In this document: one piece after another, positions 1 through 64,000 of the stretch
Numbering within the stretch: position 1 is the first letter of the stretch
Layout: each line of letters opens with the position of its first letter
Assembly: GCA_028717225.1 (NCBI GenBank)
Contig: JAQUOF010000001.1
Span: 30,322 to 94,321, forward strand
Source of the DNA: Patescibacteria group bacterium
Lineage (GTDB): Bacteria > Patescibacteriota > Patescibacteriia > UBA2591 > JAQUPP01
DNA: 64,000 bases
Direction of reading: 5' to 3'
Notes under the pieces: model-generated
Database searches by the model: none
The model's input: only the letters and a program-made list of their open reading frames with translations
Told to the model about the DNA's origin: nothing
Position numbers and translations under genes: made by a program

Positions 1-2050
1 CCTTATCAATAGATTCTGTGCCGATATCCAAATATAGTTTATTAATTTCCGATTCTTTCCAGGCCTTGATTCCTTCTGATTTTTTAACCAAAGATTCTTC
101 ACCTAATAAATCTATTTTTTCTTTTATTTTTTGGACGGCTTGTTCAGAACTGCCCCAACGTCGAAAATCCTGAAGGGTAACGCCCTGTAATTCTTCAATT
201 GGACCGGAAACGCGTGGAGTAACTTTAATTTCTTCCATTTTAGACATTGCCGGTTCGCGAGGCGGCCGATGAATAAAAATTTCCGCCTGAGGTTGAGGTT
301 TAATTTCTTTCTTGATTTCTTCAATTTTAGGTTCTTTAATAATTGGTTTAGGTTCTTCTTTGGGCAATTCTTTAATCGGCAGCTTAAATTTATCTTCCGC
401 GTCTTCGTCAAGAACAAAAAGTGAATCTTCTGCCGGCAATTGATCAAGTTCTTTTAAAACACCTGTAATTTCTTCCGGACCGGAAATTTCTTCTTTCTTT
501 AAAATTTCAACGGGTAAATCTGTTTTGGGTTTTTCAACAACCGCAGTAAATAAATTTGGCGCTGTTTTCTTATCCTCCGCAGCCTTAATAAAAGAGGGTT
601 CTTCAATTTTCTTTTCAAAAACAGGCGGAAGAACCGGTTTAATTTCCGGTATAACAGGTTGATTTTCTTTAATCTGTATGTCACCTTGTCCGCGTAAGTC
701 TGTGTTCTTGTCCGCGTAAGTCTGTGTCATGGGCTGAGGTTTTTTAATAATCGGTGCCGGTTGTTCTAAAACCGGTGTTTTCAATGTTTCTTGTTCAAAT
801 TTTTCTTTTAATAATTTCTCTTTTGTTTCTTCAGGTTGAGGAAGAAATTTTTCTTCTTCCATTTTAGGCAAAGAAGAAACCGGTTTTATTTCAGGAACTG
901 TTTTTTCCGCCGGTTTTTCCATTCGGGTAAATTTTTGAATTGTTTCTTCCGGCTGTTTTAATCCTTCAGCCAATTCAATTTGAGGAATATTGCCCATTGG
1001 TTCAACTTTAATCATTGGTTTTTCTTGTTTTAATATATCCATCACTTTATCAACTGTTGTTTCGTCCAATTCCACGCCGCCGATTTTTTGCGGCCTTTTT
1101 AAAACAATTCTTGTTTCAATTTCTCCGCGCACTTCTCTTAAATAAGAAAAGACGACATTTTTAAAACGTTTTTCCAATATTTCATCGGGAAAAGTCAAGC
1201 CAACCTTGGTAATCGCAGTGTCCACGGCTTGATTAATATTAATTGGCGGTGCCATAACTTGTTGTTTTTTTAATTTTTCAATTTCGTCGTCAAAACTTTT
1301 TAAAGGAGATATTTCCTCACTGCTTGAATTGGCTGTTTTGTTAATTTTGCGAGGCATTATGTCAACTAAACGATTATTTTGGATTATCTGAAGCGTGCCT
1401 TTGTCGGTAACGAAAGTTAAATCATCCGCAAAAGCTTGGGGAGACTTGGAATCAATTTTAAAATATTCATAAATGCCGAATAATTTTTCCAAAACCGCCC
1501 TATTTTGAGGGGATAACCCGGAAAGATGCTTCATAAAATATTCCGCTTGTTTTATATTACTAATCTCTTCCGCGCCCAAAATTTGATGATAATCATTAAG
1601 ATAATTGGCGATGGTTTTTCTGTTTTTCTCTTCCATCTCTTCGGGAAATAATATTTGATTGTTAGAATTTAAAGCATTCATCAATTCTTTTTTAATTGAA
1701 TCCCGACCCCAAGGATTGAAAGAAATAAGAGACGATTTTAATTGAGATAAAACCGGCAAATCGGAAATTTTCAAAGCTGCGGCTAAATTATATTGCAAAA
1801 AATCGGCGATTTCCTGAACATTTAATCTCTGCATGGCGACGCATTTTAATCCGCTGATTAAATCTTTATATTCTTCATTTAAATCAGGATCCAACTGGCT
1901 TCGGGATAAAGCTTTTTCCAAAGCTCCGGCCAATTGTTTGGCTTTTTTATTTTCTAAATAAAAAATAATCTCTTGGACTTCTTTTTGAAGTTCTTCCTTG
2001 AATTCCGGATTATTTAATTGTTCTGAATTAATTTGATCCTGATTAATCAT
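1..2050 (-). CDS. Hypothetical protein, partial (C-terminus beyond window start); Pro/Glu/Lys-rich central and C-terminal region
   Basis: ATG at 2048-2050 with no in-frame stop down to position 2; 12 bp downstream of the 908-aa membrane protein gene on the same strand; no recognisable catalytic motif; the tracked overlapping ORFs 124..447 and 499..684 are in other frames. Confidence 0.5.
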   Translation of the reverse strand, partial: MINQDQINSEQLNNPEFKEELQKEVQEIIFYLENKKAKQLAGALEKALSRSQLDPDLNEEYKDLISGLKCVAMQRLNVQEIADFLQYNLAAALKISDLPVLSQLKSSLISFNPWGRDSIKKELMNALNSNNQILFPEEMEEKNRKTIANYLNDYHQILGAEEISNIKQAEYFMKHLSGLSPQNRAVLEKLFGIYEYFKIDSKSPQAFADDLTFVTDKGTLQIIQNNRLVDIMPRKINKTANSSSEEISPLKSFDDEIEKLKKQQVMAPPININQAVDTAITKVGLTFPDEILEKRFKNVVFSYLREVRGEIETRIVLKRPQKIGGVELDETTVDKVMDILKQEKPMIKVEPMGNIPQIELAEGLKQPEETIQKFTRMEKPAEKTVPEIKPVSSLPKMEEEKFLPQPEETKEKLLKEKFEQETLKTPVLEQPAPIIKKPQPMTQTYADKNTDLRGQGDIQIKENQPVIPEIKPVLPPVFEKKIEEPSFIKAAEDKKTAPNLFTAVVEKPKTDLPVEILKKEEISGPEEITGVLKELDQLPAEDSLFVLDEDAEDKFKLPIKELPKEEPKPIIKEPKIEEIKKEIKPQPQAEIFIHRPPREPAMSKMEEIKVTPRVSGPIEELQGVTLQDFRRWGSSEQAVQKIKEKIDLLGEESLVKKSEGIKAWKESEINKLYLDIGTESIDK
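685..728. repeat. Perfect tandem duplication of a 22-bp unit (CTTGTCCGCGTAAGTCTGTGTY) inside the partial CDS
   Basis: Units 685-706 and 707-728 differ only at the last base; locally GC-rich; the two copies are read in different frames (TQTYADK vs TDLRGQG). Confidence 0.7.
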
Positions 2051-2062
2051 GGGTTAAAATGT

Positions 2063-4789
2063 TTAAGGTTTTGGTCTTTTAATTAATCCTGCTTGTATTT
2101 TAAGCTCATCAATAAATTCCTTAATCAATTTTGCCTGATCTTTAGGTACACCCGGTATACCATTTTCTATTTCTTTAGTATAAGCTGCCATTTGTTGTAA
2201 TACACTTTCAGTGGTTAATCTTTTCAGAGTATCGGGTCTGATTCTCTGAATTTGTCTTATATCAAGTTCCTGAACAGTATCTAAATATTTTTTTCCGGCA
2301 TTATGTAAAGAGGCGCCCTTACCAAATTGATCTTCGGTTATTAAAGTATCAGCATGTAAACCCCTCATCATATTTTGCGGCTCTACCTGATTCATTTTTG
2401 CGACAGTTACTCTTGCCCATTGATCATCTATGTCTAAATTGCCCTTTGCTAATTCTTCTTTGTTTACTCCTCCAATTTTAGCCATACCTGTTACCGAATC
2501 AATTGTAGCCATACCGGCCATTTGATGCTGGCCTGCCATAGCGCCAATAGAGCCCACTCTTGATATTGCTCGGCTGGTTTCCATATCGCCAAGGCGAGCC
2601 ACGTCTTTAAATATATGTTCAAAAAAATCCTTAACAGCTACCGGATTAACAGGATTTTTTTCAAAAGACGCAACAGCGTTTTCTCCGCCATTTGATCCAT
2701 ATTCCGAAGTGCCATATTTTTTAGCCAATATCTTTTTTGTTTCCGCCTGAATATAAGGATCTAACATTAAAGTATTTGTGCCGTTAACCTTGGCTAACAT
2801 TTCTATTGCCGCAATTAATTTATCTTCATCTTTGGTTACTAAAGCTTTTTTAACTTCTTCAACCAATAATGTTTCTTCGCCGCCGGTTGTCAACTGCAAT
2901 TCTTTTTGTTTTTCCGCCTGTCTCTGTCTGGCTCCATATTCAGCCAAAGGCGTTCTTTCTTGTTCTCTGCCCAAAGATCCATAAGTATTATATCTTAAGG
3001 CAGAAATTTTTTGAGCATATTCATTACTTTCTTTTAAAAGGTCAAGTTGAGTTTTTTCTCTATCACCCAATTCTTGTTTTTTTGTGTCTATTTCTTTATT
3101 TTCTTCCGGTTCTTTATTTTGCATCCAATGTGCTAAATCCCGTCGCCCCGTGGATGTGTTAAAATCATACCTCTCGCCAGTCTCTCGTTGGCACCAATTA
3201 GCCATGGCTTCTAACTCAATTTTATCATCAGCTGTATTAGTACCATCCATAAGTTTACCAGAGAGTTCGTTTCTTCTTGCTAATGCATTTGTTAAATTCT
3301 CTATTACTATTTTTAAATTTTTCATTTCGTTATTATTTTTTGACATTTCATCATCTGCTGTTTTTTTCTTATCCGCTAATTCTTTTTGTTTACCCTTCGA
3401 TCCTGTTAATAAGTCTCCCACTTTTTTACCCCAATGGCCCGGATCCATCGCCTTGTCAATAGCTGTACCAAGCGGTCTTGATGCAAGCTCAATACTATCT
3501 TTTTCTCTCCTAATACTTTCTGCTTGACGCAATTTCCATGCCGCCACACCGGATTGAACACTTATACCCTCCCATTGTTTAGCACCAAACATTCGGCCAA
3601 CGCCTCTTGTGGTGTTTAATAATCCTTGATCAAGTTTCCTTAATCCTAATTTGCTCGCTCCGGAAGCAAAATTTTGCATTCCTTTCACTCCCTGACCAGC
3701 CAATTGCGAGCCGGCCACGCCGAGCTGTTGAGCAACCATTAAAGAGCCAACCAACATGGCAATGCCGATTATAAAATTCAAAACATATTGCGGTTGGCCG
3801 GTTTCAGAAATAGACGCCGCCAAATTTCCTTCGCCGGATGCTCCTTTTAATGCATCTTGGCCAATAGCAGTAGCTCTTTCTTCGGTAACCATTGTTTTAT
3901 ATATCGTGCCTCCCTGGTCTTGAACAACCGCCAAAGAAAGCCAAAGCATAAAAGCCATAGCCGGTCCGACGATCAATTCATTGGAAAATTTCTTCCACCA
4001 TTGATCAGCATGGCCCTTGCCCATTGGAAAAAGAGGAGCCACAAAAATCAAGGGCGAGAGAAGAATTAAAAACCAAAGCGTCACAATTCTCATTACTAAA
4101 ATTATTGTAATAATACCAATCACGAAAAGCGCCACTCCAACCATAATCAATCCCAGAATCAAAGCTCCAAAAACCTCAAAACCATTAATATCCGCACCGG
4201 TAATTGAATCTCTAAAAGACAATATTTTACTTAGTCCCAACATTTCAGCAAAATTTCCTTCTGCCGCCGTTTTGAAAGCATTAACAAAAGTCAGCATTAT
4301 AATTTGAGAAATATCAATCAAAAATCCGCAAATAAATTTTGAAAAGTTAACCAAAACCGCCGCCATTACCAATTTCCCTAAAAGTTTTTTGTAAGAATAA
4401 TTTTCAATTTTTAAAACCGTGCAAAAAGCGATTATTAAAAGAGCCAGGATAAAAGACATATTGCAGATGTCTCGGATAATAATCCATCCCTTAGAAACCG
4501 CCGGTGAATTTATAAAATCATTATATTGGGCAACCCAGACCAAAAGACGGATAATAACGATTAAAAGTTTCGCCAATACACTGATAAAGAAAAGAATCGG
4601 CCAGCTTAAAATTTGTAAAACCCCTGATCTTATATCTGACCCCGCTGATGACGCAGACATTGTTGCATCAACTTGTCCAACTTGCGCATTAACCTGATAA
4701 AAAGCGCAGAAAGACATAACTAAAACCAGCCCCAATAAAATGGGGATGATAATTTTCTTTTTTGTTGATATGCGGCGTAAAAAACGCAT
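2063..4789 (-). CDS. Large polytopic membrane protein, VirB6/TrbL-like (putative), with long hydrophilic C-terminal tail
   Basis: 908 aa; N-terminal signal-like segment, then about 6-8 hydrophobic helices in the first ~300 aa, then a ~600-aa charged coiled-coil-like tail; architecture resembles TrbL/VirB6 proteins with C-terminal extensions; assignment made by eye. Confidence 0.45.
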   Translation of the reverse strand: MRFLRRISTKKKIIIPILLGLVLVMSFCAFYQVNAQVGQVDATMSASSAGSDIRSGVLQILSWPILFFISVLAKLLIVIIRLLVWVAQYNDFINSPAVSKGWIIIRDICNMSFILALLIIAFCTVLKIENYSYKKLLGKLVMAAVLVNFSKFICGFLIDISQIIMLTFVNAFKTAAEGNFAEMLGLSKILSFRDSITGADINGFEVFGALILGLIMVGVALFVIGIITIILVMRIVTLWFLILLSPLIFVAPLFPMGKGHADQWWKKFSNELIVGPAMAFMLWLSLAVVQDQGGTIYKTMVTEERATAIGQDALKGASGEGNLAASISETGQPQYVLNFIIGIAMLVGSLMVAQQLGVAGSQLAGQGVKGMQNFASGASKLGLRKLDQGLLNTTRGVGRMFGAKQWEGISVQSGVAAWKLRQAESIRREKDSIELASRPLGTAIDKAMDPGHWGKKVGDLLTGSKGKQKELADKKKTADDEMSKNNNEMKNLKIVIENLTNALARRNELSGKLMDGTNTADDKIELEAMANWCQRETGERYDFNTSTGRRDLAHWMQNKEPEENKEIDTKKQELGDREKTQLDLLKESNEYAQKISALRYNTYGSLGREQERTPLAEYGARQRQAEKQKELQLTTGGEETLLVEEVKKALVTKDEDKLIAAIEMLAKVNGTNTLMLDPYIQAETKKILAKKYGTSEYGSNGGENAVASFEKNPVNPVAVKDFFEHIFKDVARLGDMETSRAISRVGSIGAMAGQHQMAGMATIDSVTGMAKIGGVNKEELAKGNLDIDDQWARVTVAKMNQVEPQNMMRGLHADTLITEDQFGKGASLHNAGKKYLDTVQELDIRQIQRIRPDTLKRLTTESVLQQMAAYTKEIENGIPGVPKDQAKLIKEFIDELKIQAGLIKRPKP

Positions 4790-4907
4790 AAAAATCAGCT
4801 TGTTAGAAATTAGCTTGTTAGCTTTTTAGGGTTTCCGGAGGTCTGACCTCCAACGAATTTTGCTTACCAACTTAGTTAGCTTATTTGCTTACCAGCTTAT
4901 TTGGTCT

Positions 4908-4945
4908 TGACAAAAGGCGAAAAATGTGATAAAGTATTATATAGT
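4908..4945 (+). promoter_or_regulatory. Sigma70-like promoter (TTGACA -35; extended TGnGATAAAGT -10 region) for the secreted CTD protein
   Basis: TTGACA at 4908-4913, roughly 17-bp spacer, A/T-rich -10; followed by strong SD AGGGGGAAAG before the ATG at 4979. Confidence 0.4.
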
Positions 4946-4978
4946 TGAACAATAACGTTTAACTCAATAGGGGGAAAG

Positions 4979-5866
4979 ATGAAAAGCTCTTTAAAAATTT
5001 TTTTAGTTATAGTTTCAATAGTATTTTCCAGTTCGATTTTTGGACAAACAGTTTGCGGTTGGGTTCCGATAGATTCAAGTAACGCATCTGAAGCACTGAA
5101 AAACAAATTGTCATATTATACGGGAAATTTTCGAGATCGTGGATTTACAAGAATCTCGGATGATCACAGCCCATGGAATAACAGTCAAAGTTCTATTGAA
5201 TTTGCCGACACCTCTACTTCCGGACATGGGTCAATGCTTTTTTCAAAAGCATTTAATCTGAACGTTGGCGATTCCTTCCGACTTTATCTTGACATAAAAG
5301 GTTCCCCTGCAGATTCTGTTTATATTGAATTATTTATGGTCTCAAATGGAAAATTCTATGAAGGTGGTTGTGGCTCCCATTTTTTGTCTACTGAGTGGAA
5401 ACAAGGGGTTGATTTTGGAACCTTTTTACCATCGGGGAATGGACCACGCGCAACAAGAATTGATACTGTAACCTTGGCTATCGTGTATAATTCTGATAAT
5501 CCTCAATTTCCTTTTAACGGCAAGTTTGATAATTTTACTTATAAAACTTGGAATAATGGAAATGAGGTGGTTTTGGACTCAATGGGAGAAAACCAAGCGG
5601 TGGAAGAGGAACATGGGACATTGAACATTGAACATGGAATAAAAGTTTTTCCAAATCCATTTTGCCAATCTTTACTGATTACCGGAGCATCGGATAAATC
5701 AGACATTAAAGTGTATGACAAAACCGGTAAACTGGTAAAATCAATTAATGATTTTACTTGGGATGGACGAGATGAAAAAGGAAATAAGTGTTCAAATGGA
5801 ATGTACTTCTTAAAGGTTAAGACAGAAAATAGAACTATAACTGAGAAAGTTTTGTTAATAAGATGA
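4979..5866 (+). CDS. Secreted protein with C-terminal T9SS-type sorting-domain-like (Por_Secre_tail / FlgD-Ig-like) module
   Basis: N-terminal signal peptide MKSSLKIFLVIVSIVFSSSIFGQ; C-terminal ~75 aa (VFPNPF...IKVYDKTGKLV...FTWDGRDEKGNKCSNGMYFLKVKTENRTITEKVLLIR) matches the classic T9SS CTD pattern. Confidence 0.6.
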   Translation: MKSSLKIFLVIVSIVFSSSIFGQTVCGWVPIDSSNASEALKNKLSYYTGNFRDRGFTRISDDHSPWNNSQSSIEFADTSTSGHGSMLFSKAFNLNVGDSFRLYLDIKGSPADSVYIELFMVSNGKFYEGGCGSHFLSTEWKQGVDFGTFLPSGNGPRATRIDTVTLAIVYNSDNPQFPFNGKFDNFTYKTWNNGNEVVLDSMGENQAVEEEHGTLNIEHGIKVFPNPFCQSLLITGASDKSDIKVYDKTGKLVKSINDFTWDGRDEKGNKCSNGMYFLKVKTENRTITEKVLLIR

Positions 5867-5882
5867 AAATAAGTTTCATCAC

Positions 5883-5912
5883 GGGGCAGGCCTAAAACCT
5901 GCCCTTTTTTTA
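5883..5912. terminator. Bidirectional intrinsic terminator between convergent genes
   Basis: GGGCAGG-loop-CCTGCCC hairpin followed by a T-run; sits between the stop at 5866 (+) and the stop at 5915 (-). Confidence 0.7.
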
Positions 5913-5914
5913 TT

Positions 5915-8900
5915 TTAAGGTATAATTTTAATCAATCCTTGAAATGAAACATTTGTTGTTTTTCCCCAATTGTCCGTAATTGAAACCTTTGGCTGGAAAC
6001 AACAAGCATTGGAACACCCGAATTTATTCCAACCCGAACCACCGGAGGCGCAAGAATAAATATGATTAAATTGAAAATAATTATTTGTACAAGCATTAGG
6101 AGTATCGCCAAAATTATCGCAAGTTAGATTATCAGCGCAACAAACCGGTTTATGATTTTTGGCCATTACCAAATATGGATTTGGCTGAATAACATCGCCC
6201 CAGTCAATGGTAATGTTGCGAATCGGCATTTGGTCTTTATCCGCCCAGGCATAAAATTTCAAAACCGCCAAATAAGATTGGGAACGAGTAATATCTTCAT
6301 TGTCAACATCGCCAATGGTTATTTTATCTAAATTACCGTTCTGACATTGACCTTTTTCAGTACAATTAACAGAAACAATTTGTGGACTTTTAATATCAGA
6401 TGGACTATTTAAACTTGTATTAGTTCGTTGATATGTATAATCTAAACCGGGATGTATTTCACAAATATCTCCCACATTTTTTCCAACACATGAACCCGTA
6501 GTGGAACAGGTAAGATTACCGCAAGTGTAATAAGTGGCCGGTTCTGAACAATCTTGACTGCTTAATTGGCAAGTATTATCCTTTTTTGGACCATCTTCAC
6601 AAATTCCATTTCCACATGTTCCTGCCATAAAACAATCATCGTCGGTTTTACACGAATGATTAGCCCCTGAACATATCCCAATACAATCATGAGAAATAAC
6701 AGATGTTTTCTCTCCACAATTTTCATCAGTTAAACAATTATTGTTTTGATTTAGACCGTCCTGACATTTCCTTTGACAAACACCGGGAAAAATATAATTA
6801 TAAATTGAATAAGATGTAGTAAAAAGTTTTTGTAAAGGGGTTATGGATGAATATATAGAAGATGAATCAACCATATTATCTCCGCAACCGCTGGCAGAAG
6901 TGATATAAGCTGATTGGTCCCAACTACCAAGTGCTCCCCAGGGCTGACATTGGGAATCAGTTTTATTATTTGCATCCATGGTAGTATATATTTTACTGTC
7001 TATTGGATCATTATAATAATTTTTAATATTATTTACTCTATTAGTAAAAGCTTTGGTCATATTTTGATCCTCCTCGTTAGCTATTTTTACAACTTGACCG
7101 CAACCTGTATTAAAATTTATAGTAATCCCTGCGACTCCAAATCCACCGTCATCAGCACTTCCATCACAGCTAGAAAGATTAAAACCAGTTAATTTATTAC
7201 TCTCGTCAAATAGAACCGTAATATCTACATAATCAGCGCCTTTTTTCCAGCTTGCTTTCCAATTAGGATTATTTGCCTTAATTGTTGTATTTGCATCCCA
7301 GCCGCTTCTATGCCCCAAACCACACCAGTCACTATCGCTTTTTAAATTAAAATCTATACTTGCAATATCATTTTTATAATAATTAAAAGTTTCTTCATAT
7401 GTCCATGTATCCGTACACGAAGGACAAGTCGGATTATCTCCATCATTTATATCATAACACTTGTACGCCAACCCTTCTCCCCACTGAGCACAGGAACCGC
7501 TAGCTGTTACGTCCTTGGCATTTGTAATTGGATTTGATTTTGCAGAAGGGATAATTTTTTTAGTACAATACCATTCTCTGTCATTGGCGGCTTGGTAACC
7601 GGCAGAAAGAAATTGATTATAAATATCCGGGTCGCCGGTTGGTTGTCCAGGCCACCAAGTAATACAAGCATTCACATCTGTTGGTTTTGACGGATCCGGT
7701 TCCAAACAAAAACCTCGCAAACCAATCGCGTTTGTTTTTTTAGTTAGAAGCGTCCAAGTATTCCCCGTAGCGGCGCTAGATTTGCCTTCACAACTTTCTT
7801 TGGTTGTATCTGAAGTTTCGCTGCCATTACTACCAATACAAATACTGTCTCCAGCTAAACTTTCTGAATTATAATATTTTGTCGTTCCGCCATAAACAGC
7901 CTTAGTATAGCTGCATTGGCAATCTTTTTGGTCGCCGGCCCCATTAGTAGCATCACTGCAAACATTAACATCAGAATAATAAGGCGCGCCTCCATTGGCA
8001 TTATTACCTTTGAATGGAGAATCTTTTTCCGGATAAGCTCGGCAGGTTTTGGCAATTGTAAGTTTTGCTAAATCAGTTGAACTTATAATGCTATCTGGTT
8101 GTATCGATGATTTAAGTTTGATTCCGTTAACTCCATAAACATCTCCCAGAGCATTAACATAACTTAATCTATAACCCAAATTATTATTTGCATCTACATA
8201 TTCCTTGGCTGTTAATCTTTCAATCGGATACATATTATAAATTGAGTGTCCGGCATAATCCATTCCGCTCCAAGAAACATCTCGGTCTTGATATATATTT
8301 TCAGTTAAAACCGCCGGGTTCTGTTCCCAAATTAAATGTCCGCATTGATTTGTGTTTCCGCTGCCGATTAATTTATCGCAACGTCCAACTGCTTCGCAAA
8401 TATCTTTATAAGAACCGCTGTTTGTATCCCATTCGGAACGCGAGCTGGTGCAAGTAAGCCATTCGCCGCAAGTTCTATCTTGTCGCACTTTGAGAATTAT
8501 ATTCGCGTCATTTGTGGTCTGGCCGTTTGGTAAACAATATTTTGTGTAATCTTCACTACCTTCTTTTGCGCAATTAACCGGCGAAACTAATTCATATTTT
8601 GGATTAGTCGCTTCTGATTTTTTATAAGTGGCAAAAGTATTATAAGTAGCCGAACCCTGGCTGTTATCTAATAAAAGAATACAGCCTTGTTTTTGTGAAA
8701 CATTTCCTTGGCAAGAAGATTGATCTAATTTTCCGTCATCAAGATAATAATATGGTTGAGGCGTGAATTCAATAATTTGTAAATTATCTACATTAACTTT
8801 ATCATTATTGCCTTGCGTATCATCCGCAATAACAAAAATTCTTAAATTTGTAACATTGGAATCTACTTTTTCATATCGCCAGGCCGAGAACCATTCATTT

Positions 8901-11900
8901 TTAGTATGACTATTATTAAATTGATAATTACCATTTATAGTGGTATGGCAATGAGCAATATCAGAATTTCCGCTTTCTCCGCATTTTCCATTTTCATTGG
9001 CTGTTAAGGCCTGAAAATGAAGTTGCCAGCTCCCTTTTAAAGTTCCGGGAATTTTTATATTTCCAAAAAGATAAAAATATCTTGGATATGGTTTTGGATC
9101 AATTTTAATATCTTGACTAACTAAACCAACCCAGTCGCTTCCGTTCGCGCTAATTTGCAGACCCTTCTTGCCGTCAACATAATCATCAATAGGATTTAAT
9201 ATAACGCCGTTGCATGTTTCCTGATAACCTTGACCGGGAGGACAATCATTTAACCAATAAGTTTTACCTTCTTCAAAACTTCCATTAGTAACCATATTGG
9301 TTAAAGTTCCCACGCTTTCGGTAAATTGCGTGCAACCGGTTTGATTCTGCGGACATAAACCGGCTTTTTCATAGCCAGTTTCAGTGCTTGTTTTAATTCC
9401 ATAAATGCCGTTAAGAAGATATGGAGTTTTATTAGTATTGTAATAACAGGGCTGATCGGTTCCTTTGGTGAACCAACCGGTTATATTGTCCCCGCCTGAC
9501 AAACTCACTTTTTCGCGATATTCGCAAAGATTTTCGCCCGGGTCTTTGAAATAAACCGAGCTGCCCGAACCGCTGATATTGTATTCTTCGCAGCCGGTAT
9601 TCGCGCTGTCGCAAAGAATCTTGGTGGAATAATTATCCGGATTATTTTTTAAATATAAATCAGACCAACCGGTTACCGTGTCTGTAGCAGAAAGAGTCGG
9701 CAAACCAAATCTTTGACAGCCCTTGTTTGTTTCTTGGCAAGATTTTTTGGAATCATTAATCAGATAAATCGGGCTATCGGCCGAGACGGTTATTCCGCTT
9801 TTAAATGTTTCAGCAAACGGAGAAGCAGAATTTTGAGTGTCAATTAAAGCTTCGCAACCGACTGATTTTTCGTTACAAAGACGGGCAAATGAAGCCAGAT
9901 ATTGAAGTTTATTATTTTGATCTTTATAGGCCTGGCAACCCGGGACGGTGCAATTGAGAGGTGTCATTTTTGTAACCCAAGAATTTTTAATTAAATTCAA
10001 ATCATCTTTGACTTCTTTTAAAATAATATTGTCAATATAATAATTTCGATAAGCAGTAGAGATAATTAATTTTTCATCAGAACCGACTTCTCGATCAAAA
10101 TAAACAGGTCCTAATTTTATTTCTCGCCAATTTTCATCCGGAGATAAAGTTGAGCCGATAAGAAGGGAATCTTTTCCGGCCGCTGAGAAATCAGCCCTCC
10201 AAGTTCCCCTGCCTTTAGCCCAAAAAGAAATAATATAGGATTTACCTTGGGTTACCAAACCAGAAGCCGCATATTCAATCGCTTTTACTTCAGAAATAAT
10301 TTCCATTGAATAACCATCTTTATTCACTGACTCATTAGAAGGTCTTCCGCCAATCCAACCTTGATTTCCATCTTCAAAATCACTTTTTAAAACTTGTTTA
10401 ATATTATTGGCCGCGCTGCCTTTGTATTCTCGGCAGCCGACATTGGCTTTGTTGCAAGAAATGCTTTCATTTGGAATAGCTTGATAAATACAATTTCCAT
10501 TTTCCCATGTTCCACGGCTGGCCGTACATTTGTCTGCGGTAAAATTAACCGAAGGAGTTTTCCTTAAAGAAGAACAACTATCAGAACAAGTAATTGTATT
10601 TTCATAAATACGATAACTTACTTTTCCATCTGCGTCATAGAATTCTTTGCAATGAGGATCTGTTAAATCTTCCGGTCCGTTACAATTAGCTCCTTCTAAA
10701 GCAGAATTCACTTTTTCTGGACCATCATCTTCTGATTTTAAATAATATTTTTTTAATTGATAACCATTTGTGTCTGAACCAACCCAAGTGTAATAATAAC
10801 CGCAAGCATCGCTTGGTTTTTGGCATTTTCTAATATAAGAATAATATTGTATGCCTTCGCCGCCTTTTACCACTTCATCCAAATTGGTGAATTCTTCGCA
10901 GCCAGGTGCGGAACAAGAAGTAGCCAAAGAAGGAATCAGCAGCACATCAGGCTGTTCAGTTTCAAAATTAGTCTTCATTTCTTTAAAATAATTCGCTCCA
11001 ACGCATTTTTCCGAGCAGCGATTTTTTTCAGAAACAATTCCCGGTATGATCGGATCATTATTGATCGGGGTGTATAATCCGCAACCGACATCTGCTGATG
11101 AACATTTTTTGGCAAAATTATCGCATTCCGGATTATCAGGATTAGTATTACAACCCATCCAAATTGGCGCGGTTTTTAAATAAATTTTATTGTTTGAACC
11201 GTAATCTTTATAAGGTGAAGGAGTTTTTCCAATTTCAAATTGAGTATTATCAAGCAATATTTCTCCGGAATAATCAGTGGTAATTAAATAAATTCTGGTT
11301 ACTTTGGCTTGACCGGTGGGGTCAGTATTATGGTAAGTGCAAACAGTTCGTTGCCATTGATTTTTATTAGTAGTAGGCAATGAACAGTCAAAAAGAGGAT
11401 CATGCCATTCACCTTTTCCATCCGTACCTTGCATATAAATTTTAAAACTTCCACTGGTGTAACTGTTTACTTTTGACCAAACACTGGCAGTAACATATTC
11501 ATCCGGTTGAACTATTATATTAACGCCTTGTCCTGCGCCAGATTTGCAGGCATCGCAAGGTGTTTGCGCGCAAGTACATCCCAAACTGACCTTAATAGCT
11601 TTACTGCCGGATAATTTATCAGCATCAATTAATGAATAACCCTTCCAATATGGATCCCATCCGTCAGCTCCATTGTCTTTGAGAATGCCGCTTTCAAAAC
11701 CTCCATTCGGTGCTAAATTTGTGCCTAAATCAAGGGCGGTTCTGATATATTCATGACAACCCTCTGTGCTGGCATCGCATTTTTCAACATTGCGATTAAA
11801 GAAAATAGCATTTTTGGAATTATCAGTCGTAACGTATTTTCCGTCATTATCTTTTTCATATGACACTCCCGGACTTTTGCAAGCCCAAATATCTTTGCCT

Positions 11901-14338
11901 CCGGTTGCCAATCCCTTGCCGTAATCCGCACAATACCATTTACAACCGATATCACTGGCGTTGCAATTGGCAAAATTTAAAGTATCGGCCAAATAAGAAT
12001 AACTTTTATTGTCGCTGGTTCGTTTATAAGTTTGGCAAGTATTAAATTGACCATTGCAAGAATTTCCGCCCGCTCGCCAAATATTTTTTTCTCTGGTGCA
12101 GTAACCCCAAGTATCGCATTTTCCGTTTGCGTCTTCATGAATACAATCTTTCATATCAACGCAAGTTTCTTGGCGTTGGCTGGAACCGGGCAAAGGAATG
12201 GCTGAATAAGCAATGGTTTCGCATTGAAAAGACGGAGCTTTTAAAACCCAATTCGGATCAACCAAATGACAAAAAGGCGAGGCTTTTTGCCAAGTTGATC
12301 CTGTTGCAACCTTCTTGGTTGTATTACAATCTAAATCAGAACTCACTTTATCAAACCCATCAACAATATCTTTTAAAGTAAATTGGGCATCGCCTAATTC
12401 ACCGTCATAAATTTTTTGAGCCGCGATTTCCAAACCTAATGGAAAAACTCTGATCGCGCGCAATTTTTTAATATTAGTCAAACTGTAACGATTTAAATAA
12501 TCAGTGGCTGCATCTTTTTTGCTTCGTCCGCTAATCAGCCAATCCGGATGGATTAAATTTTTATCCATTGCTTGTTTTAAGGTCAGATTTTCTTCAAGCG
12601 CTCTGACTATTCCCGAATCCATCACGCAGTTGCTTGGCAACGCATATTTTGGATCTTGCGGACAAACCGAGTATTCGTCATAAATTGATATTTCTCCGCC
12701 CTTTTTCAAAGAAGCCACGGTTAAATCGGCGAAAAAAGATTCGCCACCGGTGCTTAACGTGGTTACTCCTCCGTTTACGTTTAAAAACGGCTCTGATCTG
12801 GGCGCCCATGGAGCATAATTCCAATTAAAACCTTTTTCAAAAATTTGATTTAAAAGTTTGCTTGTTAGAGTGCTGGTAAATATGCCAATCGCGTCAGCCG
12901 CGGCCACGCCGGTATATTGCATCGGACTGGCTTCGCCTTTTTCCACCACCTGACGAGTTGCTTCGCTTACCAAAGTGGAAGGCGTTTTGGTTAAGCCGGA
13001 AATTTTAGTCGTCACATCATTCATTCTGCCCTGGAGAGATTGAAAATATTTTGAATTGGTTATCGCCGTGGTTTGCTTATTCATTAAGTTAGATTGAAGT
13101 TCTAAGGTAACTCTTAAATCATTGTCTTCCGAAAACATTCTCCCTATATCTTCCAAAGTAGCTTGTTCTTTAGCGGTTATGGCCGTAAAGTTGGTCTTTT
13201 TAATCATGTCTTCTAATGTTGTTGTCCAAACCACCAATTGTTTAACATAGAGATTGGCACGCTGAGTATATGCAAGAGCATTAACATAACCGACATATTG
13301 TCTGTCTTTTTCCTCGCAATCCTTATCCTTTAAATTCGCCGTCAATCCTTTGCATTCAAAGTATGAGCAATCCGTAGGACTGACATTGCCAATCGCCAGA
13401 CACTCCTGATTAGAACAAAAATCTTGCTGCTTTTTAGCCGCGCAAACTGACGTATTTTTTTGCCAATATTTCAAATATGCCAAATCATTTTCATTATCTG
13501 GCGTACCCCAAACTATTTTATTAATTAATTTCTGAAATCCTTCTTGGGTAGGCAGTGTCATTAAAGAATCTTTATTGTCAGTTTGAAGAGCTTCAACCGT
13601 TTTAGAAAATTCATCTTGAACTTCAACGATATTTTGAGCGATATTTTTTAATGCATCTACGCGATTCTTTCCACCTATCCATTCTTTATTTCCCTCAGAC
13701 TTATCCGGCCATTGTTTTAATACCGAATCTGCTTCAAGAATATCTCTAAAACTGGATTTATATCTGCCAACCGGGCCCTCTTTAAAATCTATAGAAAATT
13801 CAATTAAATTTTTCTGCTGCGCTTCGCTTATTCTTTGTTTTATTTTTGAAAAAGAACAATGAGTTTCCTGTTTCCAAACTTTCTTTTGATAAACCGGATC
13901 AAAAGAAATTAAAATATTTAAACGAAGAGTCGGATCAATCGGATCGCACAAACTTTGCGTAAAAAATCCGGTAGCTCTGGCCGCCGAATCAATAAATTCA
14001 CCCAACATATCATCGCCCATTGCGGTCCAATAATCAGGACTGGAAATAAATAACGGGCTTTGACCCTTGCCTCCGCCGGCCACCCATTCGGCAGTTTGCG
14101 TGGCTATTGTACTGGTATAAGAATTAATCGCGTTTCTGTAGGCAACTCCCGCGCCTTCTGCCCAAGCTTTTTTCAAATATTCCCAAACTTTATCCCAAAT
14201 AAATTTGGGCCAATCTTCAACCGGTACTGCCTGAGCTTGTTTTGGATAAAATAAAACCGGAGTCGCTATTGATAAAAACATTACCAATAAAACCGCCCCG
14301 GCCATTACTTTAAATTTAATTTGTTTTTTAAAATCCAT
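5915..14338 (-). CDS. Giant (2807 aa) secreted cysteine-rich surface protein with several CBM4/9-like (NGGFE-type) beta-sandwich modules
   Basis: Signal peptide MDFKKQIKFKVMAGAVLLVMFLSIATPVLFYPKQAQA; several hundred Cys in CxxC / Cx(n)C modules; repeated NGGFESG / NGSFEEG / DFEDGNQGW motifs typical of CBM4/9 domains; one uninterrupted ORF. Confidence 0.8.
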   Translation of the reverse strand: MDFKKQIKFKVMAGAVLLVMFLSIATPVLFYPKQAQAVPVEDWPKFIWDKVWEYLKKAWAEGAGVAYRNAINSYTSTIATQTAEWVAGGGKGQSPLFISSPDYWTAMGDDMLGEFIDSAARATGFFTQSLCDPIDPTLRLNILISFDPVYQKKVWKQETHCSFSKIKQRISEAQQKNLIEFSIDFKEGPVGRYKSSFRDILEADSVLKQWPDKSEGNKEWIGGKNRVDALKNIAQNIVEVQDEFSKTVEALQTDNKDSLMTLPTQEGFQKLINKIVWGTPDNENDLAYLKYWQKNTSVCAAKKQQDFCSNQECLAIGNVSPTDCSYFECKGLTANLKDKDCEEKDRQYVGYVNALAYTQRANLYVKQLVVWTTTLEDMIKKTNFTAITAKEQATLEDIGRMFSEDNDLRVTLELQSNLMNKQTTAITNSKYFQSLQGRMNDVTTKISGLTKTPSTLVSEATRQVVEKGEASPMQYTGVAAADAIGIFTSTLTSKLLNQIFEKGFNWNYAPWAPRSEPFLNVNGGVTTLSTGGESFFADLTVASLKKGGEISIYDEYSVCPQDPKYALPSNCVMDSGIVRALEENLTLKQAMDKNLIHPDWLISGRSKKDAATDYLNRYSLTNIKKLRAIRVFPLGLEIAAQKIYDGELGDAQFTLKDIVDGFDKVSSDLDCNTTKKVATGSTWQKASPFCHLVDPNWVLKAPSFQCETIAYSAIPLPGSSQRQETCVDMKDCIHEDANGKCDTWGYCTREKNIWRAGGNSCNGQFNTCQTYKRTSDNKSYSYLADTLNFANCNASDIGCKWYCADYGKGLATGGKDIWACKSPGVSYEKDNDGKYVTTDNSKNAIFFNRNVEKCDASTEGCHEYIRTALDLGTNLAPNGGFESGILKDNGADGWDPYWKGYSLIDADKLSGSKAIKVSLGCTCAQTPCDACKSGAGQGVNIIVQPDEYVTASVWSKVNSYTSGSFKIYMQGTDGKGEWHDPLFDCSLPTTNKNQWQRTVCTYHNTDPTGQAKVTRIYLITTDYSGEILLDNTQFEIGKTPSPYKDYGSNNKIYLKTAPIWMGCNTNPDNPECDNFAKKCSSADVGCGLYTPINNDPIIPGIVSEKNRCSEKCVGANYFKEMKTNFETEQPDVLLIPSLATSCSAPGCEEFTNLDEVVKGGEGIQYYSYIRKCQKPSDACGYYYTWVGSDTNGYQLKKYYLKSEDDGPEKVNSALEGANCNGPEDLTDPHCKEFYDADGKVSYRIYENTITCSDSCSSLRKTPSVNFTADKCTASRGTWENGNCIYQAIPNESISCNKANVGCREYKGSAANNIKQVLKSDFEDGNQGWIGGRPSNESVNKDGYSMEIISEVKAIEYAASGLVTQGKSYIISFWAKGRGTWRADFSAAGKDSLLIGSTLSPDENWREIKLGPVYFDREVGSDEKLIISTAYRNYYIDNIILKEVKDDLNLIKNSWVTKMTPLNCTVPGCQAYKDQNNKLQYLASFARLCNEKSVGCEALIDTQNSASPFAETFKSGITVSADSPIYLINDSKKSCQETNKGCQRFGLPTLSATDTVTGWSDLYLKNNPDNYSTKILCDSANTGCEEYNISGSGSSVYFKDPGENLCEYREKVSLSGGDNITGWFTKGTDQPCYYNTNKTPYLLNGIYGIKTSTETGYEKAGLCPQNQTGCTQFTESVGTLTNMVTNGSFEEGKTYWLNDCPPGQGYQETCNGVILNPIDDYVDGKKGLQISANGSDWVGLVSQDIKIDPKPYPRYFYLFGNIKIPGTLKGSWQLHFQALTANENGKCGESGNSDIAHCHTTINGNYQFNNSHTKNEWFSAWRYEKVDSNVTNLRIFVIADDTQGNNDKVNVDNLQIIEFTPQPYYYLDDGKLDQSSCQGNVSQKQGCILLLDNSQGSATYNTFATYKKSEATNPKYELVSPVNCAKEGSEDYTKYCLPNGQTTNDANIILKVRQDRTCGEWLTCTSSRSEWDTNSGSYKDICEAVGRCDKLIGSGNTNQCGHLIWEQNPAVLTENIYQDRDVSWSGMDYAGHSIYNMYPIERLTAKEYVDANNNLGYRLSYVNALGDVYGVNGIKLKSSIQPDSIISSTDLAKLTIAKTCRAYPEKDSPFKGNNANGGAPYYSDVNVCSDATNGAGDQKDCQCSYTKAVYGGTTKYYNSESLAGDSICIGSNGSETSDTTKESCEGKSSAATGNTWTLLTKKTNAIGLRGFCLEPDPSKPTDVNACITWWPGQPTGDPDIYNQFLSAGYQAANDREWYCTKKIIPSAKSNPITNAKDVTASGSCAQWGEGLAYKCYDINDGDNPTCPSCTDTWTYEETFNYYKNDIASIDFNLKSDSDWCGLGHRSGWDANTTIKANNPNWKASWKKGADYVDITVLFDESNKLTGFNLSSCDGSADDGGFGVAGITINFNTGCGQVVKIANEEDQNMTKAFTNRVNNIKNYYNDPIDSKIYTTMDANNKTDSQCQPWGALGSWDQSAYITSASGCGDNMVDSSSIYSSITPLQKLFTTSYSIYNYIFPGVCQRKCQDGLNQNNNCLTDENCGEKTSVISHDCIGICSGANHSCKTDDDCFMAGTCGNGICEDGPKKDNTCQLSSQDCSEPATYYTCGNLTCSTTGSCVGKNVGDICEIHPGLDYTYQRTNTSLNSPSDIKSPQIVSVNCTEKGQCQNGNLDKITIGDVDNEDITRSQSYLAVLKFYAWADKDQMPIRNITIDWGDVIQPNPYLVMAKNHKPVCCADNLTCDNFGDTPNACTNNYFQFNHIYSCASGGSGWNKFGCSNACCFQPKVSITDNWGKTTNVSFQGLIKIIP

Positions 14339-14457
14339 ATTTTATTTCTTAATTTTGAATTTTAAATAATTTCTATAATTCAAAATATAAATATCAACAA
14401 CTATTCAATTTTTATTTTCCTAATAAGCTAAAAAGCTACAAGCTAATAAGCTTTTAT

Positions 14458-15174
14458 TTACTGCCCTTGTTGCTGGGCTGATTGCAAAAACATCAATTTT
14501 AAAGTTTCGTCGTCTATTTTATTTAATATTTCCTGATCTGCGCCCTGAGTAATTAAAATTTGGCGCAATTGATTTATATCCAAATCAGAAAAATCGCCCG
14601 AAGTAGTATTCGGCGTTGCTATTGTTTCCAAATCTATTCCTGTTTCTGCCTTAGTTTCATTATATAACTTCTGAAGAGTTTCGCTATCAAGCTTATCCAC
14701 AACATCACGAGCCAGACCGCCTTTATCCACAAGTAAATCACGAATTTTTTGAACAGATTCATTAGTTAAGTTGGGGGCCGGATTTAAGGTGCCGGTACTG
14801 GGGCTGGAAAATGTTTTTTCCAAATTATTTTCACTGCCTGTTGCCAATTTGTTAAGCGGAGTTGAATTTAAATTTAAGGGATCGGAACCGGCGTCCACTT
14901 CTTGCTTGTCAGAATATCCGTCGCTGTCAGAATCAGTCAAATAAGCCGAAGTTCGGTATTTAAATTGTTCGTCAAAATCAGAAAGGCCGTCATGATCCGT
15001 GTCAACAACTTTTAAGCCGGTCAAAACTTCTTCTTGGGTTAATGATTTTGGTTTGGAATAACTAATAAAAGGAGCATAAATTGCCCCTTTTATTTTTAGA
15101 AAACCAAGAGTAACGGCGCCAATGCCGATTAAGATAAAAAAAACTATAATAAAAGTATTTTTATTCTGCGGCAT
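14458..15174 (-). CDS. Membrane-anchored protein with two dockerin-like / EF-hand-like Ca-binding loops and C-terminal helical repeats
   Basis: N-terminal TM helix (FIIVFFILIGIGAVTLGFL); DTDHDGLSDFDE and DSDSDGYSDKQE are 12-residue DxDxDGxxDxxE loops; C-terminal repeats xxKxDxETLxxL; 4 bp downstream of ksgA and directly upstream of the giant gene on the same strand. Confidence 0.6.
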   Translation of the reverse strand: MPQNKNTFIIVFFILIGIGAVTLGFLKIKGAIYAPFISYSKPKSLTQEEVLTGLKVVDTDHDGLSDFDEQFKYRTSAYLTDSDSDGYSDKQEVDAGSDPLNLNSTPLNKLATGSENNLEKTFSSPSTGTLNPAPNLTNESVQKIRDLLVDKGGLARDVVDKLDSETLQKLYNETKAETGIDLETIATPNTTSGDFSDLDINQLRQILITQGADQEILNKIDDETLKLMFLQSAQQQGQ

Positions 15175-15178
15175 GAAA

Positions 15179-16039
15179 TTAATTTTTAATTTTATTAGCT
15201 AACTCTATCCAATTTTCAATTGATAATTCCTGCGCTCTGGATTTTAAAGAAAGATTTGTCTGAGATAAAATATTTTCACTCTCTTCCTTGTTTACTATAC
15301 CACTTTTTACCAAATTATTCAAGAGGTATTTTCGCGGCGAAGAAAAACCCGCCCTGACGATTTGGAAAAATTTTTCTTCATCAATATTATTAGTAATTCG
15401 TATATTTGTACTTGATTCGTAATTCGTAATAGGCACAATTTGTAAAATTGCACTGTCAACTTTTGGTTTTGGCCAAAAATTTTCTTTTGAAATTTTAAAA
15501 ATCTTTTTTACTTTACTGTAAAATTGAACCGAGATCGCCAAAAGATTCATTTTGGGCGGTTTAGCTAGAATGCGCTCTCCGACTTCTTTTTGGAGGATTA
15601 GAGTTATTGATTTTGGTTTTATTTTTTGACTTAAAAATTTTCTTAAAACCGCGCTGGTAATATTAAAAGGCAAATTCGCCACAACCTTGTAATCATTGAA
15701 ACATTTTAACATTATAGCATCACAGCATTTTGAATCTAAAATATCACCGGAAATAATTTCAATATTTTTATAATCCTTTAATCTATTTTTTAAAACTTCA
15801 ACTAATTTCTTGTCAATTTCCACAGCAAAAACTTTTTTTACTTTTTTTGCTATTTCTTGGGTTAAAATTCCAAGTCCGGCACCGATTTCTATCACATAAT
15901 CTGAACTTTCCAAATTAGCCGCGTCTAATAATTTATTTATCGTTTCTTGATTAATTAAAAAATTTTGTCCTCTTCTTCTCAAAGGTTGAATTTGATATTG
16001 AGAACAAATTTCTTGTGTTTCTGTTTTAAGCGACATCAA
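15179..16039 (-). CDS. rsmA: 16S rRNA (adenine1518/1519-N6)-dimethyltransferase RsmA/KsgA
   Basis: RRGQNFLIN and IEIGAGLGILT SAM-binding motifs; start abuts the leuS stop. Confidence 0.9.
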   Translation of the reverse strand: MMSLKTETQEICSQYQIQPLRRRGQNFLINQETINKLLDAANLESSDYVIEIGAGLGILTQEIAKKVKKVFAVEIDKKLVEVLKNRLKDYKNIEIISGDILDSKCCDAIMLKCFNDYKVVANLPFNITSAVLRKFLSQKIKPKSITLILQKEVGERILAKPPKMNLLAISVQFYSKVKKIFKISKENFWPKPKVDSAILQIVPITNYESSTNIRITNNIDEEKFFQIVRAGFSSPRKYLLNNLVKSGIVNKEESENILSQTNLSLKSRAQELSIENWIELANKIKN

Positions 16040-18619
16040 TTAAACCACTAAATTAATTAATTTTCCGGCGATAAAAATTGTTTTTTTAATTTTCTGTCCG
16101 TTTAAAAATTTCTGGATTTTCGGACTGTTGAGGGCAATTTGATTTGCTTCTTCTTCGGTAATACCAACCTGGATTTTAATTGAATCTCTTATTTTGCCGT
16201 TAATTTGAACAACTAAAACAAAATCTTTTTCCTGAATTAATCGGGGATCAAATTCGGGCCATTGTTCTTGAAAAATACTCTTCTTATTATTGACGTTAAT
16301 TTTAGACCAAAGCTCGTCGCAAAGATGAGGGGTGATAGGAGACAATAATAAAAGTAAAGTTTTAATATCCAGAATATTCGGTGATTTTTCCAAAGCATTT
16401 AAATATTCCATTAAAAAAGCGACTGTAGTATTGAATTTAAAATTCTCAATATCTTCGCTTACTTTTTTTATTGTCTGATGTCTTAAACGCTCCAGATCAG
16501 GATTTGGTCCGCCAGCTGGCGGATTAGAAATTAGAAATTGAGAATTAGAAATTACAAGATTTCTGACTCTTGTCAGAAATCTTGCCACTCCTTCAATGGT
16601 TTGAGTATTCCAGGCAATTGGCTGGTCAAACGGCCCCATAAACATTTCATAAAGCCGCAAGGTGTCAGCGCCATATTTTTTAATAATTTCATCCGGATTA
16701 ATAACATTGGAAAAACTTTTACTCATTTTTCTGCCATCTTCAGCTAAAATCATTCCGTGTGATCGCCTTTTTAAATATGGCTCGTCGTTTTCCGCAATGC
16801 CGATGTCGTATAAAAATTTATACCAATAACGGGAATAAAGAAGATGCAAAGTTGTGTGTTCCATTCCGCCATTATAAATATCAACCGGCAGCCAATATTT
16901 CATTTTTTCAGGACTGGCCAAAGTTTTATCATTTTTAGAATCAAGATAACGGATAAAATACCAATTTGAACCGGCCCAATTCGGCATAGTATCGGTTTCT
17001 CTTCTTGCCCAAGCGCCGCAACGCGGACATTTTACTTTTATCCAATTCTCACATTTGCTGAGCGGCGACTCGCCGGTTCCTGATGGCTGATATTTTTTAA
17101 GATAAGGCAATTCAACCGGCAAATTTTTTTCTTCAATCGCCATCCAGCCGGGATTTAATAATTCTCCCTGATTAAATTCTTTACAATCCGCTTCTTGTTT
17201 TTTGCTTTTTATTTTGTCAGCGCATTTTTGGCAAAAAACCAATGGAATCGGTTCGCCCCAATAATGCTGGCGGGAAAAAACCCAGTCGCGCAATTTATAA
17301 TTTATTTTTAATCCGCCTGATTTTTCCAGAGTCAATCTTTCGGTGATTTTTTTTCTTGCTTCAACAGAAATTAAATTTGAAAATTCTTCAGAATTAATTA
17401 AAACCCCTTCTGATTCAAAGGCCTCTAATAATTCATTATTAGTGCCCTTTTTCGCGGCTTTATGATTTTGATCAGGTTTAATTACTTCAATAATTTCCAA
17501 TCCGTATTTTTTGGCAAAATCAAAATCTCTTTGATCATGAGCCGGAACAACCATAACCGAACCTCCGCCATAAGCGGCGATCACGTAATCGCCGAGAAAA
17601 ATCGGCACTGATTTTTTATTAATCGGATTGACAGCATAAAGTCCTTTTAATTGAACGCCTGTTTTTTCTTTTGCCAAATCGGTTCTTTCCATATCTGATT
17701 TTTCTTGAGATGCTTTAATATATTTTTCCACTTCTTCCAAATTTTTAACTTTTAATTTTAATGTCTCAATCATTTTATGTTCCGGCGCGATTACCAAGGC
17801 CGTGACGCCATAAATCGTGTCAACGCGAGTTGTAAAAACTTCAATAAATTGTTCTTCCGCTGAATCAGAATCTTTAATTAAAAATTTTAAATTCGTTCCT
17901 TCGCTCCGTCCGATCCAATTGATTTGCTGAGTTTTTATTTTTTCCAAATAATCAACTGTTTCCAATTCTTTAAGCAAGCGATCGGCATATTCGGTAATTT
18001 TAAGCATCCATTGTTTCATTTGCCGCCTTTCGGTTTGAGCGCCGCAGCGTTCGCATTTTCCTTGAACCACTTCTTCATTTGCCAAACCGATTTTGCATTT
18101 CGGACACCAATTAATCGGAATCTCTGATTGATAAGCCATGCCTCGTTTAAACAATTGGATAAAAATCCATTGGGTCCATTTATAATATTTCGGATCAGTG
18201 GTATTAATTTCTCTTGACCAATCAAAAGAAATTCCCAAAGATTTAAGTTGTTTTTTGAAAACAGCAATGTTTTGGGCCGTAATTTTCGCCGGATGAATTC
18301 CTTTTTTAATGGCGTAATTTTCGGTCGGCAGGCCAAAAGCGTCCCAACCCATGGGATAAAGGACATTTTGCCCTTGCATTCTTCTCTTTCTGGCCAAAAC
18401 ATCCAGGGCTACATAACTTCGGCAGTGACCGACATGAAGACCGTCTCCCGAAGGATAGGGAAATTCAACCAAAATATACTGTTTGGGTTTTTCCGAAGAA
18501 TCTTGGGCCTGATAAAGTTTATTTTTATCCCAAAATTTCTGCCATTTTTTTTCTATTTTGGCAAAATTATAAACTTCTTTCCTTTTGGTTAATTTTTCGA
18601 GAAAAGTTCTATTTATCAT
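16040..18619 (-). CDS. leuS: Leucyl-tRNA synthetase
   Basis: HIGH motif (HVGH), KMSKS motif, editing-domain signatures, 859 aa; carries the in-frame palindromic insertion encoding ISNSQFLISNPPAGGPNPD. Confidence 0.95.
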   Translation of the reverse strand: MINRTFLEKLTKRKEVYNFAKIEKKWQKFWDKNKLYQAQDSSEKPKQYILVEFPYPSGDGLHVGHCRSYVALDVLARKRRMQGQNVLYPMGWDAFGLPTENYAIKKGIHPAKITAQNIAVFKKQLKSLGISFDWSREINTTDPKYYKWTQWIFIQLFKRGMAYQSEIPINWCPKCKIGLANEEVVQGKCERCGAQTERRQMKQWMLKITEYADRLLKELETVDYLEKIKTQQINWIGRSEGTNLKFLIKDSDSAEEQFIEVFTTRVDTIYGVTALVIAPEHKMIETLKLKVKNLEEVEKYIKASQEKSDMERTDLAKEKTGVQLKGLYAVNPINKKSVPIFLGDYVIAAYGGGSVMVVPAHDQRDFDFAKKYGLEIIEVIKPDQNHKAAKKGTNNELLEAFESEGVLINSEEFSNLISVEARKKITERLTLEKSGGLKINYKLRDWVFSRQHYWGEPIPLVFCQKCADKIKSKKQEADCKEFNQGELLNPGWMAIEEKNLPVELPYLKKYQPSGTGESPLSKCENWIKVKCPRCGAWARRETDTMPNWAGSNWYFIRYLDSKNDKTLASPEKMKYWLPVDIYNGGMEHTTLHLLYSRYWYKFLYDIGIAENDEPYLKRRSHGMILAEDGRKMSKSFSNVINPDEIIKKYGADTLRLYEMFMGPFDQPIAWNTQTIEGVARFLTRVRNLVISNSQFLISNPPAGGPNPDLERLRHQTIKKVSEDIENFKFNTTVAFLMEYLNALEKSPNILDIKTLLLLLSPITPHLCDELWSKINVNNKKSIFQEQWPEFDPRLIQEKDFVLVVQINGKIRDSIKIQVGITEEEANQIALNSPKIQKFLNGQKIKKTIFIAGKLINLVV
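16497..16553. repeat. Palindromic element copy (core TCCGCCAGCTGGCGGA at 16508-16523) with flanking TTAGAAA heptad repeats, in-frame inside leuS
   Basis: Perfect 16-bp palindrome with GC content far above the surroundings; one of six copies in the window; translated in the leuS frame as NPPAGGP. Confidence 0.85.
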
Positions 18620-18666
18620 AAATTGATATTACTTTTATCATTTAATATTAACATAAACTTATCCTC

Positions 18667-18694
18667 TTGACAAGCGGAAAATTAGTGGTATAAT
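18667..18694 (+). promoter_or_regulatory. Consensus sigma70 promoter for the LysM/CHAP hydrolase gene
   Basis: TTGACA (18667-18672), 16-bp spacer, TATAAT (18689-18694). Confidence 0.6.
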
Positions 18695-18723
18695 AAAAAA
18701 CAACCCTGAATAAGGGCCAAATT

Positions 18724-19956
18724 ATGAAAAAACCTCTTAAAAACAATTATTTTAAGGTTTTTCTGAACAATTTACGGTCTAATGTCCAATCGGGCTTAGC
18801 CAATCTGGGAAAAGCGATTATCGGGAGAATACTTTATATCTCTCATTTTTGCCTTAGACACCGTGATAAAATAATAACGGGCGAATTTGCTTTAGTGGCT
18901 GTAATCGCCTTTTTTATTATTTTTTCATCCTTGGAAATGAAAAATCTTTATGAAAATGCCAATCATGAAAATTTAATTACTTCAATTACCAATCAAGATA
19001 AAATTATTGTTAAAGCTCAAGATACTTCTATCCCTTCTAATAATAAAGAGGATTCTGATTTTCATATTGCCGGCAATAGAATGCTGGCAGATTCTGATAT
19101 TTCTTTAACTTTGGGCGGGAGCACTTTAATCACCCCTGAAACTGAATTTAATGACTCAATGCCAAACACCAGGACAGAAGTTGAAAATTATACCGTTGAA
19201 GCAGGAGATACTATTTATACCATTGCTCAAAAATTTGGCATTAACATCACTTCCATTCTTGCGGCAAACAATTTGACGCTTCGTTCGGCCAATCTTATCA
19301 GACCCGGACAAACGCTTTCTATTTTGCCGATTGACGGTTTAACTCATAAAGTTAAATCCGGCGAGACATTGGATCAAATCGCCAAAAAATATAAAGCATC
19401 AATAAATGATATCGTGGATTTCAACGGCTTGGCCGATGCTTCTGATATTTTAGCAAATGATATTTTAATTATTCCTTATGGATCACAACCTTCCGCGCCT
19501 CCGGTGATAATCAAACCTCAGGTTGTTCAACCTCGTTTTGAAAAAACAGAATTAGTGATAACTTCACCGAATTACAATTCTTGGTTGAGAAATACAAAAT
19601 GCCACAAATTTTATAATGGCCAGTGTACTTCTTATGTAGCTTATAAATGGGCGACTGATCTCGGCAAATGCGTTGCTTGGAGCGGTAATGCCAAAAACTG
19701 GCTCGGTAATGCCAAACAACAAGGATTCAGAATTGGCGATGATCCGCAAAAAGGAGCCGTTGTTTCTTTATGTGAAGCCGGCCGCGGTTGCTGCGGAAGA
19801 AGTTCCTATTGTTGGGGACACGTCGCTTATGTTGAATCTTTTAATAATGACACTATTACTTTTACTGAAATGAATCATCCCACGCCATGGCGCGTTACTC
19901 AAAGAACAATTGATCGCGACGATGTACGTATTTTAGGTTACATTTACGCGGAATAA
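18724..19956 (+). CDS. Membrane-anchored peptidoglycan hydrolase: two LysM domains plus C-terminal CHAP amidase/peptidase domain
   Basis: LysM motifs (YTVEAGDTIYTIAQKFGI...; HKVKSGETLDQIAKKY...); CHAP signature (GQCTSYVAY...GHVAYVE) with catalytic Cys/His; N-terminal TM. Confidence 0.8.
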   Translation: MKKPLKNNYFKVFLNNLRSNVQSGLANLGKAIIGRILYISHFCLRHRDKIITGEFALVAVIAFFIIFSSLEMKNLYENANHENLITSITNQDKIIVKAQDTSIPSNNKEDSDFHIAGNRMLADSDISLTLGGSTLITPETEFNDSMPNTRTEVENYTVEAGDTIYTIAQKFGINITSILAANNLTLRSANLIRPGQTLSILPIDGLTHKVKSGETLDQIAKKYKASINDIVDFNGLADASDILANDILIIPYGSQPSAPPVIIKPQVVQPRFEKTELVITSPNYNSWLRNTKCHKFYNGQCTSYVAYKWATDLGKCVAWSGNAKNWLGNAKQQGFRIGDDPQKGAVVSLCEAGRGCCGRSSYCWGHVAYVESFNNDTITFTEMNHPTPWRVTQRTIDRDDVRILGYIYAE

Positions 19957-19989
19957 AAAATATATTTTTAAAAATTAAATTATAATCAT

Positions 19990-21810
19990 ATGAATATTAT
20001 AGAGGGTCAATATCCTTCACAAGAAGCGGAAGAAGAAGCTTCCCGCATGAAACAAAAAATTAAATCCGGTGAGGCCAAGTCATATCAGGAAGCAGATGAA
20101 CTAATTAAGAGTGAAAATCTTGCAAAAATAGAATCAGAAACTAAAAAATTAATTCAATCTAAAACATCCTATCCTATAGTAGAAAAAACTATAGATAAAA
20201 TTTCATCCGTAAAACAGAAAGTTGATTCTGGCGAAGTTCCTTTATATACTGGAGCAGAAAAATTAATTAATATTGAAAATATTAAAACAGAAACCCAAAA
20301 AGAAGCCTCTAAAAATACAGCAGAAATTTCAAATCCAGACAATAGTGGTGCAGGAGAATTAATTAAAGATGAAGGTCAGAAGACAGAAATTCCAAAGACA
20401 GAAATTCCCGGAGAAAAAAATTTATATTCTAAGGAAGAGGCTCTGGATAAAGCCTCCCGCATGAAACAAAAAGTTGATTCTGGTAAGGCCGCTGATTATA
20501 ACAGCGCACAAACAATGGTTGCTGTTGAAGATTATTGGGCAAAAAACCCGGAAGAGACTTCTAAAAAGACAGCTGCGATTTTGAGTCCAGACAATCGAAA
20601 AAAATTCAATGAAATGTCTGAGAAAGGAAAAGATATTGCCAATCAATTTTTTAAAGGACTTTATAGAATTTCCGGTATAGATAAAATAGTAGATAAACTT
20701 AAAATTACCCATAAACAATCTCAATCGGATCGTTATGAGAAAAAAGCTGTTGAATTTAAAATTCAAGCAGACGCTCTTAAGTTAGAAATTGAAGAGCTGA
20801 ATCAATCCAAAAAACCATTTGACGCTGCTATTGAAAATTTAAAAAAACAGAATCTTCCCGGATCTGAATTATTAGAATTAAAATTAAAAGATTTAGATCG
20901 TCAAACAAATTATTTATTAAATGAAAAAGATAAAATTCAAACAAAATTTGAAGCAAATGAAAGTAAAATGAAATTGTATACGAAGGAAAGGAATAAAATC
21001 GTGGGGAAATTTATTGAACGTTATGATGAAAAACTTGAACCAATGGAAAAAGAACTAGAAAATCTTCAAAAATGCGAGAAAAGAATAGATCTTGATGCCG
21101 CTATAATGGAAGAGAAACAAGCAAAACAAACAGCAGAATTCGACAATAAAGAAAAACAAAAAAAACAGATAGAGGATACTTTACGAGCAACCGGAATGTC
21201 CGAGAAAGAAATTCAAGTATTTCCAGCTATAGAAATACTTAATCAGGGTTTAAGTCAAGGTTATGAAAAGATAAAAATAGAAAAAGAAAATCTGGCTCAA
21301 AAAAAGATGGAAATAGAAAAGAAAATCGCAAAAATTGACGCGCAAGCCAATCCATATAGAGACAAACGCGATGAATTTGCGCGCATAACAGAAGACATAC
21401 CGTTGGAGATGGAGATGGAAAAAAGAAAAAGAGTGGAAGAATTTAAAGGTAAAGAAAAAATAATAGCACATACCAGACAAGAAAATTCAGAAATTATAAA
21501 TGTCGCCGACAGAAAACCGGTCAAAGAAATTAAAGCGGAAGAAACAGAAAAAAACAAAGAAGAATTTGAAGTTTCTTCTTATATTACTGGTTGGAACGCA
21601 TACCTTAAAGAAAAATACAATGAAAATGCTTCTACAGAGCTGATAAATTTAGAAAACTTTTTAAACACAACTGGGTTTCCAAAAGATTATAAATTGGATT
21701 TCTCTTTCTTCAAAAACATCCTCTTAAAATATTGTACATTTCAAGATATACCGACTGATAAATTGAATCAAAATATTGATAAATTTTTTGAAGATAAAAT
21801 AAAAATATAG
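19990..21810 (+). CDS. Lys/Glu-rich coiled-coil protein with internal repeats (hypothetical)
   Basis: 606 aa, highly charged, repeated ASRMKQK[IV][KD]SG[EK]A segments; no enzymatic motifs. Confidence 0.5.
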   Translation: MNIIEGQYPSQEAEEEASRMKQKIKSGEAKSYQEADELIKSENLAKIESETKKLIQSKTSYPIVEKTIDKISSVKQKVDSGEVPLYTGAEKLINIENIKTETQKEASKNTAEISNPDNSGAGELIKDEGQKTEIPKTEIPGEKNLYSKEEALDKASRMKQKVDSGKAADYNSAQTMVAVEDYWAKNPEETSKKTAAILSPDNRKKFNEMSEKGKDIANQFFKGLYRISGIDKIVDKLKITHKQSQSDRYEKKAVEFKIQADALKLEIEELNQSKKPFDAAIENLKKQNLPGSELLELKLKDLDRQTNYLLNEKDKIQTKFEANESKMKLYTKERNKIVGKFIERYDEKLEPMEKELENLQKCEKRIDLDAAIMEEKQAKQTAEFDNKEKQKKQIEDTLRATGMSEKEIQVFPAIEILNQGLSQGYEKIKIEKENLAQKKMEIEKKIAKIDAQANPYRDKRDEFARITEDIPLEMEMEKRKRVEEFKGKEKIIAHTRQENSEIINVADRKPVKEIKAEETEKNKEEFEVSSYITGWNAYLKEKYNENASTELINLENFLNTTGFPKDYKLDFSFFKNILLKYCTFQDIPTDKLNQNIDKFFEDKIKI

Positions 21811-21840
21811 AAATAATAAATTTAATTTTTATAAATTATT

Positions 21841-22116
21841 ATGACAATAAATCAAAATAAAATAAACGATCAAATTATCCAAAACGCGAGCAACCAGCTT
21901 AATGATTTATCAGATAAAGTGAATAAGATTAATTTAGAAATAGATAAAACAAATAAGGAAGCAAATGAAAAAATTAATAATCTTGATATGGAGATTGATA
22001 AATCTATTAATAATATAAAACAAATCTGCTCTGATTTGGATCAAATTGAAAAAGATGCCGGCGATGAACTGGATAAGCTTGCATTGCAACAAGCGGAAGA
22101 CTTGGCCAGCGAATAA
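21841..22116 (+). CDS. Small coiled-coil protein (hypothetical)
   Basis: 91 aa with heptad-like pattern; followed directly by a strong terminator. Confidence 0.4.
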   Translation: MTINQNKINDQIIQNASNQLNDLSDKVNKINLEIDKTNKEANEKINNLDMEIDKSINNIKQICSDLDQIEKDAGDELDKLALQQAEDLASE

Positions 22117-22133
22117 AAAAATATATTAAAAAA

Positions 22134-22166
22134 GTCTCTCTGGAAAATTCCAGAGAGACTTTTTTA
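22134..22166. terminator. Bidirectional intrinsic terminator
   Basis: GTCTCTCTGG-AAAATT-CCAGAGAGAC hairpin plus T-run; between the stop at 22116 (+) and the stop at 22190 (-). Confidence 0.75.
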
Positions 22167-22189
22167 ATTTTTTAAATTATATCACTGAT

Positions 22190-23080
22190 TTAAATCTTAA
22201 AAAGATTTTTAAGATAAACTGGCAGAGCGAAAATCGCCTGATGGATTTTCGGACAATACCATTTTAAATTTTTCACCTTGCGTTCTTTTAATCTTTTCTG
22301 AATAATTTCATTTTTTATTTTTGTTGCGTCAATATAATTGCTGTTGATGCTAAAAGCCATTAAAGATCCATATAAAGGAATATATGAGACAAAAACAGAA
22401 GAAAACTTGAAAACAGATTTTAAATTTTTATAAATCCATTTTGACAATTCCGGCCGAGTGGTCGCCAAATCCAAATGCGTCATAAAAATGCCGTTTTTCT
22501 CCAATTTTGAAGAAATTTTCCGGTAAAAACTTCTTGTATAGAGTGCTTTTGACGGGCCGATCGGATCGGTTAAATCGGAAATAATCAGATCAAATTTTTC
22601 TTTTGTTTCTTCCACAAATTTTTTGCCGTCACCGACAATAATTTCAACTTTGGGATTTTTAAATGAATTTTTGTGAATAAATTTTAAATATTTTTTGGAA
22701 AAATCAATTACTTCTTGGTCTATTTCCACCATTATCACTTTCTTAATTGAATAATGCGATAAAACTTGCCGCAAAATTCCGCAATCTCCGCCACCGATAA
22801 TCAAAACTTTTTTCGGGTTGGGATGCGAAAACAGAGCCGGTTGTGTCATTGCTTCGTGATAAAAAAATTCGTCTTTTTCCGAGGTCTGAAAATAGCCGTC
22901 CAGTTTCAACAATTTACCCAACCATGGCGTTTCATAAAGTTCAATTTTTTGGTACTTGGTTTTGCCTTTATAAATAAGCTTGTCATAAGCAAAACCATAA
23001 GCATAATTATAATTCGCTTTTTTGCCTTCAAGAATTTTTCCTGTTGGATGAAATTCAAATGTATATTTTTTTTCTTTCAT
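22190..23080 (-). CDS. speE: Spermidine synthase (aminopropyltransferase), stand-alone
   Basis: VLIIGGGDCG motif, proximal/distal aminopropyl-binding regions, ~296 aa. Confidence 0.85.
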   Translation of the reverse strand: MKEKKYTFEFHPTGKILEGKKANYNYAYGFAYDKLIYKGKTKYQKIELYETPWLGKLLKLDGYFQTSEKDEFFYHEAMTQPALFSHPNPKKVLIIGGGDCGILRQVLSHYSIKKVIMVEIDQEVIDFSKKYLKFIHKNSFKNPKVEIIVGDGKKFVEETKEKFDLIISDLTDPIGPSKALYTRSFYRKISSKLEKNGIFMTHLDLATTRPELSKWIYKNLKSVFKFSSVFVSYIPLYGSLMAFSINSNYIDATKIKNEIIQKRLKERKVKNLKWYCPKIHQAIFALPVYLKNLFKI

Positions 23081-23268
23081 ATAATAATTCTCTCTCTTAT
23101 AGTAAAATTTGTCTGAACGAAATCGCGGAAAAGCCTTAGAAAATTAAGGAGTTTTATTGAAAAATTCATCTGTCTGACGACCTATTCGGGAGGAGTTATG
23201 AATTTTTCAGAATAAAGCGAGTATAATTTTCAAGGATTTGGAGCGTTGAGTGAAAGTAAATTTTACTA

Positions 23269-24336
23269 TTATTTCCTCAGTTTTTCACCGAATAAAAATC
23301 TGGTCATTCCGCCGGACAAAAACCACTTGTCTTCTATCATAATATTGTCGTAAAATTTTTCCGCCGAATTTTTAATGCATTTCAATTTTTGCGTTTCCAA
23401 AATATTTCCCGCGCAAGCCGACCAAGCCGGCACTTTTATTTCATGCAGCAATTTCATCATTTCATTGTAGAATTTCTTGAATTTCACTTCTGATGCGGAA
23501 ATAATATCAACCACCGCGTAATCAATTTTTTTGTCTTTTAAATAAGGGATGGTTTCAAGCGCGTCGCCGTAAAACATTTTCAAACGCGGATCGCGCAAAA
23601 CTTTATTCGCTCCCAAATATTTTTTGGCGATTTCCACCACTTGCTGGTCTTGTTCAAACATATAAATATCTTTCAAATGTTTATTCGGAATTATTTTTTT
23701 CAAAACCGAGCAATCGCCGCCGCCGATGATTAAAACCGATTCTGCTTTGATAAGTTTCAATTTTTTCAACATTTGATCATCATAAAAATTTGAGTCAGTT
23801 GTTGCGTATTGCAAAATGCCATTTGAGAAAAGACAAGTGCCGAGCTTTTTTGTCCTGACTAATTCCAAATTTTGATACGGAGTCTGTCGCTTGTGAATAG
23901 TCCTTATCACCTCTATTTCGCGCCTAAATCCTTCGCTTTGCAAGATTGTCTTCCATTGACGCATTGTCCCTCTTTTAATAAACGTCCAACTTACATCTTT
24001 GGCGCCGATTTTTTCCTGCAAATAATCAAGGATCGGTTCCGGTTTATTCGCGCCGCAGGTAAAAATATCAATGCCGACATAGCCGATTTCCGGATAAGTA
24101 TGCACGCTGATATGACTCTCGGCCAAAATTCCGACAATCGTTATTCCGACCGGTGAAAACTTTTTGGAAACCAAATTTAACAAATGATGATTTGTTTTAT
24201 GAATCGCTTCTTGAACCAATCTTTTTAAAAGCTGCTCATCATTAATTATTCGCGCATCGCAGCCCTTTAAGTCAGCGATAATTTCTCTGCCAATACGATA
24301 ACTTCTTTTTAAATGAATCTTTTTTGATTTTGCCAT
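23269..24336 (-). CDS. Fusion protein: pyruvoyl-dependent S-adenosylmethionine decarboxylase (SpeH-type) N-domain plus spermidine-synthase-like C-domain
   Basis: N-terminal ~115 aa matches Bacillus-type AdoMetDC including LAESHISVHTYPE (self-processing Ser); C-terminal ~230 aa carries spermidine synthase motifs (VLIIGGGDCS...). Confidence 0.8.
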   Translation of the reverse strand: MAKSKKIHLKRSYRIGREIIADLKGCDARIINDEQLLKRLVQEAIHKTNHHLLNLVSKKFSPVGITIVGILAESHISVHTYPEIGYVGIDIFTCGANKPEPILDYLQEKIGAKDVSWTFIKRGTMRQWKTILQSEGFRREIEVIRTIHKRQTPYQNLELVRTKKLGTCLFSNGILQYATTDSNFYDDQMLKKLKLIKAESVLIIGGGDCSVLKKIIPNKHLKDIYMFEQDQQVVEIAKKYLGANKVLRDPRLKMFYGDALETIPYLKDKKIDYAVVDIISASEVKFKKFYNEMMKLLHEIKVPAWSACAGNILETQKLKCIKNSAEKFYDNIMIEDKWFLSGGMTRFLFGEKLRK

Positions 24337-24352
24337 AATTGTCGAAATTTAT

Positions 24353-24374
24353 TGAGTGTAGCGAAATAAATTTC
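24353..24374. promoter_or_regulatory. Perfect 22-bp palindrome GTAGCGAAATAAATTTCGCTAC in the 5' region of the AdoMetDC-SpeE fusion gene
   Basis: Lies 17 bp upstream of the start codon at 24336 (minus strand); candidate operator or 5' UTR hairpin. Confidence 0.4.
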
Positions 24375-24548
24375 GCTACAATTATGAGCACCCCGCCTCA
24401 AATCTCTAGATAAAATTAATCTAAAGATAAAATAAGCCGAAGGCGCTCCCGTGAATTAAATTAATTATTTTTTTATAAACTCCCTTTGGATTTGGGGCTG
24501 GGGGTTGCCCTTATTTACTTAATTAGTTTATTTACTTATTAACTTGCC

Positions 24549-26117
24549 TTATAATACTTCTTCTAATTTTGTTCTATATTGAATGGCTTCGGCAATGTGA
24601 TTAAAAGTAATTTCTTTGTCTCCGGCCAAGTCGGCAATAGTTCGGGAAACTTTTAAAATCCGGTGATAAGCGCGAGTAGACAAGGCAAATTGATCAATGG
24701 CTTTTTTTAATAATTCATGGCTCTTATCATCAACTTGGCAGAACTTTTTCAATTGCGGCAAAGTCATTTCGGCATTGGTCAAAACTTTTTTCTTGGACGA
24801 ATCATTTTTAAATCTTTTAGTCTGAATTTCTCTCGCTTTTTCCACTCTTTTTCTGATTTCTTTTGAACTTTCAGCCACTTTTTCATTGGTTAATTTTTCA
24901 AATTTAAGACGAGGGATTTCAAGATGCAAATCAATTCGGTCCAACAATGGCCCGGATATTTTTTTTCGATATTTCGTAATTTCGCCAATACCGCAGCGAC
25001 AGGGCTTTTCAGGGTCGCGATAATATCCACAAGGACAAGGATTTTGAGCAGCAATTAAAATAAATTTTGCCGGAAAAACCAAAGCGCCTCTGGCCCGAGA
25101 AATAGAAATTATTCCGTCTTCCAAAGGCTGACGCAAGCTTTCCAAAACATGACGGGAAAATTCCGGCACTTCATCTAAAAATAAAACTCCCCGATGAGCT
25201 AAACTGATTTCGCCCGGTTTGGGAATTTGTCCTCCGCCAACCATGGCTACGTCAGAAATAGTGTGATGAGGAGATCGAAATGGCCTTTCAAATTTTAATT
25301 CACCTTCTGTCAAAAGTCCGGCCACGCTGTAAATTTTTGTCACATCCAAAATTTCTTCTTTGGACATTTTCGGCAAAATTGAAGGTATGGTTTTTGCCAA
25401 AAGAGTTTTTCCTGAACCCGGCGCGCCGCTCATTAAAATATTATGTCCGCCGGCTGCCGCGATTTCTATTGCTCTTTTTGCCTGTTCTTGGCCTTTAACA
25501 TAGGCCATGTCAAACTCATATTCCGTTTCTTTTTCCAAAACATTAATATTTTCACCGACAAAAGGTTTAATTATTTTTTGTCCTGTCAAATGACTGATTA
25601 AAGAATTTAAAGAATCAAGCGGATAAATTTTAAAATTTTCATTTTCTATTAAAGACGCTTCTTGCGCGTTGGAAGCGGGCAGAAAAATATTTTTTATGCC
25701 TTTTTCCGCGGCTAAAATCGCCATTGGTAAAACTCCTTTAGAATGACGAAGTTCACCATTTAAAGCCAATTCGCCGACAAACAAACTTTTTTCTTTTAAA
25801 AAATCAGTTGGGAGCTGATTTGAAGCGATTAAAATTCCAACTGCCATTGGCAAATCATAAACCGAACCTTCTTTTTTTACATCAGCCGGCGCCAGATTAA
25901 TCGTTAAACGTTTTTTACGCGCATCCGGTAAAAATTTCAAGCCGGAATTAATAATGGCCGAGCGAACTCTCATTTTTGATTCTTCAATCGCCCGATCAGG
26001 CAAGCCGACAATATCAAAACAAGGAAATCCGCTTGAAATATCCACTTCAACTTCCACTAAATTTGATTCTAATCCGACATTAACTGCCGAAAAAATTTTC
26101 GCTAACATAATGGTCAT
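24549..26117 (-). CDS. yifB: YifB/ComM family Mg-chelatase-like AAA+ ATPase
   Basis: Walker A GAPGSGKT, ChlI-like domain, Lon-like N-domain; 522 aa. Confidence 0.9.
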   Translation of the reverse strand: MTIMLAKIFSAVNVGLESNLVEVEVDISSGFPCFDIVGLPDRAIEESKMRVRSAIINSGLKFLPDARKKRLTINLAPADVKKEGSVYDLPMAVGILIASNQLPTDFLKEKSLFVGELALNGELRHSKGVLPMAILAAEKGIKNIFLPASNAQEASLIENENFKIYPLDSLNSLISHLTGQKIIKPFVGENINVLEKETEYEFDMAYVKGQEQAKRAIEIAAAGGHNILMSGAPGSGKTLLAKTIPSILPKMSKEEILDVTKIYSVAGLLTEGELKFERPFRSPHHTISDVAMVGGGQIPKPGEISLAHRGVLFLDEVPEFSRHVLESLRQPLEDGIISISRARGALVFPAKFILIAAQNPCPCGYYRDPEKPCRCGIGEITKYRKKISGPLLDRIDLHLEIPRLKFEKLTNEKVAESSKEIRKRVEKAREIQTKRFKNDSSKKKVLTNAEMTLPQLKKFCQVDDKSHELLKKAIDQFALSTRAYHRILKVSRTIADLAGDKEITFNHIAEAIQYRTKLEEVL

Positions 26118-26212
26118 TGGTTATTAGTCTTCGGTTTTAGTTTGCTAGTTTTTGGTTTTAAACTGGCAACTGAATAACTATAACCATCAACTAAAAACTG
26201 CAAAACTATTTT

Positions 26213-26848
26213 TTACTTTAATAAAGACCTGGTGCCGATTCGATTTGCTCCGGCCTTAATCATTTTCAAAACCGTTTCTTTATCGCGAATATAACCCGAG
26301 GCCTTTACGCCAAAATTAGGACCGACGGTTTTGCGCATCAATTTAATATCTTCTTCTTTTGCGCCGGTTGGTCCATAACCGGTGGAAGTTTTAACAAAAA
26401 CCGCTCCGGACGACTTTACTATCTGACAAATTTTTTTAATTTCATTTTTGGTCAAATAACAAGTTTCAATAATCACTTTAACTGATTTCGGTTTTGCCGA
26501 TTTAACCACCATTTTTATTTCATTTAAAACATATTGATAATTTTTTTCTTTAAAAACGCCGATGTTCATCACCATGTCAATTTCGTTTGCTCCGTTTTTA
26601 ACCGCTTGTTTGGCCTCGGCTGCCTTAATTTGACTGGTGGTTGTGCCATGTGGAAAACCAACCACGCTGATTAATTTTATTGACGAGTTTTTCAAAAAAC
26701 TTTTTACCAATTTTACTCTTGAAGAAGTTACACAAACGGAAAAGAAGCCGTATTTCTTGGCTTCCCAACATAGTTTTTTAATATCAGAACTCTTGGCAAT
26801 CGGACTTACATTCGTATAATCAATAAATTTTGTAATGTCTGTTTTCAT
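26213..26848 (-). CDS. deoC: Deoxyribose-phosphate aldolase
   Basis: Class I aldolase DeoC motifs (VKVIIET..., FVKTSTGYG with Schiff-base Lys). Confidence 0.85.
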   Translation of the reverse strand: MKTDITKFIDYTNVSPIAKSSDIKKLCWEAKKYGFFSVCVTSSRVKLVKSFLKNSSIKLISVVGFPHGTTTSQIKAAEAKQAVKNGANEIDMVMNIGVFKEKNYQYVLNEIKMVVKSAKPKSVKVIIETCYLTKNEIKKICQIVKSSGAVFVKTSTGYGPTGAKEEDIKLMRKTVGPNFGVKASGYIRDKETVLKMIKAGANRIGTRSLLK

Positions 26849-26856
26849 TTTTTAAA

Positions 26857-27675
26857 TTAAATAAGTCTGTCTTTCCCAACAATTAATTTTAAAACCTGGG
26901 GGGCGACTTCAATTATGGCAGGAGTTTTAACGACTTTATTTTGGTCAACTTTAATAAATACCTCATCGCCTTCTTTTTTGGATTCAACTCTCAATTTTTT
27001 GACGAAAAATAAACTGTCTTTTTTGTCTTTGCCTTTTATAAAAAGAAAGTCCTTGCCCGAATTTCCCAATAAAACTTCCAAATAATTATCTTTCGGGTTA
27101 GAAACCGTTTTTTTAAAATCAGGATCTTGAGACATTTTTTTAAATTGCAAAAAATCCAAATTGATAACTTTTGTCAAATTAATTCCCGTAGGATTAATTT
27201 GATATTGCTCATCGCAAATCAATCGAGTTTGAGTTGGATTAAATTCCAGAGAAGAAAAGAAATGCTGTCCGTTAATCATACCCAAGCTTACATCTTCAAT
27301 TCGGCGGGATGAAATCACGTCGCAAGCGAATTCGTTGGTCGGCAAGCCCAAAATATGAGCCATGGCTGAATTTGACTGAGTGGGGATGAAGCCCAAAACC
27401 GCTTTTTGATTAGCCATGGGGATAGCCGCTTGAATAAAGGTTTCATCGCTCCCGACAATTACCACGGTTGGATTTTTATCCCTTAAACTTTCTTTAATAA
27501 TATCCGAGATGCTTTTTAAAATTGAAAAACGGATTTTTTTACCGGTAATACCTAAATTAGCCAATCGAATTTCTATTTCATTGACTTGTTTTTCGTACCT
27601 TTTCTCAGATAAAAAAGAATCGTAAATGTAAAAATACATACCAAAATTATTTGAAAATTTAAGCTGAAAGCGCAA
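26857..27675 (-). CDS. Diacylglycerol-kinase catalytic-domain family (YegS/BmrU-like) protein with degenerate GGDGT motif
   Basis: VIVGSDETF (where GGDGT is expected) followed by LGFIPTQSNSAMAHILGLP (LG.IP.GTgNdfAr motif region). Confidence 0.5.
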   Translation of the reverse strand: MRFQLKFSNNFGMYFYIYDSFLSEKRYEKQVNEIEIRLANLGITGKKIRFSILKSISDIIKESLRDKNPTVVIVGSDETFIQAAIPMANQKAVLGFIPTQSNSAMAHILGLPTNEFACDVISSRRIEDVSLGMINGQHFFSSLEFNPTQTRLICDEQYQINPTGINLTKVINLDFLQFKKMSQDPDFKKTVSNPKDNYLEVLLGNSGKDFLFIKGKDKKDSLFFVKKLRVESKKEGDEVFIKVDQNKVVKTPAIIEVAPQVLKLIVGKDRLI

Positions 27676-27840
27676 AATTTTTAACTATAATTTTGCGTAC
27701 CGAGCACTCAGTATAATTTACAAAATTTCTCTTAAATTACTTAAATTAAAATAATTATACTGGAATTATCTTCAATAAGTTGGGCTGAGTGCTTGGTAAA
27801 GGTTTTGTAGTTCCGACTTAACGTCCGGAGACAAAGCCCT

Positions 27841-28233
27841 TTATATCTCCTCTGCTTTTTCTCTTTTATGTCCGGAAGTTGACGAGCCCTTGCCAACGCT
27901 GCAGCGGCCGCTTAAAGTCGCGCCTTCTTCCATGGAAAGAATTTGGCAATTGATATCGCCGGCGACATTAGCCGTGGAAGCCATTTCAATTTTATTGGAC
28001 ACTTCTAAATTTCCCTTAACCACTCCGGCCACGGAAATATTTTGGGCTTTAATGTCGGCTTCAATTAAACCGCCTTGTTTTAAAATCAAATCGCTTTCGG
28101 TTTCAACCGAACCGATGATTTGTCCTTTGACCACCACGTCTCCGGCGGCCACGAAAGTTCCTTCAACTTTTACCCCGGCGCCGATGATTGTCTCGGTGTC
28201 TTCGGGTTTCATTTTTGCGTCTTTTTCAAACAT
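27841..28233 (-). CDS. Bactofilin (CcmA-like beta-helical cytoskeletal protein)
   Basis: Repeated G-[VI]-x-[VI]-x-G beta-helix pattern across ~100 aa (DUF583-like), 130 aa. Confidence 0.75.
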   Translation of the reverse strand: MFEKDAKMKPEDTETIIGAGVKVEGTFVAAGDVVVKGQIIGSVETESDLILKQGGLIEADIKAQNISVAGVVKGNLEVSNKIEMASTANVAGDINCQILSMEEGATLSGRCSVGKGSSTSGHKREKAEEI

Positions 28234-28388
28234 AATATTTTTTAGTTAATTATTAATTAAATTAAAGACATGATATTAAATTATAATAGAATAATTTTAA
28301 TAGTCAACCTTTTTATACCCTCCCAATTGACAAAAACCTTTTTATCATTTATAGTATTGAATATAAGATTTTAACTAAATATAAAAAT

Positions 28389-28595
28389 ATGGCTCAAACA
28401 ATAAAAATCTCCGACGAAACAAAATTAAAAACCGCTCCAGACACGAGCGATTACATTCGCAAAGGATTAAAAAAAGTATTTTGGACAACCACGATTTTAA
28501 TTTTGGTTTTAATTGCTTTGGAAATCATAAACAGACAAACCGGTTTTCTGACTCACCTTTCCGAATCATTGATGGGGAAATTGATCAAGCAGTAA
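28389..28595 (+). CDS. Small membrane protein (hypothetical)
   Basis: 68 aa with a single TM helix (VFWTTTILILVLIALEII). Confidence 0.35.
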   Translation: MAQTIKISDETKLKTAPDTSDYIRKGLKKVFWTTTILILVLIALEIINRQTGFLTHLSESLMGKLIKQ

Positions 28596-28597
28596 TT

Positions 28598-28717
28598 TCA
28601 AGCTGATAAGTTGGCAAGCTAATAAGTAGATAAGTAAAAAGGCAATAAAAAATTACTTATTTGCTTATCATCTTGCTTGCTTACCAGCTTATTTTATTAG
28701 CTTATCAGCTTATTTAC
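28598..28717. repeat. Long imperfect inverted repeat built from AAGCTGATAAG / GCTTACCAGCTTATT-type units, upstream of tRNA-Arg
   Basis: Left arm AAGCTGATAAGTTGGCAAGCTAATAAGTAGATAAGTAA mirrors the right arm TTACTTATTTGCTTATCA...CTTATCAGCTT; the GCTTACCAGCTTATTT unit is also present at 4885-4905. Confidence 0.6.
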
Positions 28718-28725
28718 TTCCTTCC

Positions 28726-28798
28726 GCCCTCGTAGCTCAATGGATAAGAGCAAATCCGTCCTAAGGATGAGATAGGGGTTCGATTCCTCTCGGGGGCA
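28726..28798 (+). tRNA. tRNA-Arg (anticodon CCT)
   Basis: Cloverleaf: acceptor GCCCTCG/CGGGGGC, D-arm TAGCTCAATGGATAAGAGC, anticodon loop GTCCTAA, T-arm AGGGG-TTCGATT-CCTCT; no encoded CCA. Confidence 0.8.
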
Positions 28799-28813
28799 TA
28801 TAAACCCACAAAT

Positions 28814-29080
28814 ATGCATTATTATCTGATAATTTATTACTTGGCTGGCGTTTTGCAGGATTTTTTATGCACTCTAAATTGGAGATTTATAAACAAAGAA
28901 AAGGTTATTCCTGCAGCTGTTTTTTCTTTTGCTTTGACAATTGTATCAATGCTCGTGCTTTATAATATTTTGACTCAACTTGATAAAGAAAGGAGCATAT
29001 TAGCGATTATCGTTTACGCGCTGGGCATTGGAACCGGAACAATTCTTGGTATGAAAACCAAAATCAATTCCAAAAAGTAA
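28814..29080 (+). CDS. Small two-TM membrane protein (hypothetical)
   Basis: 88 aa, two hydrophobic helices; immediately downstream of tRNA-Arg. Confidence 0.4.
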   Translation: MHYYLIIYYLAGVLQDFLCTLNWRFINKEKVIPAAVFSFALTIVSMLVLYNILTQLDKERSILAIIVYALGIGTGTILGMKTKINSKK

Positions 29081-29105
29081 TTCAAAATTTACATAAAATA
29101 AAAAA

Positions 29106-29136
29106 GGGGCTGAATTTTTTCAGACCCCTTTTTTTG
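29106..29136. terminator. Bidirectional intrinsic terminator
   Basis: GGGGCTGA-loop-TCAGACCCC hairpin plus T-run between convergent genes. Confidence 0.65.
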
Positions 29137-29631
29137 TTACTTTTTCTTTGTTCGTTCAATTTCCTTTTCCAATTCTTCCTTTCTCCGAAACAATTCAGGG
29201 AACTTACGCCGAGCCCATTTCTCTCCTAAAGATTTCTGGTGTATAAGATCATCAAGAATTAAAGCAATAATAACTAAACAAATACCTAAAGCCAATGGTA
29301 GCCCCCAAATAATACCCCTAATACAAAGTACGAGTACGAATCCTCCTATTATAAGGATTAGTGCGATGCGTAAAAGTGGACCAACAATTTTATCTAACTT
29401 TTGGGATTGAATTTCCCGCTTTACTTTTTTCAATTCCTGAACCATTTTTATATTCTCTCCAGTCGTCAAACAATATTTTAATGGACTGACATGAAATTCA
29501 CCGCAAATCGGACATTCCGTCAATAAAATTTCGCCGCACTTGCTGCACTGGATGGTATCTTGAGAAGTATTGTCATTCTCATTTTCAATTGTTACAATTT
29601 CAAATCTCTCGCTCCCGCATTTGCATTTCAT
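29137..29631 (-). CDS. Zinc-ribbon (CxxC...CxxC) membrane protein (hypothetical)
   Basis: N-terminal C-x-C...CSKC...CPIC zinc-ribbon-like Cys cluster, two TM helices, charged C-terminus; start overlaps the upstream gene stop (ATGA). Confidence 0.5.
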   Translation of the reverse strand: MKCKCGSERFEIVTIENENDNTSQDTIQCSKCGEILLTECPICGEFHVSPLKYCLTTGENIKMVQELKKVKREIQSQKLDKIVGPLLRIALILIIGGFVLVLCIRGIIWGLPLALGICLVIIALILDDLIHQKSLGEKWARRKFPELFRRKEELEKEIERTKKK

Positions 29632-29852
29632 TTTTTACCTCCCTTTGCCATTCTAACAATAAAAAACATCATTATACACCAACCCAATGTTACTATTGTT
29701 ATAGGCAGGACTACATCACCCATATGCGCAACTTCTTTTAATTTTGCTCCTTCTGCACCAGATTTTATAGCAAGGGCTTCACCAATCATCATTACCACAA
29801 AACCCAAAAATATACCTATACTTGCACCATATTTTTCAAAAAAACTTTTCAT
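29628..29852 (-). CDS. Small two-TM membrane protein (hypothetical)
   Basis: 74 aa; 4-bp start/stop overlaps with both neighbours indicate translational coupling. Confidence 0.45.
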   Translation of the reverse strand: MKSFFEKYGASIGIFLGFVVMMIGEALAIKSGAEGAKLKEVAHMGDVVLPITIVTLGWCIMMFFIVRMAKGGKK

Positions 29853-30100
29853 TCTTTGCCTCCCTTTTTATTCTCTTCTTTATATATATAATTTATCCAA
29901 TTCACATAAATGCCTAAACAGATTACTCCCAACACATCACAAATTAAAAAAACGCCGAAAGTAAGCATAAAAGGTTTATCTGTCATAATAATACATGGTA
30001 CAACAAATAATCCGCCAAATATTAATATAATTGCTAAACCCCCCATAAGACCCATAAGGACTTCATGGAAAAACTTTTGTATTTTTTTATTCTTTTTCAT
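29849..30100 (-). CDS. Small two-TM membrane protein (hypothetical)
   Basis: 83 aa; first gene of a three-gene overlapping operon of small membrane proteins. Confidence 0.45.
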   Translation of the reverse strand: MKKNKKIQKFFHEVLMGLMGGLAIILIFGGLFVVPCIIMTDKPFMLTFGVFLICDVLGVICLGIYVNWINYIYKEENKKGGKE

Positions 30101-30228
30101 TCTTCCTCCTTTTTTAATGTTCTAAAAATAGTATAGCACAATTTTTAAAATCTGTCAAGAGTTTTAGACGCCAAATAGTGGACAAACAAAATTAAATCTA
30201 TCTGTGGATAACTTATATGTCAATAATA

Positions 30229-30256
30229 TTGACAACATAAAACTATCTGCTATAAT
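30229..30256 (+). promoter_or_regulatory. Consensus sigma70 promoter giving a leaderless transcript for the TrmB-like regulator
   Basis: TTGACA (30229-30234), 16-bp spacer, TATAAT (30251-30256); ATG at 30263 is ~7 nt after the -10, and no SD is present. Confidence 0.55.
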
Positions 30257-30262
30257 TAAATT

Positions 30263-31000
30263 ATGAACAAAACTCTAAAAGAACAACTAACTAAATTCGG
30301 CCTGGCGGAAAAAGAATCGGCTGTTTATTTGGCTGTTCTTGAACTTGGCGCCGGCACGCCCATGGAAATCAGCAAAAAAAGCGGAATCAAACGACCGACC
30401 ACTTATTTAATTTTGGATTTATTGGCCGAAAAAGGATTAGTCACCCGCTCGCTCAAAGAACGAACTCAAGTTTTTATCGCCCAACCGCCAAAAAAAATTT
30501 TGAATTCTTTAAACGAGCAAGTTTTGGATTTTCAAAGCTTACTGCCCCAATTAATGGCTATTCATAATTTGGAAAAACAAAAACCGAAAATTATGATTTT
30601 TGAAGGCGAAGACGCGCCTGATCGGGCTTATCAAGATATTTTGGAATATCAGGGCGAAGTGTCATTTATGGGCATTACCAGCGAAGTTTACAAAAAATTT
30701 CCCAAAACAATGGAGCCCTTTGAAGAAAAAATAAAAAATAAAAATTTCTCAGTCAGAGAAATTTTAGTTGACGAGCCGATTGCCAAAGATTATACTGAAA
30801 GAAATCAAGGACCGTTTCACCAAATTCGTTTTTTGCCGAAAAATTTAAAACCGGTTGGCAGCGATTTCTGCATTTATGGCGATAAAATTTTGCTTACTTC
30901 CTTGCAAGACGAAATTTTTATCGTTTCCATTGAAGATAAAAAAATTGCTAATTTTGTCAAAATTTTATTTGATTTAACCTGGCAAAGTTTAAAAAAATAA
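30263..31000 (+). CDS. TrmB-family transcriptional regulator
   Basis: N-terminal winged HTH (AVYLAVLELGAGTPMEISKKSGIKRPTTYLILDLLAEKGLV) plus C-terminal TrmB-like effector domain; paralog of the gene at 52264..53013. Confidence 0.75.
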   Translation: MNKTLKEQLTKFGLAEKESAVYLAVLELGAGTPMEISKKSGIKRPTTYLILDLLAEKGLVTRSLKERTQVFIAQPPKKILNSLNEQVLDFQSLLPQLMAIHNLEKQKPKIMIFEGEDAPDRAYQDILEYQGEVSFMGITSEVYKKFPKTMEPFEEKIKNKNFSVREILVDEPIAKDYTERNQGPFHQIRFLPKNLKPVGSDFCIYGDKILLTSLQDEIFIVSIEDKKIANFVKILFDLTWQSLKK

Positions 31001-31015
31001 ATAGGGGCCTATAAC

Positions 31016-31034
31016 TTGTCCCGCCTGTAATAGG
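31016..31034. other. GC-rich hairpin CCCGCCTGTAATAGGCGGG upstream of tRNA-Ala
   Basis: 7-bp GC stem with 5-nt loop; related to the CCCGCC...GCGGGA hairpin at 31463-31480. Confidence 0.5.
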
Positions 31035-31060
31035 CGGGATGAACTTGCCCCGCCACTTTT

Positions 31061-31131
31061 GGGCCCGTAGGTAAGTGGTATACCGGTACATTCGCATTGT
31101 ACAGTCCCGAGTTCGATTCTCGGCGGGTCCA
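31061..31131 (+). tRNA. tRNA-Ala (anticodon CGC) with G3:U70, embedded in an 11-bp flanking inverted repeat
   Basis: Acceptor GGGCCCG/CGGGTCC (G3:U70 Ala identity pair), anticodon stem GTACA/TGTAC, loop TTCGCAT, T-arm CCGAG-TTCGATT-CTCGG; flanked by CCCCGCCACTT (31048-31058) and AAGTGGCGGGG (31134-31144). Confidence 0.8.
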
Positions 31132-31189
31132 TAAGTGGCGGGGTGAAGTAATACGCAATATTTTGTCCCGATTTTGTTAAAATTCAAAA

Positions 31190-31438
31190 ATGTTTAACAT
31201 TTATATTTTAAAATCATTGAAATTTGGTAAATACTATATTGGCAGTTGTGAAGATATCACAACGAGATTAAAACAGCATAACACTGGAAAGACAAAATCA
31301 ACAAAAAGATTTATGCCATGGGAGCTTGTTTATAAAGAAAGCTTTAATACTCGAAGTGAAGCTGTAAAAAGAGAGCAACAATTAAAATCATGGAAAAGTA
31401 GAAAGGCCTTAGAAAAATTAATAAAGGAATATTTTTAA
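31190..31438 (+). CDS. Stand-alone GIY-YIG nuclease-domain protein
   Basis: GKYYIGSCED...R..QHN...E..LK motifs of the GIY-YIG fold; 82 aa with no additional DNA-binding domain. Confidence 0.75.
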   Translation: MFNIYILKSLKFGKYYIGSCEDITTRLKQHNTGKTKSTKRFMPWELVYKESFNTRSEAVKREQQLKSWKSRKALEKLIKEYF

Positions 31439-31448
31439 GACGACAGTT

Positions 31449-31543
31449 CTCCCGATTTTGTTCCCGCCTTTAGCGGGATTACAAAATCGAGGATCCACGA
31501 TATCACCCTAAATTATAAATTTGAGTGATATCGGGAGATTCTG
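31449..31543 (+). ncRNA. Candidate structured RNA element: two adjacent stem-loops with nested inverted repeats between the GIY-YIG and MazG-like genes
   Basis: SL1: CGATTTTGT-[TCCCGC-CTTTA-GCGGGA]-T-ACAAAATCG; SL2: CGATATCAC-19 nt loop-GTGATATCG; outer CTCCCGAT/ATCGGGAG pairing; neither has a canonical U-tract. Confidence 0.3.
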
Positions 31544-31577
31544 CCTAGGTCCATAAAAATCATTTTAATTTGCGTTT

Positions 31578-31889
31578 ATGAAAAAATATCAAAAAGAATT
31601 GGACAAATGGTTTAAAGAAAACGACTGGAAATATTGGTCACAGCTGTCAATTTTGGCGCGGCTTTACGAAGAATGCGGCGAATTCGCGAGATTGGTTAAT
31701 CATCTTTACGGCGACAAACCGAAAAGAGATGAAGAGAAAAAGCAAGAACTGGAAGAAGAAATCGGAGATATTATTTATACCTTAATCTGTTTTGCTAATT
31801 CAAATAATGTTGATTTGGACAAAGCGATCAGAAAAAGTTTTGATAAAGTTGTCAGAAGAGACAAAAATAGATATAACAAAAAATCATGA
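31578..31889 (+). CDS. MazG-like nucleotide pyrophosphohydrolase domain protein
   Basis: EECGEFARLVNHLYG...EEEIGDIIYTLICFAN matches the all-alpha NTP-PPase (MazG) metal-binding EExxE/D motifs; 103 aa. Confidence 0.7.
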   Translation: MKKYQKELDKWFKENDWKYWSQLSILARLYEECGEFARLVNHLYGDKPKRDEEKKQELEEEIGDIIYTLICFANSNNVDLDKAIRKSFDKVVRRDKNRYNKKS

Positions 31890-32449
31890 CTAACGTAATC
31901 ATAATTCACGGCACATGTGGAAGTCCAAAAGGAAATTGGCTTCCTTGGCTAAAATCAGAATTGGAAAAAATCGGTTACCGAGTTTTTGTTCCTAAATTTC
32001 CCACGCCCAAAAATCAATCTTTAAAAAATTGGCTGAAAGTTTTCAAAAAATACAACCGATATTTGGACAAAGATTCTATTGTTATCGGCCATAGTTTGGG
32101 ACCGTCTTTTCTATTGAGCGTTTTGGAAAAATTGAATCATCCGATTAAAGCCGCGTTTTTCGTGGCTGGTTTTACCGGCTTAATAGGCCGTGGAGATTTT
32201 GACAAGCTGAATAAAACCTTTACAACTCAATCTTTCAATTGGGTTAAAATAAACAAAAATTGTAAAAAATTCTTTGTTATCAATTCAAATAATGATCCCT
32301 ACATCCCTCTTGAAAAAGGTAAAATGCTGGCAAAAAATTTGAATACCAAATTAATCATTCTCAAAAACGCGGGGCATATCAATAAAGATTCAGGATATGT
32401 TAAATTTGATTTTCTTTTGAATAAAATTAAAAAATATCTAAAAAAATGA
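31886..32449 (+). CDS. Alpha/beta-hydrolase, RBBP9/YdeN-like serine hydrolase
   Basis: IIIHGTCGSP...IVIGHSLGP (GxSxG nucleophile elbow); 187 aa; 4-bp overlap with the upstream gene. Confidence 0.7.
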   Translation: MTNVIIIHGTCGSPKGNWLPWLKSELEKIGYRVFVPKFPTPKNQSLKNWLKVFKKYNRYLDKDSIVIGHSLGPSFLLSVLEKLNHPIKAAFFVAGFTGLIGRGDFDKLNKTFTTQSFNWVKINKNCKKFFVINSNNDPYIPLEKGKMLAKNLNTKLIILKNAGHINKDSGYVKFDFLLNKIKKYLKK

Positions 32450-34749
32450 AAAAAAATATTATTACATTTTCAGTGATGGTAATTTTGGGATGCGCGGCGA
32501 TTGTGATCGGAGCCGTTAAAATCATTACACCAACCCTTACCGCCTCAATTGCTGACATTGCTTCAATTGATAATGACCCGTCAAGCTGCATTCTTTCTTT
32601 GTCAAATACCACTTTTTTAAAATCATATCGCATTTTGGTATTTACGAAAATCAACGGCGCCTGGCCTACTAAAGACGGCGGTTATATTGTTTCCGGGACC
32701 ACGGATCCGAATATTATGTTTATCCCGCCGGATGGTTTTGTGGCCAAACTTGATAAAAAAGGAGATATTCAATGGATGAAACTTTTAAAAACTAAAAATG
32801 CCGCCGGCGCCGGAAATCCTTTGGGCGACGAAGATGTTCAATCAATTATTGAATTGAAAAACGGCGGATATTTAATGGTTTCCAAAGTTTGGGGTTTTAT
32901 CACGGCTAAAGAATGGAACGCGGATAATGTGGAACTGGATAAAATAATGTTCACCAAGCTGGACAAAAACGGCAATATGGTTTGGAATAAATCATTCACC
33001 GGCTTTGTTGAAGATGCCAAAAATTCTCTATTGGAAACCGCTGATAACGGTTTTTTATTTTACGCAAATATCACGGACTTAACGCCGGATAAAATCGGAG
33101 AAGACAGTGATGTTTATTTTGATCAGCCTTATTCATCGCTTAAAGTTTTAAAATTTGATCAAAACGGAAATATCCAATGGTCAAAAAATATTAAAAATTT
33201 CATTGCCCGCAAAAATGATTCTTACTTAATTCCCACACCTGACGGCGGCTATGCTTTAGCCGGCAATTTAACTCAGCCAAATCCGGAAAAAAACGCGCCT
33301 TATGATTTTGACACTTATCCTGGGCTGGCCAAATTTGATAAAAATTTCAATTTTGAATGGGCGAAAAGCGTTGAAGGCATTCCTATGGAAATGGCCGCAG
33401 TTGTTGTTAAGCCTGAGGGCGGCCTTGAACTTGGTTGGAAAGAAATGCGTCAAGGAGCAATTGTCGTCCAAGGCCTTATTAAAACTAAAGACAGCGGTTA
33501 TATCGTTTTTGGAAATTTGTCCGGAGCTTTATCTTTAATCACGGACAGCAATGATGTAAATTCAAAACCAAAAAATTCTTTAATGGGATTTAAATTCAGT
33601 TCCTCGGGAAATTTGGAATGGGTTAAAAAAATAACTTTAAGTTTTAATGATTTCAGCGGACCAATGACAAATTATTCCATTATCTCAACAACTGACAATA
33701 AAATAATGATTGCCGGCCCCAATACTTGGGCTGATGATGATTGTGGAACTAAAATGCAAAACGTTAACGATCAGCGCAAATGGTATGTTGAAAAATACGG
33801 GGAAATGGAAATGTTAAAAGAAGGAAATCAAAAAACAAAACAATCGCAAGAAGATTGGAAAAAAGTTCAAGCGGCCATTAAAGCCGCCGCAGACGCTTCT
33901 CATGGGAGTATTTTAACAATAAAAACCGATCAAGAATTAAATATTGATTGGATAAAAGAAATTAAGCCGCCTAAATCCGGTCCTTTGACTAATTATGTCA
34001 TGAAAGCAACGCCTGACAGTGGAGCGATTATTGCCGGCGAATATACGACTGACGTAGTTCAATCGGTTTTACTTAGCAGCATCACCTATTATAAAGATGG
34101 TTTCTTGGTAAAATTGGACGCCAGCGGCAATGTCAAAAATAATGCCGGCTGGGTGGTGGATTACAATAATAAAATCATTACCGAAATAACAACCCTGTAC
34201 GCAATTGCCAATGATTTAATCGGCCAAACAGATTCTTATTCAGTCAAATTAACCAGTCGCAAACCGGAATTTTCTCTTTGTAAAAAAACAAAAACCACCA
34301 CTTATGCTCCTCCAAATAATTCCAAAAATACTCTCTGTCCCGCCCTGCCTTCAATTTTTGCTTATAACACTCCTATTCAAAATTCAAATCTTGCTTCTAC
34401 TGCGACACGAACTTGGCCGGAAATTAATTATGAAAGAGCAATTCCGTCGGAATTAATTAACGACAAAAGCCGGACTATTGATGGCGAACTTTTGCCGATT
34501 TTAAATCAACTTTATAACAATCAAGTTAAAATGGCGGATAATATGGATGGCGCGATGCTTAATTATGTTCTCCCACGCATTATTACCAAGGATGACGTCA
34601 CTGCTGTTAAAAATCATCTGGAGAGTCGTGGCTATAAAACACAAGATGAAGGACTTAATCAATTGACTATGTATAAACCCGGTTATTGGCTGATTTTGAC
34701 TTTTTCCACTGACCATCCTGACAAAGCATTTTTGGAAATTACTTTTTGA
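32446..34749 (+). CDS. Secreted or lipid-anchored repeat protein (putative beta-propeller) with recurring K[LF]DxxGNxxWxK and DGGYxxxG motifs
   Basis: N-terminal signal/anchor (MKKNIITFSVMVILGCAAIVIGA); at least 7 repeats of ~60 aa each; no catalytic motif identified. Confidence 0.6.
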   Translation: MKKNIITFSVMVILGCAAIVIGAVKIITPTLTASIADIASIDNDPSSCILSLSNTTFLKSYRILVFTKINGAWPTKDGGYIVSGTTDPNIMFIPPDGFVAKLDKKGDIQWMKLLKTKNAAGAGNPLGDEDVQSIIELKNGGYLMVSKVWGFITAKEWNADNVELDKIMFTKLDKNGNMVWNKSFTGFVEDAKNSLLETADNGFLFYANITDLTPDKIGEDSDVYFDQPYSSLKVLKFDQNGNIQWSKNIKNFIARKNDSYLIPTPDGGYALAGNLTQPNPEKNAPYDFDTYPGLAKFDKNFNFEWAKSVEGIPMEMAAVVVKPEGGLELGWKEMRQGAIVVQGLIKTKDSGYIVFGNLSGALSLITDSNDVNSKPKNSLMGFKFSSSGNLEWVKKITLSFNDFSGPMTNYSIISTTDNKIMIAGPNTWADDDCGTKMQNVNDQRKWYVEKYGEMEMLKEGNQKTKQSQEDWKKVQAAIKAAADASHGSILTIKTDQELNIDWIKEIKPPKSGPLTNYVMKATPDSGAIIAGEYTTDVVQSVLLSSITYYKDGFLVKLDASGNVKNNAGWVVDYNNKIITEITTLYAIANDLIGQTDSYSVKLTSRKPEFSLCKKTKTTTYAPPNNSKNTLCPALPSIFAYNTPIQNSNLASTATRTWPEINYERAIPSELINDKSRTIDGELLPILNQLYNNQVKMADNMDGAMLNYVLPRIITKDDVTAVKNHLESRGYKTQDEGLNQLTMYKPGYWLILTFSTDHPDKAFLEITF

Positions 34750-34805
34750 CAATTAATAAATAGTGTGCTTTAATAAAAATATAATAACAAACCTTTAAAA
34801 ATCGT

Positions 34806-35189
34806 ATGAGTAAAAAACTTTTATTTGTCATAATTATCTTATTGGTGATCGCCGGCATTGTTTTGGTCATTATCGGCAATCGATCAAACCAAAAAAATAA
34901 AAGCAATAATCCGGAAGATGGAATTGTTCTGTTTTATTCTCCAACTTGTCCGCATTGCATAAAAGTGGAGGAATTCTTAACTCAAAATAAAGTGACTGAA
35001 AAAATAAAATTTGAAAATAGGGATACCTCTATCGCTGTCAACCTTGAATTACTGAAAGAAAAAGCCGGTGAATGCGGATTAAATGAAAGCGACCTTGCTA
35101 TCCCTTTTTTATTTGACGGGTCAAGTAAAAATCCAAGCTGTTTAATCGGAGACGTTGATATTATTAAATTTTTCCAAGGTAAATTATAA
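34806..35189 (+). CDS. Membrane-anchored thioredoxin/glutaredoxin-fold thiol-disulfide oxidoreductase (CPHC active site)
   Basis: N-terminal TM helix then FYSPTCPHCIKVEEFL; CPHC is the DsbA-type redox motif; 127 aa. Confidence 0.6.
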   Translation: MSKKLLFVIIILLVIAGIVLVIIGNRSNQKNKSNNPEDGIVLFYSPTCPHCIKVEEFLTQNKVTEKIKFENRDTSIAVNLELLKEKAGECGLNESDLAIPFLFDGSSKNPSCLIGDVDIIKFFQGKL

Positions 35190-35191
35190 TC

Positions 35192-35713
35192 ATGAATTTA
35201 ATTAAAAAAAATATCTGGCTGATTTTAGCCATAACGGCGATTTTATTGCCTTATCAGGCAATGGCTGTTTGTCCTGTTTGCACCATTGCGGTTGGCGCCG
35301 GCATCGGGCTCTCGCGCTGGCTGGGCGTTGATGACGGAATTACCGGCATTTGGGTTGGCGGCTTGATTATTTCCTTAATTATTTGGTTTTTAACATGGCT
35401 GGACAAAAAAAACATTCATTTTAAATTGCGCGATTTTGTCATTTATCTTGTCTTTTATTTCTTTTTTATCGCCTCTTTCTATGGCATGGGGTTAATGGGT
35501 CATCCTTTAAATCGCCTGTGCGGAATGGATAAATTATTATTCGGCATTATTTTAGGAAGTTTGGTTTTTTTGATCAGTTTCGGCTTGAACAATTTATTGA
35601 AAAAGAAAAATCACGGCAAAGTTTTTTTTCCTTATCAAAAAGTGGTGATTCCGGTGTCTCTTTTGATAATCGCCAGTTTAGTTTATTATTGGATTACTAA
35701 ATGTTATAAATAA
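35192..35713 (+). CDS. Polytopic membrane protein with CPVC after TM1 and further Cys in predicted extracytoplasmic segments (candidate DsbB/VKOR-like redox partner)
   Basis: About 5 hydrophobic helices; Cys27/Cys30 (CPVC), Cys~118, Cys171; starts 3 bp after the thioredoxin-like gene. Confidence 0.45.
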   Translation: MNLIKKNIWLILAITAILLPYQAMAVCPVCTIAVGAGIGLSRWLGVDDGITGIWVGGLIISLIIWFLTWLDKKNIHFKLRDFVIYLVFYFFFIASFYGMGLMGHPLNRLCGMDKLLFGIILGSLVFLISFGLNNLLKKKNHGKVFFPYQKVVIPVSLLIIASLVYYWITKCYK

Positions 35714-35717
35714 TTTT

Positions 35718-36245
35718 ATGGAATTGGAACAAGAAAAAATTCAAAAACTTTTAAAAAAAGTTGAAGAAAGCAAAAGCGGCGGACTGGATCTTTCTTTGGA
35801 CGAAGACCTCTCTATCGCCATTATGAATTTAATATCCATTGAAGAGCATTTTTTCTTTACGGCCGAAAAAACCGGTAAACCCGAATATTTTGATTTGTTA
35901 AAAACCGTGCGCGAAATGCGCAAGGACTTATTAAAAAGAATTATTAAAGATTACGAAGGCGAAGTTTGGTGTATTTCCAAGCACTTGCTGGCCGGTTCAA
36001 TGAGATTAATGGAAGTCGGGACAAAACACTTGGGCCAAGGAGAAAAAGAAAAAGCCGAAGATTTATTCAAAAAATCATATGAGCTTTATTCCTTATTTTG
36101 GGCCATTAATTTAAAAATTATTGATACTTCTTCGCTGAAAAAAATTGATGACAATCAACTAAATGTCCACGACCAAGAAAAAACCGGATTTTTCGGCAAA
36201 ATGGGCGATTTATTGAAAAAGGTTTTGAATTGCTGCAAAGAGTAA
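35718..36245 (+). CDS. Hypothetical cytoplasmic protein
   Basis: 175 aa, charged, no recognised motif; starts 5 bp after the upstream gene. Confidence 0.45.
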   Translation: MELEQEKIQKLLKKVEESKSGGLDLSLDEDLSIAIMNLISIEEHFFFTAEKTGKPEYFDLLKTVREMRKDLLKRIIKDYEGEVWCISKHLLAGSMRLMEVGTKHLGQGEKEKAEDLFKKSYELYSLFWAINLKIIDTSSLKKIDDNQLNVHDQEKTGFFGKMGDLLKKVLNCCKE

Positions 36246-36389
36246 TAAAAAAATGGCATAAATTCTAAAAATATTTTTGGGGTAAATCAGTTGTGATTTG
36301 CCCCTTTTTTTAATTGAAAAATTTTGAAATTAGGATATAATATAATGACTGCAATTTAACTAAAATAACATTAAATTATTAAAAAATAT

Positions 36390-39038
36390 ATGGAAAAGAA
36401 ATTTATTTATTTTTTCAGCAAAAATGAGACCGATGGCAACGGCCAAATGAAAAATTTACTCGGCGGCAAGGGAGCCGGATTGGCGGAAATGTCTAAAAAC
36501 GGCATCCCGATCCCCCCTGGTTTTACAATCACAACCGAGGTTTGCTGCTATTTTTACGAGCACAAAGAAAAACTGCCTCCTGATTTTAAAAAACAATTTG
36601 AAAAATCTCTTAAAAAATTAGAAAAGGCAACCAATAAAAAATTCGGCGACCCGATTGAGCCCTTACTTCTTTCAGTCAGAAGCGGGGCGAAATTTTCCAT
36701 GCCCGGAATGATGGATACAATTTTAAATTTGGGACTTTCTTTAAAAACCATTCCCGGCTTGATTCAAAAAACAAAAAATCCGCGCTTTGTTTATGACGCT
36801 TATCGCCGTTTTATCCAAATGTTTGGTAATGTTGTTTTGGAAATCAATAAAGAAGAATTTGAAGATATTTTAAACAAGAAAAAAGAAGAACTCGGCGTAA
36901 AATTTGACACCGAACTCAGGGAAGAAGATCTTAAATCTTTAATCGCGAAATATAAAAAATTCATTCACGAAAAAATCGGCCGCGAATTTCCCGACGATCC
37001 GTTTAAACAATTGGAAATGGCGGAAATGGCAGTTTTTAAAAGTTGGAATAATCCGCGAGCCGCCACTTACCGCAGATTAAACAAAATTCCGGATAATTTG
37101 GGCACAGCCGTGAATATTCAGTCCATGGTTTTCGGCAACCTGGGCGAAAATTGCGGTACTGGCGTAGGTTTTACGCGTAACCCCTCAACCGGCGAGAAAA
37201 AAATTTATGGAGAATATTTGATTAATGCTCAAGGCGAAGATGTTGTAGCCGGAGTCAGAACGCCCAAACCGATTGAAGAACTTAAAAAAGAAATGCCGAA
37301 AGTTTATGATGAATTGAAAAAAATAGTTATGCGTCTTGAAAAACATTGGAAAGACGTACAGGATTTTGAATTTACGATTGAACAAGGAAAACTTTATATG
37401 CTTCAAACTCGAACCGGCAAACGAACCACTCAAGCGGCGATAAAAATCGCCGTGGATATGGTTAAAGAAAAATTAATTTCCAAAGAAGAAGCTTTGATGC
37501 GCCTTGAACCGGAACAAATTAATCAACTGCTTCACCCGATTATTGACCCGAAAGCGAAAATAGAAATAATTACTCAAGGACTTCCCGCTTCTCCTGGCGC
37601 GGCTATTGGAAAAGTTGTTTTTAACGCGGACGAAGCGGTTATTTTAAGCAAAACGGAAAAAGTGATTTTGGTTCGCGCTGAAACTTGTCCGGATGACATT
37701 CACGGAATCAATGCGGCTGAAGGAATTTTGACTTCTCGCGGCGGAATGACATCGCACGCTGCGGTTGTAGCCAGAGGAATGGGAAAATGCGCCGTGGTTG
37801 GCTGCGAAGAAATTAAAATAGACGAAAAAAATAAACAATTTTCCACCAAAAAAATAACAATTAAAGAAGGAGATTGGATTTCTCTTGACGGATCAACCGG
37901 CCGGGTAATTTTGGGCAAAATGGCGAGAATTGAACCGAAATTAAGCAAAGAATTCGCTGAATTTATGAATTGGGCTGATAAAATCCGAACATTAAAAATC
38001 AGAACCAATGCCGATATTCCTCGCGATGCCAAAGTCGCCCGCCAATTCGGCGCCGAAGGCATCGGCCTTTGCCGAACCGAACATATGTTTTTTGCCAAAG
38101 AACGTTTGCCTTTGATGCAAAAAATGATTTTAGCCGACGATTTAACCGGCCGAAATGAAGTTTTAAATAAATTGTTTGTTTTCCAAAAAGAAGATTTCAA
38201 AGGCCTTTTCAGAGAAATGAAAGGATTCCAAGTAACGATCAGATTTTTAGATCCCCCGCTTCACGAATTCTTGCCGAAAACAGAAAAAGAATCTTTTGAA
38301 CTTTCCGAAAAAATCAACGTGCCCGGAGAAAAAATTTGGCAAAAATCTTGCGAACTTCACGAAACAAATCCGATGCTGGGTCATCGCGGATGCCGCTTGG
38401 GTATTACTTACCCTGAAATAACCGAAATGCAAACACGAGCCATTATTTCCGCGGCTTGCGAATTGGCCAAAGAAAAAATAAAAATAGTTCCGGAAATAAT
38501 GATTCCTTTGGTCGGACATGTTAATGAATTGAAAGACCAAAAAAATGTCGTCATAAATACGGCGGCTGAAACAATGAAAAAATATAAAGTAAAAATTGAA
38601 TATTTGGTCGGCACGATGATTGAAGTTCCGAGAGCCGCTTTGGTGGCTGACGAAATTGCAGTTGAAGCAAAATTTTTCTCGTTCGGTACCAATGATTTGA
38701 CTCAAATGGGCATGGGATTTTCTCGAGATGATGCCGGAAAATTCATTAAAATATATTTAGATAAAAAAATACTCAAAGATGATCCGTTTAAAACTTTGGA
38801 TCAAGAAGGCATCGGACAACTGATAACAATAGCCATTAAAAAAGGAAGAAGCGTCCGACCTGATTTGAAAATCGGAATTTGCGGCGAACATGGCGGAGAC
38901 CCGGAGAGCATAAAATTTTGCCACAAAAGCGGATTTAATTATGTAAGCTGTTCCCCTTATCGAGTGCCTATTGCCAGACTTTCCGCTGCCCAAGCCGTTA
39001 TTTTGGACAAGAAACAAATTGAATATACCTCTAAATAA
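36390..39038 (+). CDS. ppdK: Pyruvate, phosphate dikinase
   Basis: ATP-grasp N-domain (GGKGAGLAEMSKNGIPIPPGFTITT), phospho-His domain (TSRGGMTSHAAVVARGMGK), PEP-utilising C-domain with catalytic Cys (GICGEHGGDP); 882 aa. Confidence 0.95.
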   Translation: MEKKFIYFFSKNETDGNGQMKNLLGGKGAGLAEMSKNGIPIPPGFTITTEVCCYFYEHKEKLPPDFKKQFEKSLKKLEKATNKKFGDPIEPLLLSVRSGAKFSMPGMMDTILNLGLSLKTIPGLIQKTKNPRFVYDAYRRFIQMFGNVVLEINKEEFEDILNKKKEELGVKFDTELREEDLKSLIAKYKKFIHEKIGREFPDDPFKQLEMAEMAVFKSWNNPRAATYRRLNKIPDNLGTAVNIQSMVFGNLGENCGTGVGFTRNPSTGEKKIYGEYLINAQGEDVVAGVRTPKPIEELKKEMPKVYDELKKIVMRLEKHWKDVQDFEFTIEQGKLYMLQTRTGKRTTQAAIKIAVDMVKEKLISKEEALMRLEPEQINQLLHPIIDPKAKIEIITQGLPASPGAAIGKVVFNADEAVILSKTEKVILVRAETCPDDIHGINAAEGILTSRGGMTSHAAVVARGMGKCAVVGCEEIKIDEKNKQFSTKKITIKEGDWISLDGSTGRVILGKMARIEPKLSKEFAEFMNWADKIRTLKIRTNADIPRDAKVARQFGAEGIGLCRTEHMFFAKERLPLMQKMILADDLTGRNEVLNKLFVFQKEDFKGLFREMKGFQVTIRFLDPPLHEFLPKTEKESFELSEKINVPGEKIWQKSCELHETNPMLGHRGCRLGITYPEITEMQTRAIISAACELAKEKIKIVPEIMIPLVGHVNELKDQKNVVINTAAETMKKYKVKIEYLVGTMIEVPRAALVADEIAVEAKFFSFGTNDLTQMGMGFSRDDAGKFIKIYLDKKILKDDPFKTLDQEGIGQLITIAIKKGRSVRPDLKIGICGEHGGDPESIKFCHKSGFNYVSCSPYRVPIARLSAAQAVILDKKQIEYTSK

Positions 39039-39046
39039 TAAAAAAT

Positions 39047-40042
39047 ATGGCAAAAAAAATTAAGGCGATCGGACTTTTTTCCGGCGGATTGGATTCTATT
39101 CTATCGGCAAAACTATTGCAAAAACAAGGCATTAAAGTAATTTGCCTTAATGTTGAAATCCCATTTATTCCCGAAGATAAAAAAAATAATCTTAAAACAA
39201 CCACTAAACGATTAAAAATCCCTTTAAAAACCATAAAAGTCGGGGCTGATTATTTAAAAATGGTTAGAAATCCGAAATATCATTACGGTTCGGCGATTAA
39301 TCCTTGCATTGATTGCCGAATTTTTATTTTAAAAAAAGCCAAGCAATTGGCTAAAAAAACAGGGGCAAAATTTATTTTTACCGGTGAAATTTTGGGCCAG
39401 CGGCCAATGTCTCAGCACCGCGAAGCCATGGAATTAGTGGAAAAACAAACCAAATTAAAAGGAAAATTATTGCGTCCCCTGTCCGCCAAATTGCTTCCTG
39501 AAACCGAAGCGGAAAAAATGGGCTGGGTCAAAAGAGATAATCTTTTGGATATTTCCGGCCGATCCCGCCAACGCCAATTATTATTGGCCAAAAAATGGGG
39601 AATTAAAAATTTCCCTACCCCGGCCGGCGGCTGCCTTTTAACTGACAAAAGTTTTGCCAAAAGACTTCAAGATTTATTCAATCAAAATAAAAAAATCAAT
39701 GACACTGACATTTCGCTTTTAAAAATCGGCAGACATTGGCGAATTGATAAAAATAAAATCATTATCGGCCGCAATTTTGAAGAAAATAAAAAAATAAAGA
39801 CCTTAAAAAGCCCCAAAGATTATTATTTTGAAACCGCCAAATATCCTGGCCCAACCGGCCTTTTAATCGGTCCGGCTGGTCAAAAAGCCATTACTTTAGC
39901 AGCTGCTTTAACTGCCGCCTTTTCCGATACCCCTGATGAAAAAGCCATAGTCAAATACGGACAAAAAAAATTATCTCAACAAATTATTATCAACCAGCCA
40001 AAAAATTATTTAGAACAATTAGCTACATCCCGTATTATTTAA
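39047..40042 (+). CDS. PP-loop superfamily ATP pyrophosphatase with Cys cluster (tRNA thiolation / QueC-like family, exact function unassigned)
   Basis: SGGLDS PP-loop motif at the N-terminus; NPCIDCR plus further Cys; 331 aa. Confidence 0.55.
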   Translation: MAKKIKAIGLFSGGLDSILSAKLLQKQGIKVICLNVEIPFIPEDKKNNLKTTTKRLKIPLKTIKVGADYLKMVRNPKYHYGSAINPCIDCRIFILKKAKQLAKKTGAKFIFTGEILGQRPMSQHREAMELVEKQTKLKGKLLRPLSAKLLPETEAEKMGWVKRDNLLDISGRSRQRQLLLAKKWGIKNFPTPAGGCLLTDKSFAKRLQDLFNQNKKINDTDISLLKIGRHWRIDKNKIIIGRNFEENKKIKTLKSPKDYYFETAKYPGPTGLLIGPAGQKAITLAAALTAAFSDTPDEKAIVKYGQKKLSQQIIINQPKNYLEQLATSRII

Positions 40043-40061
40043 TTAAAAAAATAAAAAGAAA

Positions 40062-40090
40062 ATAGGCGTATGTATAACATACGCCTATTA
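40062..40090. terminator. Bidirectional terminator hairpin
   Basis: ATAGGCGTATGT-ATAA-ACATACGCCTAT perfect 12-bp stem between convergent genes. Confidence 0.7.
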
Positions 40091-40107
40091 ATTTATCAAA
40101 AAATGTC

Positions 40108-41076
40108 TTAATTCTGATCTTCTTTAGGCTTAAGAGCTTCTGTAAGTATTTTTCTGAGAACCTCCTCTACTTTCTGCGGATCTACTACAAGATGAAGATT
40201 TTTTTGGGCATCCCCAACAAAATTACCCAAAGGTAATCGTAATGATGGGACCTTTTCTACATAAGGGTGTTCAAGGTGTCTATCAAAAACAAAATATGTT
40301 TTACTAGATCTTAAATCTGAAATCTCTTGCTCGGAAAATTTTTTAGGTAAATCCTCAATAATTTTGACCTTAGAAATTCCTACGTCATCAAAAACCTTTT
40401 TCATATTTTCGGCCAATTCTTGAATAACATTATTTCGATCGTCTCCTTCTTCCGACAAGTATTTCAGTTGCCAATAATGGTCTAATAAACTAACTTTGCC
40501 GCTTTTTCCTGTGACAAGAATAAATTTTAATTCTTTTCTTTGTTTTTCGGGAAGATTACTTAATACTTGCCTGTATTGGTTGCTCAACGCCACTGAATAT
40601 TCTTTTCTTTTTTCAAAAAATTTTTCTCTATTTATTCTTGGTAACTTCCATTCGTAGCGTTCTTCAAAATCAACTTTCATACCTTCCGCATCCATCATAT
40701 TCATATGGTACACATCGTCTTCGGTAGGGTCCCCCTCTACACTTGCTCTTACTGTGTTTCTTATTAACTCATCTAAGTTCAACTTAAACTCTTTGTTAGT
40801 ACATCCTATCCCACTTTCAAATACAGTACCGTCACATAAGACATCTTTAGATTTTAACGATTTTGAATTTTCTTGAATCCATTTTTTAATTTCTTCCTCA
40901 GGAGTTCCGGCCGGAAAAGCTTGAATTTCTACAGAATGGCCAAGTTCTTCAATAATCTTAGCAATTTTTGGTATCCATATTTCAAATAAAGAATTATTTC
41001 TATACACCAAAAATTGCGGGGTTAATTTTTCTCCCTCTTTTTTTTCTTGCGAAGGAATTTCTATTCTTCTTTCCAT
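40108..41076 (-). CDS. Hypothetical protein (322 aa), isolated between a terminator and an AT-rich promoter region
   Basis: No recognisable motifs; codon usage appears more A/T-biased (AGA/GGA-rich) than neighbouring housekeeping genes. Confidence 0.5.
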   Translation of the reverse strand: MERRIEIPSQEKKEGEKLTPQFLVYRNNSLFEIWIPKIAKIIEELGHSVEIQAFPAGTPEEEIKKWIQENSKSLKSKDVLCDGTVFESGIGCTNKEFKLNLDELIRNTVRASVEGDPTEDDVYHMNMMDAEGMKVDFEERYEWKLPRINREKFFEKRKEYSVALSNQYRQVLSNLPEKQRKELKFILVTGKSGKVSLLDHYWQLKYLSEEGDDRNNVIQELAENMKKVFDDVGISKVKIIEDLPKKFSEQEISDLRSSKTYFVFDRHLEHPYVEKVPSLRLPLGNFVGDAQKNLHLVVDPQKVEEVLRKILTEALKPKEDQN

Positions 41077-41225
41077 GATATTACCTCCTTATAAGGTTTA
41101 TATTTACGACCTTTTTATTATTACATTTTATAATCTAAATATAACATAATTTTTCAAAAATGTCAATCTCATAAAAAAATGTTTTTTGATTAGCGTTTTC
41201 TTTTTATTTATGTATAATATATTTT

Positions 41226-41621
41226 ATGCACGAGTGGTCATTAGCTCAGGCCGTTGTTTATTCGGCCATAAAATATCAAAAAAATAATAAACTGAAAAAA
41301 ATTACGGAAATTAATTTAAAAATAGGCGAACTGCAACAAATAGACAGGGATATTTTTAAGTTTTCTCTGAAACAAATCAGCCGGCTTAAAAAAATAACTG
41401 CAAAAATCAAAATTAAAACCGAAAAGGCGATTTTAAAATGCCGCATTTGCCAGCATCAATGGAGTTTTAGTAAAATCCTCAAAAAACTCAATAAAAATGA
41501 AGCCGAATATATCCATTTTATCCCCGAAATCGCCCATACTTATCTCAGGTGTCCAAAATGCAAAAGCCCGGATTTTAAAATTATCAAAGGCCGGGGCGTT
41601 TGGATAGATTCTATTAAATAA
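41226..41621 (+). CDS. hypA: HypA/HybF-like nickel-insertion metallochaperone (zinc-finger)
   Basis: N-terminal MHEWSLAQ (HypA MHE Ni-binding motif); two CxxC pairs (CRICQH...CPKCKS); ~131 aa. Confidence 0.8.
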   Translation: MHEWSLAQAVVYSAIKYQKNNKLKKITEINLKIGELQQIDRDIFKFSLKQISRLKKITAKIKIKTEKAILKCRICQHQWSFSKILKKLNKNEAEYIHFIPEIAHTYLRCPKCKSPDFKIIKGRGVWIDSIK

Positions 41622-41626
41622 AATTT

Positions 41627-42370
41627 ATGGATCCGCGACCAAATATCATTAATCAAAGATTAAAAAATATTAAAACCATTATTGCTGTTTCCGGAGGTAA
41701 AGGAGGAATCGGCAAAAGCTCAATTGCCTCGGTTTTGGCGTTAAATTTGGCTAAAAATGGCTTAAAAACAGGCCTTTTAGACCTGGACTTTTGCGGACCC
41801 TCAACTCATACCATTTTGGGAATCAATAACCTCTTTCCCAAAGAAGATAAAGGAATTATCCCGCCCGAATTTGAAGGCCTGAAATTTATGTCCATTATTT
41901 ACTATACTGGCAAAAAACCGGCGCTTTTGCGAGGAGAAGACATTTCCAATATCATTTTGGAATTACTGACTATCACCCAATGGGGCGATTTGGACTTTTT
42001 GGTTATTGATATGCCACCGGGCATTGGCGACGCGGCTCTGGATATTTTAAAACTGGTTAAAAAGACCAAGTTTTTGATTGTCGCCACCCCATCCAAGACC
42101 ACCATGGAAACGGTTAATAAAAATATAAAAATGTTAAAAGAACTGAAAGCGCCGATTTTGGGCATTATTGAAAATTACCAATCTCACCAATTTCTTAAAA
42201 CAAAAACCGAGAGTAAAATTTCCGGCGTTCCAATTTTGGGTAAAATAAATTTTGATAAAAAATTTGAATCAGCCATTGGTAATACTGATAAACTTTTGAA
42301 AACTGATTTTAGTCGAGATTTACTGAAAATTATTCAAAAAGCTATTTTACGACACAAGAATACTGCTTAA
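41627..42370 (+). CDS. Mrp/MinD-family P-loop ATPase (candidate ATPase-type HypB partner of HypA); lacks the ApbC CxxC Fe-S motif
   Basis: Deviant Walker A VSGGKGGIGKSS, DLDFCGPS, DMPPGIGD motifs; 6 bp downstream of hypA. Confidence 0.75.
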   Translation: MDPRPNIINQRLKNIKTIIAVSGGKGGIGKSSIASVLALNLAKNGLKTGLLDLDFCGPSTHTILGINNLFPKEDKGIIPPEFEGLKFMSIIYYTGKKPALLRGEDISNIILELLTITQWGDLDFLVIDMPPGIGDAALDILKLVKKTKFLIVATPSKTTMETVNKNIKMLKELKAPILGIIENYQSHQFLKTKTESKISGVPILGKINFDKKFESAIGNTDKLLKTDFSRDLLKIIQKAILRHKNTA

Positions 42371-42418
42371 ATAATAATAAAAAGTTATTTTATTAAAAAT
42401 AATAACCAATTTTAAAAC

Positions 42419-42442
42419 AAATTGTTCCACGTGGAACAATTT
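42419..42442. promoter_or_regulatory. Perfect 24-bp palindrome AAATTGTTCCACGTGGAACAATTT (core shared with 43261-43292) just upstream of the radical-SAM SPL-like gene
   Basis: Perfect dyad with a CACGTG centre; lies 16 bp before the likely ATG at 42458. Confidence 0.6.
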
Positions 42443-42457
42443 TATCATAATAAACCA

Positions 42458-43255
42458 ATGACTATTAAACTTATTCAAGCTAAATCTATTCTTAACCAGT
42501 CTAAAGCTTTTCAAAGTTATACCTTAAACCCTTATTCCGGCTGCCCTCATGGCTGCGTTTATTGCTATAACCTCCAATTCATTCAACAGTTTAAGCCTGA
42601 TCAAAAATGGGGTCAATTTATGGAGGTTAAAATTAACGCCCCGGAGGTCTTAGAGAAAGAAGTTGTGCGAAAGCCCAAAAACGAGGTATTCTTCTCAACT
42701 ATTACTGACGCCTATAATCCTTTAGAACAAAAATACCAAATTACCCAAAAATGCCTCAAAATCCTATTAGAACACCAATGGCCGGTTAATATCCTGACCA
42801 AGTCTGACCTTGTTCTGCGAGATCTTGAATTAATCAAAAGTTTTAAGCAAAAAGAGGTTGGATTTAGCCTAATTAACCTTGATCCCAAAATAGCCAAGAT
42901 TTTAGAGCCGGGTGCCAGTTTACCGGAAAAAAAACTTTTAGCCCTCCAAACTCTTCATCAAGCCGGCATTCCAACTTATACCTTTATCGGACCGATTATT
43001 CCGTATTTAACCGACTTACCGCTTATCTTTAAAAACCTGGTTGGTAAGGTAGACAAAGTCTTATTAGACACTTTCAATACCGCGCCGGCTAATTGGCAAA
43101 ACTTTAAAAATGCCCTTGAGCCGAATTTCCCTGAATTAATACCAAAATGCCAAGAGCTCTTGTTTCAAAAAAGGCGAATTTATGAAAATAATCTTCACCA
43201 AGAAATCTTAAAATTAAGCCAGCAATTTCATTTACCGATTAAAATTTGTTTTTAA
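42458..43255 (+). CDS. Radical SAM protein, spore-photoproduct-lyase / DNA-repair-photolyase (SplB, COG1533) family
   Basis: NPYSGCPHGCVYCY (CxxxCxxC embedded in the family-specific NPYxGCxHxCxYCY motif); start placed at the internal Met because the tracked start at 42422 lies inside the palindrome. Confidence 0.75.
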   Translation: MTIKLIQAKSILNQSKAFQSYTLNPYSGCPHGCVYCYNLQFIQQFKPDQKWGQFMEVKINAPEVLEKEVVRKPKNEVFFSTITDAYNPLEQKYQITQKCLKILLEHQWPVNILTKSDLVLRDLELIKSFKQKEVGFSLINLDPKIAKILEPGASLPEKKLLALQTLHQAGIPTYTFIGPIIPYLTDLPLIFKNLVGKVDKVLLDTFNTAPANWQNFKNALEPNFPELIPKCQELLFQKRRIYENNLHQEILKLSQQFHLPIKICF

Positions 43256-43260
43256 AGCCA

Positions 43261-43292
43261 AACTTAATTGTTCCACGTGGAACAATTAAGTT
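43261..43292. repeat. Perfect 32-bp palindrome AACTTAATTGTTCCACGTGGAACAATTAAGTT immediately after the SPL-like gene
   Basis: Shares the 22-bp core AATTGTTCCACGTGGAACAATT with the site at 42419-42442; the two copies bracket the gene. Confidence 0.6.
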
Positions 43293-43397
43293 AATAATTT
43301 CTAAAAATAATCTTATATCTAATAAACAAAAGCTCTTTATGTGTCGTAAAACAGAAAAGACCAGCCCTATTTAGAGTTGGTCTTTTGATTTCTTTTT

Positions 43398-43571
43398 TTA
43401 TCCTACTGCTTTCCAGAACAAAAGCATGCCAACAGAAAATAAAAAATACCCAGCTACTATCCCTATTTTTTTTAATAATTTATATTTTTTTCTTCTCCGT
43501 TGAGAATTAAAACTTGTTGCCAATATCCACATTCCTATTACTATAACAATAATAGAACGAAGAATATACAT
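43398..43571 (-). CDS. Small (57 aa) two-TM membrane protein, below the ORF-track size cutoff
   Basis: Strong SD (AGGGGGAAATAATG), upstream GGGGTTGACG-N17-TTTAAAT promoter, downstream hairpin; translated by eye. Confidence 0.35.
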   Translation of the reverse strand: MYILRSIIVIVIGMWILATSFNSQRRRKKYKLLKKIGIVAGYFLFSVGMLLFWKAVG

Positions 43572-43645
43572 TATTTCCCCCTATTTTTATTTTAAAGTTC
43601 GGTTTGTATTTGACTGTCATTATTTAAACATATTTTAAAGGTTTC

Positions 43646-43770
43646 GTCAACCCCCACACCAAACTTAGCGTTTGATTTACGTATCGCAAAAATCAGAAGG
43701 CGAAGCCGCTTCGCTTTTATCCCCTTATAAAAAAAGCCTCGCATTGAGTTGTGGTGTGGGGGTCAACCCC
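43646..43770. mobile_element. MITE-like composite inverted-repeat element (GTCAACCCCCACACC ... GGTGTGGGGGTCAACCCC) carrying an outward promoter; paralog of 61814..61963
   Basis: Terminal inverted repeats CCCCCACACC/GGTGTGGGGG with GTCAACCCC at both ends; internal GC hairpin GCGAAGC-C-GCTTCGC; sits in a divergent intergenic region. Confidence 0.45.
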
Positions 43771-43784
43771 TTTTATTTTTATTC

Positions 43785-43812
43785 TTGACAAAACCGCAAA
43801 ATTTGTTATTCT
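43785..43812 (+). promoter_or_regulatory. Sigma70-like promoter for the PQQ-repeat protein gene
   Basis: TTGACA (43785-43790), 16-bp spacer, TATTCT; lies inside the over-extended tracked ORF, supporting the downstream start. Confidence 0.5.
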
Positions 43813-43842
43813 GGTAAATAGTTATTTAAAAAATTCGCCTGC

Positions 43843-43858
43843 TCCGCCAGCTGGCGGA
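43843..43858. repeat. Palindromic element copy (TCCGCCAGCTGGCGGA) in the 5' UTR of the PQQ-repeat gene
   Basis: Same 16-mer as the other five copies; located between the promoter and the SD (AAAGGAGG) of the ATG at 43916. Confidence 0.8.
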
Positions 43859-43915
43859 TACGGCGTGACAAATCCGCCTAAGCTCAAGAAGCTACGGCGT
43901 AATAAAGGAGGAAGA

Positions 43916-45358
43916 ATGTTGAATACAGTGAAATCCGCCTTTGGCGGAAAAAATAAATTTTTTGGTTTAGTTCTGGTTGCTTGGAGTTCTTTAATTTATG
44001 CGACGAATTGGCCAATGTTCCAAGGTGATGCGAAACATACCGGCCGTTCTGATGTGATCGCAGCACAAACAAACAATCTGCTCTGGAAAATAAATTTAGG
44101 AGTAGAATGTTCTCCTCTAAGCAGCCCGATTATTGGCTCGCTTAGCGGTCAAGAAAGAATCCTTTTGGGTACAGAAAGCGGCATTTATATTGTTGATTTA
44201 AAAGGAAATTTGGTCGGATTAATTGATTCTGGCTATTCCATTAAAACTACGATTGCGGCTTTAAATGATTTTATCTATTTTGGAGCAAAAGATTCTTTTA
44301 TTGTTTGGAATGCGGATAGCACAAAATGCCGGTCATATTATTTGGGAAACGGAAGCAATATTTCACATCCAACTCTTTTTAACGGCAAAATTTATGTCCA
44401 TGCCACCAACAAACTTTGGTGCTTTAATGACAGCGCTTTGGAATGGACATCTAATGATTTGGATAATGGCAACAGCCCTTCTTCAGCCATTGCCGTGGAT
44501 GACAGCGGTAATATTTATGCCGCCACCTTGAGCAATACTCTGGCCTGGTATGATTTTCGTCTTTATGCTTTTAATCCTAATGGAACGCAGAAGTGGGTGT
44601 ATGAGGGTTTTAGTTTTGAACCGGGTGGCATTTGTATGACTCCGACTGTCGGACCATCAAACGAAATTTTCGTCGCTACTCTTTGTGATGCCGGCTGGCC
44701 TTCGAGTCTTTATTCAATAAAAAATGGCTCAAAACGTTGGCAGCAAGGGGCAAACATCTATTACTTATCTCCGGCAATTTTCCAAGACAAAATTGTCTAT
44801 GGCAGCAAAGAAGGATTAAATGCGCGATTGATTTCTAACGGCAATTCTCTTTGGCAATATCCGACTGCGAGCCCGATTACCATTTCTTCTCCGGCTATTG
44901 GTGCTGATGGAACAATCTATATTGGCACTGACGGCGGGATTGTTTTGGCAGTCAGTAAAGACGGAACTCTGAAATGGCAAAATGACACTCAAGAAGGACA
45001 ACTATGTTCTCCTGCCATCGGTGATGATAGCACGGTTTATATTAATTCTTCTACTGGAAAACTTTTCGCCTACCGCCAACCATTCGGAATTGAAGAAAAA
45101 AATGAAACGGAAAAAGAAATTTTTAAAGCCATACCAAACCCATTAAACCTGGAAACGGAAATTCGCACTTCTGATAATACAATTCTTTTAATCTATGGAC
45201 TTAACGGTCAATTGATTAGAACCTTGTCTGATTTTCAGTTCTGCCAAACTTATTATAAAACTTCTTGGAATGGCCGAGATAATCAAGGAAAACTAGTTGC
45301 TTCCGGAATTTATTTTTGTCAGCAAAACGGTAGATTAAAACTGACCGTTATCAGATAA
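43916..45358 (+). CDS. Secreted PQQ-like beta-propeller repeat protein with C-terminal T9SS-type sorting-domain-like module
   Basis: Signal peptide MLNTVKSAFGGKNKFFGLVLVAWSSLIYA then WPMFQGDAKHTGRS (PQQ-repeat family N-terminal motif); C-terminus IPNPLN...LLIYGLNGQLIRTL...SWNGRDNQGKLVASGIYFCQQNGRLKLTVIR parallels the 4979..5866 tail; start trimmed from the tracked 43751. Confidence 0.7.
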   Translation: MLNTVKSAFGGKNKFFGLVLVAWSSLIYATNWPMFQGDAKHTGRSDVIAAQTNNLLWKINLGVECSPLSSPIIGSLSGQERILLGTESGIYIVDLKGNLVGLIDSGYSIKTTIAALNDFIYFGAKDSFIVWNADSTKCRSYYLGNGSNISHPTLFNGKIYVHATNKLWCFNDSALEWTSNDLDNGNSPSSAIAVDDSGNIYAATLSNTLAWYDFRLYAFNPNGTQKWVYEGFSFEPGGICMTPTVGPSNEIFVATLCDAGWPSSLYSIKNGSKRWQQGANIYYLSPAIFQDKIVYGSKEGLNARLISNGNSLWQYPTASPITISSPAIGADGTIYIGTDGGIVLAVSKDGTLKWQNDTQEGQLCSPAIGDDSTVYINSSTGKLFAYRQPFGIEEKNETEKEIFKAIPNPLNLETEIRTSDNTILLIYGLNGQLIRTLSDFQFCQTYYKTSWNGRDNQGKLVASGIYFCQQNGRLKLTVIR

Positions 45359-45364
45359 ATAAAA

Positions 45365-45400
45365 CCCTCTGCTATAAAAAGCAGAGGGTCGTTTTTTTTA
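45365..45400 (+). terminator. Intrinsic terminator
   Basis: CCCTCTGC-TATAAAAA-GCAGAGGG hairpin plus T-run after the stop at 45358. Confidence 0.7.
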
Positions 45401-45422
45401 TAAAAATTATATTGTTTAATGG

Positions 45423-45998
45423 CTAACAGGCCAAATAAACAACTTTTATTTTTTCTGATTTTATATGGAAATTTTTAATCAAATCTTTTTTTGATTTTTC
45501 CGAATCTGTAATGATTTTTTCCGCGCGCCGCAAGGCATTTTTCAAAATTAAAATAAAAAATCCGTGTTTGAAGGAATATATAAACTTTGCCAAAGAATTT
45601 TTATGTTGAGTCGGGTATTGCAGTAAGGTCAAATCATGAATCGTCACCACAAACCGGCCGAAGTAAAACAGGGGAACATTAAAGTGAAGAAAGTGAACCA
45701 AATCAAGGCGTTGAGAGGCGAGTTGCTTGGGAAATAGAACCTGCTCTTGCCAGGAATACCAGGGGTAATCGGCTAAAACCTTGTGAAAATGAGGGTTTTG
45801 GGGCTGATATAGATTAAAGCCTTCTTGTCGGAGGAAAATAAAATAATCGTCTTTTTGATTAGACTTTTCCAAATTAGCAATTAATTCCTGAGTGTAGCGC
45901 CCAATTCCTTTGCCTGTTGGGCCAAAAAATCTGGCGTCTATTCCAATTTTCATAAAGTTTTGTAAATTTCTTCTGTTTCTTGGGCGCATTTTTCCCAA
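45423..45998 (-). pseudogene. Truncated GT4 glycosyltransferase paralog (N-terminal Rossmann half only), tandem partial duplicate of the adjacent full-length gene
   Basis: 191 aa, >90% identical to residues ~10-115 of the 45950..47080 product, then diverges and stops where the full-length gene has its inter-domain linker; overlaps the upstream gene by 49 bp. Confidence 0.45.
45625..45957. repeat. ~333-bp direct repeat (copy 1) of the GT4 N-domain coding region; copy 2 at 46725..47057
   Basis: Near-identical stretches, e.g. CACCACAAACCGGCCGAAGTAAAACAGGGGAACATTAAAGTGAAGAAAGTGAACC in both copies, offset 1100 bp. Confidence 0.75.
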
Positions 45999-47080
45999 GA
46001 ATATTTTTTAATTTGTTCGCTGCCTTTCTGAATTAATTCTTCGCGAAGATTTTTGCTTTCTATAATTTGGTTCATAGTCGCAGCCATTTCTTCTATGTTT
46101 TTAGGATTAAAATATAAAGCGGCTGAACCGTAAATTTCAGGCAGGGGTTGATGTTTTGAGGCAATTACCGGCAAACCGAATTTCATTGCTTCCAAACCGG
46201 GCAGGCCAAAACCCTCAGACAGAGAAGGGAATACATAAGCCAAACCATTTTTATAAAGCCAGGCTAATTTTTCATCAGAAGCCTGACCGGGGAAAATAAC
46301 TTTTTCTTCCAATCCTAATTCTTGGGTTAATTTTTTTAAATTGTGATAGAAATAATCCATTTTCCCGACCAAAATTAAATGAATTTCCGGGTGTTTGGAT
46401 AAAACAATTTTAAAAGCCTTGATTAAACGTTCTAAATTTTTGTGTGGATAAGCATTACCGACGTACAATAAATAGGAATTTGGTCCGCCAGCTGGCGGAT
46501 TGGAATTTGGAATTTCCACTGACGCAAGCGCCGCTTCATAAGTTACAGAGATTTTTTTCGGATTAATTTTGTATTGTTTCACAATTGAGTCTTTTATAAA
46601 GTTAGAAACCGTAATAATTTTTTCCGCCCGGTATAAAGCATTCTTAATAATCAAGTAATAAATAATTTTTTTGAAATAAAAAGTTAATTTACCGTGGGTT
46701 GAAGCTTTTGGTGTTGTTTGATTATGAGTCAAATCATGAATTGTCACCACAAACCGGCCGAAGTAAAACAGGGGAACATTAAAGTGAAGAAAGTGAACCA
46801 AATCAAGGCGTTGAGAGGCGAGTTGCTTGGGAAATAAAACCTGCTCTTGCCAGGAATACCAAGGATAATCGGCTAAAACCTTGTGAAAATGAGGGTTTTG
46901 AGGCTGATATAAATCAAAGTTATCCTTACGGAGGAAAATAAAATAATCGTCTTTTTGATTAGACTTTTCCAAGTTAGCAATTAGTTCCTGAGTGTAGCGC
47001 CCGATTCCTTTGCCTGTTGGGCCAAAAAATCTGGAGTCTATTCCAATTCTCATATTATTATAAAATTTAGGGGTTGACAA
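45950..47080 (-). CDS. GT4-family (GT-B fold) glycosyltransferase
   Basis: C-terminal EGFGLPGLEAMKFGLPVIAS (GT4 E-x7-E region); 376 aa; in-frame palindromic insertion encoding EIPNSNPPAGGPNS in the inter-domain linker. Confidence 0.85.
   Translation of the reverse strand: MSTPKFYNNMRIGIDSRFFGPTGKGIGRYTQELIANLEKSNQKDDYFIFLRKDNFDLYQPQNPHFHKVLADYPWYSWQEQVLFPKQLASQRLDLVHFLHFNVPLFYFGRFVVTIHDLTHNQTTPKASTHGKLTFYFKKIIYYLIIKNALYRAEKIITVSNFIKDSIVKQYKINPKKISVTYEAALASVEIPNSNPPAGGPNSYLLYVGNAYPHKNLERLIKAFKIVLSKHPEIHLILVGKMDYFYHNLKKLTQELGLEEKVIFPGQASDEKLAWLYKNGLAYVFPSLSEGFGLPGLEAMKFGLPVIASKHQPLPEIYGSAALYFNPKNIEEMAATMNQIIESKNLREELIQKGSEQIKKYSWEKCAQETEEIYKTL
46475..46515. repeat. Palindromic element copy (core 46484-46499) with GGAATTTGG direct repeats, in-frame inside the GT4 gene
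   Basis: GGAATTTGG-TCCGCCAGCTGGCGGA-TTGGAATTTGGAATTT; an identical arrangement occurs at 47894-47934. Confidence 0.85.
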
Positions 47081-47112
47081 AAATTAAAAAATGTGTTTAA
47101 ATAATTACTTAT
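47080..47112 (+). promoter_or_regulatory. Extended promoter GGGGTTGACA-N17(ends TGTGT)-TTAAAT
   Basis: Member of the recurring GGGGTTGAC promoter motif family (also at 43650, 55596, 56128, 61815 on the minus strand). Confidence 0.5.
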
Positions 47113-47151
47113 CCAATCATAAAATCCAGACAAAAATTAAAAGGAGGGGGA

Positions 47152-47412
47152 ATGTTAGAAATGTTAATAGAAGAAATTCTAAAAATATTAGAGAAAATTG
47201 AAACCTTTAAATGGAAAAAAGAAGTTGAGGATAAAAATTATTCTTACCAAGTAGAAGTGGATGGAATAGAATATTTCATCTTAAGGAACGCTTGTTTCGC
47301 AAATTCTATCCGTGTTATTGACGAAAGTAAGAATATACAAAATTATCCCAATATCAAGGGTGACCTTTCCAAAAGAATCAATTCTCTTGTTTTTAAAATT
47401 AACAATCAATAA
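47152..47412 (+). CDS. Hypothetical small protein (86 aa)
   Basis: Strong SD (AAAAGGAGGGGGAATG), dedicated promoter and terminator; no motif. Confidence 0.4.
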   Translation: MLEMLIEEILKILEKIETFKWKKEVEDKNYSYQVEVDGIEYFILRNACFANSIRVIDESKNIQNYPNIKGDLSKRINSLVFKINNQ

Positions 47413-47422
47413 GAACCACATA

Positions 47423-47461
47423 AAAGAGGAGTAAGAAGTATTTTACTCCCTCTTTTTTTAA
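47423..47461. terminator. Bidirectional terminator
   Basis: AAGAGGAGTAA-loop-TTACTCCCTCTT hairpin plus T-run. Confidence 0.7.
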
Positions 47462-47462
47462 T

Positions 47463-48701
47463 TTATTTTTTGCCAAGAGAAAAGATAAAAATTTCACGCC
47501 AAACTTCTTGATTGGCTCGGGCGTAAATAATTGATTGCCGCTTGGTCGATTTAATAATCGGGTAACTTGCCACAGAATCGGGCAAAATGTTAACTGTCTG
47601 CCAACCCATTTTATCAATCTCCGGCAAAATAAATTCGGAGAAAATTCCGTTATTTTGTTTTAAGTCCTGATAAATCGGGAAAATCATCACCACTTGCCCA
47701 TTTGGTTTTAAAATTTTTTGAAATTCTTTAAAAGCGCCAATGTATAAATCTGACAATTTAGACATTATGATCAGCAGTTGAGCCTTTAAGCTGGAAATTT
47801 TGGTTGGACCCAAATATGGCTCGGCAACAATTAAATCAATTGATTGAGGATCTATTTTTTTAGAAATTTCTTTAACATCAGTCTGGAAGATTTGGAATTT
47901 GGTCCGCCAGCTGGCGGATTGGAATTTGGAATTTTTTATGAGCCAGTCTAAATTTTGTTGAGTGTCTTTAATCGCCTCTGGGTTTAAATCGGCGCCAATA
48001 ATATTTTTATAACCCATCAAGGCCGCTTCTTGTAAAATTGTGCCCGCACCGCAAAAAGGGTCTAAAATCACTGCTTTTTTATCTAACTCGCCTGCCAAAT
48101 TAATCATAATTTTAGCCAATTTCGGCGGTAAAATTCCCTGTTCCATTGACCGATTTGGCCGGCCGAAATCACGAAAGCCGTATTCTTTAAAATCCTGACA
48201 AGTCAAAGTTCTGCCGAACAAAAACCCGTTTTTCTCGGCAAAAAATACAAATTCCGCGCCGGTTTCCAAAAGCTTGTTTGTTTGAACAATAACCGAAGAA
48301 AGCGCATCTTCGCGAGAAGTAACCCAGCGGGAAGAAATTCCTTTTTCTTTAAGATCTTTTTTTAAATTCAAAGCCAAATTTTTAATTAAATTTACGATTT
48401 GAGAGATTGAGGCCTGATGGTCTAAACGATAAACACTGAATCCGAATCTGACCTTGGCTGATTTTTCGGAAAACAAATCAGCCAGATTTTTTAAATCCTG
48501 GTTTGGCAAAATTTTGCCGATTTTAATCGTTCCGCCCAACCTGTTTTGCAAATACGCGAAATCAATTTCTTTATTTCCGGGTAAATCTATGATTAAAACT
48601 TCTTCTGATATTTTTTTAATCTCAAACGGGCCTGTGAGTATCTTTAAGATTTCAGCTATTGACAAAGTTGGATTATTGCCTAATATAAGAAAATATGTCA
48701 T
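47463..48701 (-). CDS. THUMP/UPF0020-type RNA (guanine-N2) methyltransferase (Trm11/RlmL-like)
   Basis: DPFCGAGT SAM motif I, IGADLNPEA, EPYLGP (motif IV variant); palindromic element inserted in-frame, encoding NSKFQSASWRTKFQIFQ between motifs III and IV. Confidence 0.7.
   Translation of the reverse strand: MTYFLILGNNPTLSIAEILKILTGPFEIKKISEEVLIIDLPGNKEIDFAYLQNRLGGTIKIGKILPNQDLKNLADLFSEKSAKVRFGFSVYRLDHQASISQIVNLIKNLALNLKKDLKEKGISSRWVTSREDALSSVIVQTNKLLETGAEFVFFAEKNGFLFGRTLTCQDFKEYGFRDFGRPNRSMEQGILPPKLAKIMINLAGELDKKAVILDPFCGAGTILQEAALMGYKNIIGADLNPEAIKDTQQNLDWLIKNSKFQSASWRTKFQIFQTDVKEISKKIDPQSIDLIVAEPYLGPTKISSLKAQLLIIMSKLSDLYIGAFKEFQKILKPNGQVVMIFPIYQDLKQNNGIFSEFILPEIDKMGWQTVNILPDSVASYPIIKSTKRQSIIYARANQEVWREIFIFSLGKK
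47894..47934. repeat. Palindromic element copy (core 47903-47918) inside the RNA methyltransferase gene, read in a different frame (SASWRT) from the leuS/GT4 copies (PPAGGP)
   Basis: GGAATTTGG-TCCGCCAGCTGGCGGA-TTGGAATTTGGAATTT. Confidence 0.85.
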
Positions 48702-48729
48702 AATAACATTATTATAGTTTAAATCATTA

Positions 48730-49155
48730 ATGTCAAATCTTATGTATGAAATTCTCTATATCATTCCCACTCCTTACACGGAGCAAGACGTACCGGTAAT
48801 TTCAAAAAAAATAAGGTCGTTGATCGAAAAAGCCGGCGGCAAGATTCTTAAAGAAGAAGAACTTGGCAACAAAAAATTGGCTTACCCGATTAAGCATATT
48901 TACCGCGGGTTCTACAACCTTTTTCGTTTTGAAATTGAAACAAAAGAAATAAAAGGAATAAACGAAGCAATCAGATTAACGCCTGAAATTTTAAGGCACA
49001 TGATTGTGACTCTTAATTCCAAGCCGATGAAAATTAGAAAACCGAGACACTCTGTGGAAAAAAAGGAAGAAGAAATTAAAGAAGTTAAAGAAGAAAAAAC
49101 AACTGTCAAAACCAGTTTAAAAGATTTAGAACAAAAAATTGACGATTTATTTTAA
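48730..49155 (+). CDS. rpsF: 30S ribosomal protein S6 with acidic/basic C-terminal extension
   Basis: MYEILYIIPTPYTEQD...YRGFYNLFRFE typical of S6; located in the rpsF-ssb-rpsR context. Confidence 0.9.
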   Translation: MSNLMYEILYIIPTPYTEQDVPVISKKIRSLIEKAGGKILKEEELGNKKLAYPIKHIYRGFYNLFRFEIETKEIKGINEAIRLTPEILRHMIVTLNSKPMKIRKPRHSVEKKEEEIKEVKEEKTTVKTSLKDLEQKIDDLF

Positions 49156-49178
49156 TCTAACCAAATAATTTTTTAATT

Positions 49179-49622
49179 ATGAATCTTAATAAAGTTTTGA
49201 TTATTGGCCGATTGACCAGAGATCCCGAAGCGCGAACCACTCCTAATGGCCAGAATGTGGCGACTTTCAGTTTAGCCACTTCAAGAAATTGGACTAGCGC
49301 TCAAGGAGAAAAAAAAGAACAAACCGATTTTCATCGAGTAGTTGTTTGGGGTAAATTAGCCGAAGTCTGCAGCCGCTATTTGGTTAAAGGGCAAGAAGCT
49401 TATGTTGAGGGCAGATTAACCACCCGTTCTTGGCAAGATGCCCAAGGAAATAAAAAATCCACCACTGAAATTATCGCTCAGGCTGTTCAATTTGGCGCCA
49501 AAGCAAGAGGAGGAGCTTCTTCAAATAATGAACCGCGCGAAGTGGAAGAAAAATCTTCACCTGACGAAGAAAAAGAAAATCTTCCCGAAGAAGAAATAGA
49601 TGTGGAAGAAATCCCGTTTTAA
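49179..49622 (+). CDS. ssb: Single-stranded DNA-binding protein
   Basis: OB-fold motifs (NKVLIIGRLTRDPE...VVWGKLAE), acidic tail ending EEIPF. Confidence 0.9.
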   Translation: MNLNKVLIIGRLTRDPEARTTPNGQNVATFSLATSRNWTSAQGEKKEQTDFHRVVVWGKLAEVCSRYLVKGQEAYVEGRLTTRSWQDAQGNKKSTTEIIAQAVQFGAKARGGASSNNEPREVEEKSSPDEEKENLPEEEIDVEEIPF

Positions 49623-49728
49623 TTAAATGCGAATCGCTACAAATATTAAATAATATTAAATACAAATTTTTACGAATATTTGTAATAATTTGTAAGCTCT
49701 AAAATTTGTAATAATTAGAATTTAAATT

Positions 49729-49938
49729 ATGGAAAATCAAAAACATTGTTATTTTTGCATCAACAGCGTTAATGAAATTGATTATAAAGACATAGAACTT
49801 TTGCGCCGATTTGTTTCCACTTATGAGAGAATTTTACCAAGCCGCAAAAGAGGAGTCTGTGCCAAACATCAAAGAAAATTAACTCACGCCATCAAAAGAG
49901 CAAGATTTATGGCTCTTTTACCTTTTGTTAAAAATTAA
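49729..49938 (+). CDS. rpsR: 30S ribosomal protein S18
   Basis: CYFC...[14 protein letters not shown]...RARFMALLP conserved S18 core. Confidence 0.9.
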
Positions 49939-49945
49939 AATTATT

Positions 49946-50506
49946 ATGTTATCTTTGAATGATTTAAAAAATATCGGAACTATTCTTGAAATTGATGGCG
50001 CGCCATATGCGATAGTCAGCTCTCTTCATACGCATGTCGCCAACAGAAGAGCATCTGTGCGCGTAAAGCTTAAAAATCTTATTACCGGCCAAGCTTTGGA
50101 AAAAACTTTTTCATCAAGCGATAAAATTGAAGAAGCTTCCACCAGCACTTCCAAGGCAAGTTTTCTTTATCCATCCGGAGAAGATTTTTATTTTATGAAT
50201 GATTCTGATTATGAGCAGTTTGCTTTAAACGAAAAAATATTGGGCACGGCCAAGAATTTTTTAAAAGAAGGATTAGAAGTGGAGGTGTTGCTTTTTAACG
50301 AAAGACCAATCAGTATAAAAATTCCTAAAAAAATAGATTTAAGGGTGATTGAATCACCGCCGAGTGTCAGAGGTGATTCTGCCACTACTCCCAGTAAAAC
50401 CGTTACTATTGAAACCGGCGCTCAACTTATTGTTCCTATTTTTATTAAAGAAGGAGATATTATTAAAATTAATACTGATACAGGCGAATACGTGTCCCGT
50501 GTATAA
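49946..50506 (+). CDS. efp: Elongation factor P (Arg-type loop)
   Basis: EF-P KOW/OB architecture (LSLNDLKNIGTILEIDGAPYAIV...VRVKLKNLITG); loop VANRRAS at the modified-Lys position; start moved to the Met after the rpsR stop. Confidence 0.85.
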   Translation: MLSLNDLKNIGTILEIDGAPYAIVSSLHTHVANRRASVRVKLKNLITGQALEKTFSSSDKIEEASTSTSKASFLYPSGEDFYFMNDSDYEQFALNEKILGTAKNFLKEGLEVEVLLFNERPISIKIPKKIDLRVIESPPSVRGDSATTPSKTVTIETGAQLIVPIFIKEGDIIKINTDTGEYVSRV

Positions 50507-50590
50507 AGTGGGTTATTAATTTTTAACTTGCGAATTTATAAATATTAATAATCTAAAAAGCTAATAAGCTAATTCCTAAAAAGCCAAATT

Positions 50591-51637
50591 ATGACTCTTG
50601 ATGAAATATTTGAAGGCGCAGTTGCGCTAAAAGCATCAGATGTTCACTTAGCTAACGGCTTGCCCGCATTTTTCCGCGTTGACGGAGTTTTAAGGCCAAT
50701 ACAAAATTGGCCTATTTTTGACCACGAAATTATTTTAAAATTAGCTGAGCCAATCATGACTCCGGCCCAAAAAGAAGTACTTTTAAAAAAGAAAAATCTG
50801 GATCTTTCTTACCAAATTAAAAATAATATCCGCTTTAGAATTAATATTTTTTGGGAAAAAGGACATCTAGCTTTGGCGGCCAGGGTTATCCAGCCAATCA
50901 TTCCAAGTATGGAAGAAATCGGTTTGCCTCCGGTAGCTCATCAATTAACTCAACTTCAAGACGGATTAGTTCTGGTGACCGGACCGACAGGCTGCGGTAA
51001 ATCCACCACCTTGGCGGCAATGATTGAAAAAATTAATACAGAACGGGCCTGCCATATTATTACTCTTGAAGATCCGATTGAATATGTTTTTACTTCCAAA
51101 AAAAGTTTAATCGCTCAGCGCGAATTAGGGCAAGACATGACCTCTTTTGACTCGGCTTTAAAACACATTGTCAGACAAAATCCTGATGTAATTTTTGTCG
51201 GAGAAATGAGAGATTTGGAAACAATCGGACTGGCCATTACTTTAGCTGAAACCGGCCATTTAATTTTAGCCACTCTTCATACTACAAATGCTCCGCAAAC
51301 CATTGATAGAATTATTGATGTTTTTCCGCCTTATCAGCAAAATCAAATAAGATTGCAAATTGCCTTGGCCTTAAGAGGTATTATTTCTCAACATTTATTG
51401 CCAAAAATTGGCGGAGGCAGAGTTGCGGCCAGAGAAGTTTTGATTAATAATCCGGCAGTTGCCAATTTAATCAGAGAAAATAAAATTGCCCAAATAAAAT
51501 CTTGTATGCAAACCAGCGGCAAAGAAGGAATGTGCACATTGGAAAATGGTTTAAAAAATCTTTATCGGGAAAAAATTATTACTTTAGATACGGCCTTGGC
51601 CCATGCAACTTATCCGGAAGAATTACTGAAAGAGTAG
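50591..51637 (+). CDS. pilT: Type IV pilus retraction ATPase PilT
   Basis: Walker A GPTGCGKST, Asp box, His box, and PilT-specific ATLHTTNAPQTIDRIIDVFP motif. Confidence 0.9.
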   Translation: MTLDEIFEGAVALKASDVHLANGLPAFFRVDGVLRPIQNWPIFDHEIILKLAEPIMTPAQKEVLLKKKNLDLSYQIKNNIRFRINIFWEKGHLALAARVIQPIIPSMEEIGLPPVAHQLTQLQDGLVLVTGPTGCGKSTTLAAMIEKINTERACHIITLEDPIEYVFTSKKSLIAQRELGQDMTSFDSALKHIVRQNPDVIFVGEMRDLETIGLAITLAETGHLILATLHTTNAPQTIDRIIDVFPPYQQNQIRLQIALALRGIISQHLLPKIGGGRVAAREVLINNPAVANLIRENKIAQIKSCMQTSGKEGMCTLENGLKNLYREKIITLDTALAHATYPEELLKE

Positions 51638-51785
51638 TTTAATGACTAATTAGTCTAATTGATCTAATTAACCTAAATAAATCCCAATGACTCAATGACC
51701 CAAAAATTTCAGACATTGGGCATTTGGTTATTAATTATTGATTAGGTTAATTAAAAATTAGGTCAATTGGTCATTTTTACATTCT

Positions 51786-51857
51786 GCCTCCGTAGCTCAA
51801 AGGATAGAGCACTGGTCTTCGGAACCAGGGATACGGGTTCGATTCCTGTCGGAGGCA
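51786..51857 (+). tRNA. tRNA-Arg (anticodon TCG)
   Basis: Acceptor GCCTCCG/CGGAGGC, anticodon stem CTGGT/ACCAG, loop CTTCGGA, T-arm with TTCGATT; no encoded CCA. Confidence 0.8.
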
Positions 51858-51958
51858 TATAAACGATTATAGACCCCTTAAAATTGTTAATTTAGCAGTA
51901 ATTTGGCTTATTCTCCTCTTTAATTTTTATTTTTGATTTTTCAATTTTAAATTTTTTC

Positions 51959-52009
51959 GCCCCCTTAGCTCAATGGTAAATCCGCCAGCTGGCGGACTCT
52001 TAAGCAATC
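51959..52009 (+). pseudogene. tRNA-Lys-like remnant: 5' acceptor/D region plus anticodon loop, with the palindrome TCCGCCAGCTGGCGGA (51981-51996) replacing the D-stem/anticodon 5' stem
   Basis: GCCCCCTTAGCTCAATGGTA matches the first 20 nt of tRNA-Lys at 52064 (1 mismatch); ...CTCTTAAGCAAT matches its anticodon loop and 3' stem; no T-arm or acceptor 3' strand. Confidence 0.45.
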
Positions 52010-52063
52010 AATTATTATAATAAAATTAGATTTCTTTAAAAACTTAATTAGCAAATAATATAA

Positions 52064-52134
52064 GCCCCCATAGCTCAATGGTAGAGCAGTTGCCTCTTAA
52101 GCAATTGATATAGGTTCGATCCCTATTGGGGGTA
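52064..52134 (+). tRNA. tRNA-Lys (anticodon CTT)
   Basis: Acceptor GCCCCCA/TGGGGGT, D-arm GCTC-AATGGTA-GAGC, anticodon stem GTTGC/GCAAT, loop CTCTTAA, T-arm ATAGG-TTCGATC-CCTAT. Confidence 0.8.
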
Positions 52135-52140
52135 TTTTAT

Positions 52141-52215
52141 ACCTTAATTTAATGGTAAATCCGCCAGCTGGCGGACTCTTAAGCAATTGACGAAGGTCTG
52201 ATTCCTTCGGGGGTA
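52141..52215 (+). pseudogene. Second tRNA-Lys-like remnant carrying the palindrome (52160-52175) with a divergent T-arm-like hairpin
   Basis: Shares the 37-nt block AATGGTAAATCCGCCAGCTGGCGGACTCTTAAGCAAT with 51969-52005; the acceptor and anticodon stems cannot pair. Confidence 0.4.
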
Positions 52216-52219
52216 TATT

Positions 52220-52256
52220 AAAAGACCGCATATCAATTTAGGATATTCGGTCTTTT
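52220..52256. terminator. Bidirectional terminator hairpin after the tRNA cluster
   Basis: AAAGACCG-19 nt loop-CGGTCTTT; adjacent to the stop at 52264 (-). Confidence 0.55.
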
Positions 52257-52263
52257 AATATAA

Positions 52264-53013
52264 TTATTTAGAAGACATTTGCCAGAAAAATTTAAATATC
52301 TGTTTCATAAATTCGCTTAATTCTTTACTCTCAACAATAAAGGCAAAATTTTCTTTTTCCGAGAGAATAATGGAAATTTTATTTTCGTATATTTGAATCA
52401 AGCTGTTGAATATTAAATTTTTAGGTAAAAATTTTACTTCGCGCATTAATCCTTTGTCTGCGGCATAAAATTCCCATTCGCTTGAATGAAATTCTTTATC
52501 TGTAAATTGACGCAAATCTTTGCGCAATATTTTTCTCTCAATTCTTCGGTCAGCGAAATGCCTTGTATATGTTTTTCCAAAAACTTGCAATATATCTTTA
52601 ATGGGAGAGAAGGTCATAACGGTTGTATTTTTATAATTCAGAATATCTTCAAATACTTTTTTTACCCCTTCTCTGCCTTCGTAAAATTTTAATTTCGGCT
52701 TGAATTTAGTCTCAGAAAATATATTTATAAAATCCGGCAAATAACTTTCGGCCAGATTTTTTTGTTTTTCAAGGCTCTCAATTAATGTTTTAGGATTTTT
52801 TGCCCTGAATGTTTTTGTGTATGATTTTGAGTCAGTTTCAACCAGCCCTTGATTATTTAACTCCTCAAGTATTTTGTAAACGGTTGTTCTAAGAACATTG
52901 GCTTTCTTGGCTATTTCGGTCGCCGTAGCCGATCCTAACTCTAAACAAGCCAAATAAACCTGAGCTTTATTTTCATTAAATCCTATTTTTTTGAGCAATT
53001 CTATAAAATTCAT
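52264..53013 (-). CDS. TrmB-family transcriptional regulator (second paralog)
   Basis: N-terminal wHTH (AQVYLACLELGSATATEIAKKANVLRTTVYKILEELNNQGLV); 249 aa. Confidence 0.7.
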   Translation of the reverse strand: MNFIELLKKIGFNENKAQVYLACLELGSATATEIAKKANVLRTTVYKILEELNNQGLVETDSKSYTKTFRAKNPKTLIESLEKQKNLAESYLPDFINIFSETKFKPKLKFYEGREGVKKVFEDILNYKNTTVMTFSPIKDILQVFGKTYTRHFADRRIERKILRKDLRQFTDKEFHSSEWEFYAADKGLMREVKFLPKNLIFNSLIQIYENKISIILSEKENFAFIVESKELSEFMKQIFKFFWQMSSK

Positions 53014-53059
53014 AAATTTTGTATATATTATTAGACAACCATAATTATATATTAATCAA

Positions 53060-53134
53060 TTATTTTGTCAAGATTTTGTATTTTTTAGACAACAATGTCT
53101 AATTTTATTGACAATTTTGAAATTTCTGCTATTA
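53060..53134. promoter_or_regulatory. Divergent control region: inverted repeat TTAGACAACAATGTCTAA (plus half-site TTAGACAACC) and TTGACA-N16-TATTAT promoter for the B12-radical-SAM gene
   Basis: 7-bp arms TTAGACA/TGTCTAA at 53085-53102; consensus promoter at 53107-53134; candidate operator for the adjacent TrmB-like regulator. Confidence 0.45.
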
Positions 53135-53186
53135 TATAAATATAAAGGTAAATAACCGTTCTTTAAAAAATAAAAAAGGAGGAAGG

Positions 53187-54491
53187 ATGAATACACAGTA
53201 TGATGCTTTTTTGGGAATTATTTCCAGTGGAGAGATGTTGTCTCTCTCCTCGGCAAAATTTGCCAGCCCTTTGGGACTGAATGTTTTAGGGACAAAAGTA
53301 AAACAATCTTTTTCAAATGTCTTTGTCAAAATCTATAATCTTGAAATTAATGATTTCCAGATTGTAAAAAAAGACATTAAAAGGGTTGTAAAAAATTATC
53401 ACCGCATTCTTGTTGGCTTAACTTTGATTGCCGGTAATGTTCTAAAATCATTTGAGTTGGCAAAGTGGCTTAAAGAATTGGGTTGTGATGTTATTGTCGG
53501 CGGACCGGAGATTAATGAATTGTCAGCTAATCATTTTTCTACCCTGCCAATAGTGGACGGAATTATAATCGGCTTTGGGGAACACATTATTGCTGAAATA
53601 GTAAGAGATGGTTTAAAGCAAAAAATCTATACCATTCCTCAATATTTTGACTTTCAAAATTCAGCCGTGGATTATAGCTTATTGTTCCGGATAGAAGATT
53701 ATGGCGGCGTTAGCATGCTATGGGGCGGGGACTGTCACCTTTGCAATAAGCGTTGTTATTTCTGTTCTCGTAAAAAACGCGGTTTCGGCTGGCGCAATCC
53801 ACGAATTGTATGGGAAGAATTAAGATATGCCTATCAGAAAGGAATTAAAAAGATTTACAATACCGCTGATACAGTAGCCGTGAGTTTAGGGCAATTAAGA
53901 CAACTTGCAGAAACCAAGCCATTAGAACTAGCAGGAATGAAGATAAAATGTTTTATCAATGCCACTCAAGTGACTGATGAAACCGCTGAATTATTAAAAC
54001 AGCTGAATGCTTGGGCTGCGGTTGGAATTGAGAGCTTGGCCCGAGTTGCGGCAGTTGGAAAAGGGGGAACAACCATGGAAGATAATTTTCGGGCAATTAA
54101 AATTTTGGCTCAGCATGGCGTTCCTATGATTTTAACTTTTGTAATGGGATTACCTAAAGAAACAAAAGAATCAATTGAAGCTGATGCAAAAGAAATTTTA
54201 CGAATTGTCCGAGAATATCGCGATTCTATTTATTGGGTCACCGTCTCGCCGCTGTTAGTAACCCTTGGTTCTCAAGCTTTTGAGGATTCGTTGACTCAAA
54301 ATCTGCCTACTCGCCACGAATGGGAATTCTATAATCCCTTCCTTCTCACCGAACAATATTTTAAAAAATTTTGTTCGGTAAAAATAGATACGGTTTATAA
54401 AACAATTGCTTATCTTAAAGATAAAATAAGTGAAATAGCTCCGGAAATTATTTTCGACTCAAAGGGGTTGGATCCAAAAAGATGGAAATAA
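53187..54491 (+). CDS. B12-binding-domain radical SAM protein (class B radical SAM family)
   Basis: N-terminal cobalamin-binding-like Rossmann segment (IAGNVLKSFELAKWLKELGCDVIVGGPE) followed by CNKRCYFC (CxxxCxxC); 434 aa. Confidence 0.75.
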   Translation: MNTQYDAFLGIISSGEMLSLSSAKFASPLGLNVLGTKVKQSFSNVFVKIYNLEINDFQIVKKDIKRVVKNYHRILVGLTLIAGNVLKSFELAKWLKELGCDVIVGGPEINELSANHFSTLPIVDGIIIGFGEHIIAEIVRDGLKQKIYTIPQYFDFQNSAVDYSLLFRIEDYGGVSMLWGGDCHLCNKRCYFCSRKKRGFGWRNPRIVWEELRYAYQKGIKKIYNTADTVAVSLGQLRQLAETKPLELAGMKIKCFINATQVTDETAELLKQLNAWAAVGIESLARVAAVGKGGTTMEDNFRAIKILAQHGVPMILTFVMGLPKETKESIEADAKEILRIVREYRDSIYWVTVSPLLVTLGSQAFEDSLTQNLPTRHEWEFYNPFLLTEQYFKKFCSVKIDTVYKTIAYLKDKISEIAPEIIFDSKGLDPKRWK

Positions 54492-54597
54492 TTTTTACAA
54501 GCAGCGGTTCAAATTTGAACCGCTGCTATTTTATTCTCTTGAAAAATATAATTTATTATGTTAAGATAAAAAAATAATAATTATAAATTTATAAATT

Positions 54598-55308
54598 ATG
54601 TCTAAATTAGTTTTTGATATTGAAACAATTGGAGAAAATTTTGACGAGATGGACGCAACAACCCAAGAAATTCTTATTAAATCAATTAAAAAAGATTCCA
54701 AAGATAATGACGAATATGAAAAATCCCTGCAAGATTTAAAGCAAGGACTTGGATTTTCGCCTTTAACCGGTGAGATTGTCGCAATTGGCGTTTTGGATTG
54801 TGAAAAAGACAAAGGAGCGGTTTGTTTTCAAGCTCCAAATGCCAATCTTAAAGAAACAGAAGAAAATGGCATTAAATTCAAGCCAATGACCGAGAAAGAA
54901 ATGCTGGAAAATTTTTGGAACGGCGCAAAAAATTATCAAGAATTCATCAGTTTTAACGGCCGAGGTTTTGACGTGCCATTTTTAATGATTAGATCGGCGA
55001 TTAATAATGTTCTACCAACAAAAGATTTAATGTCTAACCGATATCTTGGAAGCCAGAAATATGATTCCAAACATATAGATTTATTTGATCAGCTTTCTTT
55101 CTACGGCGCTGTTTGGCGAAAGGGAAGTTTACATCTTTGGAGCCGCGCCTTTAATATTAAAAGTCCCAAAGCCGACGGAGTGACAGGCGATGACGTGAGT
55201 GCTTTATTTAAAGAAAAAAAATTCTTGGATATTGCCAAATATAATGTCGGTGATTTAAGAGCAACAAAAAAACTTTACGAGTATTGGGAAAAATATTTTA
55301 AATTTTAA
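54598..55308 (+). CDS. RNase-H-like 3'-5' exonuclease of the PolB-exonuclease-domain-like family (PF10108-like)
   Basis: Exo I-like LVFDIETIG, Exo II-like ISFNGRGFDVPFL, Exo III-like YNVGDLRATKKLYEY motifs; 236 aa. Confidence 0.55.
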   Translation: MSKLVFDIETIGENFDEMDATTQEILIKSIKKDSKDNDEYEKSLQDLKQGLGFSPLTGEIVAIGVLDCEKDKGAVCFQAPNANLKETEENGIKFKPMTEKEMLENFWNGAKNYQEFISFNGRGFDVPFLMIRSAINNVLPTKDLMSNRYLGSQKYDSKHIDLFDQLSFYGAVWRKGSLHLWSRAFNIKSPKADGVTGDDVSALFKEKKFLDIAKYNVGDLRATKKLYEYWEKYFKF

Positions 55309-55346
55309 AATTAATCCCAGAGATGAATAATTTTTATAATAGTGAA

Positions 55347-55376
55347 AGGGGAGACACCCATATGGTTGTCTCCCCG
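55347..55376. terminator. Terminator hairpin GGGGAGACA...TGTCTCCCC
   Basis: 9-bp GC-rich stem; same GGGGAGAC stem family as 55641-55670. Confidence 0.6.
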
Positions 55377-55393
55377 TAGTTTTCCTCCTTTAT

Positions 55394-55531
55394 TTAGAGA
55401 ATGGCTATTTCGTCGACTCCATCTGGAGCGACATACTTTATGGCTACTGGATAGCCCGTTACTTCGTCTGTTAAAACAACTTTTTTTTCACGCAACCCTT
55501 GTTGCGCGCTTGTGTTTTGTGATGCTGACAT
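55394..55531 (-). CDS. Small protein (45 aa) with its own strong promoter, SD and terminator
   Basis: SD AGGAGGAG 7 nt before ATG; upstream GGGGTTGACA-N17-TAATAT promoter at 55570-55606 (minus); below the ORF-track cutoff; translated by eye. Confidence 0.3.
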   Translation of the reverse strand: MSASQNTSAQQGLREKKVVLTDEVTGYPVAIKYVAPDGVDEIAIL

Positions 55532-55569
55532 CTTCTCCTCCTACTTCTTTTTTTTATAGTTTATATTAT

Positions 55570-55606
55570 CTATATATTATATTAGCACAAAAAATATTTT
55601 TTGTCA
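55570..55606 (-). promoter_or_regulatory. Extended promoter GGGGTTGACAAAAAA-N-TAATAT (minus strand)
   Basis: Near-identical to the promoter at 56095-56135. Confidence 0.5.
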
Positions 55607-55640
55607 ACCCCTGTTCTGTTAATAAATATTAAATAAAAAA

Positions 55641-55670
55641 GGGGAGACGCTTTCAAGCGTCTCCCTTTAA
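55641..55670. terminator. Terminator hairpin GGGGAGACGC-TTTCAA-GCGTCTCCC
   Basis: 10-bp stem followed by TTTAAATT. Confidence 0.6.
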
Positions 55671-55690
55671 ATTAGTTTTCCTCCTTTATT

Positions 55691-56062
55691 TTATATTAAG
55701 GGCGACAAATTGCCCAAAATATGTTCATTCGCTTCCCACATAACTCCGGGCATTAATGTTACCATCCACTCGCTGCCATCTTTTGCTGCGAGTTCACTGA
55801 TCTTGCTTTGACCCTCCGGTATTGGAATTTCAAATCTTCCCTTTTTTAATATTTCGCCTATCTTACTTTGATTAAAGGGATCAAAGATCTCAAATCTTTT
55901 ATCCGAGATTTTAGGATTAAAATCTCTTGGATATAAAGTGGTAAAAATAAATTTACCATTTTTATTAACAATGGAGCATTGCCCCACAACTTCTCTCTTA
56001 CACGGAACCACCGGTACAGCACCTGGTTGTACCTTGTTTACTTCTTGTGCTACAGCTTGCAT
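55691..56062 (-). CDS. Hypothetical protein (123 aa)
   Basis: SD GGAGGGATAATG; dedicated GGGGTTGACA promoter and hairpin terminator; no motif recognised. Confidence 0.45.
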   Translation of the reverse strand: MQAVAQEVNKVQPGAVPVVPCKREVVGQCSIVNKNGKFIFTTLYPRDFNPKISDKRFEIFDPFNQSKIGEILKKGRFEIPIPEGQSKISELAAKDGSEWMVTLMPGVMWEANEHILGNLSPLI

Positions 56063-56094
56063 TATCCCTCCTCTACTTACTTTTTCTATTGATA

Positions 56095-56135
56095 GAATTA
56101 AATATTAACACTTTAAATTTTTTTGTCAACCCCGT
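56095..56135 (-). promoter_or_regulatory. Extended promoter GGGGTTGACAAAAAAA-N-TAATAT (minus strand)
   Basis: TTGACA, 17-bp spacer ending GTGT, TAATAT. Confidence 0.5.
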
Positions 56136-56149
56136 TAGAAATTTAAAAT

Positions 56150-56186
56150 AAAAGAGCTTGTTATTTTTAATATAACAAGCTCTTTT
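56150..56186. terminator. Terminator of the HU gene
   Basis: AAGAGCTTGTTAT-TTTTAAT-ATAACAAGCTCTT 13-bp stem. Confidence 0.7.
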
Positions 56187-56201
56187 AAAAAAATTTCAAA
56201 T

Positions 56202-56477
56202 TTATTTTACAGAAGTTTTGAATTCTTTACCGGCCTTAAACTTAGGAACTTTCATTGAAGGAATTTGAATTTTAACCTGAGTTTTTGGATTAATACCAGC
56301 TCTTGCTTTTCTTAATTTAACGGAAAAGGTTCCAAAACCGGCGATGGCCACTTTGTCTCCCTTCTTAAGAGCGGCAATAATGCTGTCAATAAAAGTATCA
56401 ATCATTCTGGCTGTTTCAGCTTTAGAACAATTTTTAGCTTTATTGGTTACAACTTCGATTAATTCAGCTTTATTCAT
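56202..56477 (-). CDS. hup: HU-family DNA-binding protein
   Basis: MNKAELIE...GFGTFSVKLRKARAGINPKT conserved HU arm motifs; 91 aa. Confidence 0.9.
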   Translation of the reverse strand: MNKAELIEVVTNKAKNCSKAETARMIDTFIDSIIAALKKGDKVAIAGFGTFSVKLRKARAGINPKTQVKIQIPSMKVPKFKAGKEFKTSVK

Positions 56478-56557
56478 AATTTTTTTAAAGATTTATTTAA
56501 TTGTTCGTTTTTTAAACGAATAGTGAGAATAAACGACCTTTAAAATATTTTTATGTC

Positions 56558-57679
56558 TTATTTGCTTTTAATCGGCATGATTAAATATAAATAAGATTCA
56601 TCAGAAACAGATCTAATAACAGCGGCCGTATTGTCATTTGTCACTTCAATATTCACCTCTTCGCCGCCCAAATTAATTAAACCATCGAGCAGATAACGAT
56701 AATTAAAAACAATTTCATTGTCTTCTCCTGAAATTTCTCCTTCTAAAACAGCCTTGTTTTCTCCCACTTGATTGTTCAGAGAAGAAATTTGAACCTGATT
56801 TTTCTTGGCGATTAATTTTAAGAAAATATCATTAATGCCGCTTTTTGTAAAAAAGCTGGCCGCTTTGACTGTTTTTAAAAAGTCATCTTTGTTAAGAACG
56901 GTTTTAGTTTTAAAATTCTGTGGAATAATTTGTTTATAATCAGGATAAATACCGCTGATTAAACGAGAAACCAATTCTGTGTTCTGATAAATAAATAAAA
57001 TTTGATTTTCCAATAAATAAATTTCCACATTATCTTCATTTTTAATGATTTTTAATAACTCTTGCAGGGTTTTGGCCGGAATAATAATATTTTTTATTTC
57101 TTTAACCGACAATTCTTTCAGAACAATGGATTTCTCCGCCAATCGATAACTGTCGGTTCCCACAATGGTTAAGTTTTTATCCTTGGGATAATTTAGAGTA
57201 AATAAAACTCCGCTTATTTCCATTCTTGTTTCATTGGGCGAGATGGTAAAAATAATTTTCTCCAAAGCATCTTTTAAAATCTTGCTTTCTATAATAATTT
57301 TTTCTTTTTTTTCTATTTGAGGAATAATTGGAAATTCTTCAGATGAAGATCCCTTAATTTTCGCTGTTTGATTTTTAGCTTCAATAATCAATTCGTTGTC
57401 TTTAATTTCTAAATTTAGAACCTCTCCCGGGGGCAATAAATTTATATAATTATTGAATATCTGAGAGGGAACCGTAAAAGTGCCTTCTTCTTCTATTTTA
57501 GCCCTAATTATGGTTTCTATGGCTATTTCCAGATTAGTACTGCTTAATTTTAAACCACCCTTTTCGGTTGAAATTAGAATATTATTCAAGATAGGCAGTC
57601 CTGATTTATTTATTCCGGCTAAATGACTTACAGTATTAAGACCTTGAGATAAATTTTCTTGTAAACAGGAGAATTTCAT
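56558..57679 (-). CDS. dnaN: DNA polymerase III beta sliding clamp
   Basis: Three-domain ~370-aa architecture with N-terminal MKFSCLQENLSQGLNTVSHLAG. Confidence 0.85.
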   Translation of the reverse strand: MKFSCLQENLSQGLNTVSHLAGINKSGLPILNNILISTEKGGLKLSSTNLEIAIETIIRAKIEEEGTFTVPSQIFNNYINLLPPGEVLNLEIKDNELIIEAKNQTAKIKGSSSEEFPIIPQIEKKEKIIIESKILKDALEKIIFTISPNETRMEISGVLFTLNYPKDKNLTIVGTDSYRLAEKSIVLKELSVKEIKNIIIPAKTLQELLKIIKNEDNVEIYLLENQILFIYQNTELVSRLISGIYPDYKQIIPQNFKTKTVLNKDDFLKTVKAASFFTKSGINDIFLKLIAKKNQVQISSLNNQVGENKAVLEGEISGEDNEIVFNYRYLLDGLINLGGEEVNIEVTNDNTAAVIRSVSDESYLYLIMPIKSK

Positions 57680-57925
57680 ATAATGATTAATATTATGAAT
57701 TATTTTTTAATTTATAAATATATAATAATAGTAATAAGCTATGTTGAAAAGTGGGAAAACACTAAAAATCAATAGATACTTGCTTTCTAATAAACTATAC
57801 TTGTTAAAAGGCGGTAGATAAAACAGGGATAAAGAATGGATAAATCAGGCTAAAGAAAGGAAGAAGAAAATAGTCACACTTTATTAACATTTTGTTTCTT
57901 TATTTTTCCCCTTCTTTTTCACAGC

Positions 57926-58831
57926 CTAAAAATCTTCTTCCGGATGAGATAATTTAAGAAATAAATTATTCCAGGTTAAAAATTGAAAAGCAGAGAGAAT
58001 TGAAATTAAAATTGCGAAAACAATGGTCAGAATAAGCGCCCAAAATAAGAAAATCAGCCAAAATCCAAGGGTTACGTTAAATTGTAGAAAAATATAGAAC
58101 AAAAAGAAACAAGGCCAAGAAACACCAATAGATATTAATAAAATTATTAATCCGAATAAAATAGTGGTTATAAAGAGAATTAAAGAGGTTTTAAGGGTGA
58201 CAAGCCAATTTTTTATAAAGAAAATAAATCCTTTTTTAACGGCCAAGAAAAATCTCTCTTGTTCTAAGACCAAGAAACAAACAATATAACGGGAAATAAA
58301 AGAAATAAACACTTCAATCAGAATAAAAATTATAATATAGACGAAAATAGGAATTTGGATTTTATAAAGCGGCGTTAGTCCAACCAAGCTTAAAAGCCCA
58401 TAAATAATAAAAAATGAGATAATATTTAAACCGACAACCGGCAATATAAATTTTGTGCTTTTTTGTAAGATCTCGGGAACAATAAATGTCTTGGAATGTT
58501 TTAGGTTTCGCGCGATGAATAAAAAGGCGATGTAAGTTAAAAAAGATAAATAGATAAACAACAAAGTGACTATAATTGCTAAAATAAATCTTGAAAGAGC
58601 ATCAAGATTAACCGAGGTTGGTAAGGAAATGGAAGAAAAAATTTGTCCAAACTGAGCGCGGATTACTTTAAGGGTGATTAAATTATTTATCCAATTGTTG
58701 ATTTTCTCAATATTAATAATAATCAAACTGATTTCATTCACCGCGAAAGGAATACTTAAAAAACCCAATAACCATAAAATTGGGTTTTCCCAGATGATTT
58801 TTAGGGTTTGTTTTAATGATTTAATTTCCAT
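57926..58831 (-). CDS. Polytopic membrane protein (hypothetical, ~7 TM)
   Basis: 301 aa, hydrophobic throughout; 3 bp downstream of ftsH. Confidence 0.5.
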   Translation of the reverse strand: MEIKSLKQTLKIIWENPILWLLGFLSIPFAVNEISLIIINIEKINNWINNLITLKVIRAQFGQIFSSISLPTSVNLDALSRFILAIIVTLLFIYLSFLTYIAFLFIARNLKHSKTFIVPEILQKSTKFILPVVGLNIISFFIIYGLLSLVGLTPLYKIQIPIFVYIIIFILIEVFISFISRYIVCFLVLEQERFFLAVKKGFIFFIKNWLVTLKTSLILFITTILFGLIILLISIGVSWPCFFLFYIFLQFNVTLGFWLIFLFWALILTIVFAILISILSAFQFLTWNNLFLKLSHPEEDF

Positions 58832-58834
58832 AAA

Positions 58835-60652
58835 TTAATTTTTCATGATTTTGGCAAACTCTTCTTTCTCAATAGTTTCTTTTTTAAGCAGAATTTTAGC
58901 CACTTCTTCCAGTTTTTCTTTATTTTTTTCAAGAATCTCTTGAGCTCTATTATAACAAAGATTAATGATTTTAGAAACTTCTTCATCTATGGTTTGGGCT
59001 ATTTTTTCAGAATAATCTCGTCTCTCGGAAATTTCCCGACCCAAGAAAATTAATTCTTCTTTTTCGCCAAAGGTGCGCGGACCCAAAATATCGCTCATAC
59101 CGAACTCGGTTACAAGCTTGCGGCTTAAATGGGTCACTTGCCGCAAATCATTAGAAGCGCCTGTGGTCACCTCTTTAAAGGTGAGTTTTTCGCTTATATA
59201 ACCGCCAAGATAAACAGCAATATTGTCCAAAAATTCCGGTTTGGAACGAAGATATTTTTCTTCTTCTGGCATGCGCAAAGTATAACCGGCGGCTTGTCCG
59301 CGAGAAATAATTGATACTTTATGAACCGGATCGCAGCTTGGCAAATTCCAGCTGACGATGGCGTGTCCGGCTTCATGAAAAGCGACGATATTTTTTTCTT
59401 TATCCGAGAGAATATGGCTTTTTCTTTCCGGTCCCAATAAAACCTTGTCTATGCTTTCTAAAATTTCTTCATGGCCGACTTTTTTCTTGTTATTTTTAAC
59501 AGTTAAAATAGCTGCTTCGTTTAAAAGATTTTCCAAATCTGCTCCTGAAAAACCAGGCGTTCTTTCGGCAATCTGATGTAAATTTACATTTGATGCCAAA
59601 GGTTTACCGGCGGAATGGATTTTTAAAATAAATTCGCGATCTTTAATATCAGGTATATCTAAAATAACCTTTCTATCAAATCTACCCGGTCTTAATAAGG
59701 CCGGATCTAAAATATCAGGTCGATTTGTTGCCGCCATAACCACTAATCCGCTATTGGGTTCAAAACCATCAAGTTCCACCAGAATTTGATTTAAAGTTTG
59801 TTCTCTTTCATCATGAGATCCGCCAACTCCCGATCCTCTGACACGGCCGACAGCGTCAAGTTCGTCGATAAAAATAATACAAGGAAGATTTTTTTGTGCT
59901 CTTCTAAAAAGATCTCTGACGCGCGAAGCTCCGACGCCAACAAACATTTCCACAAATTCAGAACCGGAAATATGGAAAAAAGGAACATTTGCTTCTCCGG
60001 CCACTGCTCTTGCCAAGAGGGTTTTACCAGTGCCCGGCATGCCGATTAAAAGCACTCCTTTGGGAATTTTAGCTCCCATGTTAATGAAATTTTTTGGACT
60101 TTTTAAGAATTTTACCACGTCTTGAAGGGCTTCTTTGGCTTCATGAACACCGGCCACATTTTGAAAAGTTACTTTTGTTCTTTTGTCTTTTGGGTTAACT
60201 TGTCTGGCCTTGCTTTCTCCAAATTTAAAAGCCTGCATTCCTGATCCCTTCATTTGATTGGATAAATAATAAAAAAAGCCCACCAGAAGCAGGAAGGGCA
60301 ATAAGATGGGTAAAATAACAGTTAAAAAGACATTGCGATTATTGGCGGTTTTAACTTTTATGGAAAGCTTGGAAAGTTTATCAGAGCCAACTCCATAATT
60401 GGCTAAAAGCTCAGTCAAAGGTTGATTGTCTTCTTTTAAGGTAAGTTGTTTCTCTTGATTAACTAATAAAATATTCAAAGAATTGTCAGTAACGACAATT
60501 TCTTTTACTTTATCTTCTTGAATCTCTTGAACCAACTGGCTGATGCTTATTTCTTGAGGTTTTTTATTATCAGAACTTGTTAAACTGAAAACTCCGGCAA
60601 TAACTAAAAAAATAATCAAAAAAATGAGAAAATTCTTTAATAAATTTTTCAT
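58835..60652 (-). CDS. ftsH: ATP-dependent zinc metalloprotease FtsH
   Basis: AAA+ Walker A GPPGTGKT-like ([10 protein letters not shown]), second region of homology, HEAGHA zinc motif. Confidence 0.95.
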
Positions 60653-60657
60653 AGTGT

Positions 60658-61782
60658 TTATTTCTCGTCGCCAGATTGTTGATCTTGAGGCTTATCTTCT
60701 TTATTATTTCTCAAAGAAAGTCCTAAACGATGGTTCTCCGGTTCTACGGAGACAACTCTAAATTTTATTTGATCGCCGATTTTAGCAATTTTGGACATAT
60801 CCGTCACCGGTTGGTCAGAAAGCTCGGAAATATGTGCTAATCCGTGAATATCAGGATCTAGTTCCACAAATAAACCGAAAGGATTTACTTTTAAAACAGT
60901 TCCCATAACCTCTTGCCCCACTTTATATTTTTCAGATACTTTAACCCATGGATCTTCCATTAATCTTCGGGTGGATAAAGAAATTTTGCCGTCTTCGGTA
61001 ATACCGATAATTTTAGCTTTTACTTTATCCCCAACGTTGATTACATTTTTGGGATGATCTATTCTTTGCCAAGCCAATTCGGAAATATGAATCAAGCCCT
61101 CTTGGCTTTTATCAAAAGTGACAAAGGCGCCAAAATCAACTATGCCGCTGATTTTTCCTTCAACCACATCGCCGACTTTGTAATTTGACAAAATAGATTC
61201 TCCGGTTGGTGCTGAAATATTTTTTTCCGAAACAATAAATTTTTCATTTTCCTCATCAACATTGATAATTCGAACAGAAAAATCCTGTCCAATATATGTT
61301 TTGAGTTTTTCCAAAATTCTGGTTTTATTGCCGCCGTCAACTCTGGGATAGTGTTCGCCACTCAAATGAGAAACGGGTAAAAATCCGGCTACTTTTCCAA
61401 AACGAATAAGAAGCCCGCCTTTATTGGCTTCTAGGGCTTTCACTTTTATCGGTTCGCCCTTTTCCATCAGTTCTATTAACTGATCCCATGCTTTTTTATG
61501 GCTGGCAAAACGAAAAGACAATTCCATTAAACCTCTTTCATTCTCCAGATCAATAACGGTTGCCGAAGTTGTATCGCCAATTTTTAAATTGGAAAATTCT
61601 CCGGATTCGTCAAAAAGTTCCGGACCACGGATAATACCGGTGGTGACTCCGTCGATGTCTAAATAAATTTCATTTCGGCCAATTTCTAAAATTTGGCCCT
61701 CAACCAAATCGCCCATCTTGGGAAGCGCTTTGGCAGATTGAAGATACTCTTTTTTAATTAATTTTGTTGTGTCGCTAATCAT
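60658..61782 (-). CDS. rpsA: Ribosomal protein S1-like (four S1 domains)
   Basis: Repeated S1 OB-fold motifs (GxVxGxV...GLxHxSE) x4; short form typical of reduced genomes. Confidence 0.8.
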   Translation of the reverse strand: MISDTTKLIKKEYLQSAKALPKMGDLVEGQILEIGRNEIYLDIDGVTTGIIRGPELFDESGEFSNLKIGDTTSATVIDLENERGLMELSFRFASHKKAWDQLIELMEKGEPIKVKALEANKGGLLIRFGKVAGFLPVSHLSGEHYPRVDGGNKTRILEKLKTYIGQDFSVRIINVDEENEKFIVSEKNISAPTGESILSNYKVGDVVEGKISGIVDFGAFVTFDKSQEGLIHISELAWQRIDHPKNVINVGDKVKAKIIGITEDGKISLSTRRLMEDPWVKVSEKYKVGQEVMGTVLKVNPFGLFVELDPDIHGLAHISELSDQPVTDMSKIAKIGDQIKFRVVSVEPENHRLGLSLRNNKEDKPQDQQSGDEK

Positions 61783-61813
61783 ATAGGATTATTATAAACA
61801 TCTTTAAAAATCA

Positions 61814-61963
61814 GTCAACCCCCTCACCTGAACGCTGATAAGCGCTTAATATCCTATTATGTTTTAATTTTTTTTACACAATAAATTAAAAATATTTTGA
61901 ATATAAACAAATAAAATTTTATATTTTAAAAATACATCAGCGTTTGGTGAGGGGGTCAACCCC
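61814..61963. mobile_element. MITE-like composite inverted-repeat element (GTCAACCCCCTCACC ... GGTGAGGGGGTCAACCCC), paralog of 43646..43770, supplying the rpsA promoter
   Basis: Terminal inverted repeats CCCCCTCACC/GGTGAGGGGG; inner inverted repeat AACGCTGAT/ATCAGCGTT around an AT-rich core; RC of the left end gives GGGGGTTGACT-N17-ATAATA upstream of rpsA. Confidence 0.45.
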
Positions 61964-61986
61964 TGCCTTATTGAATAATAGCCCGA

Positions 61987-62014
61987 TTGACATCTCTGTT
62001 TTAAAAGCTAAAAT
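61987..62014 (+). promoter_or_regulatory. Sigma70-like promoter for the 62053 gene
   Basis: TTGACA, 16-bp spacer, TAAAAT. Confidence 0.5.
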
Positions 62015-62052
62015 AAAGAACAAATAAGGGGCTTCTCAATTTTAAATTAAAA

Positions 62053-63468
62053 ATGTTTAAAAATTTTCATAAAAAATATCTTTTTTTAACACTGGCAGTT
62101 TTAATACTGGTTATTTTTATTGTTTTAATTTCCTTTTTTTATTATAAACCGGATAATCTGATAAATTACGCGCCTTCCAACACGCTTTTTTATCTGCATT
62201 TTGATTTAAATAAATTTCACCAAGGCGGTTATTTGGGAAATAAGTGGTTGAAAGAACACTGGCCGGAGAAAACAATGAATTCTTTTTTAACCAGCCAATC
62301 AGATTTAGCTATTGTTGGCGCCAATTTTCGCCAAGCGGATATTTCTTTATTCAGAGAGGCCGGTTGCTTTGTTTTTTTTGAAAATAATTATTCTCAAAAC
62401 CCTTCTCTGGTTTTTATTTTTAAAACCAGAGCCCGTGGCGCTGATTTTCCTTTAATTGTTTCCAACGCCGGTTCGGAAACTTTTCATTACAAAAGATTAA
62501 CTTCTGATATTTGGGCAATAGCCTCTCGGCCGGAAATTTTAGACAGTATTCAATTGAATTCGGGGGGTTTTAGAAAACAAGTTAAAGATTTTCATTTTTC
62601 TTCAGAATTGGCTTGGGGAAAGGGATATTTTAATTTAAAAGAATTTATTAATTCACCTTTATTTAAAGCGGATATTTTAGGGTTAAACCCCGAGATTGTT
62701 GATAAAATCAAGAATTTTAAGAGCGTATTTTTGAAAATTAATTTTATTCCATACCAAAATTCTTTAGTCCTAGATATAGATTTTGACAATTCTTTAAAAC
62801 CATTTTTAAATTCAAATAATCAAGGGTTTGGTTGGGAACAAGGAAAAAGTTTTATTATTTCTTCTCTTCAAGATGATTTTAGAACTACTGCTCTTCTATG
62901 GGGCGGTTCGGATTTATTTTTCCCGGATATTAAAAATTTTTCTCCGAGTTTGATTTCTTTAAATCAAATAAAGCAAGAATCAACCTCAATTGATGAATTA
63001 AATATGACGATTATTTCTTCTAATCTCAAGACTATGGATAACTTAGAGGAAAAGATTAAAGAAAATTGGGCTTTTAAAAATCCGGTTGAAAAAAAAGTAA
63101 TTTTACCGGACAAAACTTCTTTTATTGAATTGGTGGCCGATCCGAGTATTTTTAATTTTGACGAAAAGTTTATTAACAATTTAAAACTATCTTATTTTTC
63201 AGACAATGAAACCGAAATAGCCCTGGCCCAAAACGACCAATATGCATTTATTTCAAACAGCATTCCGTCTTTAGAAAAAATACTGATTAATTATCAGCCA
63301 ACTTCTCAAATAAATAATAATTTAAATATTTCCAATTATTTCTCTCCGGATATTTTAAGAAAAAATTTCTCTCCGGTCTTATATTGGAGAATTAAACAGT
63401 TTGGAGTAGAGGATATGGTGATTATTAATCAAAACCAAAAAATCAAAGGTTGTCTAAGATTATTTTAG
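62053..63468 (+). CDS. N-terminally membrane-anchored hypothetical protein (471 aa)
   Basis: Single N-terminal TM (LFLTLAVLILVIFIVLISFFYY) with a large extracytoplasmic domain; no motifs. Confidence 0.5.
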   Translation: MFKNFHKKYLFLTLAVLILVIFIVLISFFYYKPDNLINYAPSNTLFYLHFDLNKFHQGGYLGNKWLKEHWPEKTMNSFLTSQSDLAIVGANFRQADISLFREAGCFVFFENNYSQNPSLVFIFKTRARGADFPLIVSNAGSETFHYKRLTSDIWAIASRPEILDSIQLNSGGFRKQVKDFHFSSELAWGKGYFNLKEFINSPLFKADILGLNPEIVDKIKNFKSVFLKINFIPYQNSLVLDIDFDNSLKPFLNSNNQGFGWEQGKSFIISSLQDDFRTTALLWGGSDLFFPDIKNFSPSLISLNQIKQESTSIDELNMTIISSNLKTMDNLEEKIKENWAFKNPVEKKVILPDKTSFIELVADPSIFNFDEKFINNLKLSYFSDNETEIALAQNDQYAFISNSIPSLEKILINYQPTSQINNNLNISNYFSPDILRKNFSPVLYWRIKQFGVEDMVIINQNQKIKGCLRLF

Positions 63469-63575
63469 ATGTGGATAACTTACCTTGAAAAAGATATGTT
63501 ATGCCCTAATATAAGAGCATCAAAATAAAGGGATTATCAAGAGAGAGCTTTTAATAACTTTAATTTTTCAAAATT

Positions 63576-63929
63576 ATGTTAAAAAACTTTTTAGCTTCAA
63601 TCAAAGAAGACCTTCTAAAACAAAGACAGGAATTAAAAAAACAATTGGAAGAAATTGCCAACAAAAGCGCTCGCAACCAAAATGGTTATGAAGCTAAATT
63701 TCCGGAATATGGCGACTCTGAAGATGAAAATGCCGACGAAGTGGCGACTTTTATTGATACTCTTTCTTTAGAAGACAATCTTGAAACTTCTCTAAATAAT
63801 GTTGAGGCCGCTTTAAAGAAACTTGAGAAAGGCAAATACGGGCTTTGTGAAAAATGCGGACAGCCGATTAATCCAAAAAGACTTCAAGCTTTGCCACAAG
63901 CCAAGCATTGTCTTGATTGTCATAAATAA
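63576..63929 (+). CDS. DksA/TraR-family C4 zinc-finger protein
   Basis: C-terminal CEKCGQPINPKRLQALPQAKHCLDCH (CxxC-N17-CxxC); coiled-coil N-terminus. Confidence 0.7.
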   Translation: MLKNFLASIKEDLLKQRQELKKQLEEIANKSARNQNGYEAKFPEYGDSEDENADEVATFIDTLSLEDNLETSLNNVEAALKKLEKGKYGLCEKCGQPINPKRLQALPQAKHCLDCHK

Positions 63930-64000
63930 CATTTTAAAATGAAAAATAAATTAATATTGATTAATATATTGGTTTTATTTTTTTTTATTTTAGACAGATT

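Follow-up and report, generated by a model that had tools for sequence, protein, structure and literature searches.

A giant cysteine-rich secreted protein and a TSP3-repeat membrane protein encoded beside the VirB6-type gene of a Patescibacterial type IV secretion cluster

Introduction

The window analysed here, a 64,000-nucleotide stretch of the genome of an ultra-small Patescibacterium that has the Falkow-, Kerfeld- and Uhrbacteria lineages as relatives and that we take to belong to the GTDB class ABY1, opens with genes for large membrane and secreted proteins. What do these genes encode together, and do their products serve a type IV secretion system (T4SS) or an independent surface function? 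A sequence-only reading of the same DNA had described a surface-apparatus locus with a VirB6/TrbL-like protein and a giant protein behind a dockerin-like anchor.

T4SSs of an MPF-FATA-like type have already been described in Patescibacteria (Wang et al. 2023, PMC10633639; Quinonero-Coronel et al. 2025, PMC12102498; PMC12857230), and positions 1-19956 of the window probably represent the envelope-side (5') half of a chromosomal T4SS cluster of this type. Features shared with the described systems are the chromosomal VirB6-, PrgI/VirB3- and TrsD/TraC-like, VirB4 and VirB2-like pilin genes found in the loci of relatives, the absence of outer-membrane core genes, the proximity of ksgA, and a RadA-like gene downstream in one relative (locus L003); comF, recG and radA were reported near the T4SS in the ABY1 class (PMC12102498). 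Epibiotic growth depends on the Patescibacterial T4SS in the one lineage in which this has been examined.

Organization of the locus

In coordinate order, the locus begins with the gene for a Pro/Glu/Lys-rich protein (2..2050, minus strand; the first 683 codons of a gene that runs off the window start), followed by genes for an extended VirB6-type T4SS membrane subunit of 908 aa (2063..4789, minus strand), a secreted CTD-tailed protein of 295 aa (4979..5866, plus strand) and a giant secreted protein of 2807 aa (5915..14338, minus strand). All four ORFs claimed by the sequence-only reading are thus present, and the co-orientation of the first two holds. The giant gene had been called convergent to the 908-aa gene, which is incorrect because both lie on the minus strand; the CTD gene is the sole plus-strand gene among the genes from leuS to the Pro-rich gene. 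A terminator-like element on the plus strand, a G+C-rich hairpin followed by a T-run (5883..5905), ends the CTD gene and is located between the stop codons of the CTD and giant genes. Positioned between the giant and VirB6-type genes, it may also separate their transcripts.

Next to the giant gene are the gene for a signal-anchored TSP3-repeat protein of 238 aa (14458..15174, minus strand) and the housekeeping genes ksgA (rsmA; 15179-16039, minus strand) and leuS (16040-18619, minus strand). The gap between leuS and ksgA is 0 bp and, as had been noted earlier, the TSP3 gene starts 4 bp past the ksgA stop codon. Co-transcription of leuS, ksgA and the TSP3 gene is likely, and the surface module as a whole is probably co-transcribed with leuS-ksgA. 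The synteny of leuS-ksgA with the TSP3 gene is kept in relatives. A gene for a LysM + CHAP cell-wall hydrolase (18724..19956, plus strand), which is divergent from leuS and lies beyond the region covered by the earlier reading (1-16039), is a candidate for the VirB1-like hydrolase of the T4SS cluster. Rfam and tRNA scans of positions 1-16039 gave no matches.

The VirB6-type protein and its proline-rich neighbour

The 908-aa protein consists of a polytopic helical core (aa ~1-390), with at least seven hydrophobic segments between aa 7 and 353, and a Lys/Glu-rich coiled-coil tail (aa ~390-908). The tail, previously given as 600 aa and cytoplasmic, is actually ~520-550 aa long, and the TM count obtained from hydrophobicity is ambiguous, which makes the cytoplasmic placement tentative. 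The protein itself has no Pfam match at E ≤ 1, and an NCBIfam conjugal-transfer profile matches its full length weakly (E 0.02). Among its homologs, 6 of 34 are matched by Pfam TrbL (best 8.7e-7), several carry precomputed PF19590/PF04610 matches, and one bears the JGI name 'VirB6-like'. The AF2 model of aa 1-420 is all-helical (pLDDT 78.7, pTM 0.71), and the top eight Foldseek matches of this core model were all TrwI chains, indicating a VirB6 fold, with only 11-16% sequence identity to VirB6/TrwI of plasmid R388 (PDB 7o3v, 8rt9, 8rtd). A search of the PDB with the full-length family profile was swamped by coiled-coil matches to the tail. The fold, the HMM matches of homologs and the synteny with VirB3 and VirB4 genes described below together show that the 908-aa protein is a VirB6-type T4SS membrane channel subunit, in line with the VirB6/TrbL-like identity first proposed for it. 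TcpH and ConG are extended VirB6 analogues of Gram-positive conjugation systems. Compared with TrwI and such analogues, the ~520-aa tail of the 908-aa protein is lineage-specific and poorly conserved. PrgH is another extended VirB6 analogue of Gram-positive systems (PMC12102498).

The Pro-rich partner (7.5% Pro, 12.9% Glu and 12.2% Lys; 743 aa in locus L001) is a conserved T4SS-cluster gene product with a conserved C-terminal domain and is encoded in one or two copies in relatives. Neither the protein nor its full-length homologs contain a signal peptide or a TM segment. It is therefore probably cytoplasmic and was ruled out as the component of a surface apparatus that it had been taken for.

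Gene order in related genomes

VirB4, VirB3 and pilin genes are absent from the window, at whose position 1 the cluster is cut off. In orthologous loci, the VirB6-type gene is followed by genes for the Pro-rich protein, a PrgI/VirB3-like protein, a TraC/TrsD-like protein, a VirB4 ATPase and VirB2-like pilins, and the order Pro-rich (one or two copies), PrgI, TraC and VirB4 after VirB6 was found in 44 of 51 species-level genomes. Loci L001, L003, L007 and L008 all have the order ksgA, TSP3, giant, VirB6-like, Pro-rich, PrgI, TraC-like, VirB4 and, further on, T4SS_pilin; no relaxase or coupling protein was present among the precomputed Pfam labels of these four clusters. Judging from relatives with 58-81% identity (the closest, L001 and L002, share 58% identity in VirB6 and 81% in the giant protein), the VirB3, VirB4 and pilin genes would be located just past position 1 of the window.

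The TSP3 gene immediately precedes the giant gene in 13 of the 14 loci with room for it. In locus L005, the pair is present with no T4SS gene within 10 kb. This near-invariant adjacency, which holds even there, supports the partnership suggested for the two proteins, and it follows that the pair and the T4SS are separable in some genomes.

It is possible, though somewhat doubtful, that the TSP3-giant pair, with or without the CTD protein, is an autonomous adhesin or envelope-layer system that is functionally unrelated to the T4SS and is its neighbour only by inherited gene order. Besides L005, this explanation is favoured by the 11 of 55 genomes in which housekeeping genes (for ATP synthase, GroEL and tRNA synthetases) directly precede the VirB6-type gene, and by Saccharibacteria, in which the genes for lectin- or dockerin-domain surface proteins essential for epibiotic growth lie outside the T4SS cluster. 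Furthermore, synteny alone is weak evidence of function because leuS and ksgA are equally syntenic yet functionally unrelated. Against an autonomous system, 44 of 55 species-level genomes have the giant gene upstream of, and co-oriented with, the VirB6-type gene, although VirB6 identity drops to ~27-30%. The intergenic gaps are often <160 bp, and surveys have turned up no further adhesin candidate within the T4SS cluster.

The giant secreted protein

The giant protein carries a Sec-type signal (..PKQAQA|V), confirming the signal peptide noted previously, and has no C-terminal TM segment. Besides the signal, it comprises conserved N-terminal and C-terminal parts (a module and a domain, respectively), Cys-rich linkers, three CBM-like modules and a Cys-rich region that is variable. 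The protein contains 118 Cys residues (4.2%), not the hundreds stated in the sequence-only reading, and 67 of these, distributed along the whole length, are kept in ≥70% of 26 homologs. The linkers contain 11 C-x(2-8)-G-C-x2-[YFL] motifs. Of the repeated CBM-like modules proposed earlier, one passes the Pfam threshold: module 1 (aa 874-1018; 11285..11719, minus strand) matches CBM_4_9 at 4.5e-11 (43.7 bits; gathering threshold, 25.9), which together with the Sec signal supports a secreted protein bearing CBM modules. Module 2 (aa ~1315-1381; 10196..10396, minus strand) is a marginal match to the same profile (E 1.7e-4, 22.4 bits, below the 25.9 cutoff), and module 3 (aa ~1685-1850; 8789..9286, minus strand) has no CBM_4_9 match and is recognized by its NGSFEEG start motif alone. 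Pfam searches with a Cys-rich linker, aa 2000-2260, aa 2490-2640 and the C-terminal domain of the giant protein, and with the head of the CTD protein, yielded only the marginal second CBM.

The segment of aa 1-700 (12239..14338, minus strand), comprising the signal peptide and the N-terminal module, defines the family. A search with this module retrieved 1047 cluster representatives, almost all of which are proteins of 2.4-3.5 kaa. It has no Pfam, PDB-sequence or fold match: the AF2 model of aa 1-700 (built from 26 sequences) reached a pLDDT of 60 and a pTM of 0.35, and Foldseek returned only insignificant helical matches for it. Sequence searches of the PDB with the giant protein as a single sequence and with the N-module profile also gave no matches.

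Could an ORF of 8.4 kb be an assembly chimera or another artefact? This explanation is vanishingly improbable. An identical 2807-aa protein is on an independent NCBI record, from a 124-kb contig, and 25 colinear homologs, which range from 1,781 to 3,749 aa (mostly 2,400-3,700 aa), occur in many independent assemblies, which excludes the chimera that the earlier reading had named as its possible undoing. The 1047 N-module representatives and the conserved Cys residues along the whole protein also argue against it. So does the absence of internal protein repeats in a BLASTP self-comparison and of DNA tandem repeats in a TRF scan of the gene, which in addition suggests that the modules are ancient and diverged.

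Close relatives share the conserved scaffold, which is 70-97% identical in homologs P0122-P0124, but differ in the CBM-like modules, which have either been exchanged or diverged. CBM module 3, the most variable segment of the family, is 18-57% identical in these homologs, and in the close relatives P0123 and P0124 the aligned identity of CBM module 1 is 0%.

CBM modules of the CBM_4_9 type usually accompany glycoside hydrolases. This association, the large regions of the protein that have no assigned function and the LysM-CHAP hydrolase encoded nearby would fit an enzyme or toxin that acts on the host envelope by degrading polysaccharide or cell wall, or a substrate of the T4SS. Such a role is very unlikely: Pfam and NCBIfam searches of the giant protein of the window and of three diverse homologs revealed no catalytic domain, and a protein with a Sec signal needs no T4SS for export. 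The lack of a catalytic domain also led to the rejection of the giant protein as a VirB1-like hydrolase.

The TSP3-repeat membrane protein

In the 238-aa protein, a single hydrophobic helix near the N-terminus (TM, aa 8-26) is accompanied by two calcium-loop repeats of the DxDxDGxSDxxE type (aa 58-69 and aa 81-92; 14899..15003, minus strand), namely DTDHDGLSDFDE at aa 58 and DSDSDGYSDKQE at aa 81, and a duplicated C-terminal helical motif (..D.VDK.DDETL..LYNE..). It matches TSP3_bac (PF18884) with 33.7 bits (cutoff, 25; E 3.3e-8), and most of its 94 homologs also carry PF18884. The protein is thus assigned to bacterial TSP3 repeats rather than to dockerin, and calcium binding is predicted from its sequence. 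Relative to dockerins and other bacterial TSP3 repeats, it is distinguished by having only two loops and by its unique duplicated C-terminal motif.

The sequence-only reading had regarded this protein as a dockerin-like anchor that displays the giant protein on the surface by Ca-dependent binding of a cohesin-like module. The two 12-residue loops and the TM helix were described accurately, but the dockerin label is not supported. The likeness to cellulosomal cohesin-dockerin docking consists of tandem DxDxDG-type calcium loops and CBM-bearing extracellular partners. The spacing of the loops (23 residues apart, beside a TM helix), the near-invariant gene adjacency and the absence of a membrane anchor in the giant protein itself would agree with such docking, yet no Dockerin_1 match was found in the 238-aa protein at E ≤ 1, and no cohesin was detected by HMM in the giant protein or its segments at the same cutoff, nor any other Pfam partner domain. 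The only PDB sequence similarity of the 238-aa protein is weak and EF-hand-like (E 0.07), and one giant homolog itself carries Dockerin_1, which is the opposite polarity. Dockerin-type docking is accordingly improbable. That the TSP3 protein anchors the giant protein is a plausible hypothesis.

The CTD-tailed protein

The 295-aa protein, which had been described as a secreted CTD protein, indeed has a signal peptide, followed by a ~200-aa head and a C-terminal beta-sandwich of the Por_Secre_tail/FlgD_ig type (aa 223-292). Its last 70 residues match the type A C-terminal sorting domain of the T9SS above threshold (Pfam Por_Secre_tail, 6e-10, 39.7 bits against 27; TIGR04183, 42 bits against 23). 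Twelve of the 13 CTD ORFs found in 1.57 Mb adjoin the 3' end of a giant gene, and these are all of those with visible context. To our knowledge, monoderm Patescibacteria have no T9SS. Since Patescibacteria have been described as monoderms (PMC12857230), the protein was not filed as T9SS cargo. The restriction of the CTD in this lineage to genes adjoining the giant gene suggests a non-T9SS, possibly docking, role; a T9SS-type sorting domain would then serve an unexpected purpose in bacteria that lack an outer membrane.

A possible role in host contact

The surface module, consisting of the TSP3 signal-anchored protein and the Sec-exported giant protein, joined by a CTD protein in some lineages, is conserved and apparently undescribed. 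Literature searches found no described association of a giant, TSP3 or CTD protein with a Patescibacterial T4SS, and neither a giant Cys-rich CBM protein nor a TSP3 anchor nor CTD-tailed proteins appear in the searchable parts of the text and supplements of PMC10633639 and PMC12102498, both of which report having detected no adhesin. Our preferred reading, to which we assign a probability of roughly 0.6, is that the locus combines one half of a T4SS cluster, including VirB6, with an upstream surface module in which the giant protein is a Sec-exported adhesin for host glycans serving the T4SS. The adhesin function is suggested by the Sec signal, the lack of a C-terminal TM segment, the CBM_4_9 match, the conserved Cys pairs and the mosaic divergence of the CBM modules, as well as by the essential lectin-type proteins of Saccharibacteria and by the 2025 survey of Patescibacterial T4SSs, in which neither a PrgB-like nor any other adhesin was detected (PMC12102498).

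In this mechanism, the giant protein would be exported by Sec, stiffened by roughly 59 disulfides within its repeated Cys-knot linkers and held at the cell surface by its conserved N- and C-terminal modules, with the TSP3 membrane protein as its most likely tether. Its exchangeable CBM-like lectin modules would bind glycans on the host bacterium, and the CTD-tailed protein may be a plug-in accessory head. The giant protein would thereby supply the adhesin or host-contact function that is missing from surveys of Patescibacterial T4SSs. It resembles the PrgB-type adhesins of Gram-positive T4SSs and giant lectin adhesins of the RTX type in being a large secreted modular surface protein that has ligand-binding modules, is encoded beside T4SS genes and carries variable binding modules on a conserved scaffold. 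It differs from them in having no sequence or domain homology to them and no LPXTG or RTX/T1SS signal; disulfide-rich linkers, not Ig-like repeats, would make it rigid, and its tether, if any, would be a separate TSP3 membrane protein.

A further-reaching proposal, which we regard as speculative and rather unlikely, is that the TSP3, giant and CTD proteins form a lineage-specific extracellular docking scaffold that is the outer part of the T4SS and replaces the adhesin or outer core. The T9SS-type CTD would then have been repurposed as a plug-in for interchangeable lectin or propeller heads, and CBM swapping would set the host range.

Many genomes related to the Falkow-, Kerfeld- and Uhrbacteria lineages carry the module beside VirB6. 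Its giant, TSP3 and CTD proteins are candidates both for host recognition and for the extracellular portion of the secretion system, and the N-terminal module of the giant protein, with ~1000 cluster representatives, may provide a sequence marker for predicting host specificity.

Gene organization of the region

All large genes in positions 1-18619, except one, are encoded on the minus strand. They are transcribed in the order leuS (16040-18619), ksgA (15179-16039; identity confirmed by Pfam and NCBIfam), and the genes for a 238-aa protein (14458-15174; the anchor, or TSP3 protein), a 2807-aa giant protein (5915-14338), a 908-aa protein (2063-4789), and a Pro/Glu/Lys-rich protein (2-2050), of which the first 683 codons are present and which continues beyond the window edge. 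The single plus-strand gene (4979-5866) encodes a 295-aa protein, referred to as the CTD protein. The sequence-only reading was largely right in gene content, including the composition of the Pro-rich protein, and its interpretation is partly supported; it erred in some numbers and in orientation, having described the giant gene as convergent with the 908-aa gene, with which it is co-oriented on the minus strand.

The spacing is 0 bp between leuS and ksgA, 4 bp between ksgA and the anchor gene, as had been noted, and 119 bp between the anchor and giant genes. No terminator-like site was found among the leuS, ksgA, and anchor genes, and co-transcription of the leuS-ksgA-anchor-giant stretch is plausible. 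A strong hairpin with a T-run at 5883-5905 terminates the plus-strand CTD gene. Because this hairpin is located between the giant and 908-aa genes and has no T-tail when read on the minus strand, these two genes may or may not share a transcript; in relatives without a CTD gene, their spacing is ~20-150 bp. The divergent intergenic region common to the 908-aa and CTD genes contains two copies of a 15-nt direct repeat, AAATCAGCTTGTTAG (4792-4821, immediately 5' of the start codon of the 908-aa gene), and several AAGCTAAC-like repeats with a short hairpin (4790-4900), which may be a regulatory site.

A plus-strand gene for a LysM- and CHAP-containing cell-wall hydrolase (18724-19956), divergent from leuS, lies outside the region covered by the sequence-only reading. 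The equivalent position is occupied by LysM and Peptidase_M23 domains in L007 and by LysM and CHAP domains in L008 (two loci of more distant relatives), and the enzyme is a candidate for the VirB1-like hydrolase of a type IV secretion system (T4SS) cluster, in which it would fill the VirB1-like cell-wall role. The adjacent 606-aa ORF (19990-21810, plus strand) encodes a Lys/Glu-rich coiled coil with an N-terminal internal repeat (..ASRMKQK[IV].SG.A..Y..A..), has no Pfam match, and shows an unusually low local G+C content (0.30) and a strong AT skew (0.32).

T4SS gene clusters in related genomes

The closest relatives (L001 and L002) and the more distant L003, L007, and L008 have one arrangement in common: a divergent LysM hydrolase gene, leuS, ksgA, and the genes for the TSP3 protein, the giant, in some cases a CTD protein, and the 908-aa homolog, followed by those for a Pro-rich protein, a PrgI/VirB3-like protein, a TraC-like protein (PF26593), VirB4 (DUF87/P-loop_TraG), small membrane proteins, and T4SS_pilin proteins. 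One genome per species was scanned with an alignment of the 908-aa family, yielding 80 loci from Falkow-, Kerfeld-, Uhr-, and Veblenbacteria and unnamed Patescibacteria, which were then searched with HMMs made from the first loci. The order Pro-rich (one or two genes)-PrgI-TraC-like-VirB4 was found in 44 of the 51 loci with at least 7 kb available downstream, the remaining seven being cut short or containing insertions, and a same-strand giant homolog was located upstream of the 908-aa homolog in 44 of the 55 loci with at least 9 kb available upstream. This orthologous order indicates that the window holds the 5' half of a Patescibacterial T4SS cluster and, at the level of synteny, places the locus in that cluster; the ATPase and pilin genes of the genome should be located just left of position 1.

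Two irregularities were seen in these records. VirB4 is encoded by two ORFs (468 and 174 aa) in L001 (16744-18680) versus one 645-aa ORF in L002 (14236-16173); as these represent the same locus in two assemblies, one of them probably contains a frameshift or assembly error. Among L009-L088, many species-representative contigs with the cluster bear the title 'uncultured Gammaproteobacteria bacterium', and the title of one is 'Planctomycetota'; given their typically Patescibacterial cluster, these records appear to be mislabelled MAGs.

The 908-aa protein is a VirB6-type T4SS subunit, as its previously proposed VirB6/TrbL-like character implied. Pfam gives no match for the protein itself, and in NCBIfam its one match, full-length but weak (E 0.02), is to a family of conjugal-transfer membrane proteins from Mycoplasma. 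The assignment is supported by orthologous synteny, by Pfam TrbL matches in 6 of 34 aligned homologs (best E-value, 8.7e-7), and by precomputed TrbL-type Pfam matches on some homologs, one of which bears the JGI name 'VirB6-like'. The 339 word-sharing homologs are, where named, almost all labelled as Patescibacteria, two partial records bearing Omnitrophica or Nanoarchaeota labels. The C-terminal ~520 residues form a Lys/Glu-rich, poorly conserved coiled coil. In L065 (9812-14995) and L071 (9935-15295), the VirB6-like ORF is double the usual length (about 1,730-1,790 aa) and begins 22-23 bp past the giant gene. Many relatives carry a same-strand ORF of ~190-240 aa directly upstream of the VirB6-like gene (L010:9089-9811, L044:9223-9807, L058:9208-9855, L076:9228-9848, and about 15 other loci), which the window lacks. 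Three sampled products (L044, L058, and L076) had no significant Pfam match; the 240-aa product of L010 showed a weak match to IS200-type transposases and may be unrelated.

The giant protein

The giant possesses a Sec-type signal, as described, and 118 cysteines (4.2%) rather than hundreds; 67 of them are kept in at least 70% of 26 homologs, and the motif C-x(2-8)-G-C-x2-[YFL] recurs eleven times. An identical protein on record and 25 colinear homologs show that the ORF is real and not an assembly chimera. In L028 and L042, the giant region is broken into two or three ORFs. A phmmer search with residues 1-700 against 1.84 billion representatives yielded 1047 matches at E<=1e-3 (829 at E<=1e-10); the best 150 of these are nearly all proteins of 2.4-3.5 kaa, and the named proteins among the matches listed are from Patescibacteria (Parcu-, Kerfeld-, and Jacksonbacteria). 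This N-terminal module is marked by the motifs AYRNALN..L.Q.A..TAEW.A.GGKGQKPLF, ISG..KTP, YTG...ADA.G.F.NTL, and DPNWVLK, and matched nothing in Pfam, PDB sequences, or known folds, the structural model itself being poor.

A CBM_4_9 module was identified above the Pfam threshold at residues 874-1018 (CBM1); a second match is marginal, and a third module (CBM3) is recognisable solely by an NGSFEEG motif. Neither internal repeats (at the BLASTP level) nor DNA tandem repeats were detected in the giant. Identity to the three closest homologs is 70-97% in scaffold segments; the corresponding values are 0% aligned identity to two of the three for CBM1, 57, 20, and 18% for CBM3, and 21-72% for region 2251-2650. 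Over the whole set of 26 homologs, conservation is lowest in the CBM regions. One homolog (P0144) contains a Dockerin_1 domain (residues 1475-1519) and another (P0343; 3984 aa) is named as a vWA-domain protein, which is consistent with module shuffling on a fixed scaffold. As judged from its sequence, the giant is secreted, carries one or more CBMs, and combines a conserved scaffold with variable modules, and the predicted accessory modules differ between lineages. A conserved scaffold with varying modules is a pattern typical of host-recognition proteins.

The TSP3 and CTD proteins

The 238-aa protein has the N-terminal hydrophobic helix and the two loops, DTDHDGLSDFDE and DSDSDGYSDKQE, that were originally described. 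The protein matches TSP3_bac above the Pfam threshold (33.7 bits) and no dockerin model in Pfam or NCBIfam, and Pfam scans found no cohesin in the giant; the proposed dockerin-cohesin pairing fails on both counts, although the TSP3 protein may act like a tether apart from such pairing. Its 94 homologs (186-322 aa) share a single architecture, comprising a TM helix, two calcium loops, and a duplicated C-terminal motif. The anchor gene immediately precedes the giant gene in 13 of the 14 loci with room for it, at distances including a 4-nt overlap (L058) and a 428-nt gap (L081), and further loci contain an anchor truncated at the locus edge. The anchor-giant partnership is shown by this gene adjacency.

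In L005, a giant of 3749 aa (27% identity) is preceded at a 6-nt gap by an anchor-like gene whose product contains a TDTDGD loop and a ..DALTDEELLELYDQA.. motif, and no T4SS genes occur within 10 kb of this pair. Conversely, 11 of 55 genomes have ATP synthase, GroEL, or tRNA-synthetase genes immediately upstream of VirB6. The anchor-giant(-CTD) and VirB6...VirB4...pilin sets are therefore separable modules, which are usually, but not always, juxtaposed. The main alternative to a role in the T4SS is a surface module that functions autonomously and shares no more than synteny with the T4SS, like leuS and ksgA.

In Pfam and NCBIfam, the 295-aa protein scores above threshold for Por_Secre_tail and TIGR04183. 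A local HMM of its C-terminal beta-sandwich, run on 1.57 Mb of loci and the window, detected 13 distinct CTD ORFs. Twelve of these, on one strand or the other, directly adjoin the giant gene at its 3' end, and the 13th lies at a locus edge. Besides the window gene, the CTD ORFs include L013:4382-5608, L014:5267-6505, L016:5858-7147, L026:4687-5934, L045:7882-9141, L057:7197-8423, L062:6477-7673, L077:6153-7409, and L079:5113-6381. A giant-CTD partnership is likewise shown by this adjacency. The N-terminal heads vary: in L045 and L077 the head is a BNR/sortilin-like propeller, and that of the window protein is unassigned and ~200 aa long. Because Patescibacteria are monoderms and the T9SS needs an outer membrane, the domain probably does not serve as a T9SS signal here; its occurrence exclusively beside the giant suggests a docking role. 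Elsewhere in the window, a 535-aa PQQ/beta-propeller-type protein (43751-45358, plus strand) weakly matched the first CTD HMM (E 7e-4) and matched neither Pfam Por_Secre_tail nor the refined HMM.

Implications for the Patescibacterial T4SS

The T4SS is essential in the Saccharibacterium Southlakia epibionticum (PMC10633639) and has been reviewed for Patescibacteria (PMC12857230). A phylum-wide survey describes an MPF-FATA-like T4SS with VirB2-like pilins, the relaxase usually being missing, and places ksgA near virB4, with comF, recG, and radA also nearby in ABY1 (PMC12102498); similarly, a RadA-like gene follows the pilin genes in L003. The survey also reports that adhesins such as PrgB were not detected, and its searchable text, with the supplements, contains no mention of giant, cysteine-rich, CBM, TSP3, or Por_Secre_tail proteins (PMC12102498). 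No description of a giant/TSP3/CTD association with the Patescibacterial T4SS was found in the wider literature searched. The T4SS is thus already known, and the conserved anchor-giant-CTD module beside it appears to be undescribed.

We propose that the giant would be a Sec-exported adhesin, rigidified by disulfides, that binds host glycans and serves the T4SS, with the TSP3 protein tethering it, possibly in a Ca-dependent manner, and the CTD proteins acting as plug-in accessory heads. The anchor-giant-CTD module is a reasonable candidate for the missing host-contact component of the T4SS.

Follow-up and report, generated by a model that had tools for sequence, protein, structure and literature searches.

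What does a T9SS-type C-terminal sorting domain (CTD) do in a bacterium that is expected to lack both a T9SS and an outer membrane? The question is raised by two secreted proteins encoded in a 64,000-nucleotide stretch of DNA from a Patescibacteria group bacterium (the window): protein 1, of 295 amino acids (4979..5866, + strand; NCBI MDD5625571.1), and protein 2, a PQQ-like β-propeller of 480 amino acids with a C-terminal CTD (43916..45358, + strand; NCBI MDD5625604.1), both of whose open reading frames exist as they had been described. T9SS CTDs are routinely taken to mean T9SS cargo, and the NCBI pipeline names them so; indeed, protein 1 is already known as a T9SS sorting-domain protein from its NCBI PGAP annotation, a point absent from the original prediction. 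Here, the label sits in a phylum expected to be without T9SS or outer membrane, yet the domain has multiplied and appears to be under selection. Our preferred answer, to which we assign a probability of about 0.55, is that these are Sec-exported proteins carrying a captured T9SS-class CTD, exapted for a putative post-export role in a one-membrane CPR lineage.

Protein 1 reads as a signal peptide, an orphan N-domain, an acidic linker and the CTD. By eye, a Sec-type signal peptide is predicted at residues 1–22 (4979..5044, +), as MKSSLKIFLVIVSIVFSSSIFG|Q with cleavage at IFG|Q; it is conserved across the 295-aa protein family, and in most members the predicted cleavage is followed by a glutamine. 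The N-domain (residues 23–197; 5045..5569, +) has no relative in Pfam, NCBIfam or the PDB, and 1.84 billion proteins contain it in just 10 representative clusters, each with the N-domain plus CTD architecture. Its family profile gave nothing significant against the PDB and Pfam (the top match, a CBM21 chain, had E = 0.19), and no similarity was seen to the CBM-like repeats of the neighbouring giant protein. A single-sequence AlphaFold2 model of the whole protein reached a pLDDT of 43, too low to be of use, and the fold of the N-domain is described only as β-rich.

Just upstream of the CTD, the family alignment delineates a conserved linker, VVLDSMGENQAVEEE (5570..5614, +), with the family motif DSxGE..A.EE, in which D200, S201, G203, E204 and E210 are invariant and E209 nearly so across 12 sequences reaching down to 27% identity. 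The exact motif DSxGE[NS]Q.. was not found outside the 295-aa protein family, and the linker motif is missing from the propeller and C11 proteins described below; the idea of a linker-plus-CTD cassette common to other passengers was therefore dropped.

The gene has a promoter-like site upstream (TTGACA, 17 nt, TAAAGT, with a TG extension; 4907..4935, +), which is only suggestive because the count of such sites in the consensus scan was no higher than in shuffles, and it is followed by a terminator-like hairpin and T-run (5883..5905, +). It lies on the strand opposite to both of its neighbours. With a GC content of 35.6% against 35.2% for the window, the gene is native by composition, its GC fully ameliorated. 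No exact DNA match to it exists among GTDB species genomes, and a metagenome scan with a 6-sequence family alignment returned one further orthologue (L097), the remaining matches being CTD-only.

The tail of protein 1 (residues 221–295; 5639..5863, +) had been predicted to be a Por_Secre_tail/FlgD-Ig module, and profile searches confirm this: TIGR04183 scores 42.0 bits against a cutoff of 23 (E = 7e-11), PF18962 (Por_Secre_tail) 39.7 bits against a gathering score of 27 over residues 223–292, and PF13860 (FlgD_ig) 34.8 bits against 27. The models of type B (TIGR04131, 19.2 bits versus 35) and type C (NF033708, 13.8 bits versus 40) CTDs stayed below their cutoffs. An AlphaFold2 model of this CTD has a pLDDT of 84.4, and its top Foldseek matches were 8glk_D, 5m11 (PorZ, TM 0.75), 6za2, 7pq4, 8gl8_D, 8gl6_D and 8qb1, the best structural matches thus being T9SS cargo CTDs, PorZ, PorU and the RgpB CTD. 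Likewise, a profile of 24 CTDs aligns along its entire length with PorU, PorZ, RgpB and two cargo CTDs solved by cryo-EM, 8glk_D and 8glj_D. T9SS CTDs carry conserved motifs in their last two strands, PxGxYVV-like and KxxxK-like (PMC5445135); the counterparts here are SNGMYFLKV and EKVLLIR in protein 1 and ASGIYFCQ and LKLTVIR in protein 2, with the G and the Y invariant in the 24-sequence alignment. Both proteins have a hydrophobic N-terminal predicted signal sequence and bear the CTD at the extreme C terminus (LLIR* and VIR*). A word-index homologue search with the CTD alone yielded no candidates.

The case of protein 2 required more care. NCBI starts it at a GTG at 43751, giving 535 amino acids; the ATG at 43916 is supported because relatives are 465–480 amino acids long. 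Its tail (residues 403–480; 45122..45355, +), shortened before the last strand, had also been called a CTD, and this stands with a qualification: the tail itself falls under the curated cutoffs (TIGR04183, 17.5 bits versus 23; FlgD_ig, 16.8 versus 27), but an HMM of FCB-group CTDs alone, whose sequences were picked with seeds that included protein 2, gives it 59.8 bits (E = 8e-18), and its relatives P0007, P0008 and P0009 (47, 44 and 41% identity) pass TIGR04183 with 35.7, 42.8 and 49.7 bits. By sequence and fold, the latter modelled for protein 1 only, both tails are genuine T9SS type A-class CTDs, that of protein 2 being diverged. The window holds no third CTD-bearing open reading frame. On BamB models, protein 2 falls far short of the cutoffs (TIGR03300, 46.1 bits versus 285; NF008351, 37.5 versus 423); these scores reflect generic PQQ-propeller similarity, and we rejected them as evidence of an outer membrane.

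A comparison with other CPR CTD proteins, proposed together with the original prediction, turned up several in this lineage: the orphan family of protein 1 at two loci, one of them a second paralogue locus, PQQ propellers, and a C11 peptidase. Many of these CTDs are about 12 residues shorter than those of FCB (75 versus 87 amino acids), with a loop of 7–9 residues (7 in protein 1) that is common to three passenger types, versus about 16 in FCB CTDs; a loop of 10 residues or fewer occurs in 0 of 91 FCB CTDs. The best 80 relatives of the CTD among 185,579 species genomes all belong to Cloacimonadota, WOR-3, Marinimicrobia, KSB1, Ignavibacteria and similar groups, at 27–39% identity to the query CTD. 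A CPR-specific CTD clade is unsupported, since the best match of a CPR CTD among FCB CTDs scores about as well as its best match among other CPR CTDs; because the CPR CTDs form no clear clade, the comparison does not tell a single capture with subsequent shuffling apart from several captures. Our literature search found no paper addressing T9SS or CTDs in CPR/Patescibacteria, the only precedent being Poribacteria.

What kind of cell carries these domains? NCBI records identical to proteins of the window are labelled 'Patescibacteria group bacterium', which is the submitters' phylum assignment, and members of this phylum are monoderm according to a published description (PMC11665869). Genes for a T9SS are, by another published account, confined to FCB phyla (PMC11285876). 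Family HMM searches gave 0 matches to T9SS and outer-membrane families among the open reading frames of the window, and neither the window nor some 150 kb of DNA from relatives contains a member of the Bam, Lpt, Lpx, Tol, OmpH or T9SS families. At the level of the window, the view of a reduced, probably monoderm genome with no sign of a T9SS is therefore borne out by the Patescibacteria label and the lack of such families. From these 64 kb, the roughly 150 kb of relatives and the phylum-level literature, we infer that T9SS is absent genome-wide; the host cell probably has no outer membrane. The MAG of one relative is labelled Omnitrophica, and its contig is syntenic with contigs labelled Patescibacteria. 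The window and the surroundings of every locus examined contain no sortase, no C25-type peptidase and no other plausible processing enzyme, and the window has no flagellar genes.

The surroundings of the gene of protein 1 point in the same monoderm direction. On one side lies a 908-aa protein with hydrophobic N-terminal segments (2063..4789, − strand), part of a T4SS locus; it has no family match, but in relatives it stands directly beside PrgI, TraC-like and VirB4 genes, and its position and hydrophobic segments make it a candidate VirB6/PrgH-like protein, a VirB6-like role being suggested by these two features only. On the other side, a 2807-aa Cys-rich giant secreted protein with a CBM_4_9 domain (5915..14338, −) is a conserved neighbour of the CTD gene. 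The CTD gene has positional orthologues (72–76% and 40% identity) flanked by the same two neighbours, the membrane protein and the giant protein, in loci that adjoin VirB4, TraC-like and PrgI genes in independent NCBI, JGI, ENA and Logan assemblies from different samples. PMC12102498 describes the MPF_FATA-like T4SS of Patescibacteria as of monoderm type, and the gene of protein 1 is embedded, with conserved synteny, in such a locus; the CTD protein is tied to the T4SS by gene position only. This embedding was absent from the original prediction. The T4SS type and a gene for an LCP-family ligase (LytR_cpsA_psr) at one relative's locus are indirect pointers to a monoderm envelope.

The CTD is also more constrained than what it is attached to. 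In the 295-aa family, dN/dS is 0.16–0.20 for the CTD and 0.37–0.49 for the N-domain, and in the propeller family 0.07 for the CTD and 0.14 for the propeller, estimates that come from about 75 codons of CTD and few, non-independent pairs. The CTD is no better conserved at greater distance (39% identity versus 42% for the N-domain, against the L091 orthologue). Canonical motifs and the terminal position are kept at 27–40% identity. The passenger domain and the neighbouring surface proteins have 40–42% identity where KsgA has 81%. Judged from these sequence comparisons, the CTD is under purifying selection in two families, and therefore appears to do something.

We thus favour exaptation after export, for which the following course may be envisaged. 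The CTD class would have been captured from FCB-group diderms, home of its closest relatives, and would then have spread within the lineage onto unrelated passengers, namely the orphan β-rich domain, PQQ propellers and the C11 peptidase. With a single membrane, the N-terminal signal peptide alone would suffice to place a protein outside the cell, so the CTD could not be an outer-membrane translocation signal and, being kept by purifying selection, would have to act after export. A putative compact Ig-like retention or adhesion module of this kind would hold fast-evolving passengers at the cell surface or on a partner cell, and the CTD proteins would belong to a surface apparatus encoded around the T4SS locus.

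A more specific activity is conceivable, in which the CTD is an address label in a one-membrane cell: it would either plug into PorV/PorU of an FCB host, whose sortase would tether the parasite's proteins, or serve a Patescibacteria CTD-sorting system that operates without an outer membrane. We regard this proposal as improbable, if worth keeping in view. If it were true, the signal domain of the T9SS would be a transferable module that is read differently in different types of envelope.

The second of these ideas, which goes back to the original prediction, can be made concrete as a CPR-specific recognition system (a transpeptidase resembling a sortase or PorU, for example) that would cleave the CTD and attach the passenger to wall, S-layer or glycopolymer. 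The CTD occurs on several unrelated passengers and is always extreme C-terminal, it is seemingly under purifying selection, the acidic linker stands at the position where T9SS cargo are cleaved, and a gene for an LCP-family ligase (LytR_cpsA_psr) is present at one relative's locus, near the second paralogue locus. Its case is weakened by the restriction of the linker motif to one passenger family and by the empty search for processing candidates in the window and beside the loci examined, and we consider it unlikely.

Rather unlikely, too, is a neutral history in which the CTDs arrived with FCB-derived genes and persist as inert folded baggage. The nearest CTDs are indeed in FCB phyla, PQQ propeller plus CTD architectures exist outside the lineage (P0023, P0024, P0055 and P0103; Pfam), the CTD of protein 2 has drifted under the curated cutoffs, and CPR CTDs have suffered deletions. 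Inert baggage would, however, sit poorly with a CTD dN/dS of 0.07–0.20 that is below that of the passenger domains in two independent families, with the retention of motifs and terminal position, with the attachment of the CTD to an orphan N-domain without counterpart in FCB bacteria, and with the full amelioration of GC.

We are more doubtful still about host-directed mimicry, in which CTDs of an epibiont dock on PorV and PorU/PorZ of a T9SS-bearing FCB host and the passenger is tethered or covalently attached there. The closest CTDs are from Cloacimonadota, WOR-3 and similar phyla; passenger and neighbouring surface proteins evolve fast; and the gene lies in a T4SS locus, while one Saccharibacteria strain requires its T4SS genes in order to grow as an epibiont (work cited in PMC12102498). 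This support is purely circumstantial. CTD–PorV contacts normally form while a protein is being translocated, not with a CTD that arrives from the exterior; contact surfaces may have been lost with the shortening of the loop; and identity to any FCB CTD is only 27–39%.

That the proteins are ordinary T9SS cargo, of a lineage that is diderm or encodes a T9SS elsewhere in its genome, is highly unlikely, even though our view of the genome spans 64 kb, the CTD has all canonical features and one related MAG bears the label of a diderm phylum, Omnitrophica. The phylum-level reports, the missing T9SS and outer-membrane families in the window and in relatives, and the monoderm type of the T4SS, which is without an outer-membrane core, speak against it, as does the synteny of the 'Omnitrophica' contig with Patescibacteria-labelled ones. 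The expectation that the CTD is unlikely to be a T9SS cargo signal in a monoderm setting accordingly gains partial support, from the phylum, from the T4SS locus and from the lack of T9SS genes in the DNA examined. An FCB contaminant or chimeric join in a CPR bin, suggested by the MAG origin of the data and the FCB affinity of the closest CTDs, is effectively refuted by the presence of both genes on a single 124-kb contig with CPR-type genes on the flanks, by the same gene order in the independent assemblies and by a GC content equal to that of the window.

Should exaptation after export be correct, a TIGR04183 match alone would be no basis for assigning a T9SS or a diderm envelope to an uncultured lineage. 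The fold of the CTD would have a function independent of translocation, which bears on the role of the domain before or beside the T9SS, and it would mark a small group of rapidly evolving surface proteins encoded beside a T4SS. As at least one CPR bacterium cannot grow as an epibiont without its T4SS genes (cited in PMC12102498), the CTD proteins would be concrete candidates for a part in host contact and might hint at which host is involved.

Four known systems put these proteins in context. With the FlgD Ig-like domain (PF13860), the CTD shares the central W.G.D..G..V..G.Y motif, which aligns to solved FlgD with E = 2.5e-9, and protein 1 scores above the cutoff (34.8 bits). FlgD, however, aligns with the 24-CTD profile only in the central part of the profile (profile positions 19–76), the N-terminal PNPF and C-terminal K..L.K strands match T9SS CTDs only, there is no flagellar context, and the CTD is terminal on secreted passengers. 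Protein 1 as a FlgD was rejected, the equivalog models scoring 12–25 bits against cutoffs of at least 230, with the Ig-like domain alone matching. The T4SS of Patescibacteria, as presented in the available part of PMC12102498, resembles the locus in its cluster of VirB4, TraC-like (possibly TrsD), PrgI (VirB3) and polytopic membrane protein, whereas that part lists no CTD-bearing or giant CBM-containing neighbour as a component.

The likeness to T9SS type A cargo of Bacteroidota/FCB is closer. Protein 1 exceeds the curated cutoffs, the CTD is extreme C-terminal behind a predicted Sec signal peptide, the motifs PNPF, YD..G..V, W.G.D..G...SG.YF and a K..L.[KR] end are present on an Ig-like β-sandwich, and the passengers (propeller, cysteine peptidase) are typical of T9SS cargo. 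The differences lie in the host, a Patescibacteria MAG from a monoderm phylum in which T9SS genes are unreported; in the DNA of window and relatives, which contains no T9SS gene; in the many CPR copies of 75 rather than 87 amino acids with a 7–9-residue rather than ~16-residue loop; and in the embedding of the gene of protein 1 in a T4SS locus. The nearest precedent, not mentioned in the original prediction, is that of Poribacteria, in which orphan TIGR04183 domains were described in 2014, no structural Por/T9SS genes were found and the authors left the pathway open (PMC3909097). There, too, Por-type C-terminal sorting domains sit on secreted repeat- or propeller-type proteins. Poribacteria, however, are diderm and need some outer-membrane route, whereas the host described here probably has no outer membrane, and its CTD would therefore not be an outer-membrane signal of any kind.

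Both open reading frames named in the original prediction as secreted proteins with T9SS-type C-terminal domains (CTDs) are present as described. The first, protein 1 (4979..5866, + strand, 295 aa), opens with the hydrophobic signal sequence MKSSLKIFLVIVSIVFSSSIFG|Q (bar, predicted cleavage), followed by a domain of about 190 aa (the N-domain), an acidic linker and a 75-aa CTD. A promoter-like site precedes the gene and a terminator-like hairpin follows it, and its GC content matches that of the window (35.6% vs 35.2%), which excludes a recent import. The CTD scores 42.0 bits against TIGR04183 (cutoff 23, E = 7e-11), 39.7 bits against PF18962 (cutoff 27) and 34.8 bits against the FlgD_ig model PF13860 (above the cutoff of 27), and falls short of the cutoffs for CTDs of types B and C. 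The expectation that profile searches would recognize both tails held for protein 1 only, as the tail of the PQQ propeller protein (protein 2) does not reach the curated thresholds (17.5 bits against TIGR04183, cutoff 23; 16.8 bits against FlgD_ig). No further CTD-bearing open reading frame was found within the window.

AlphaFold2 modelling of the whole of protein 1 from a single sequence was of no use (pLDDT 43); the CTD alone, modelled from a 24-sequence alignment, is predicted to form an all-β sandwich (pLDDT 84.4). The best Foldseek match to this model in the PDB is the NucA cargo CTD in the T9SS translocon (8glk_D), the other top matches being the CTDs of PorZ (5m11, TM 0.75), PorU (6za2) and RgpB (7pq4, 5ag8); translocon-bound cargo (8gl8_D, 8gl6_D), the mirolase CTD (8qb1) and FlgD were also retrieved. 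The profile of the same 24 sequences covers PorU, the 8glk_D and 8glj_D cargo CTDs, PorZ and RgpB end to end, whereas its match to FlgD is restricted to the central positions 19–76. This difference argues that the tail, as judged from profile and predicted fold, is a member of the T9SS type A class, more than a generic Ig-like domain.

Protein 2 (43916..45358, + strand, 480 aa from its ATG) is a PQQ-like β-propeller. Its tail reaches 59.8 bits (E = 8e-18) against an HMM built only from 125 CTDs of the FCB group, diderm phyla in which a T9SS may be present; this tail was itself among the seeds used to collect those sequences. Three relatives, P0007, P0008 and P0009 (47, 44 and 41% identity), share the architecture of propeller plus tail and all pass TIGR04183 (35.7, 42.8 and 49.7 bits), and in the alignment the tail of protein 2 keeps the PNP, Y..G, W.G.D..G and SG.YF positions and the terminal basic residue. 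Because of this score, these relatives and these shared positions, we take the tail to be the same kind of domain as the CTD of protein 1. NCBI starts protein 2 at GTG 43751 (535 aa, adding 43751..43915); the signal peptide, the length of relatives (465–480 aa) and other gene callers favour ATG 43916. Weak matches to BamB (46 bits, cutoff 285) reflect generic PQQ similarity, and that identity was rejected. Near the gene, at 45423..47080 (− strand), lie two overlapping GT4 glycosyltransferase reading frames of 191 and 376 aa, almost identical over their N-terminal ~115 aa, which look like a partial tandem duplication; an equivalent short and long pair lies downstream of the propeller gene in a relative (L176).

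The N-domain of protein 1 has no relatives in Pfam, NCBIfam or the PDB, and only 10 clusters among 1.84 billion representative proteins make up the family, all 260–355 aa long and all combining N-domain and CTD. The members that NCBI has named are called 'T9SS type A sorting domain-containing protein'; Patescibacteria MAGs account for four of them and an 'Omnitrophica' MAG for one. The linker motif DSxGE..A.EE (5570..5614), immediately N-terminal to the CTD, is invariant in the family alignment; the acidic linker is kept down to 27% identity and is limited to this family. It sits where PorU cleaves T9SS cargo. A CGW motif is conserved behind the signal peptide, and in most members Gln directly follows the predicted cleavage site (FG|Q; 4979..5050 in protein 1). 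The 908-aa neighbour has VNA|Q at its own site. Bacteroidetes reportedly follow a 'Q-rule', with N-terminal pyroglutamate on signal peptidase I substrates, of which FG|Q is reminiscent.

In the protein 1 family the CTD measures 75 aa, against a median of 87 aa in the FCB sample. The loop that leads from the YD..G..V strand to the W.G motif spans 7–9 residues in this family, in P0007 and in a C11 peptidase described below; in FCB CTDs its mode is 16, and none of 91 has 10 or fewer. The long loop is retained in P0008, P0009 and protein 2, the last being shortened ahead of the final strand instead.

Positional orthologues of protein 1 (P0002 and P0003 at 72–76% identity, P0147 at 40%) each lie on the opposite strand, flanked by two conserved genes, one for a 900–1000-aa protein with hydrophobic N-terminal segments and one for a 2700–2900-aa giant with a CBM_4_9 domain. 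To one side, the relatives carry VirB4 (DUF87/P-loop_TraG), a TraC-like protein, PrgI (VirB3-like) and a type IV secretion (T4SS) pilin; to the other, a TSP3-repeat protein, KsgA and LeuRS. The arrangement is that of the MPF_FATA-like T4SS locus of monoderm type known in Patescibacteria (PMC12102498). The window's left end falls inside it, so that the − strand genes of 1..18619 form its distal end: a truncated protein of 633–743 aa (1..2044), the 908-aa membrane protein, the 2807-aa Cys-rich CBM_4_9 giant, the TSP3-repeat protein, then KsgA and LeuRS. The VirB4, TraC-like, PrgI and pilin genes of the relatives (L082, L085, L091) correspond to positions just past that end. Identity to the relative on a 640-kb contig drops from 89.5% (TSP3-repeat protein) and 81% (KsgA) to 63% (giant), 42% (membrane protein) and 40% (protein 1), which places protein 1 among the locus's fastest-evolving genes. 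The giant and membrane proteins also diverge much more quickly than their housekeeping neighbours.

A second paralogue locus (P0150, P0151, P0153) has as neighbours a large Peptidase_S74 protein, cupredoxin-like proteins, Pth, Der, a LytR_cpsA_psr ligase, a type IV pilin and Wzy_C. In contigs L093, L094 and L096, at about 2100..12500, this locus abounds in small cupredoxin-like proteins, four-helix-bundle proteins of the 23S_rRNA_IVP type and very large proteins with Peptidase_S74, and it carries a Y1 (IS200-type) transposase, all of which suggests a variable surface-protein island. Contig L095 (GCA_028716625.1), labelled Candidatus Omnitrophica, is syntenic with the Patescibacteria-labelled L093 and L096 (Pth, Der, LytR_cpsA_psr, pilin) and is therefore probably a mis-binned Patescibacteria (CPR) contig; it encodes a 560-aa Peptidase_C11 protein ending in a short-loop Por_Secre_tail. 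In this lineage the CTD thus occurs on no fewer than three unrelated kinds of passenger, namely the protein 1 family, PQQ propellers and the C11 peptidase. Beside P0007 (L087, GCA_028690995.1, 11912..16580), proteins of 1121 and 423 aa match DUF5018, DUF6242 and dockerin and lack a CTD. DUF5018 and DUF6242 occur mainly in Bacteroidota surface proteins, a hint that other surface-protein genes, too, have come from FCB bacteria.

An identical protein 1 is deposited at NCBI on a 124-kb contig (MDD5625571.1, 'T9SS type A sorting domain-containing protein [Patescibacteria group bacterium]'); protein 2 is MDD5625604.1, and LeuRS, FtsH and neighbours carry the same organism label. The window's TrmB-type regulators, LysM-CHAP hydrolase, PilT-like ATPase, 2807-aa Cys-rich protein and many family-less reading frames fit a CPR genome. 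A spermidine synthase gene adjoins a fused AdoMet decarboxylase–spermidine synthase-like gene (355 aa) at 22190..24336 (− strand), and HypA, a hydrogenase/urease nickel metallochaperone, precedes a ParA/NUBPL-type P-loop ATPase at 41226..42370 (+ strand), with no hydrogenase gene in the window.

Patescibacteria are described as monoderm (PMC11665869), and the parts of the T9SS are mostly outer-membrane proteins (PMC5445135). With a single membrane, a Sec signal peptide suffices for export, and the CTD then cannot serve to carry the protein across an outer membrane. Scanning one genome per species (185,579 species) with the CTD alignment confirmed 503 CTD relatives, the best 80 of which are all of FCB-type lineages (Cloacimonadales, WOR-3, Marinimicrobia, KSB1, Stahlbacteria, Ignavibacteria, Zixibacteria, Calditrichaeota; 27–39% identity) and include no Patescibacteria; CPR CTDs are about as similar to FCB CTDs as to one another. 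A T9SS may occur in FCB phyla of this kind and is reported absent elsewhere (PMC11285876). In the best-supported account, FCB bacteria were the source from which a T9SS-class domain was captured, once or more; it would then have spread within the Patescibacteria lineage and been kept for a post-export role. For that role we prefer a compact module for retention or adhesion, which the CTD may provide on fast-evolving surface proteins of a T4SS-associated surface apparatus.

A dedicated, as yet undiscovered sorting system that recognizes the CTD is unlikely. Slightly more doubtful is a neutral relic: Nei–Gojobori dN/dS among three close protein 1 orthologues is 0.16–0.20 in the CTD vs 0.37–0.49 in the N-domain, and 0.07 vs 0.14 (propeller) between protein 2 and an 85% orthologue, small samples that agree across two unrelated passengers and argue against inert baggage. 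We give somewhat less credence again to docking of the CTD onto T9SS surface proteins of a host. A T9SS hidden elsewhere in the same genome is improbable, and no open reading frame in the window matches T9SS components or outer-membrane biogenesis families in Pfam or NCBIfam. That the CTD genes are an assembly or binning artefact is scarcely credible, the locus of the protein 1 orthologues being seen in independent NCBI, JGI, ENA and Logan assemblies.

A literature search on T9SS-type CTDs in CPR bacteria found nothing. Already known are the NCBI annotation of protein 1 and the precedent of Poribacteria, for which a 2014 paper noted orphan TIGR04183 domains in the absence of Por genes (PMC3909097); new by comparison are the occurrence in a monoderm setting, the several carriers and the selective constraint on the domain, its short-loop variant and the fixed place in a T4SS locus.

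What the first reader, a model, noticed from the sequence alone, without database searches (positions are those of the whole stretch)
16497..52215. A 16-bp perfect palindrome (TCCGCCAGCTGGCGGA) dispersed six times, including in-frame insertions in leuS, a glycosyltransferase and an RNA methyltransferase
The exact 16-mer occurs at 16508, 43843, 46484, 47903, 51981 and 52160. A given 16-mer is expected about 1e-5 times in 64 kb, and this one is GC-rich in AT-rich DNA, so chance is excluded.

Three copies lie inside intact ORFs and keep the frame. In leuS (ISNSQFLISNPPAGGPNPD) and the GT4 gene (EIPNSNPPAGGPNS) the palindrome is read as PPAGG. In the Trm11-like methyltransferase the same DNA is read in another frame as SASWRT. 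Selection therefore appears to act on the DNA/RNA element rather than on a peptide module.

In all three the insertion falls in a variable loop or linker, and it is flanked by short A/T heptad repeats (GGAATTTGG...TTGGAATTTGGAATTT, or TTAGAAATTAGAAATT). A fourth copy is in a 5' UTR, and two sit inside decayed tRNA copies.

This behaviour is reminiscent of Rickettsia palindromic elements (RPE-like in-frame selfish insertions) but at much smaller size. Alternatives are a recognition site for a site-specific recombinase or nuclease, or a structured RNA hairpin module.
Basis: seen in the sequence. Interest (0 to 1): 0.78.

Follow-up and report, generated by a model that had tools for sequence, protein, structure and literature searches.

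The report
Tiny mobile palindrome in ultra-small bacteria
A 16-base GC-rich palindrome is scattered through this Patescibacteria (CPR) genome, including inside essential genes, and occurs base-for-base in many other uncultured bacteria, where it always accompanies a small GIY-YIG nuclease gene lodged in tRNA genes, so it looks like a very small mobile DNA element with a candidate partner enzyme.

Summary
TCCGCCAGCTGGCGGA occurs six times in 64 kb (0 expected). Three copies lie in frame in leuS, a GT4 glycosyltransferase and a methyltransferase. One lies in a 5' leader and two in dead tRNA-Lys copies.

It is a DNA-level dispersed repeat, not a peptide module. All three frames are open, and 60 coding copies elsewhere use all three. 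A 97-99% identical relative has only heptad repeats at the methyltransferase site. Other relatives show further gain, loss and variant alleles.

The identical 16-mer, filtered for AT-rich flanks, hit at least 120 genome blocks (under 5 expected). Most are Patescibacteria; some are labelled Bacteroidota or Cloacimonadota. Typical settings are 7-8-nt AT-rich tandem repeats, hairpin tips and tRNA pseudogenes. Compensatory variants keep the hairpin.

New finding: eight of eight homologues of one small GIY-YIG nuclease, fetched without regard to the palindrome, carry it or a compensatory or loop variant in a pseudo-tRNA beside the gene. The window's tRNA-Lys locus is such a cassette with the nuclease gene deleted.

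Best reading: a minimal non-autonomous palindromic element, probably the cis site of GIY-YIG/tRNA cassettes. The mechanism is inferred. No description was found in the literature.

The parts
16508..16523 (.). Palindrome copy 1, in frame in leuS (read as PPAGG on the minus strand).
   Evidence: The same copy is present in relatives L056/L057. The syntenic L192 has the same heptad array at this loop but no palindrome.
16523..16554 (.). Heptad array ATTAGAA x4.6 abutting copy 1. It encodes ISNSQFLISN on the minus strand.
   Evidence: The array is nearly identical in L192, whose LeuS is only 63% identical.
43843..43858 (.). Palindrome copy 2, in the 5' leader of a beta-propeller gene, inside a longer imperfect palindrome CGCC...GGCG.
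   Evidence: No Rfam family matches. The whole segment 43656-45422 is absent from relative L180.
43934..43948 (.). Same-stem variant hairpin TCCGCC-TTT-GGCGGA, in the N-terminal coding region (read as SAFGG).
46475..46515 (.). Composite GGAATTTGG + palindrome copy 3 (46484-46499) + TTGGAATTTGGAATTT, in frame in the GT4 inter-domain linker.
   Evidence: At this site L179 has the 1-mismatch variant TCAGCCAGCTGGCGGA with inverted flanks, and L180 has an unrelated 20-mer.
47889..47934 (.). Heptad array + palindrome copy 4 (47903-47918), in frame in the methyltransferase (read as SASWRT).
   Evidence: L178, 97-99% identical, has AAATTCC x5 and no palindrome. L180 has neither heptads nor palindrome.
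51959..52008 (+). Pseudo-tRNA-Lys 'A': positions 1-23, then palindrome copy 5 (51981-51996), then the anticodon loop and 3' stem strand. There is no T arm.
   Evidence: The same architecture occurs in L065, L106, L176, L181, L183 and L189.
52064..52134 (+). Intact tRNA-Lys(CTT), enclosed by the two palindrome-bearing pseudo-copies.
52142..52215 (+). Pseudo-tRNA-Lys 'B': a degraded 5' part, palindrome copy 6 (52160-52175), then the anticodon loop, T arm and acceptor 3' strand. In L183, L191 and L176 a GIY-YIG ORF or its remnant lies between the intact tRNA and this copy. Here only 7 nt remain.
31190..31438 (+). An 82-aa GIY-YIG nuclease gene of another clade. It lies next to tRNA-Ala (31060-31132) and is surrounded by other GC-rich palindromes (31019-31040, 31050-31060/31134-31144, 31462-31478). 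It is listed as the only intact candidate enzyme of this type in the window, and the link is inferred.

Best explanation
TCCGCCAGCTGGCGGA ('pal') is a minimal, non-autonomous mobile palindromic repeat. It works as DNA, not as a peptide.

Shown:
- It is dispersed and far above chance.
- Its presence differs between near-identical strains.
- It occurs in all three reading frames, all of them stop-free.
- It occurs nested within itself and in tandem arrays.
- It keeps its hairpin through compensatory changes.
- It is found base-for-base across the Patescibacteria radiation and in some Bacteroidota and Cloacimonadota MAGs.
- It lands in three settings: 7-8-nt AT-rich tandem repeats (where it replaces about 3-10 nt and makes no target duplication), the tips of existing hairpins, and one fixed place in tRNA-Lys/Arg/Asn pseudo-copies.
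- In every sampled member of one clade of ~85-aa GIY-YIG nuclease genes, pal or a compensatory or loop variant lies in a pseudo-tRNA. It is either 10-28 nt upstream of the start codon or at both ends of a [tRNA + nuclease gene] unit.

Inferred:
- Pal is the cis-acting terminal hairpin of these GIY-YIG/tRNA cassettes. Solo copies are spread in trans, as with REP and its RAYT transposase or a MITE and its transposase. This would be by nuclease-induced breaks repaired from other copies, or by short-homology gene conversion.
- Horizontal transfer of the cassette explains the identical core in distant lineages.
- Coding copies survive only where they are harmless: loops and linkers, a length that keeps the frame, and preferably the flexible PPAGG frame.
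- The window's tRNA-Lys locus is a decayed cassette with the nuclease gene deleted.
For: Non-chance and exact.

The expectation is 0.5-6 for 596 Gb.
- 71 blocks carry Patescibacteria-lineage labels spanning Microgenomates, Parcubacteria and Saccharibacteria.
- 9 blocks are labelled 'Gammaproteobacteria'. One was tested and is Roizmanbacteria-like, with 87% TypA identity.
- 20 blocks are labelled Bacteroidota and 5 Cloacimonadota, several from multi-copy MAGs.

Polymorphism:
- Methyltransferase site: empty in L178, which is 97-99% identical.
- GT4 site: three alleles.
- leuS: an extra variant, TCCGCCGGTGGGCGGA, in L056 only.
- leuS loop in L192: the heptad array without pal.

DNA rather than peptide: frame usage is 39/11/10. 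Coding occupancy is 39%, against 65% for random positions.

Hairpin constraint:
- Variants TCCGTCAGCTGACGGA and TTCGCCAGCTGGCGAA keep the pairing, and changes are frequent in the loop.
- The RNA hairpin folds at -10.2 kcal/mol.

Nesting and arrays: L190 has pal inside pal. L100 has four tandem 22-nt units inside a 702-aa ORF.

Cassette:
- L106 reads [pseudo-tRNA 1-23, pal, anticodon loop][GIY-YIG ORF][intact tRNA].
- Homologues chosen only by protein similarity and contig length were L181, L183, L185, L186, L187, L189, L190 and L191. All 8 with DNA show pal or a compensatory or loop variant in a pseudo-tRNA-Lys/Asn next to the ORF.
- A Ser-tRNA GIY-YIG cassette (L114) is bounded by perfect 40-bp inverted repeats made of other GC-rich palindromes. 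It sits inside a split pseudo-tRNA-Ser.

Horizontal transfer: a published HGT survey predicts GIY-YIG genes as donated from Patescibacteria to other bacteria (PMC12455944).
Against: - No enzyme activity or transposition intermediate is shown. The GIY-YIG link is an association seen at tRNA loci only.
- About 95% of pal copies in the 120 blocks have no GIY-YIG gene nearby. No gene family recurs next to them.
- The window holds no intact Lys/Asn-clade nuclease gene, yet the methyltransferase copy looks recent. It could equally be a loss in L178.
- An 85-aa catalytic-domain-only protein has no obvious way to read a 16-bp sequence.
- The genome scan was filtered for AT-rich flanks and truncated. 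Flank statistics and taxon proportions are therefore biased.
- The Bacteroidota and Cloacimonadota labels were not independently checked, and a few singletons may be chance.
- The strand asymmetry of the flanks (T-rich on both sides; on the antisense strand in 51 of 60 coding copies) is not explained by this model.
Confidence: 0.6

Rival explanations
1. Pal is a functional hairpin selected at each site. As RNA it would terminate or destabilise antisense transcripts inside genes, or stabilise or insulate messages. It would spread because it is useful rather than selfish.
For: On the strand antisense to the methyltransferase gene, the T/G-rich heptads pair through G-U wobble into a long hairpin (-25.6 kcal/mol, z -4.5) followed by U6. 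The sense strand forms only the 6-bp hairpin. The T-rich flank is on the antisense strand in 51 of 60 coding copies. Many intergenic copies elsewhere are followed by T runs or crown longer hairpins. Compensatory variants keep the pairing.
Against: The terminator scan flags none of the window copies. The T-run enrichment is partly imposed by the search pattern. A-rich coding strands in AT-rich genomes would give the same strand bias. Function does not explain one identical 16-mer in distant lineages, the tandem arrays inside ORFs, nesting, or the fixed position in dead tRNA copies.
Confidence: 0.15
2. Pal is the binding site of a conserved sequence-specific DNA-binding protein (a parS- or Noc-like chromosome-organising site, an operator, or a recombinase or restriction-modification target containing CAGCTG). 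It would be kept exact by that protein.
For: It is a perfect 16-bp dyad, like parS. It is identical across phyla. There are no decayed copies in the window. Compensatory symmetric variants suggest recognition by a dimer. Density is about one per 10 kb.
Against: Binding sites normally arise by point mutation within existing sequence. Pal appears as an insertion or replacement inside tandem repeats, in 22-nt tandem arrays, nested in itself and in pseudogenes. Variable loops with a conserved stem point to a hairpin rather than duplex read-out. No candidate protein or CAGCTG methylase-nuclease pair was found among the ten window ORFs scanned.
Confidence: 0.1
3. Pal spreads with no dedicated enzyme. 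Replication slippage, template switching and short-homology gene conversion between AT-rich tandem repeats would move it within a genome. Uptake of foreign DNA by these naturally competent cells would move it between genomes. The GIY-YIG cassettes would merely be places where it is tolerated.
For: The 41-nt identity, including heptad flanks, between the GT4 and methyltransferase copies. Heptad arrays vary between close relatives and recur in several genes. Flanks are sometimes converted into inverted repeats, as in L179 and L091. No target duplication is seen.
Against: Within one MAG (MAG021) the flanks differ from copy to copy, so shared flank homology is not general. Eight of eight cassettes carry pal at a fixed position, which is too regular for passive tolerance. 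Other GIY-YIG clades have their own palindromes as terminal repeats.
Confidence: 0.15

Closest known systems
Rickettsia palindromic elements (RPE)
   Same: Selfish palindromic repeats that insert in frame into conserved protein genes at surface loops in an AT-rich, reduced genome.
   Different: RPEs are about 100-150 bp, restricted to Rickettsia, and add a sizeable peptide. Pal is 16 nt, is read in any frame, adds 0-2 codons net here, and is shared across phyla. No sequence relationship was tested.
REP/REPIN elements with RAYT transposases
   Same: Short GC-rich hairpin repeats dispersed in trans, with the cognate enzyme gene itself flanked by the repeats. Different enzyme clades have different hairpins. 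Here the Lys/Asn clade goes with pal and the Ser clade with other palindromes (concept in PMC3116915).
   Different: REPs are extragenic and served by a Y1 (IS200-like) transposase. Here 39% of copies are inside ORFs, the candidate enzyme is an ~85-aa GIY-YIG nuclease, the cassettes carry a tRNA and sit in a pseudo-copy of that tRNA, and no RAYT was seen.
Cyanobacterial small dispersed repeats (SDR4-6; Elhai et al. 2008, Genome Res 18:1484)
   Same: Very small (21-27 nt) repeat modules that appear mobile, insert precisely into other short repeats (SDR5 inside HIP1, as quoted in PMC4390886) and lack a known enzyme. The genomes are also rich in tandem heptamers. The original paper was not readable here, so the further details are from memory.
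   Different: The sequence, phylum and tRNA/GIY-YIG association differ. Pal is a perfect palindrome and even shorter.
Mobile G+C clusters of yeast mitochondrial DNA and GC-rich palindromes flanking Neurospora mitochondrial tRNA genes
   Same: GC-rich palindromes scattered in very AT-rich DNA. They occur singly and in tandem arrays, occasionally in frame in a coding gene, and near tRNA genes. This is from established knowledge and was not tested here.
   Different: These are organellar, longer (about 18-60 nt) and family-specific. No nuclease cassette is known to carry them.
Free-standing GIY-YIG homing endonuclease genes in tRNA clusters (phage T4 SegB)
   Same: A GIY-YIG nuclease gene lodged among tRNA genes. 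SegB cleaves a tRNA-gene region and drives inheritance of its own locus (PMC2330249).
   Different: SegB has a DNA-binding extension. No pseudo-tRNA duplication or terminal palindromes are known to me for SegB; this was not checked in the paper. The CPR proteins are catalytic-domain-only, and their activity is untested.

Membership tests
Rickettsia palindromic elements | Length about 100-150 bp with recognisable RPE family sequence | tested here: not met
   The conserved unit is 16 nt. The flanks differ from copy to copy and between genomes.
Rickettsia palindromic elements | In-frame insertion into conserved ORFs at tolerated loops | tested here: met
   leuS, GT4 and methyltransferase copies. 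60 of 152 copies elsewhere lie in long open frames.
REP/REPIN-RAYT | Extragenic location | tested here: not met
   39% of copies lie within stop-free stretches of at least 150 aa.
REP/REPIN-RAYT | Cognate Y1 (RAYT) transposase gene flanked by the repeats | tested here: not met
   No recurrent neighbouring gene family in the 120 loci. The gene that is flanked is GIY-YIG, PF01541. RAYT was not searched for genome-wide.
MITE (miniature inverted-repeat transposable element) | Terminal inverted repeats plus a target-site duplication of fixed length | tested here: not met
   Empty versus filled sites show replacement of 3-10 nt and no duplication. As a perfect palindrome, pal can be read as two abutting 8-bp inverted ends.
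Small dispersed mobile repeats (SDR-like) | Unit under 30 nt, dispersed, presence/absence between relatives, nested in other repeats, no target duplication | tested here: met
Intrinsic transcription terminator | GC-rich hairpin followed by a U tract at a gene end | tested here: not met
   None of the window copies is flagged. Three are inside ORFs. Some copies in other genomes do fit.
Functional tRNA (the two tRNA-like copies) | Cloverleaf recognised by ARAGORN or Rfam RF00005 | tested here: not met
   Only 52064-52134 scores. The flanking copies give nothing even at E<=1. The D-stem 3' strand and the anticodon-stem 5' strand are replaced by pal.
GIY-YIG/tRNA cassette (as defined here from related loci) | Pseudo-tRNA carrying pal, intact copy of the same tRNA, and a GIY-YIG ORF between or beside them | tested here: inconclusive
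   The window has both pal-bearing pseudo-tRNAs and the intact tRNA in the same order as L183, L191 and L176, but the ORF is missing, with 7 nt left.
Homing endonuclease system | Nuclease cleaves the cassette-free allele and is copied in by repair | not testable with these tools
   This needs enzyme assays or crosses. Only the architecture is available.

The most novel reading that the evidence does not exclude
Pal and its sister GC-rich palindromes are the terminal cis sites of an undescribed class of mobile cassettes. Each cassette holds a catalytic-domain-only GIY-YIG nuclease plus a replacement tRNA, and it disables the resident tRNA copy.

The nuclease would also scatter the bare 16-nt hairpin in trans through the genome. 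That would rewrite surface loops of essential proteins across the Patescibacteria and leak into other phyla. It would be a REP/RAYT-like partnership built on a different enzyme, and the smallest mobile unit known in bacteria.
Probability: 0.3. Interest if true: 0.85.

Novelty: new variant of a known kind. Interest (0 to 1): 0.7.

Why it matters
Patescibacteria have tiny, streamlined genomes and few classical transposons. Even so, essential genes such as leuS carry a foreign 16-nt hairpin. If the element is mobile and nuclease-driven, four things follow.

1. It is a so far unnoticed source of protein-loop variation and strain-level polymorphism in a very large, uncultured part of the bacterial tree.
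2. It gives a testable role for the many small GIY-YIG genes that sit beside tRNAs in these genomes.
3. It provides a ready sequence marker (pal with AT-rich flanks) for tracking horizontal exchange between CPR bacteria and their neighbours.
4. It warns annotators that PPAGG, SASWR and RQLA peptides, heptad-coded loops and pseudo-tRNAs in CPR MAGs are repeat-derived.

Tried and rejected
- **Chance or composition.** Rejected.
- **Assembly or adapter artefact.** Rejected. The same copy occurs in independent samples and assemblers, including contigs of 0.6-0.8 Mb. It stays in frame and is conserved between relatives.
- **Peptide module.** Rejected by frame usage.
- **Known RNA family or riboswitch at the 5' leader copy, or tRNA status for the pseudo-copies.** Nothing found in Rfam.
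- **Neighbouring cognate gene.** All-against-all clustering of ORFs in the 120 loci found only housekeeping families: GTPases, glycosyltransferases and ABC transporters. GIY-YIG appeared in 4 loci.
- **An apparent EF-G association.** This was only paralogy among GTPases.
- **Phage carriage.** The 55 viral contigs with pal are mostly high-GC coding chance hits (IRQLAD). A few low-GC ones have pal at hairpin tips, and none has the cassette.
- **Simple homologous transfer between identical heptad arrays.** Not general, because flanks differ within one MAG.
- **Flank logo for a target site.** Only a weak TTT(G/A)|pal|TT(G/A) pattern, T-rich on both sides and partly imposed by the search filter.
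- **'Gammaproteobacteria' hosts.** The one locus tested was mislabelled and is a CPR bacterium.
- **Literature.** The 16-mer and its 14-mer core appear in no held paper. Searches for Patescibacteria with palindromic repeats, or with GIY-YIG, found no description. Elhai 2008 could not be read.

Full report
**1. The observation**

The 16-mer TCCGCCAGCTGGCGGA ('pal') occurs exactly six times, at 16508, 43843, 46484, 47903, 51981 and 52160. None appeared in 100 shuffles, and the window holds no 1-3-mismatch relatives. The window is about 35% GC. By LeuS similarity it comes from a Parcubacteria-type member of the Patescibacteria/CPR.

Three copies lie in frame in minus-strand genes:
- leuS: NPPAGG
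- a GT4 glycosyltransferase: NPPAGG, in the linker between its two Pfam domains
- a UPF0020/RMKL-type methyltransferase: SASWRT

The leuS site is a hypervariable loop across 60 Patescibacteria LeuS proteins.

One copy lies between a promoter-like site and the start of a beta-propeller gene. No Rfam family matches there.

Two copies sit in tRNA-Lys-like sequences on either side of the intact tRNA-Lys(CTT). Neither ARAGORN nor Rfam accepts them as tRNA.

All three reading frames of pal are open, and because it is a palindrome the same holds on both strands. As RNA it is a 6-bp hairpin with a 4-nt loop, at -10.2 kcal/mol.

**2. A dispersed DNA element that changes between close relatives**

Relatives were fetched through LeuS and through the methyltransferase.

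- **Methyltransferase site.** L178 is 97-99% identical to the window. It has five clean AAATTCC heptads where the window has AAATTCCAA-pal-CCAAATTCC, so 10 nt are replaced by 16. L180, about 92% identical, has neither heptads nor pal.
- **GT4 site.** There are three alleles. The window has pal between direct heptads. L179 has a 1-mismatch pal (TCAGCC...) between inverted flanks. L180 has an unrelated 20-mer of the same length.
- **leuS.** L056 and L057 share the window's copy. They also carry a second hairpin with the same stem and another loop (TCCGCC-GGTG-GGCGGA), replacing TAAAG.
- **A distant syntenic genome.** L192 has only 63% LeuS identity. It carries almost the same heptad array at the same loop, followed directly by ACAAATCC, and has no pal in 22.5 kb. 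The window reads array|pal|CCAAATCC.

The heptad arrays are therefore a separate, variable feature. Another example is the TACGAAT expansion in the ksgA-like gene. Pal is inserted into these arrays with a small deletion and no target duplication. The net change in protein length is small or nil, so the 'insertion' is really a rewriting of a loop.

**3. Distribution**

Between 0.5 and 6 hits are expected.

By record title:
- 71 blocks are from Patescibacteria lineages covering Microgenomates, Parcubacteria and Saccharibacteria.
- 9 are labelled 'uncultured Gammaproteobacteria'. The one tested has a TypA 87% identical to Roizmanbacteria, so that label is wrong.
- 20 are labelled Bacteroidota and 5 Cloacimonadota. 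Several MAGs hold 2-6 copies.
- The rest are singletons, some of them probably chance.

Flank settings:
- 7-8-nt T/G-rich tandem repeats on both sides in the same orientation (TTGATTTT, TTGGAATT, TTAGAAAT and others)
- pal at the tip of a longer inverted repeat
- tRNA pseudo-copies

Across the 955 kb of fetched loci plus the window, covering about 160 copies in all:
- Variants are few and favour the loop.
- Some variants are compensatory (TCCGTCAGCTGACGGA, TTCGCCAGCTGGCGAA), which points to a constraint on the hairpin or dyad.
- L100 has four tandem 22-nt pal units inside a 702-aa ORF.
- L190 has pal nested in pal.
- 60 of 152 copies lie in long open frames, against 65% for random positions. 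The frames are PPAGG 39, SASWR 11 and RQLA 10.

Insertion is therefore frame-blind, and purifying selection then filters the outcomes.

**4. The tRNA copies and a candidate partner enzyme**

In six unrelated loci from the scan, a pseudo-copy of the neighbouring tRNA-Lys(TTT/CTT) or tRNA-Arg(TCT) has the same 8 nt replaced by pal. Those 8 nt are the end of the D stem, position 26 and the 5' strand of the anticodon stem.

In L106 the order is [tRNA 1-23, pal, anticodon loop], then an 82-84-aa GIY-YIG ORF starting 13 nt later, then the intact tRNA overlapping the stop codon. L065 and L176 hold decayed remnants of that ORF.

I then searched for homologues of this ORF and fetched DNA for nine of them. 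One had no DNA available.

All eight with DNA show the architecture:
- **Type 1** (L181, L185, L186, L187, L189, L190): pseudo-tRNA-pal, ORF, intact tRNA. Pal ends 10-28 nt before the ATG.
- **Type 2** (L183, L191, and L176 among the scan loci): pseudo-tRNA-pal, intact tRNA, ORF, then a full-length pseudo-tRNA with pal.

Hosts include Gottesmanbacteria and Zambryskibacteria. The tRNAs are Lys or Asn. L183, L186 and L187 use the compensatory variant.

The window's locus (A, 55 nt, tRNA-Lys, 7 nt, B) is type 2 with the ORF deleted. L179 and L180 share this arrangement. L097 breaks synteny exactly at the end of B.

Other GIY-YIG clades behave alike but use other palindromes. In L114 a [GIY-YIG ORF + tRNA-Ser] unit is bounded by perfect 40-bp inverted repeats made of two GC-rich palindromes. 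It sits between the 5' and 3' parts of a dead tRNA-Ser. The window's own GIY-YIG gene (31190-31438, PF01541) lies beside tRNA-Ala among further GC-rich palindromes.

**5. Interpretation**

Shown: pal is a very small dispersed repeat that is gained or lost on short time-scales. It is constrained as a hairpin or dyad, is shared base-for-base across a huge radiation, and is an invariable component of one clade of GIY-YIG/tRNA cassettes.

Inferred: pal is the cis site or terminal repeat of those cassettes and is scattered in trans, in the manner of REP with RAYT or of MITEs. Horizontal transfer of the cassette would account for the identical core. A published survey predicts GIY-YIG genes as donated by Patescibacteria to other bacteria (PMC12455944).

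How a bare 16-mer is copied into heptad arrays is not known. The small target deletions and the absence of duplications fit break repair or short-homology conversion better than classical transposition.

Rivals:
- A functional hairpin. An antisense terminator is suggested by the G-U-extended fold of the antisense strand and by a 51/60 strand bias.
- A protein-binding dyad.
- Enzyme-free spread by slippage and conversion.

Each explains part of the data. None explains the fixed place in dead tRNAs together with nesting, tandem arrays and cross-lineage identity.

**6. Comparison and novelty**

In behaviour pal resembles RPEs, REP/REPIN, cyanobacterial SDRs (PMC4390886 quoting Elhai 2008; PMC3116915) and mitochondrial GC clusters. 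It fails defining features of RPE (size), REP-RAYT (extragenic location, Y1 enzyme) and MITEs (target duplication).

T4 SegB shows that GIY-YIG nucleases can live in and act on tRNA gene clusters (PMC2330249).

Neither the sequence nor the cassette was found in the searchable literature. I therefore rate it a new variant of a known kind, with a testable and more novel reading.

Noticed in passing
window 42408-42441 and 43266-43299: Two copies of the perfect 22-bp palindrome AATTGTTCCACGTGGAACAATT flank a radical-SAM gene next to a ParA/Mrp-type ATPase gene. Its core, TGTTCCACGTGGAACA, equals the canonical parS consensus (from my own knowledge), so these may be centromere-like sites.
   Followed up: partly
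window 45628-45927 versus 46728-47027: A 300-nt direct duplication at 95% identity. The N-terminal GT4 domain is present twice: once in the full gene and once in a truncated 191-aa paralogue at 45423-45998.
   Followed up: partly
window about 19974-22111: A segment absent from the syntenic relative L056. It holds a 606-aa and a 91-aa ORF with no Pfam match, about 30% GC and strong A-over-T skew, and looks like a recent insertion.
   Followed up: partly
window about 43656-45422: The beta-propeller (PQQ/BamB-like) gene with its pal-bearing leader is absent from relative L180.
   Followed up: partly
window 30990-31480: tRNA-Ala(CGC) is enclosed by an 11-bp inverted repeat (CCCCGCCACTT / AAGTGGCGGGG). 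It is preceded by a tRNA-like mini-helix containing the hairpin TCCCGCC-TGTAATA-GGCGGGA. It is followed by a GIY-YIG gene and the hairpin TCCCGCCTTTAGCGGGA.
   Followed up: partly
window 15389-15430 (in the ksgA-like gene 15179-16039); L056 12659-13486: Heptad repeats (TACGAAT) expand a loop of the rRNA dimethyltransferase by 21 nt relative to L056. L056 in turn has an ATTCCAG/ATTCTAA heptad patch (IPDSKFQ) in another loop. Heptad-coded loops recur in several conserved genes and differ between close relatives.
   Followed up: partly
window 16525-16554 versus L192 about 11970-12060: The leuS heptad array AATTTCTAATTC(T/C)CAATTTCTAATTTCTAA is almost identical in DNA between genomes whose LeuS proteins are only 63% identical. 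This is unexplained by simple descent.
   Followed up: no
L056 about 12350-12412 (leuS 3' part): A 63-nt in-frame low-complexity insert built from ACACGGA- and ATAAGTC-like short repeats (TNTEATRTGTEGQHKSVLSRHKS) is absent from the window.
   Followed up: no
L060, L098, L115, L079 and others: Other GC-rich palindromes recur across lineages, for example CCTGCCTGCCGGCAGGCAGG and the family (A)TTCCCGC-loop-GCGGGAA(T). One CCTGCC copy is inserted cleanly into the T loop of a pseudo-tRNA-Arg in L098.
   Followed up: partly
L114 (reverse strand) 7406-7874: A [GIY-YIG ORF + tRNA-Ser] unit is bounded by perfect 40-bp inverted repeats and inserted within a split pseudo-tRNA-Ser. The right end is repeated in tandem.
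   Followed up: partly
L086 (CAYNFC010000007.1) and other TPA_asm records: A MAG labelled 'uncultured Gammaproteobacteria' encodes a TypA 87% identical to Candidatus Roizmanbacteria proteins. These public taxon labels appear to be wrong.
   Followed up: partly
window 5915-14338: A giant 2807-aa ORF, conserved and syntenic in L056 and L192 (products of 2886-2926 aa with faint CBM_4_9 hits).
   Followed up: no
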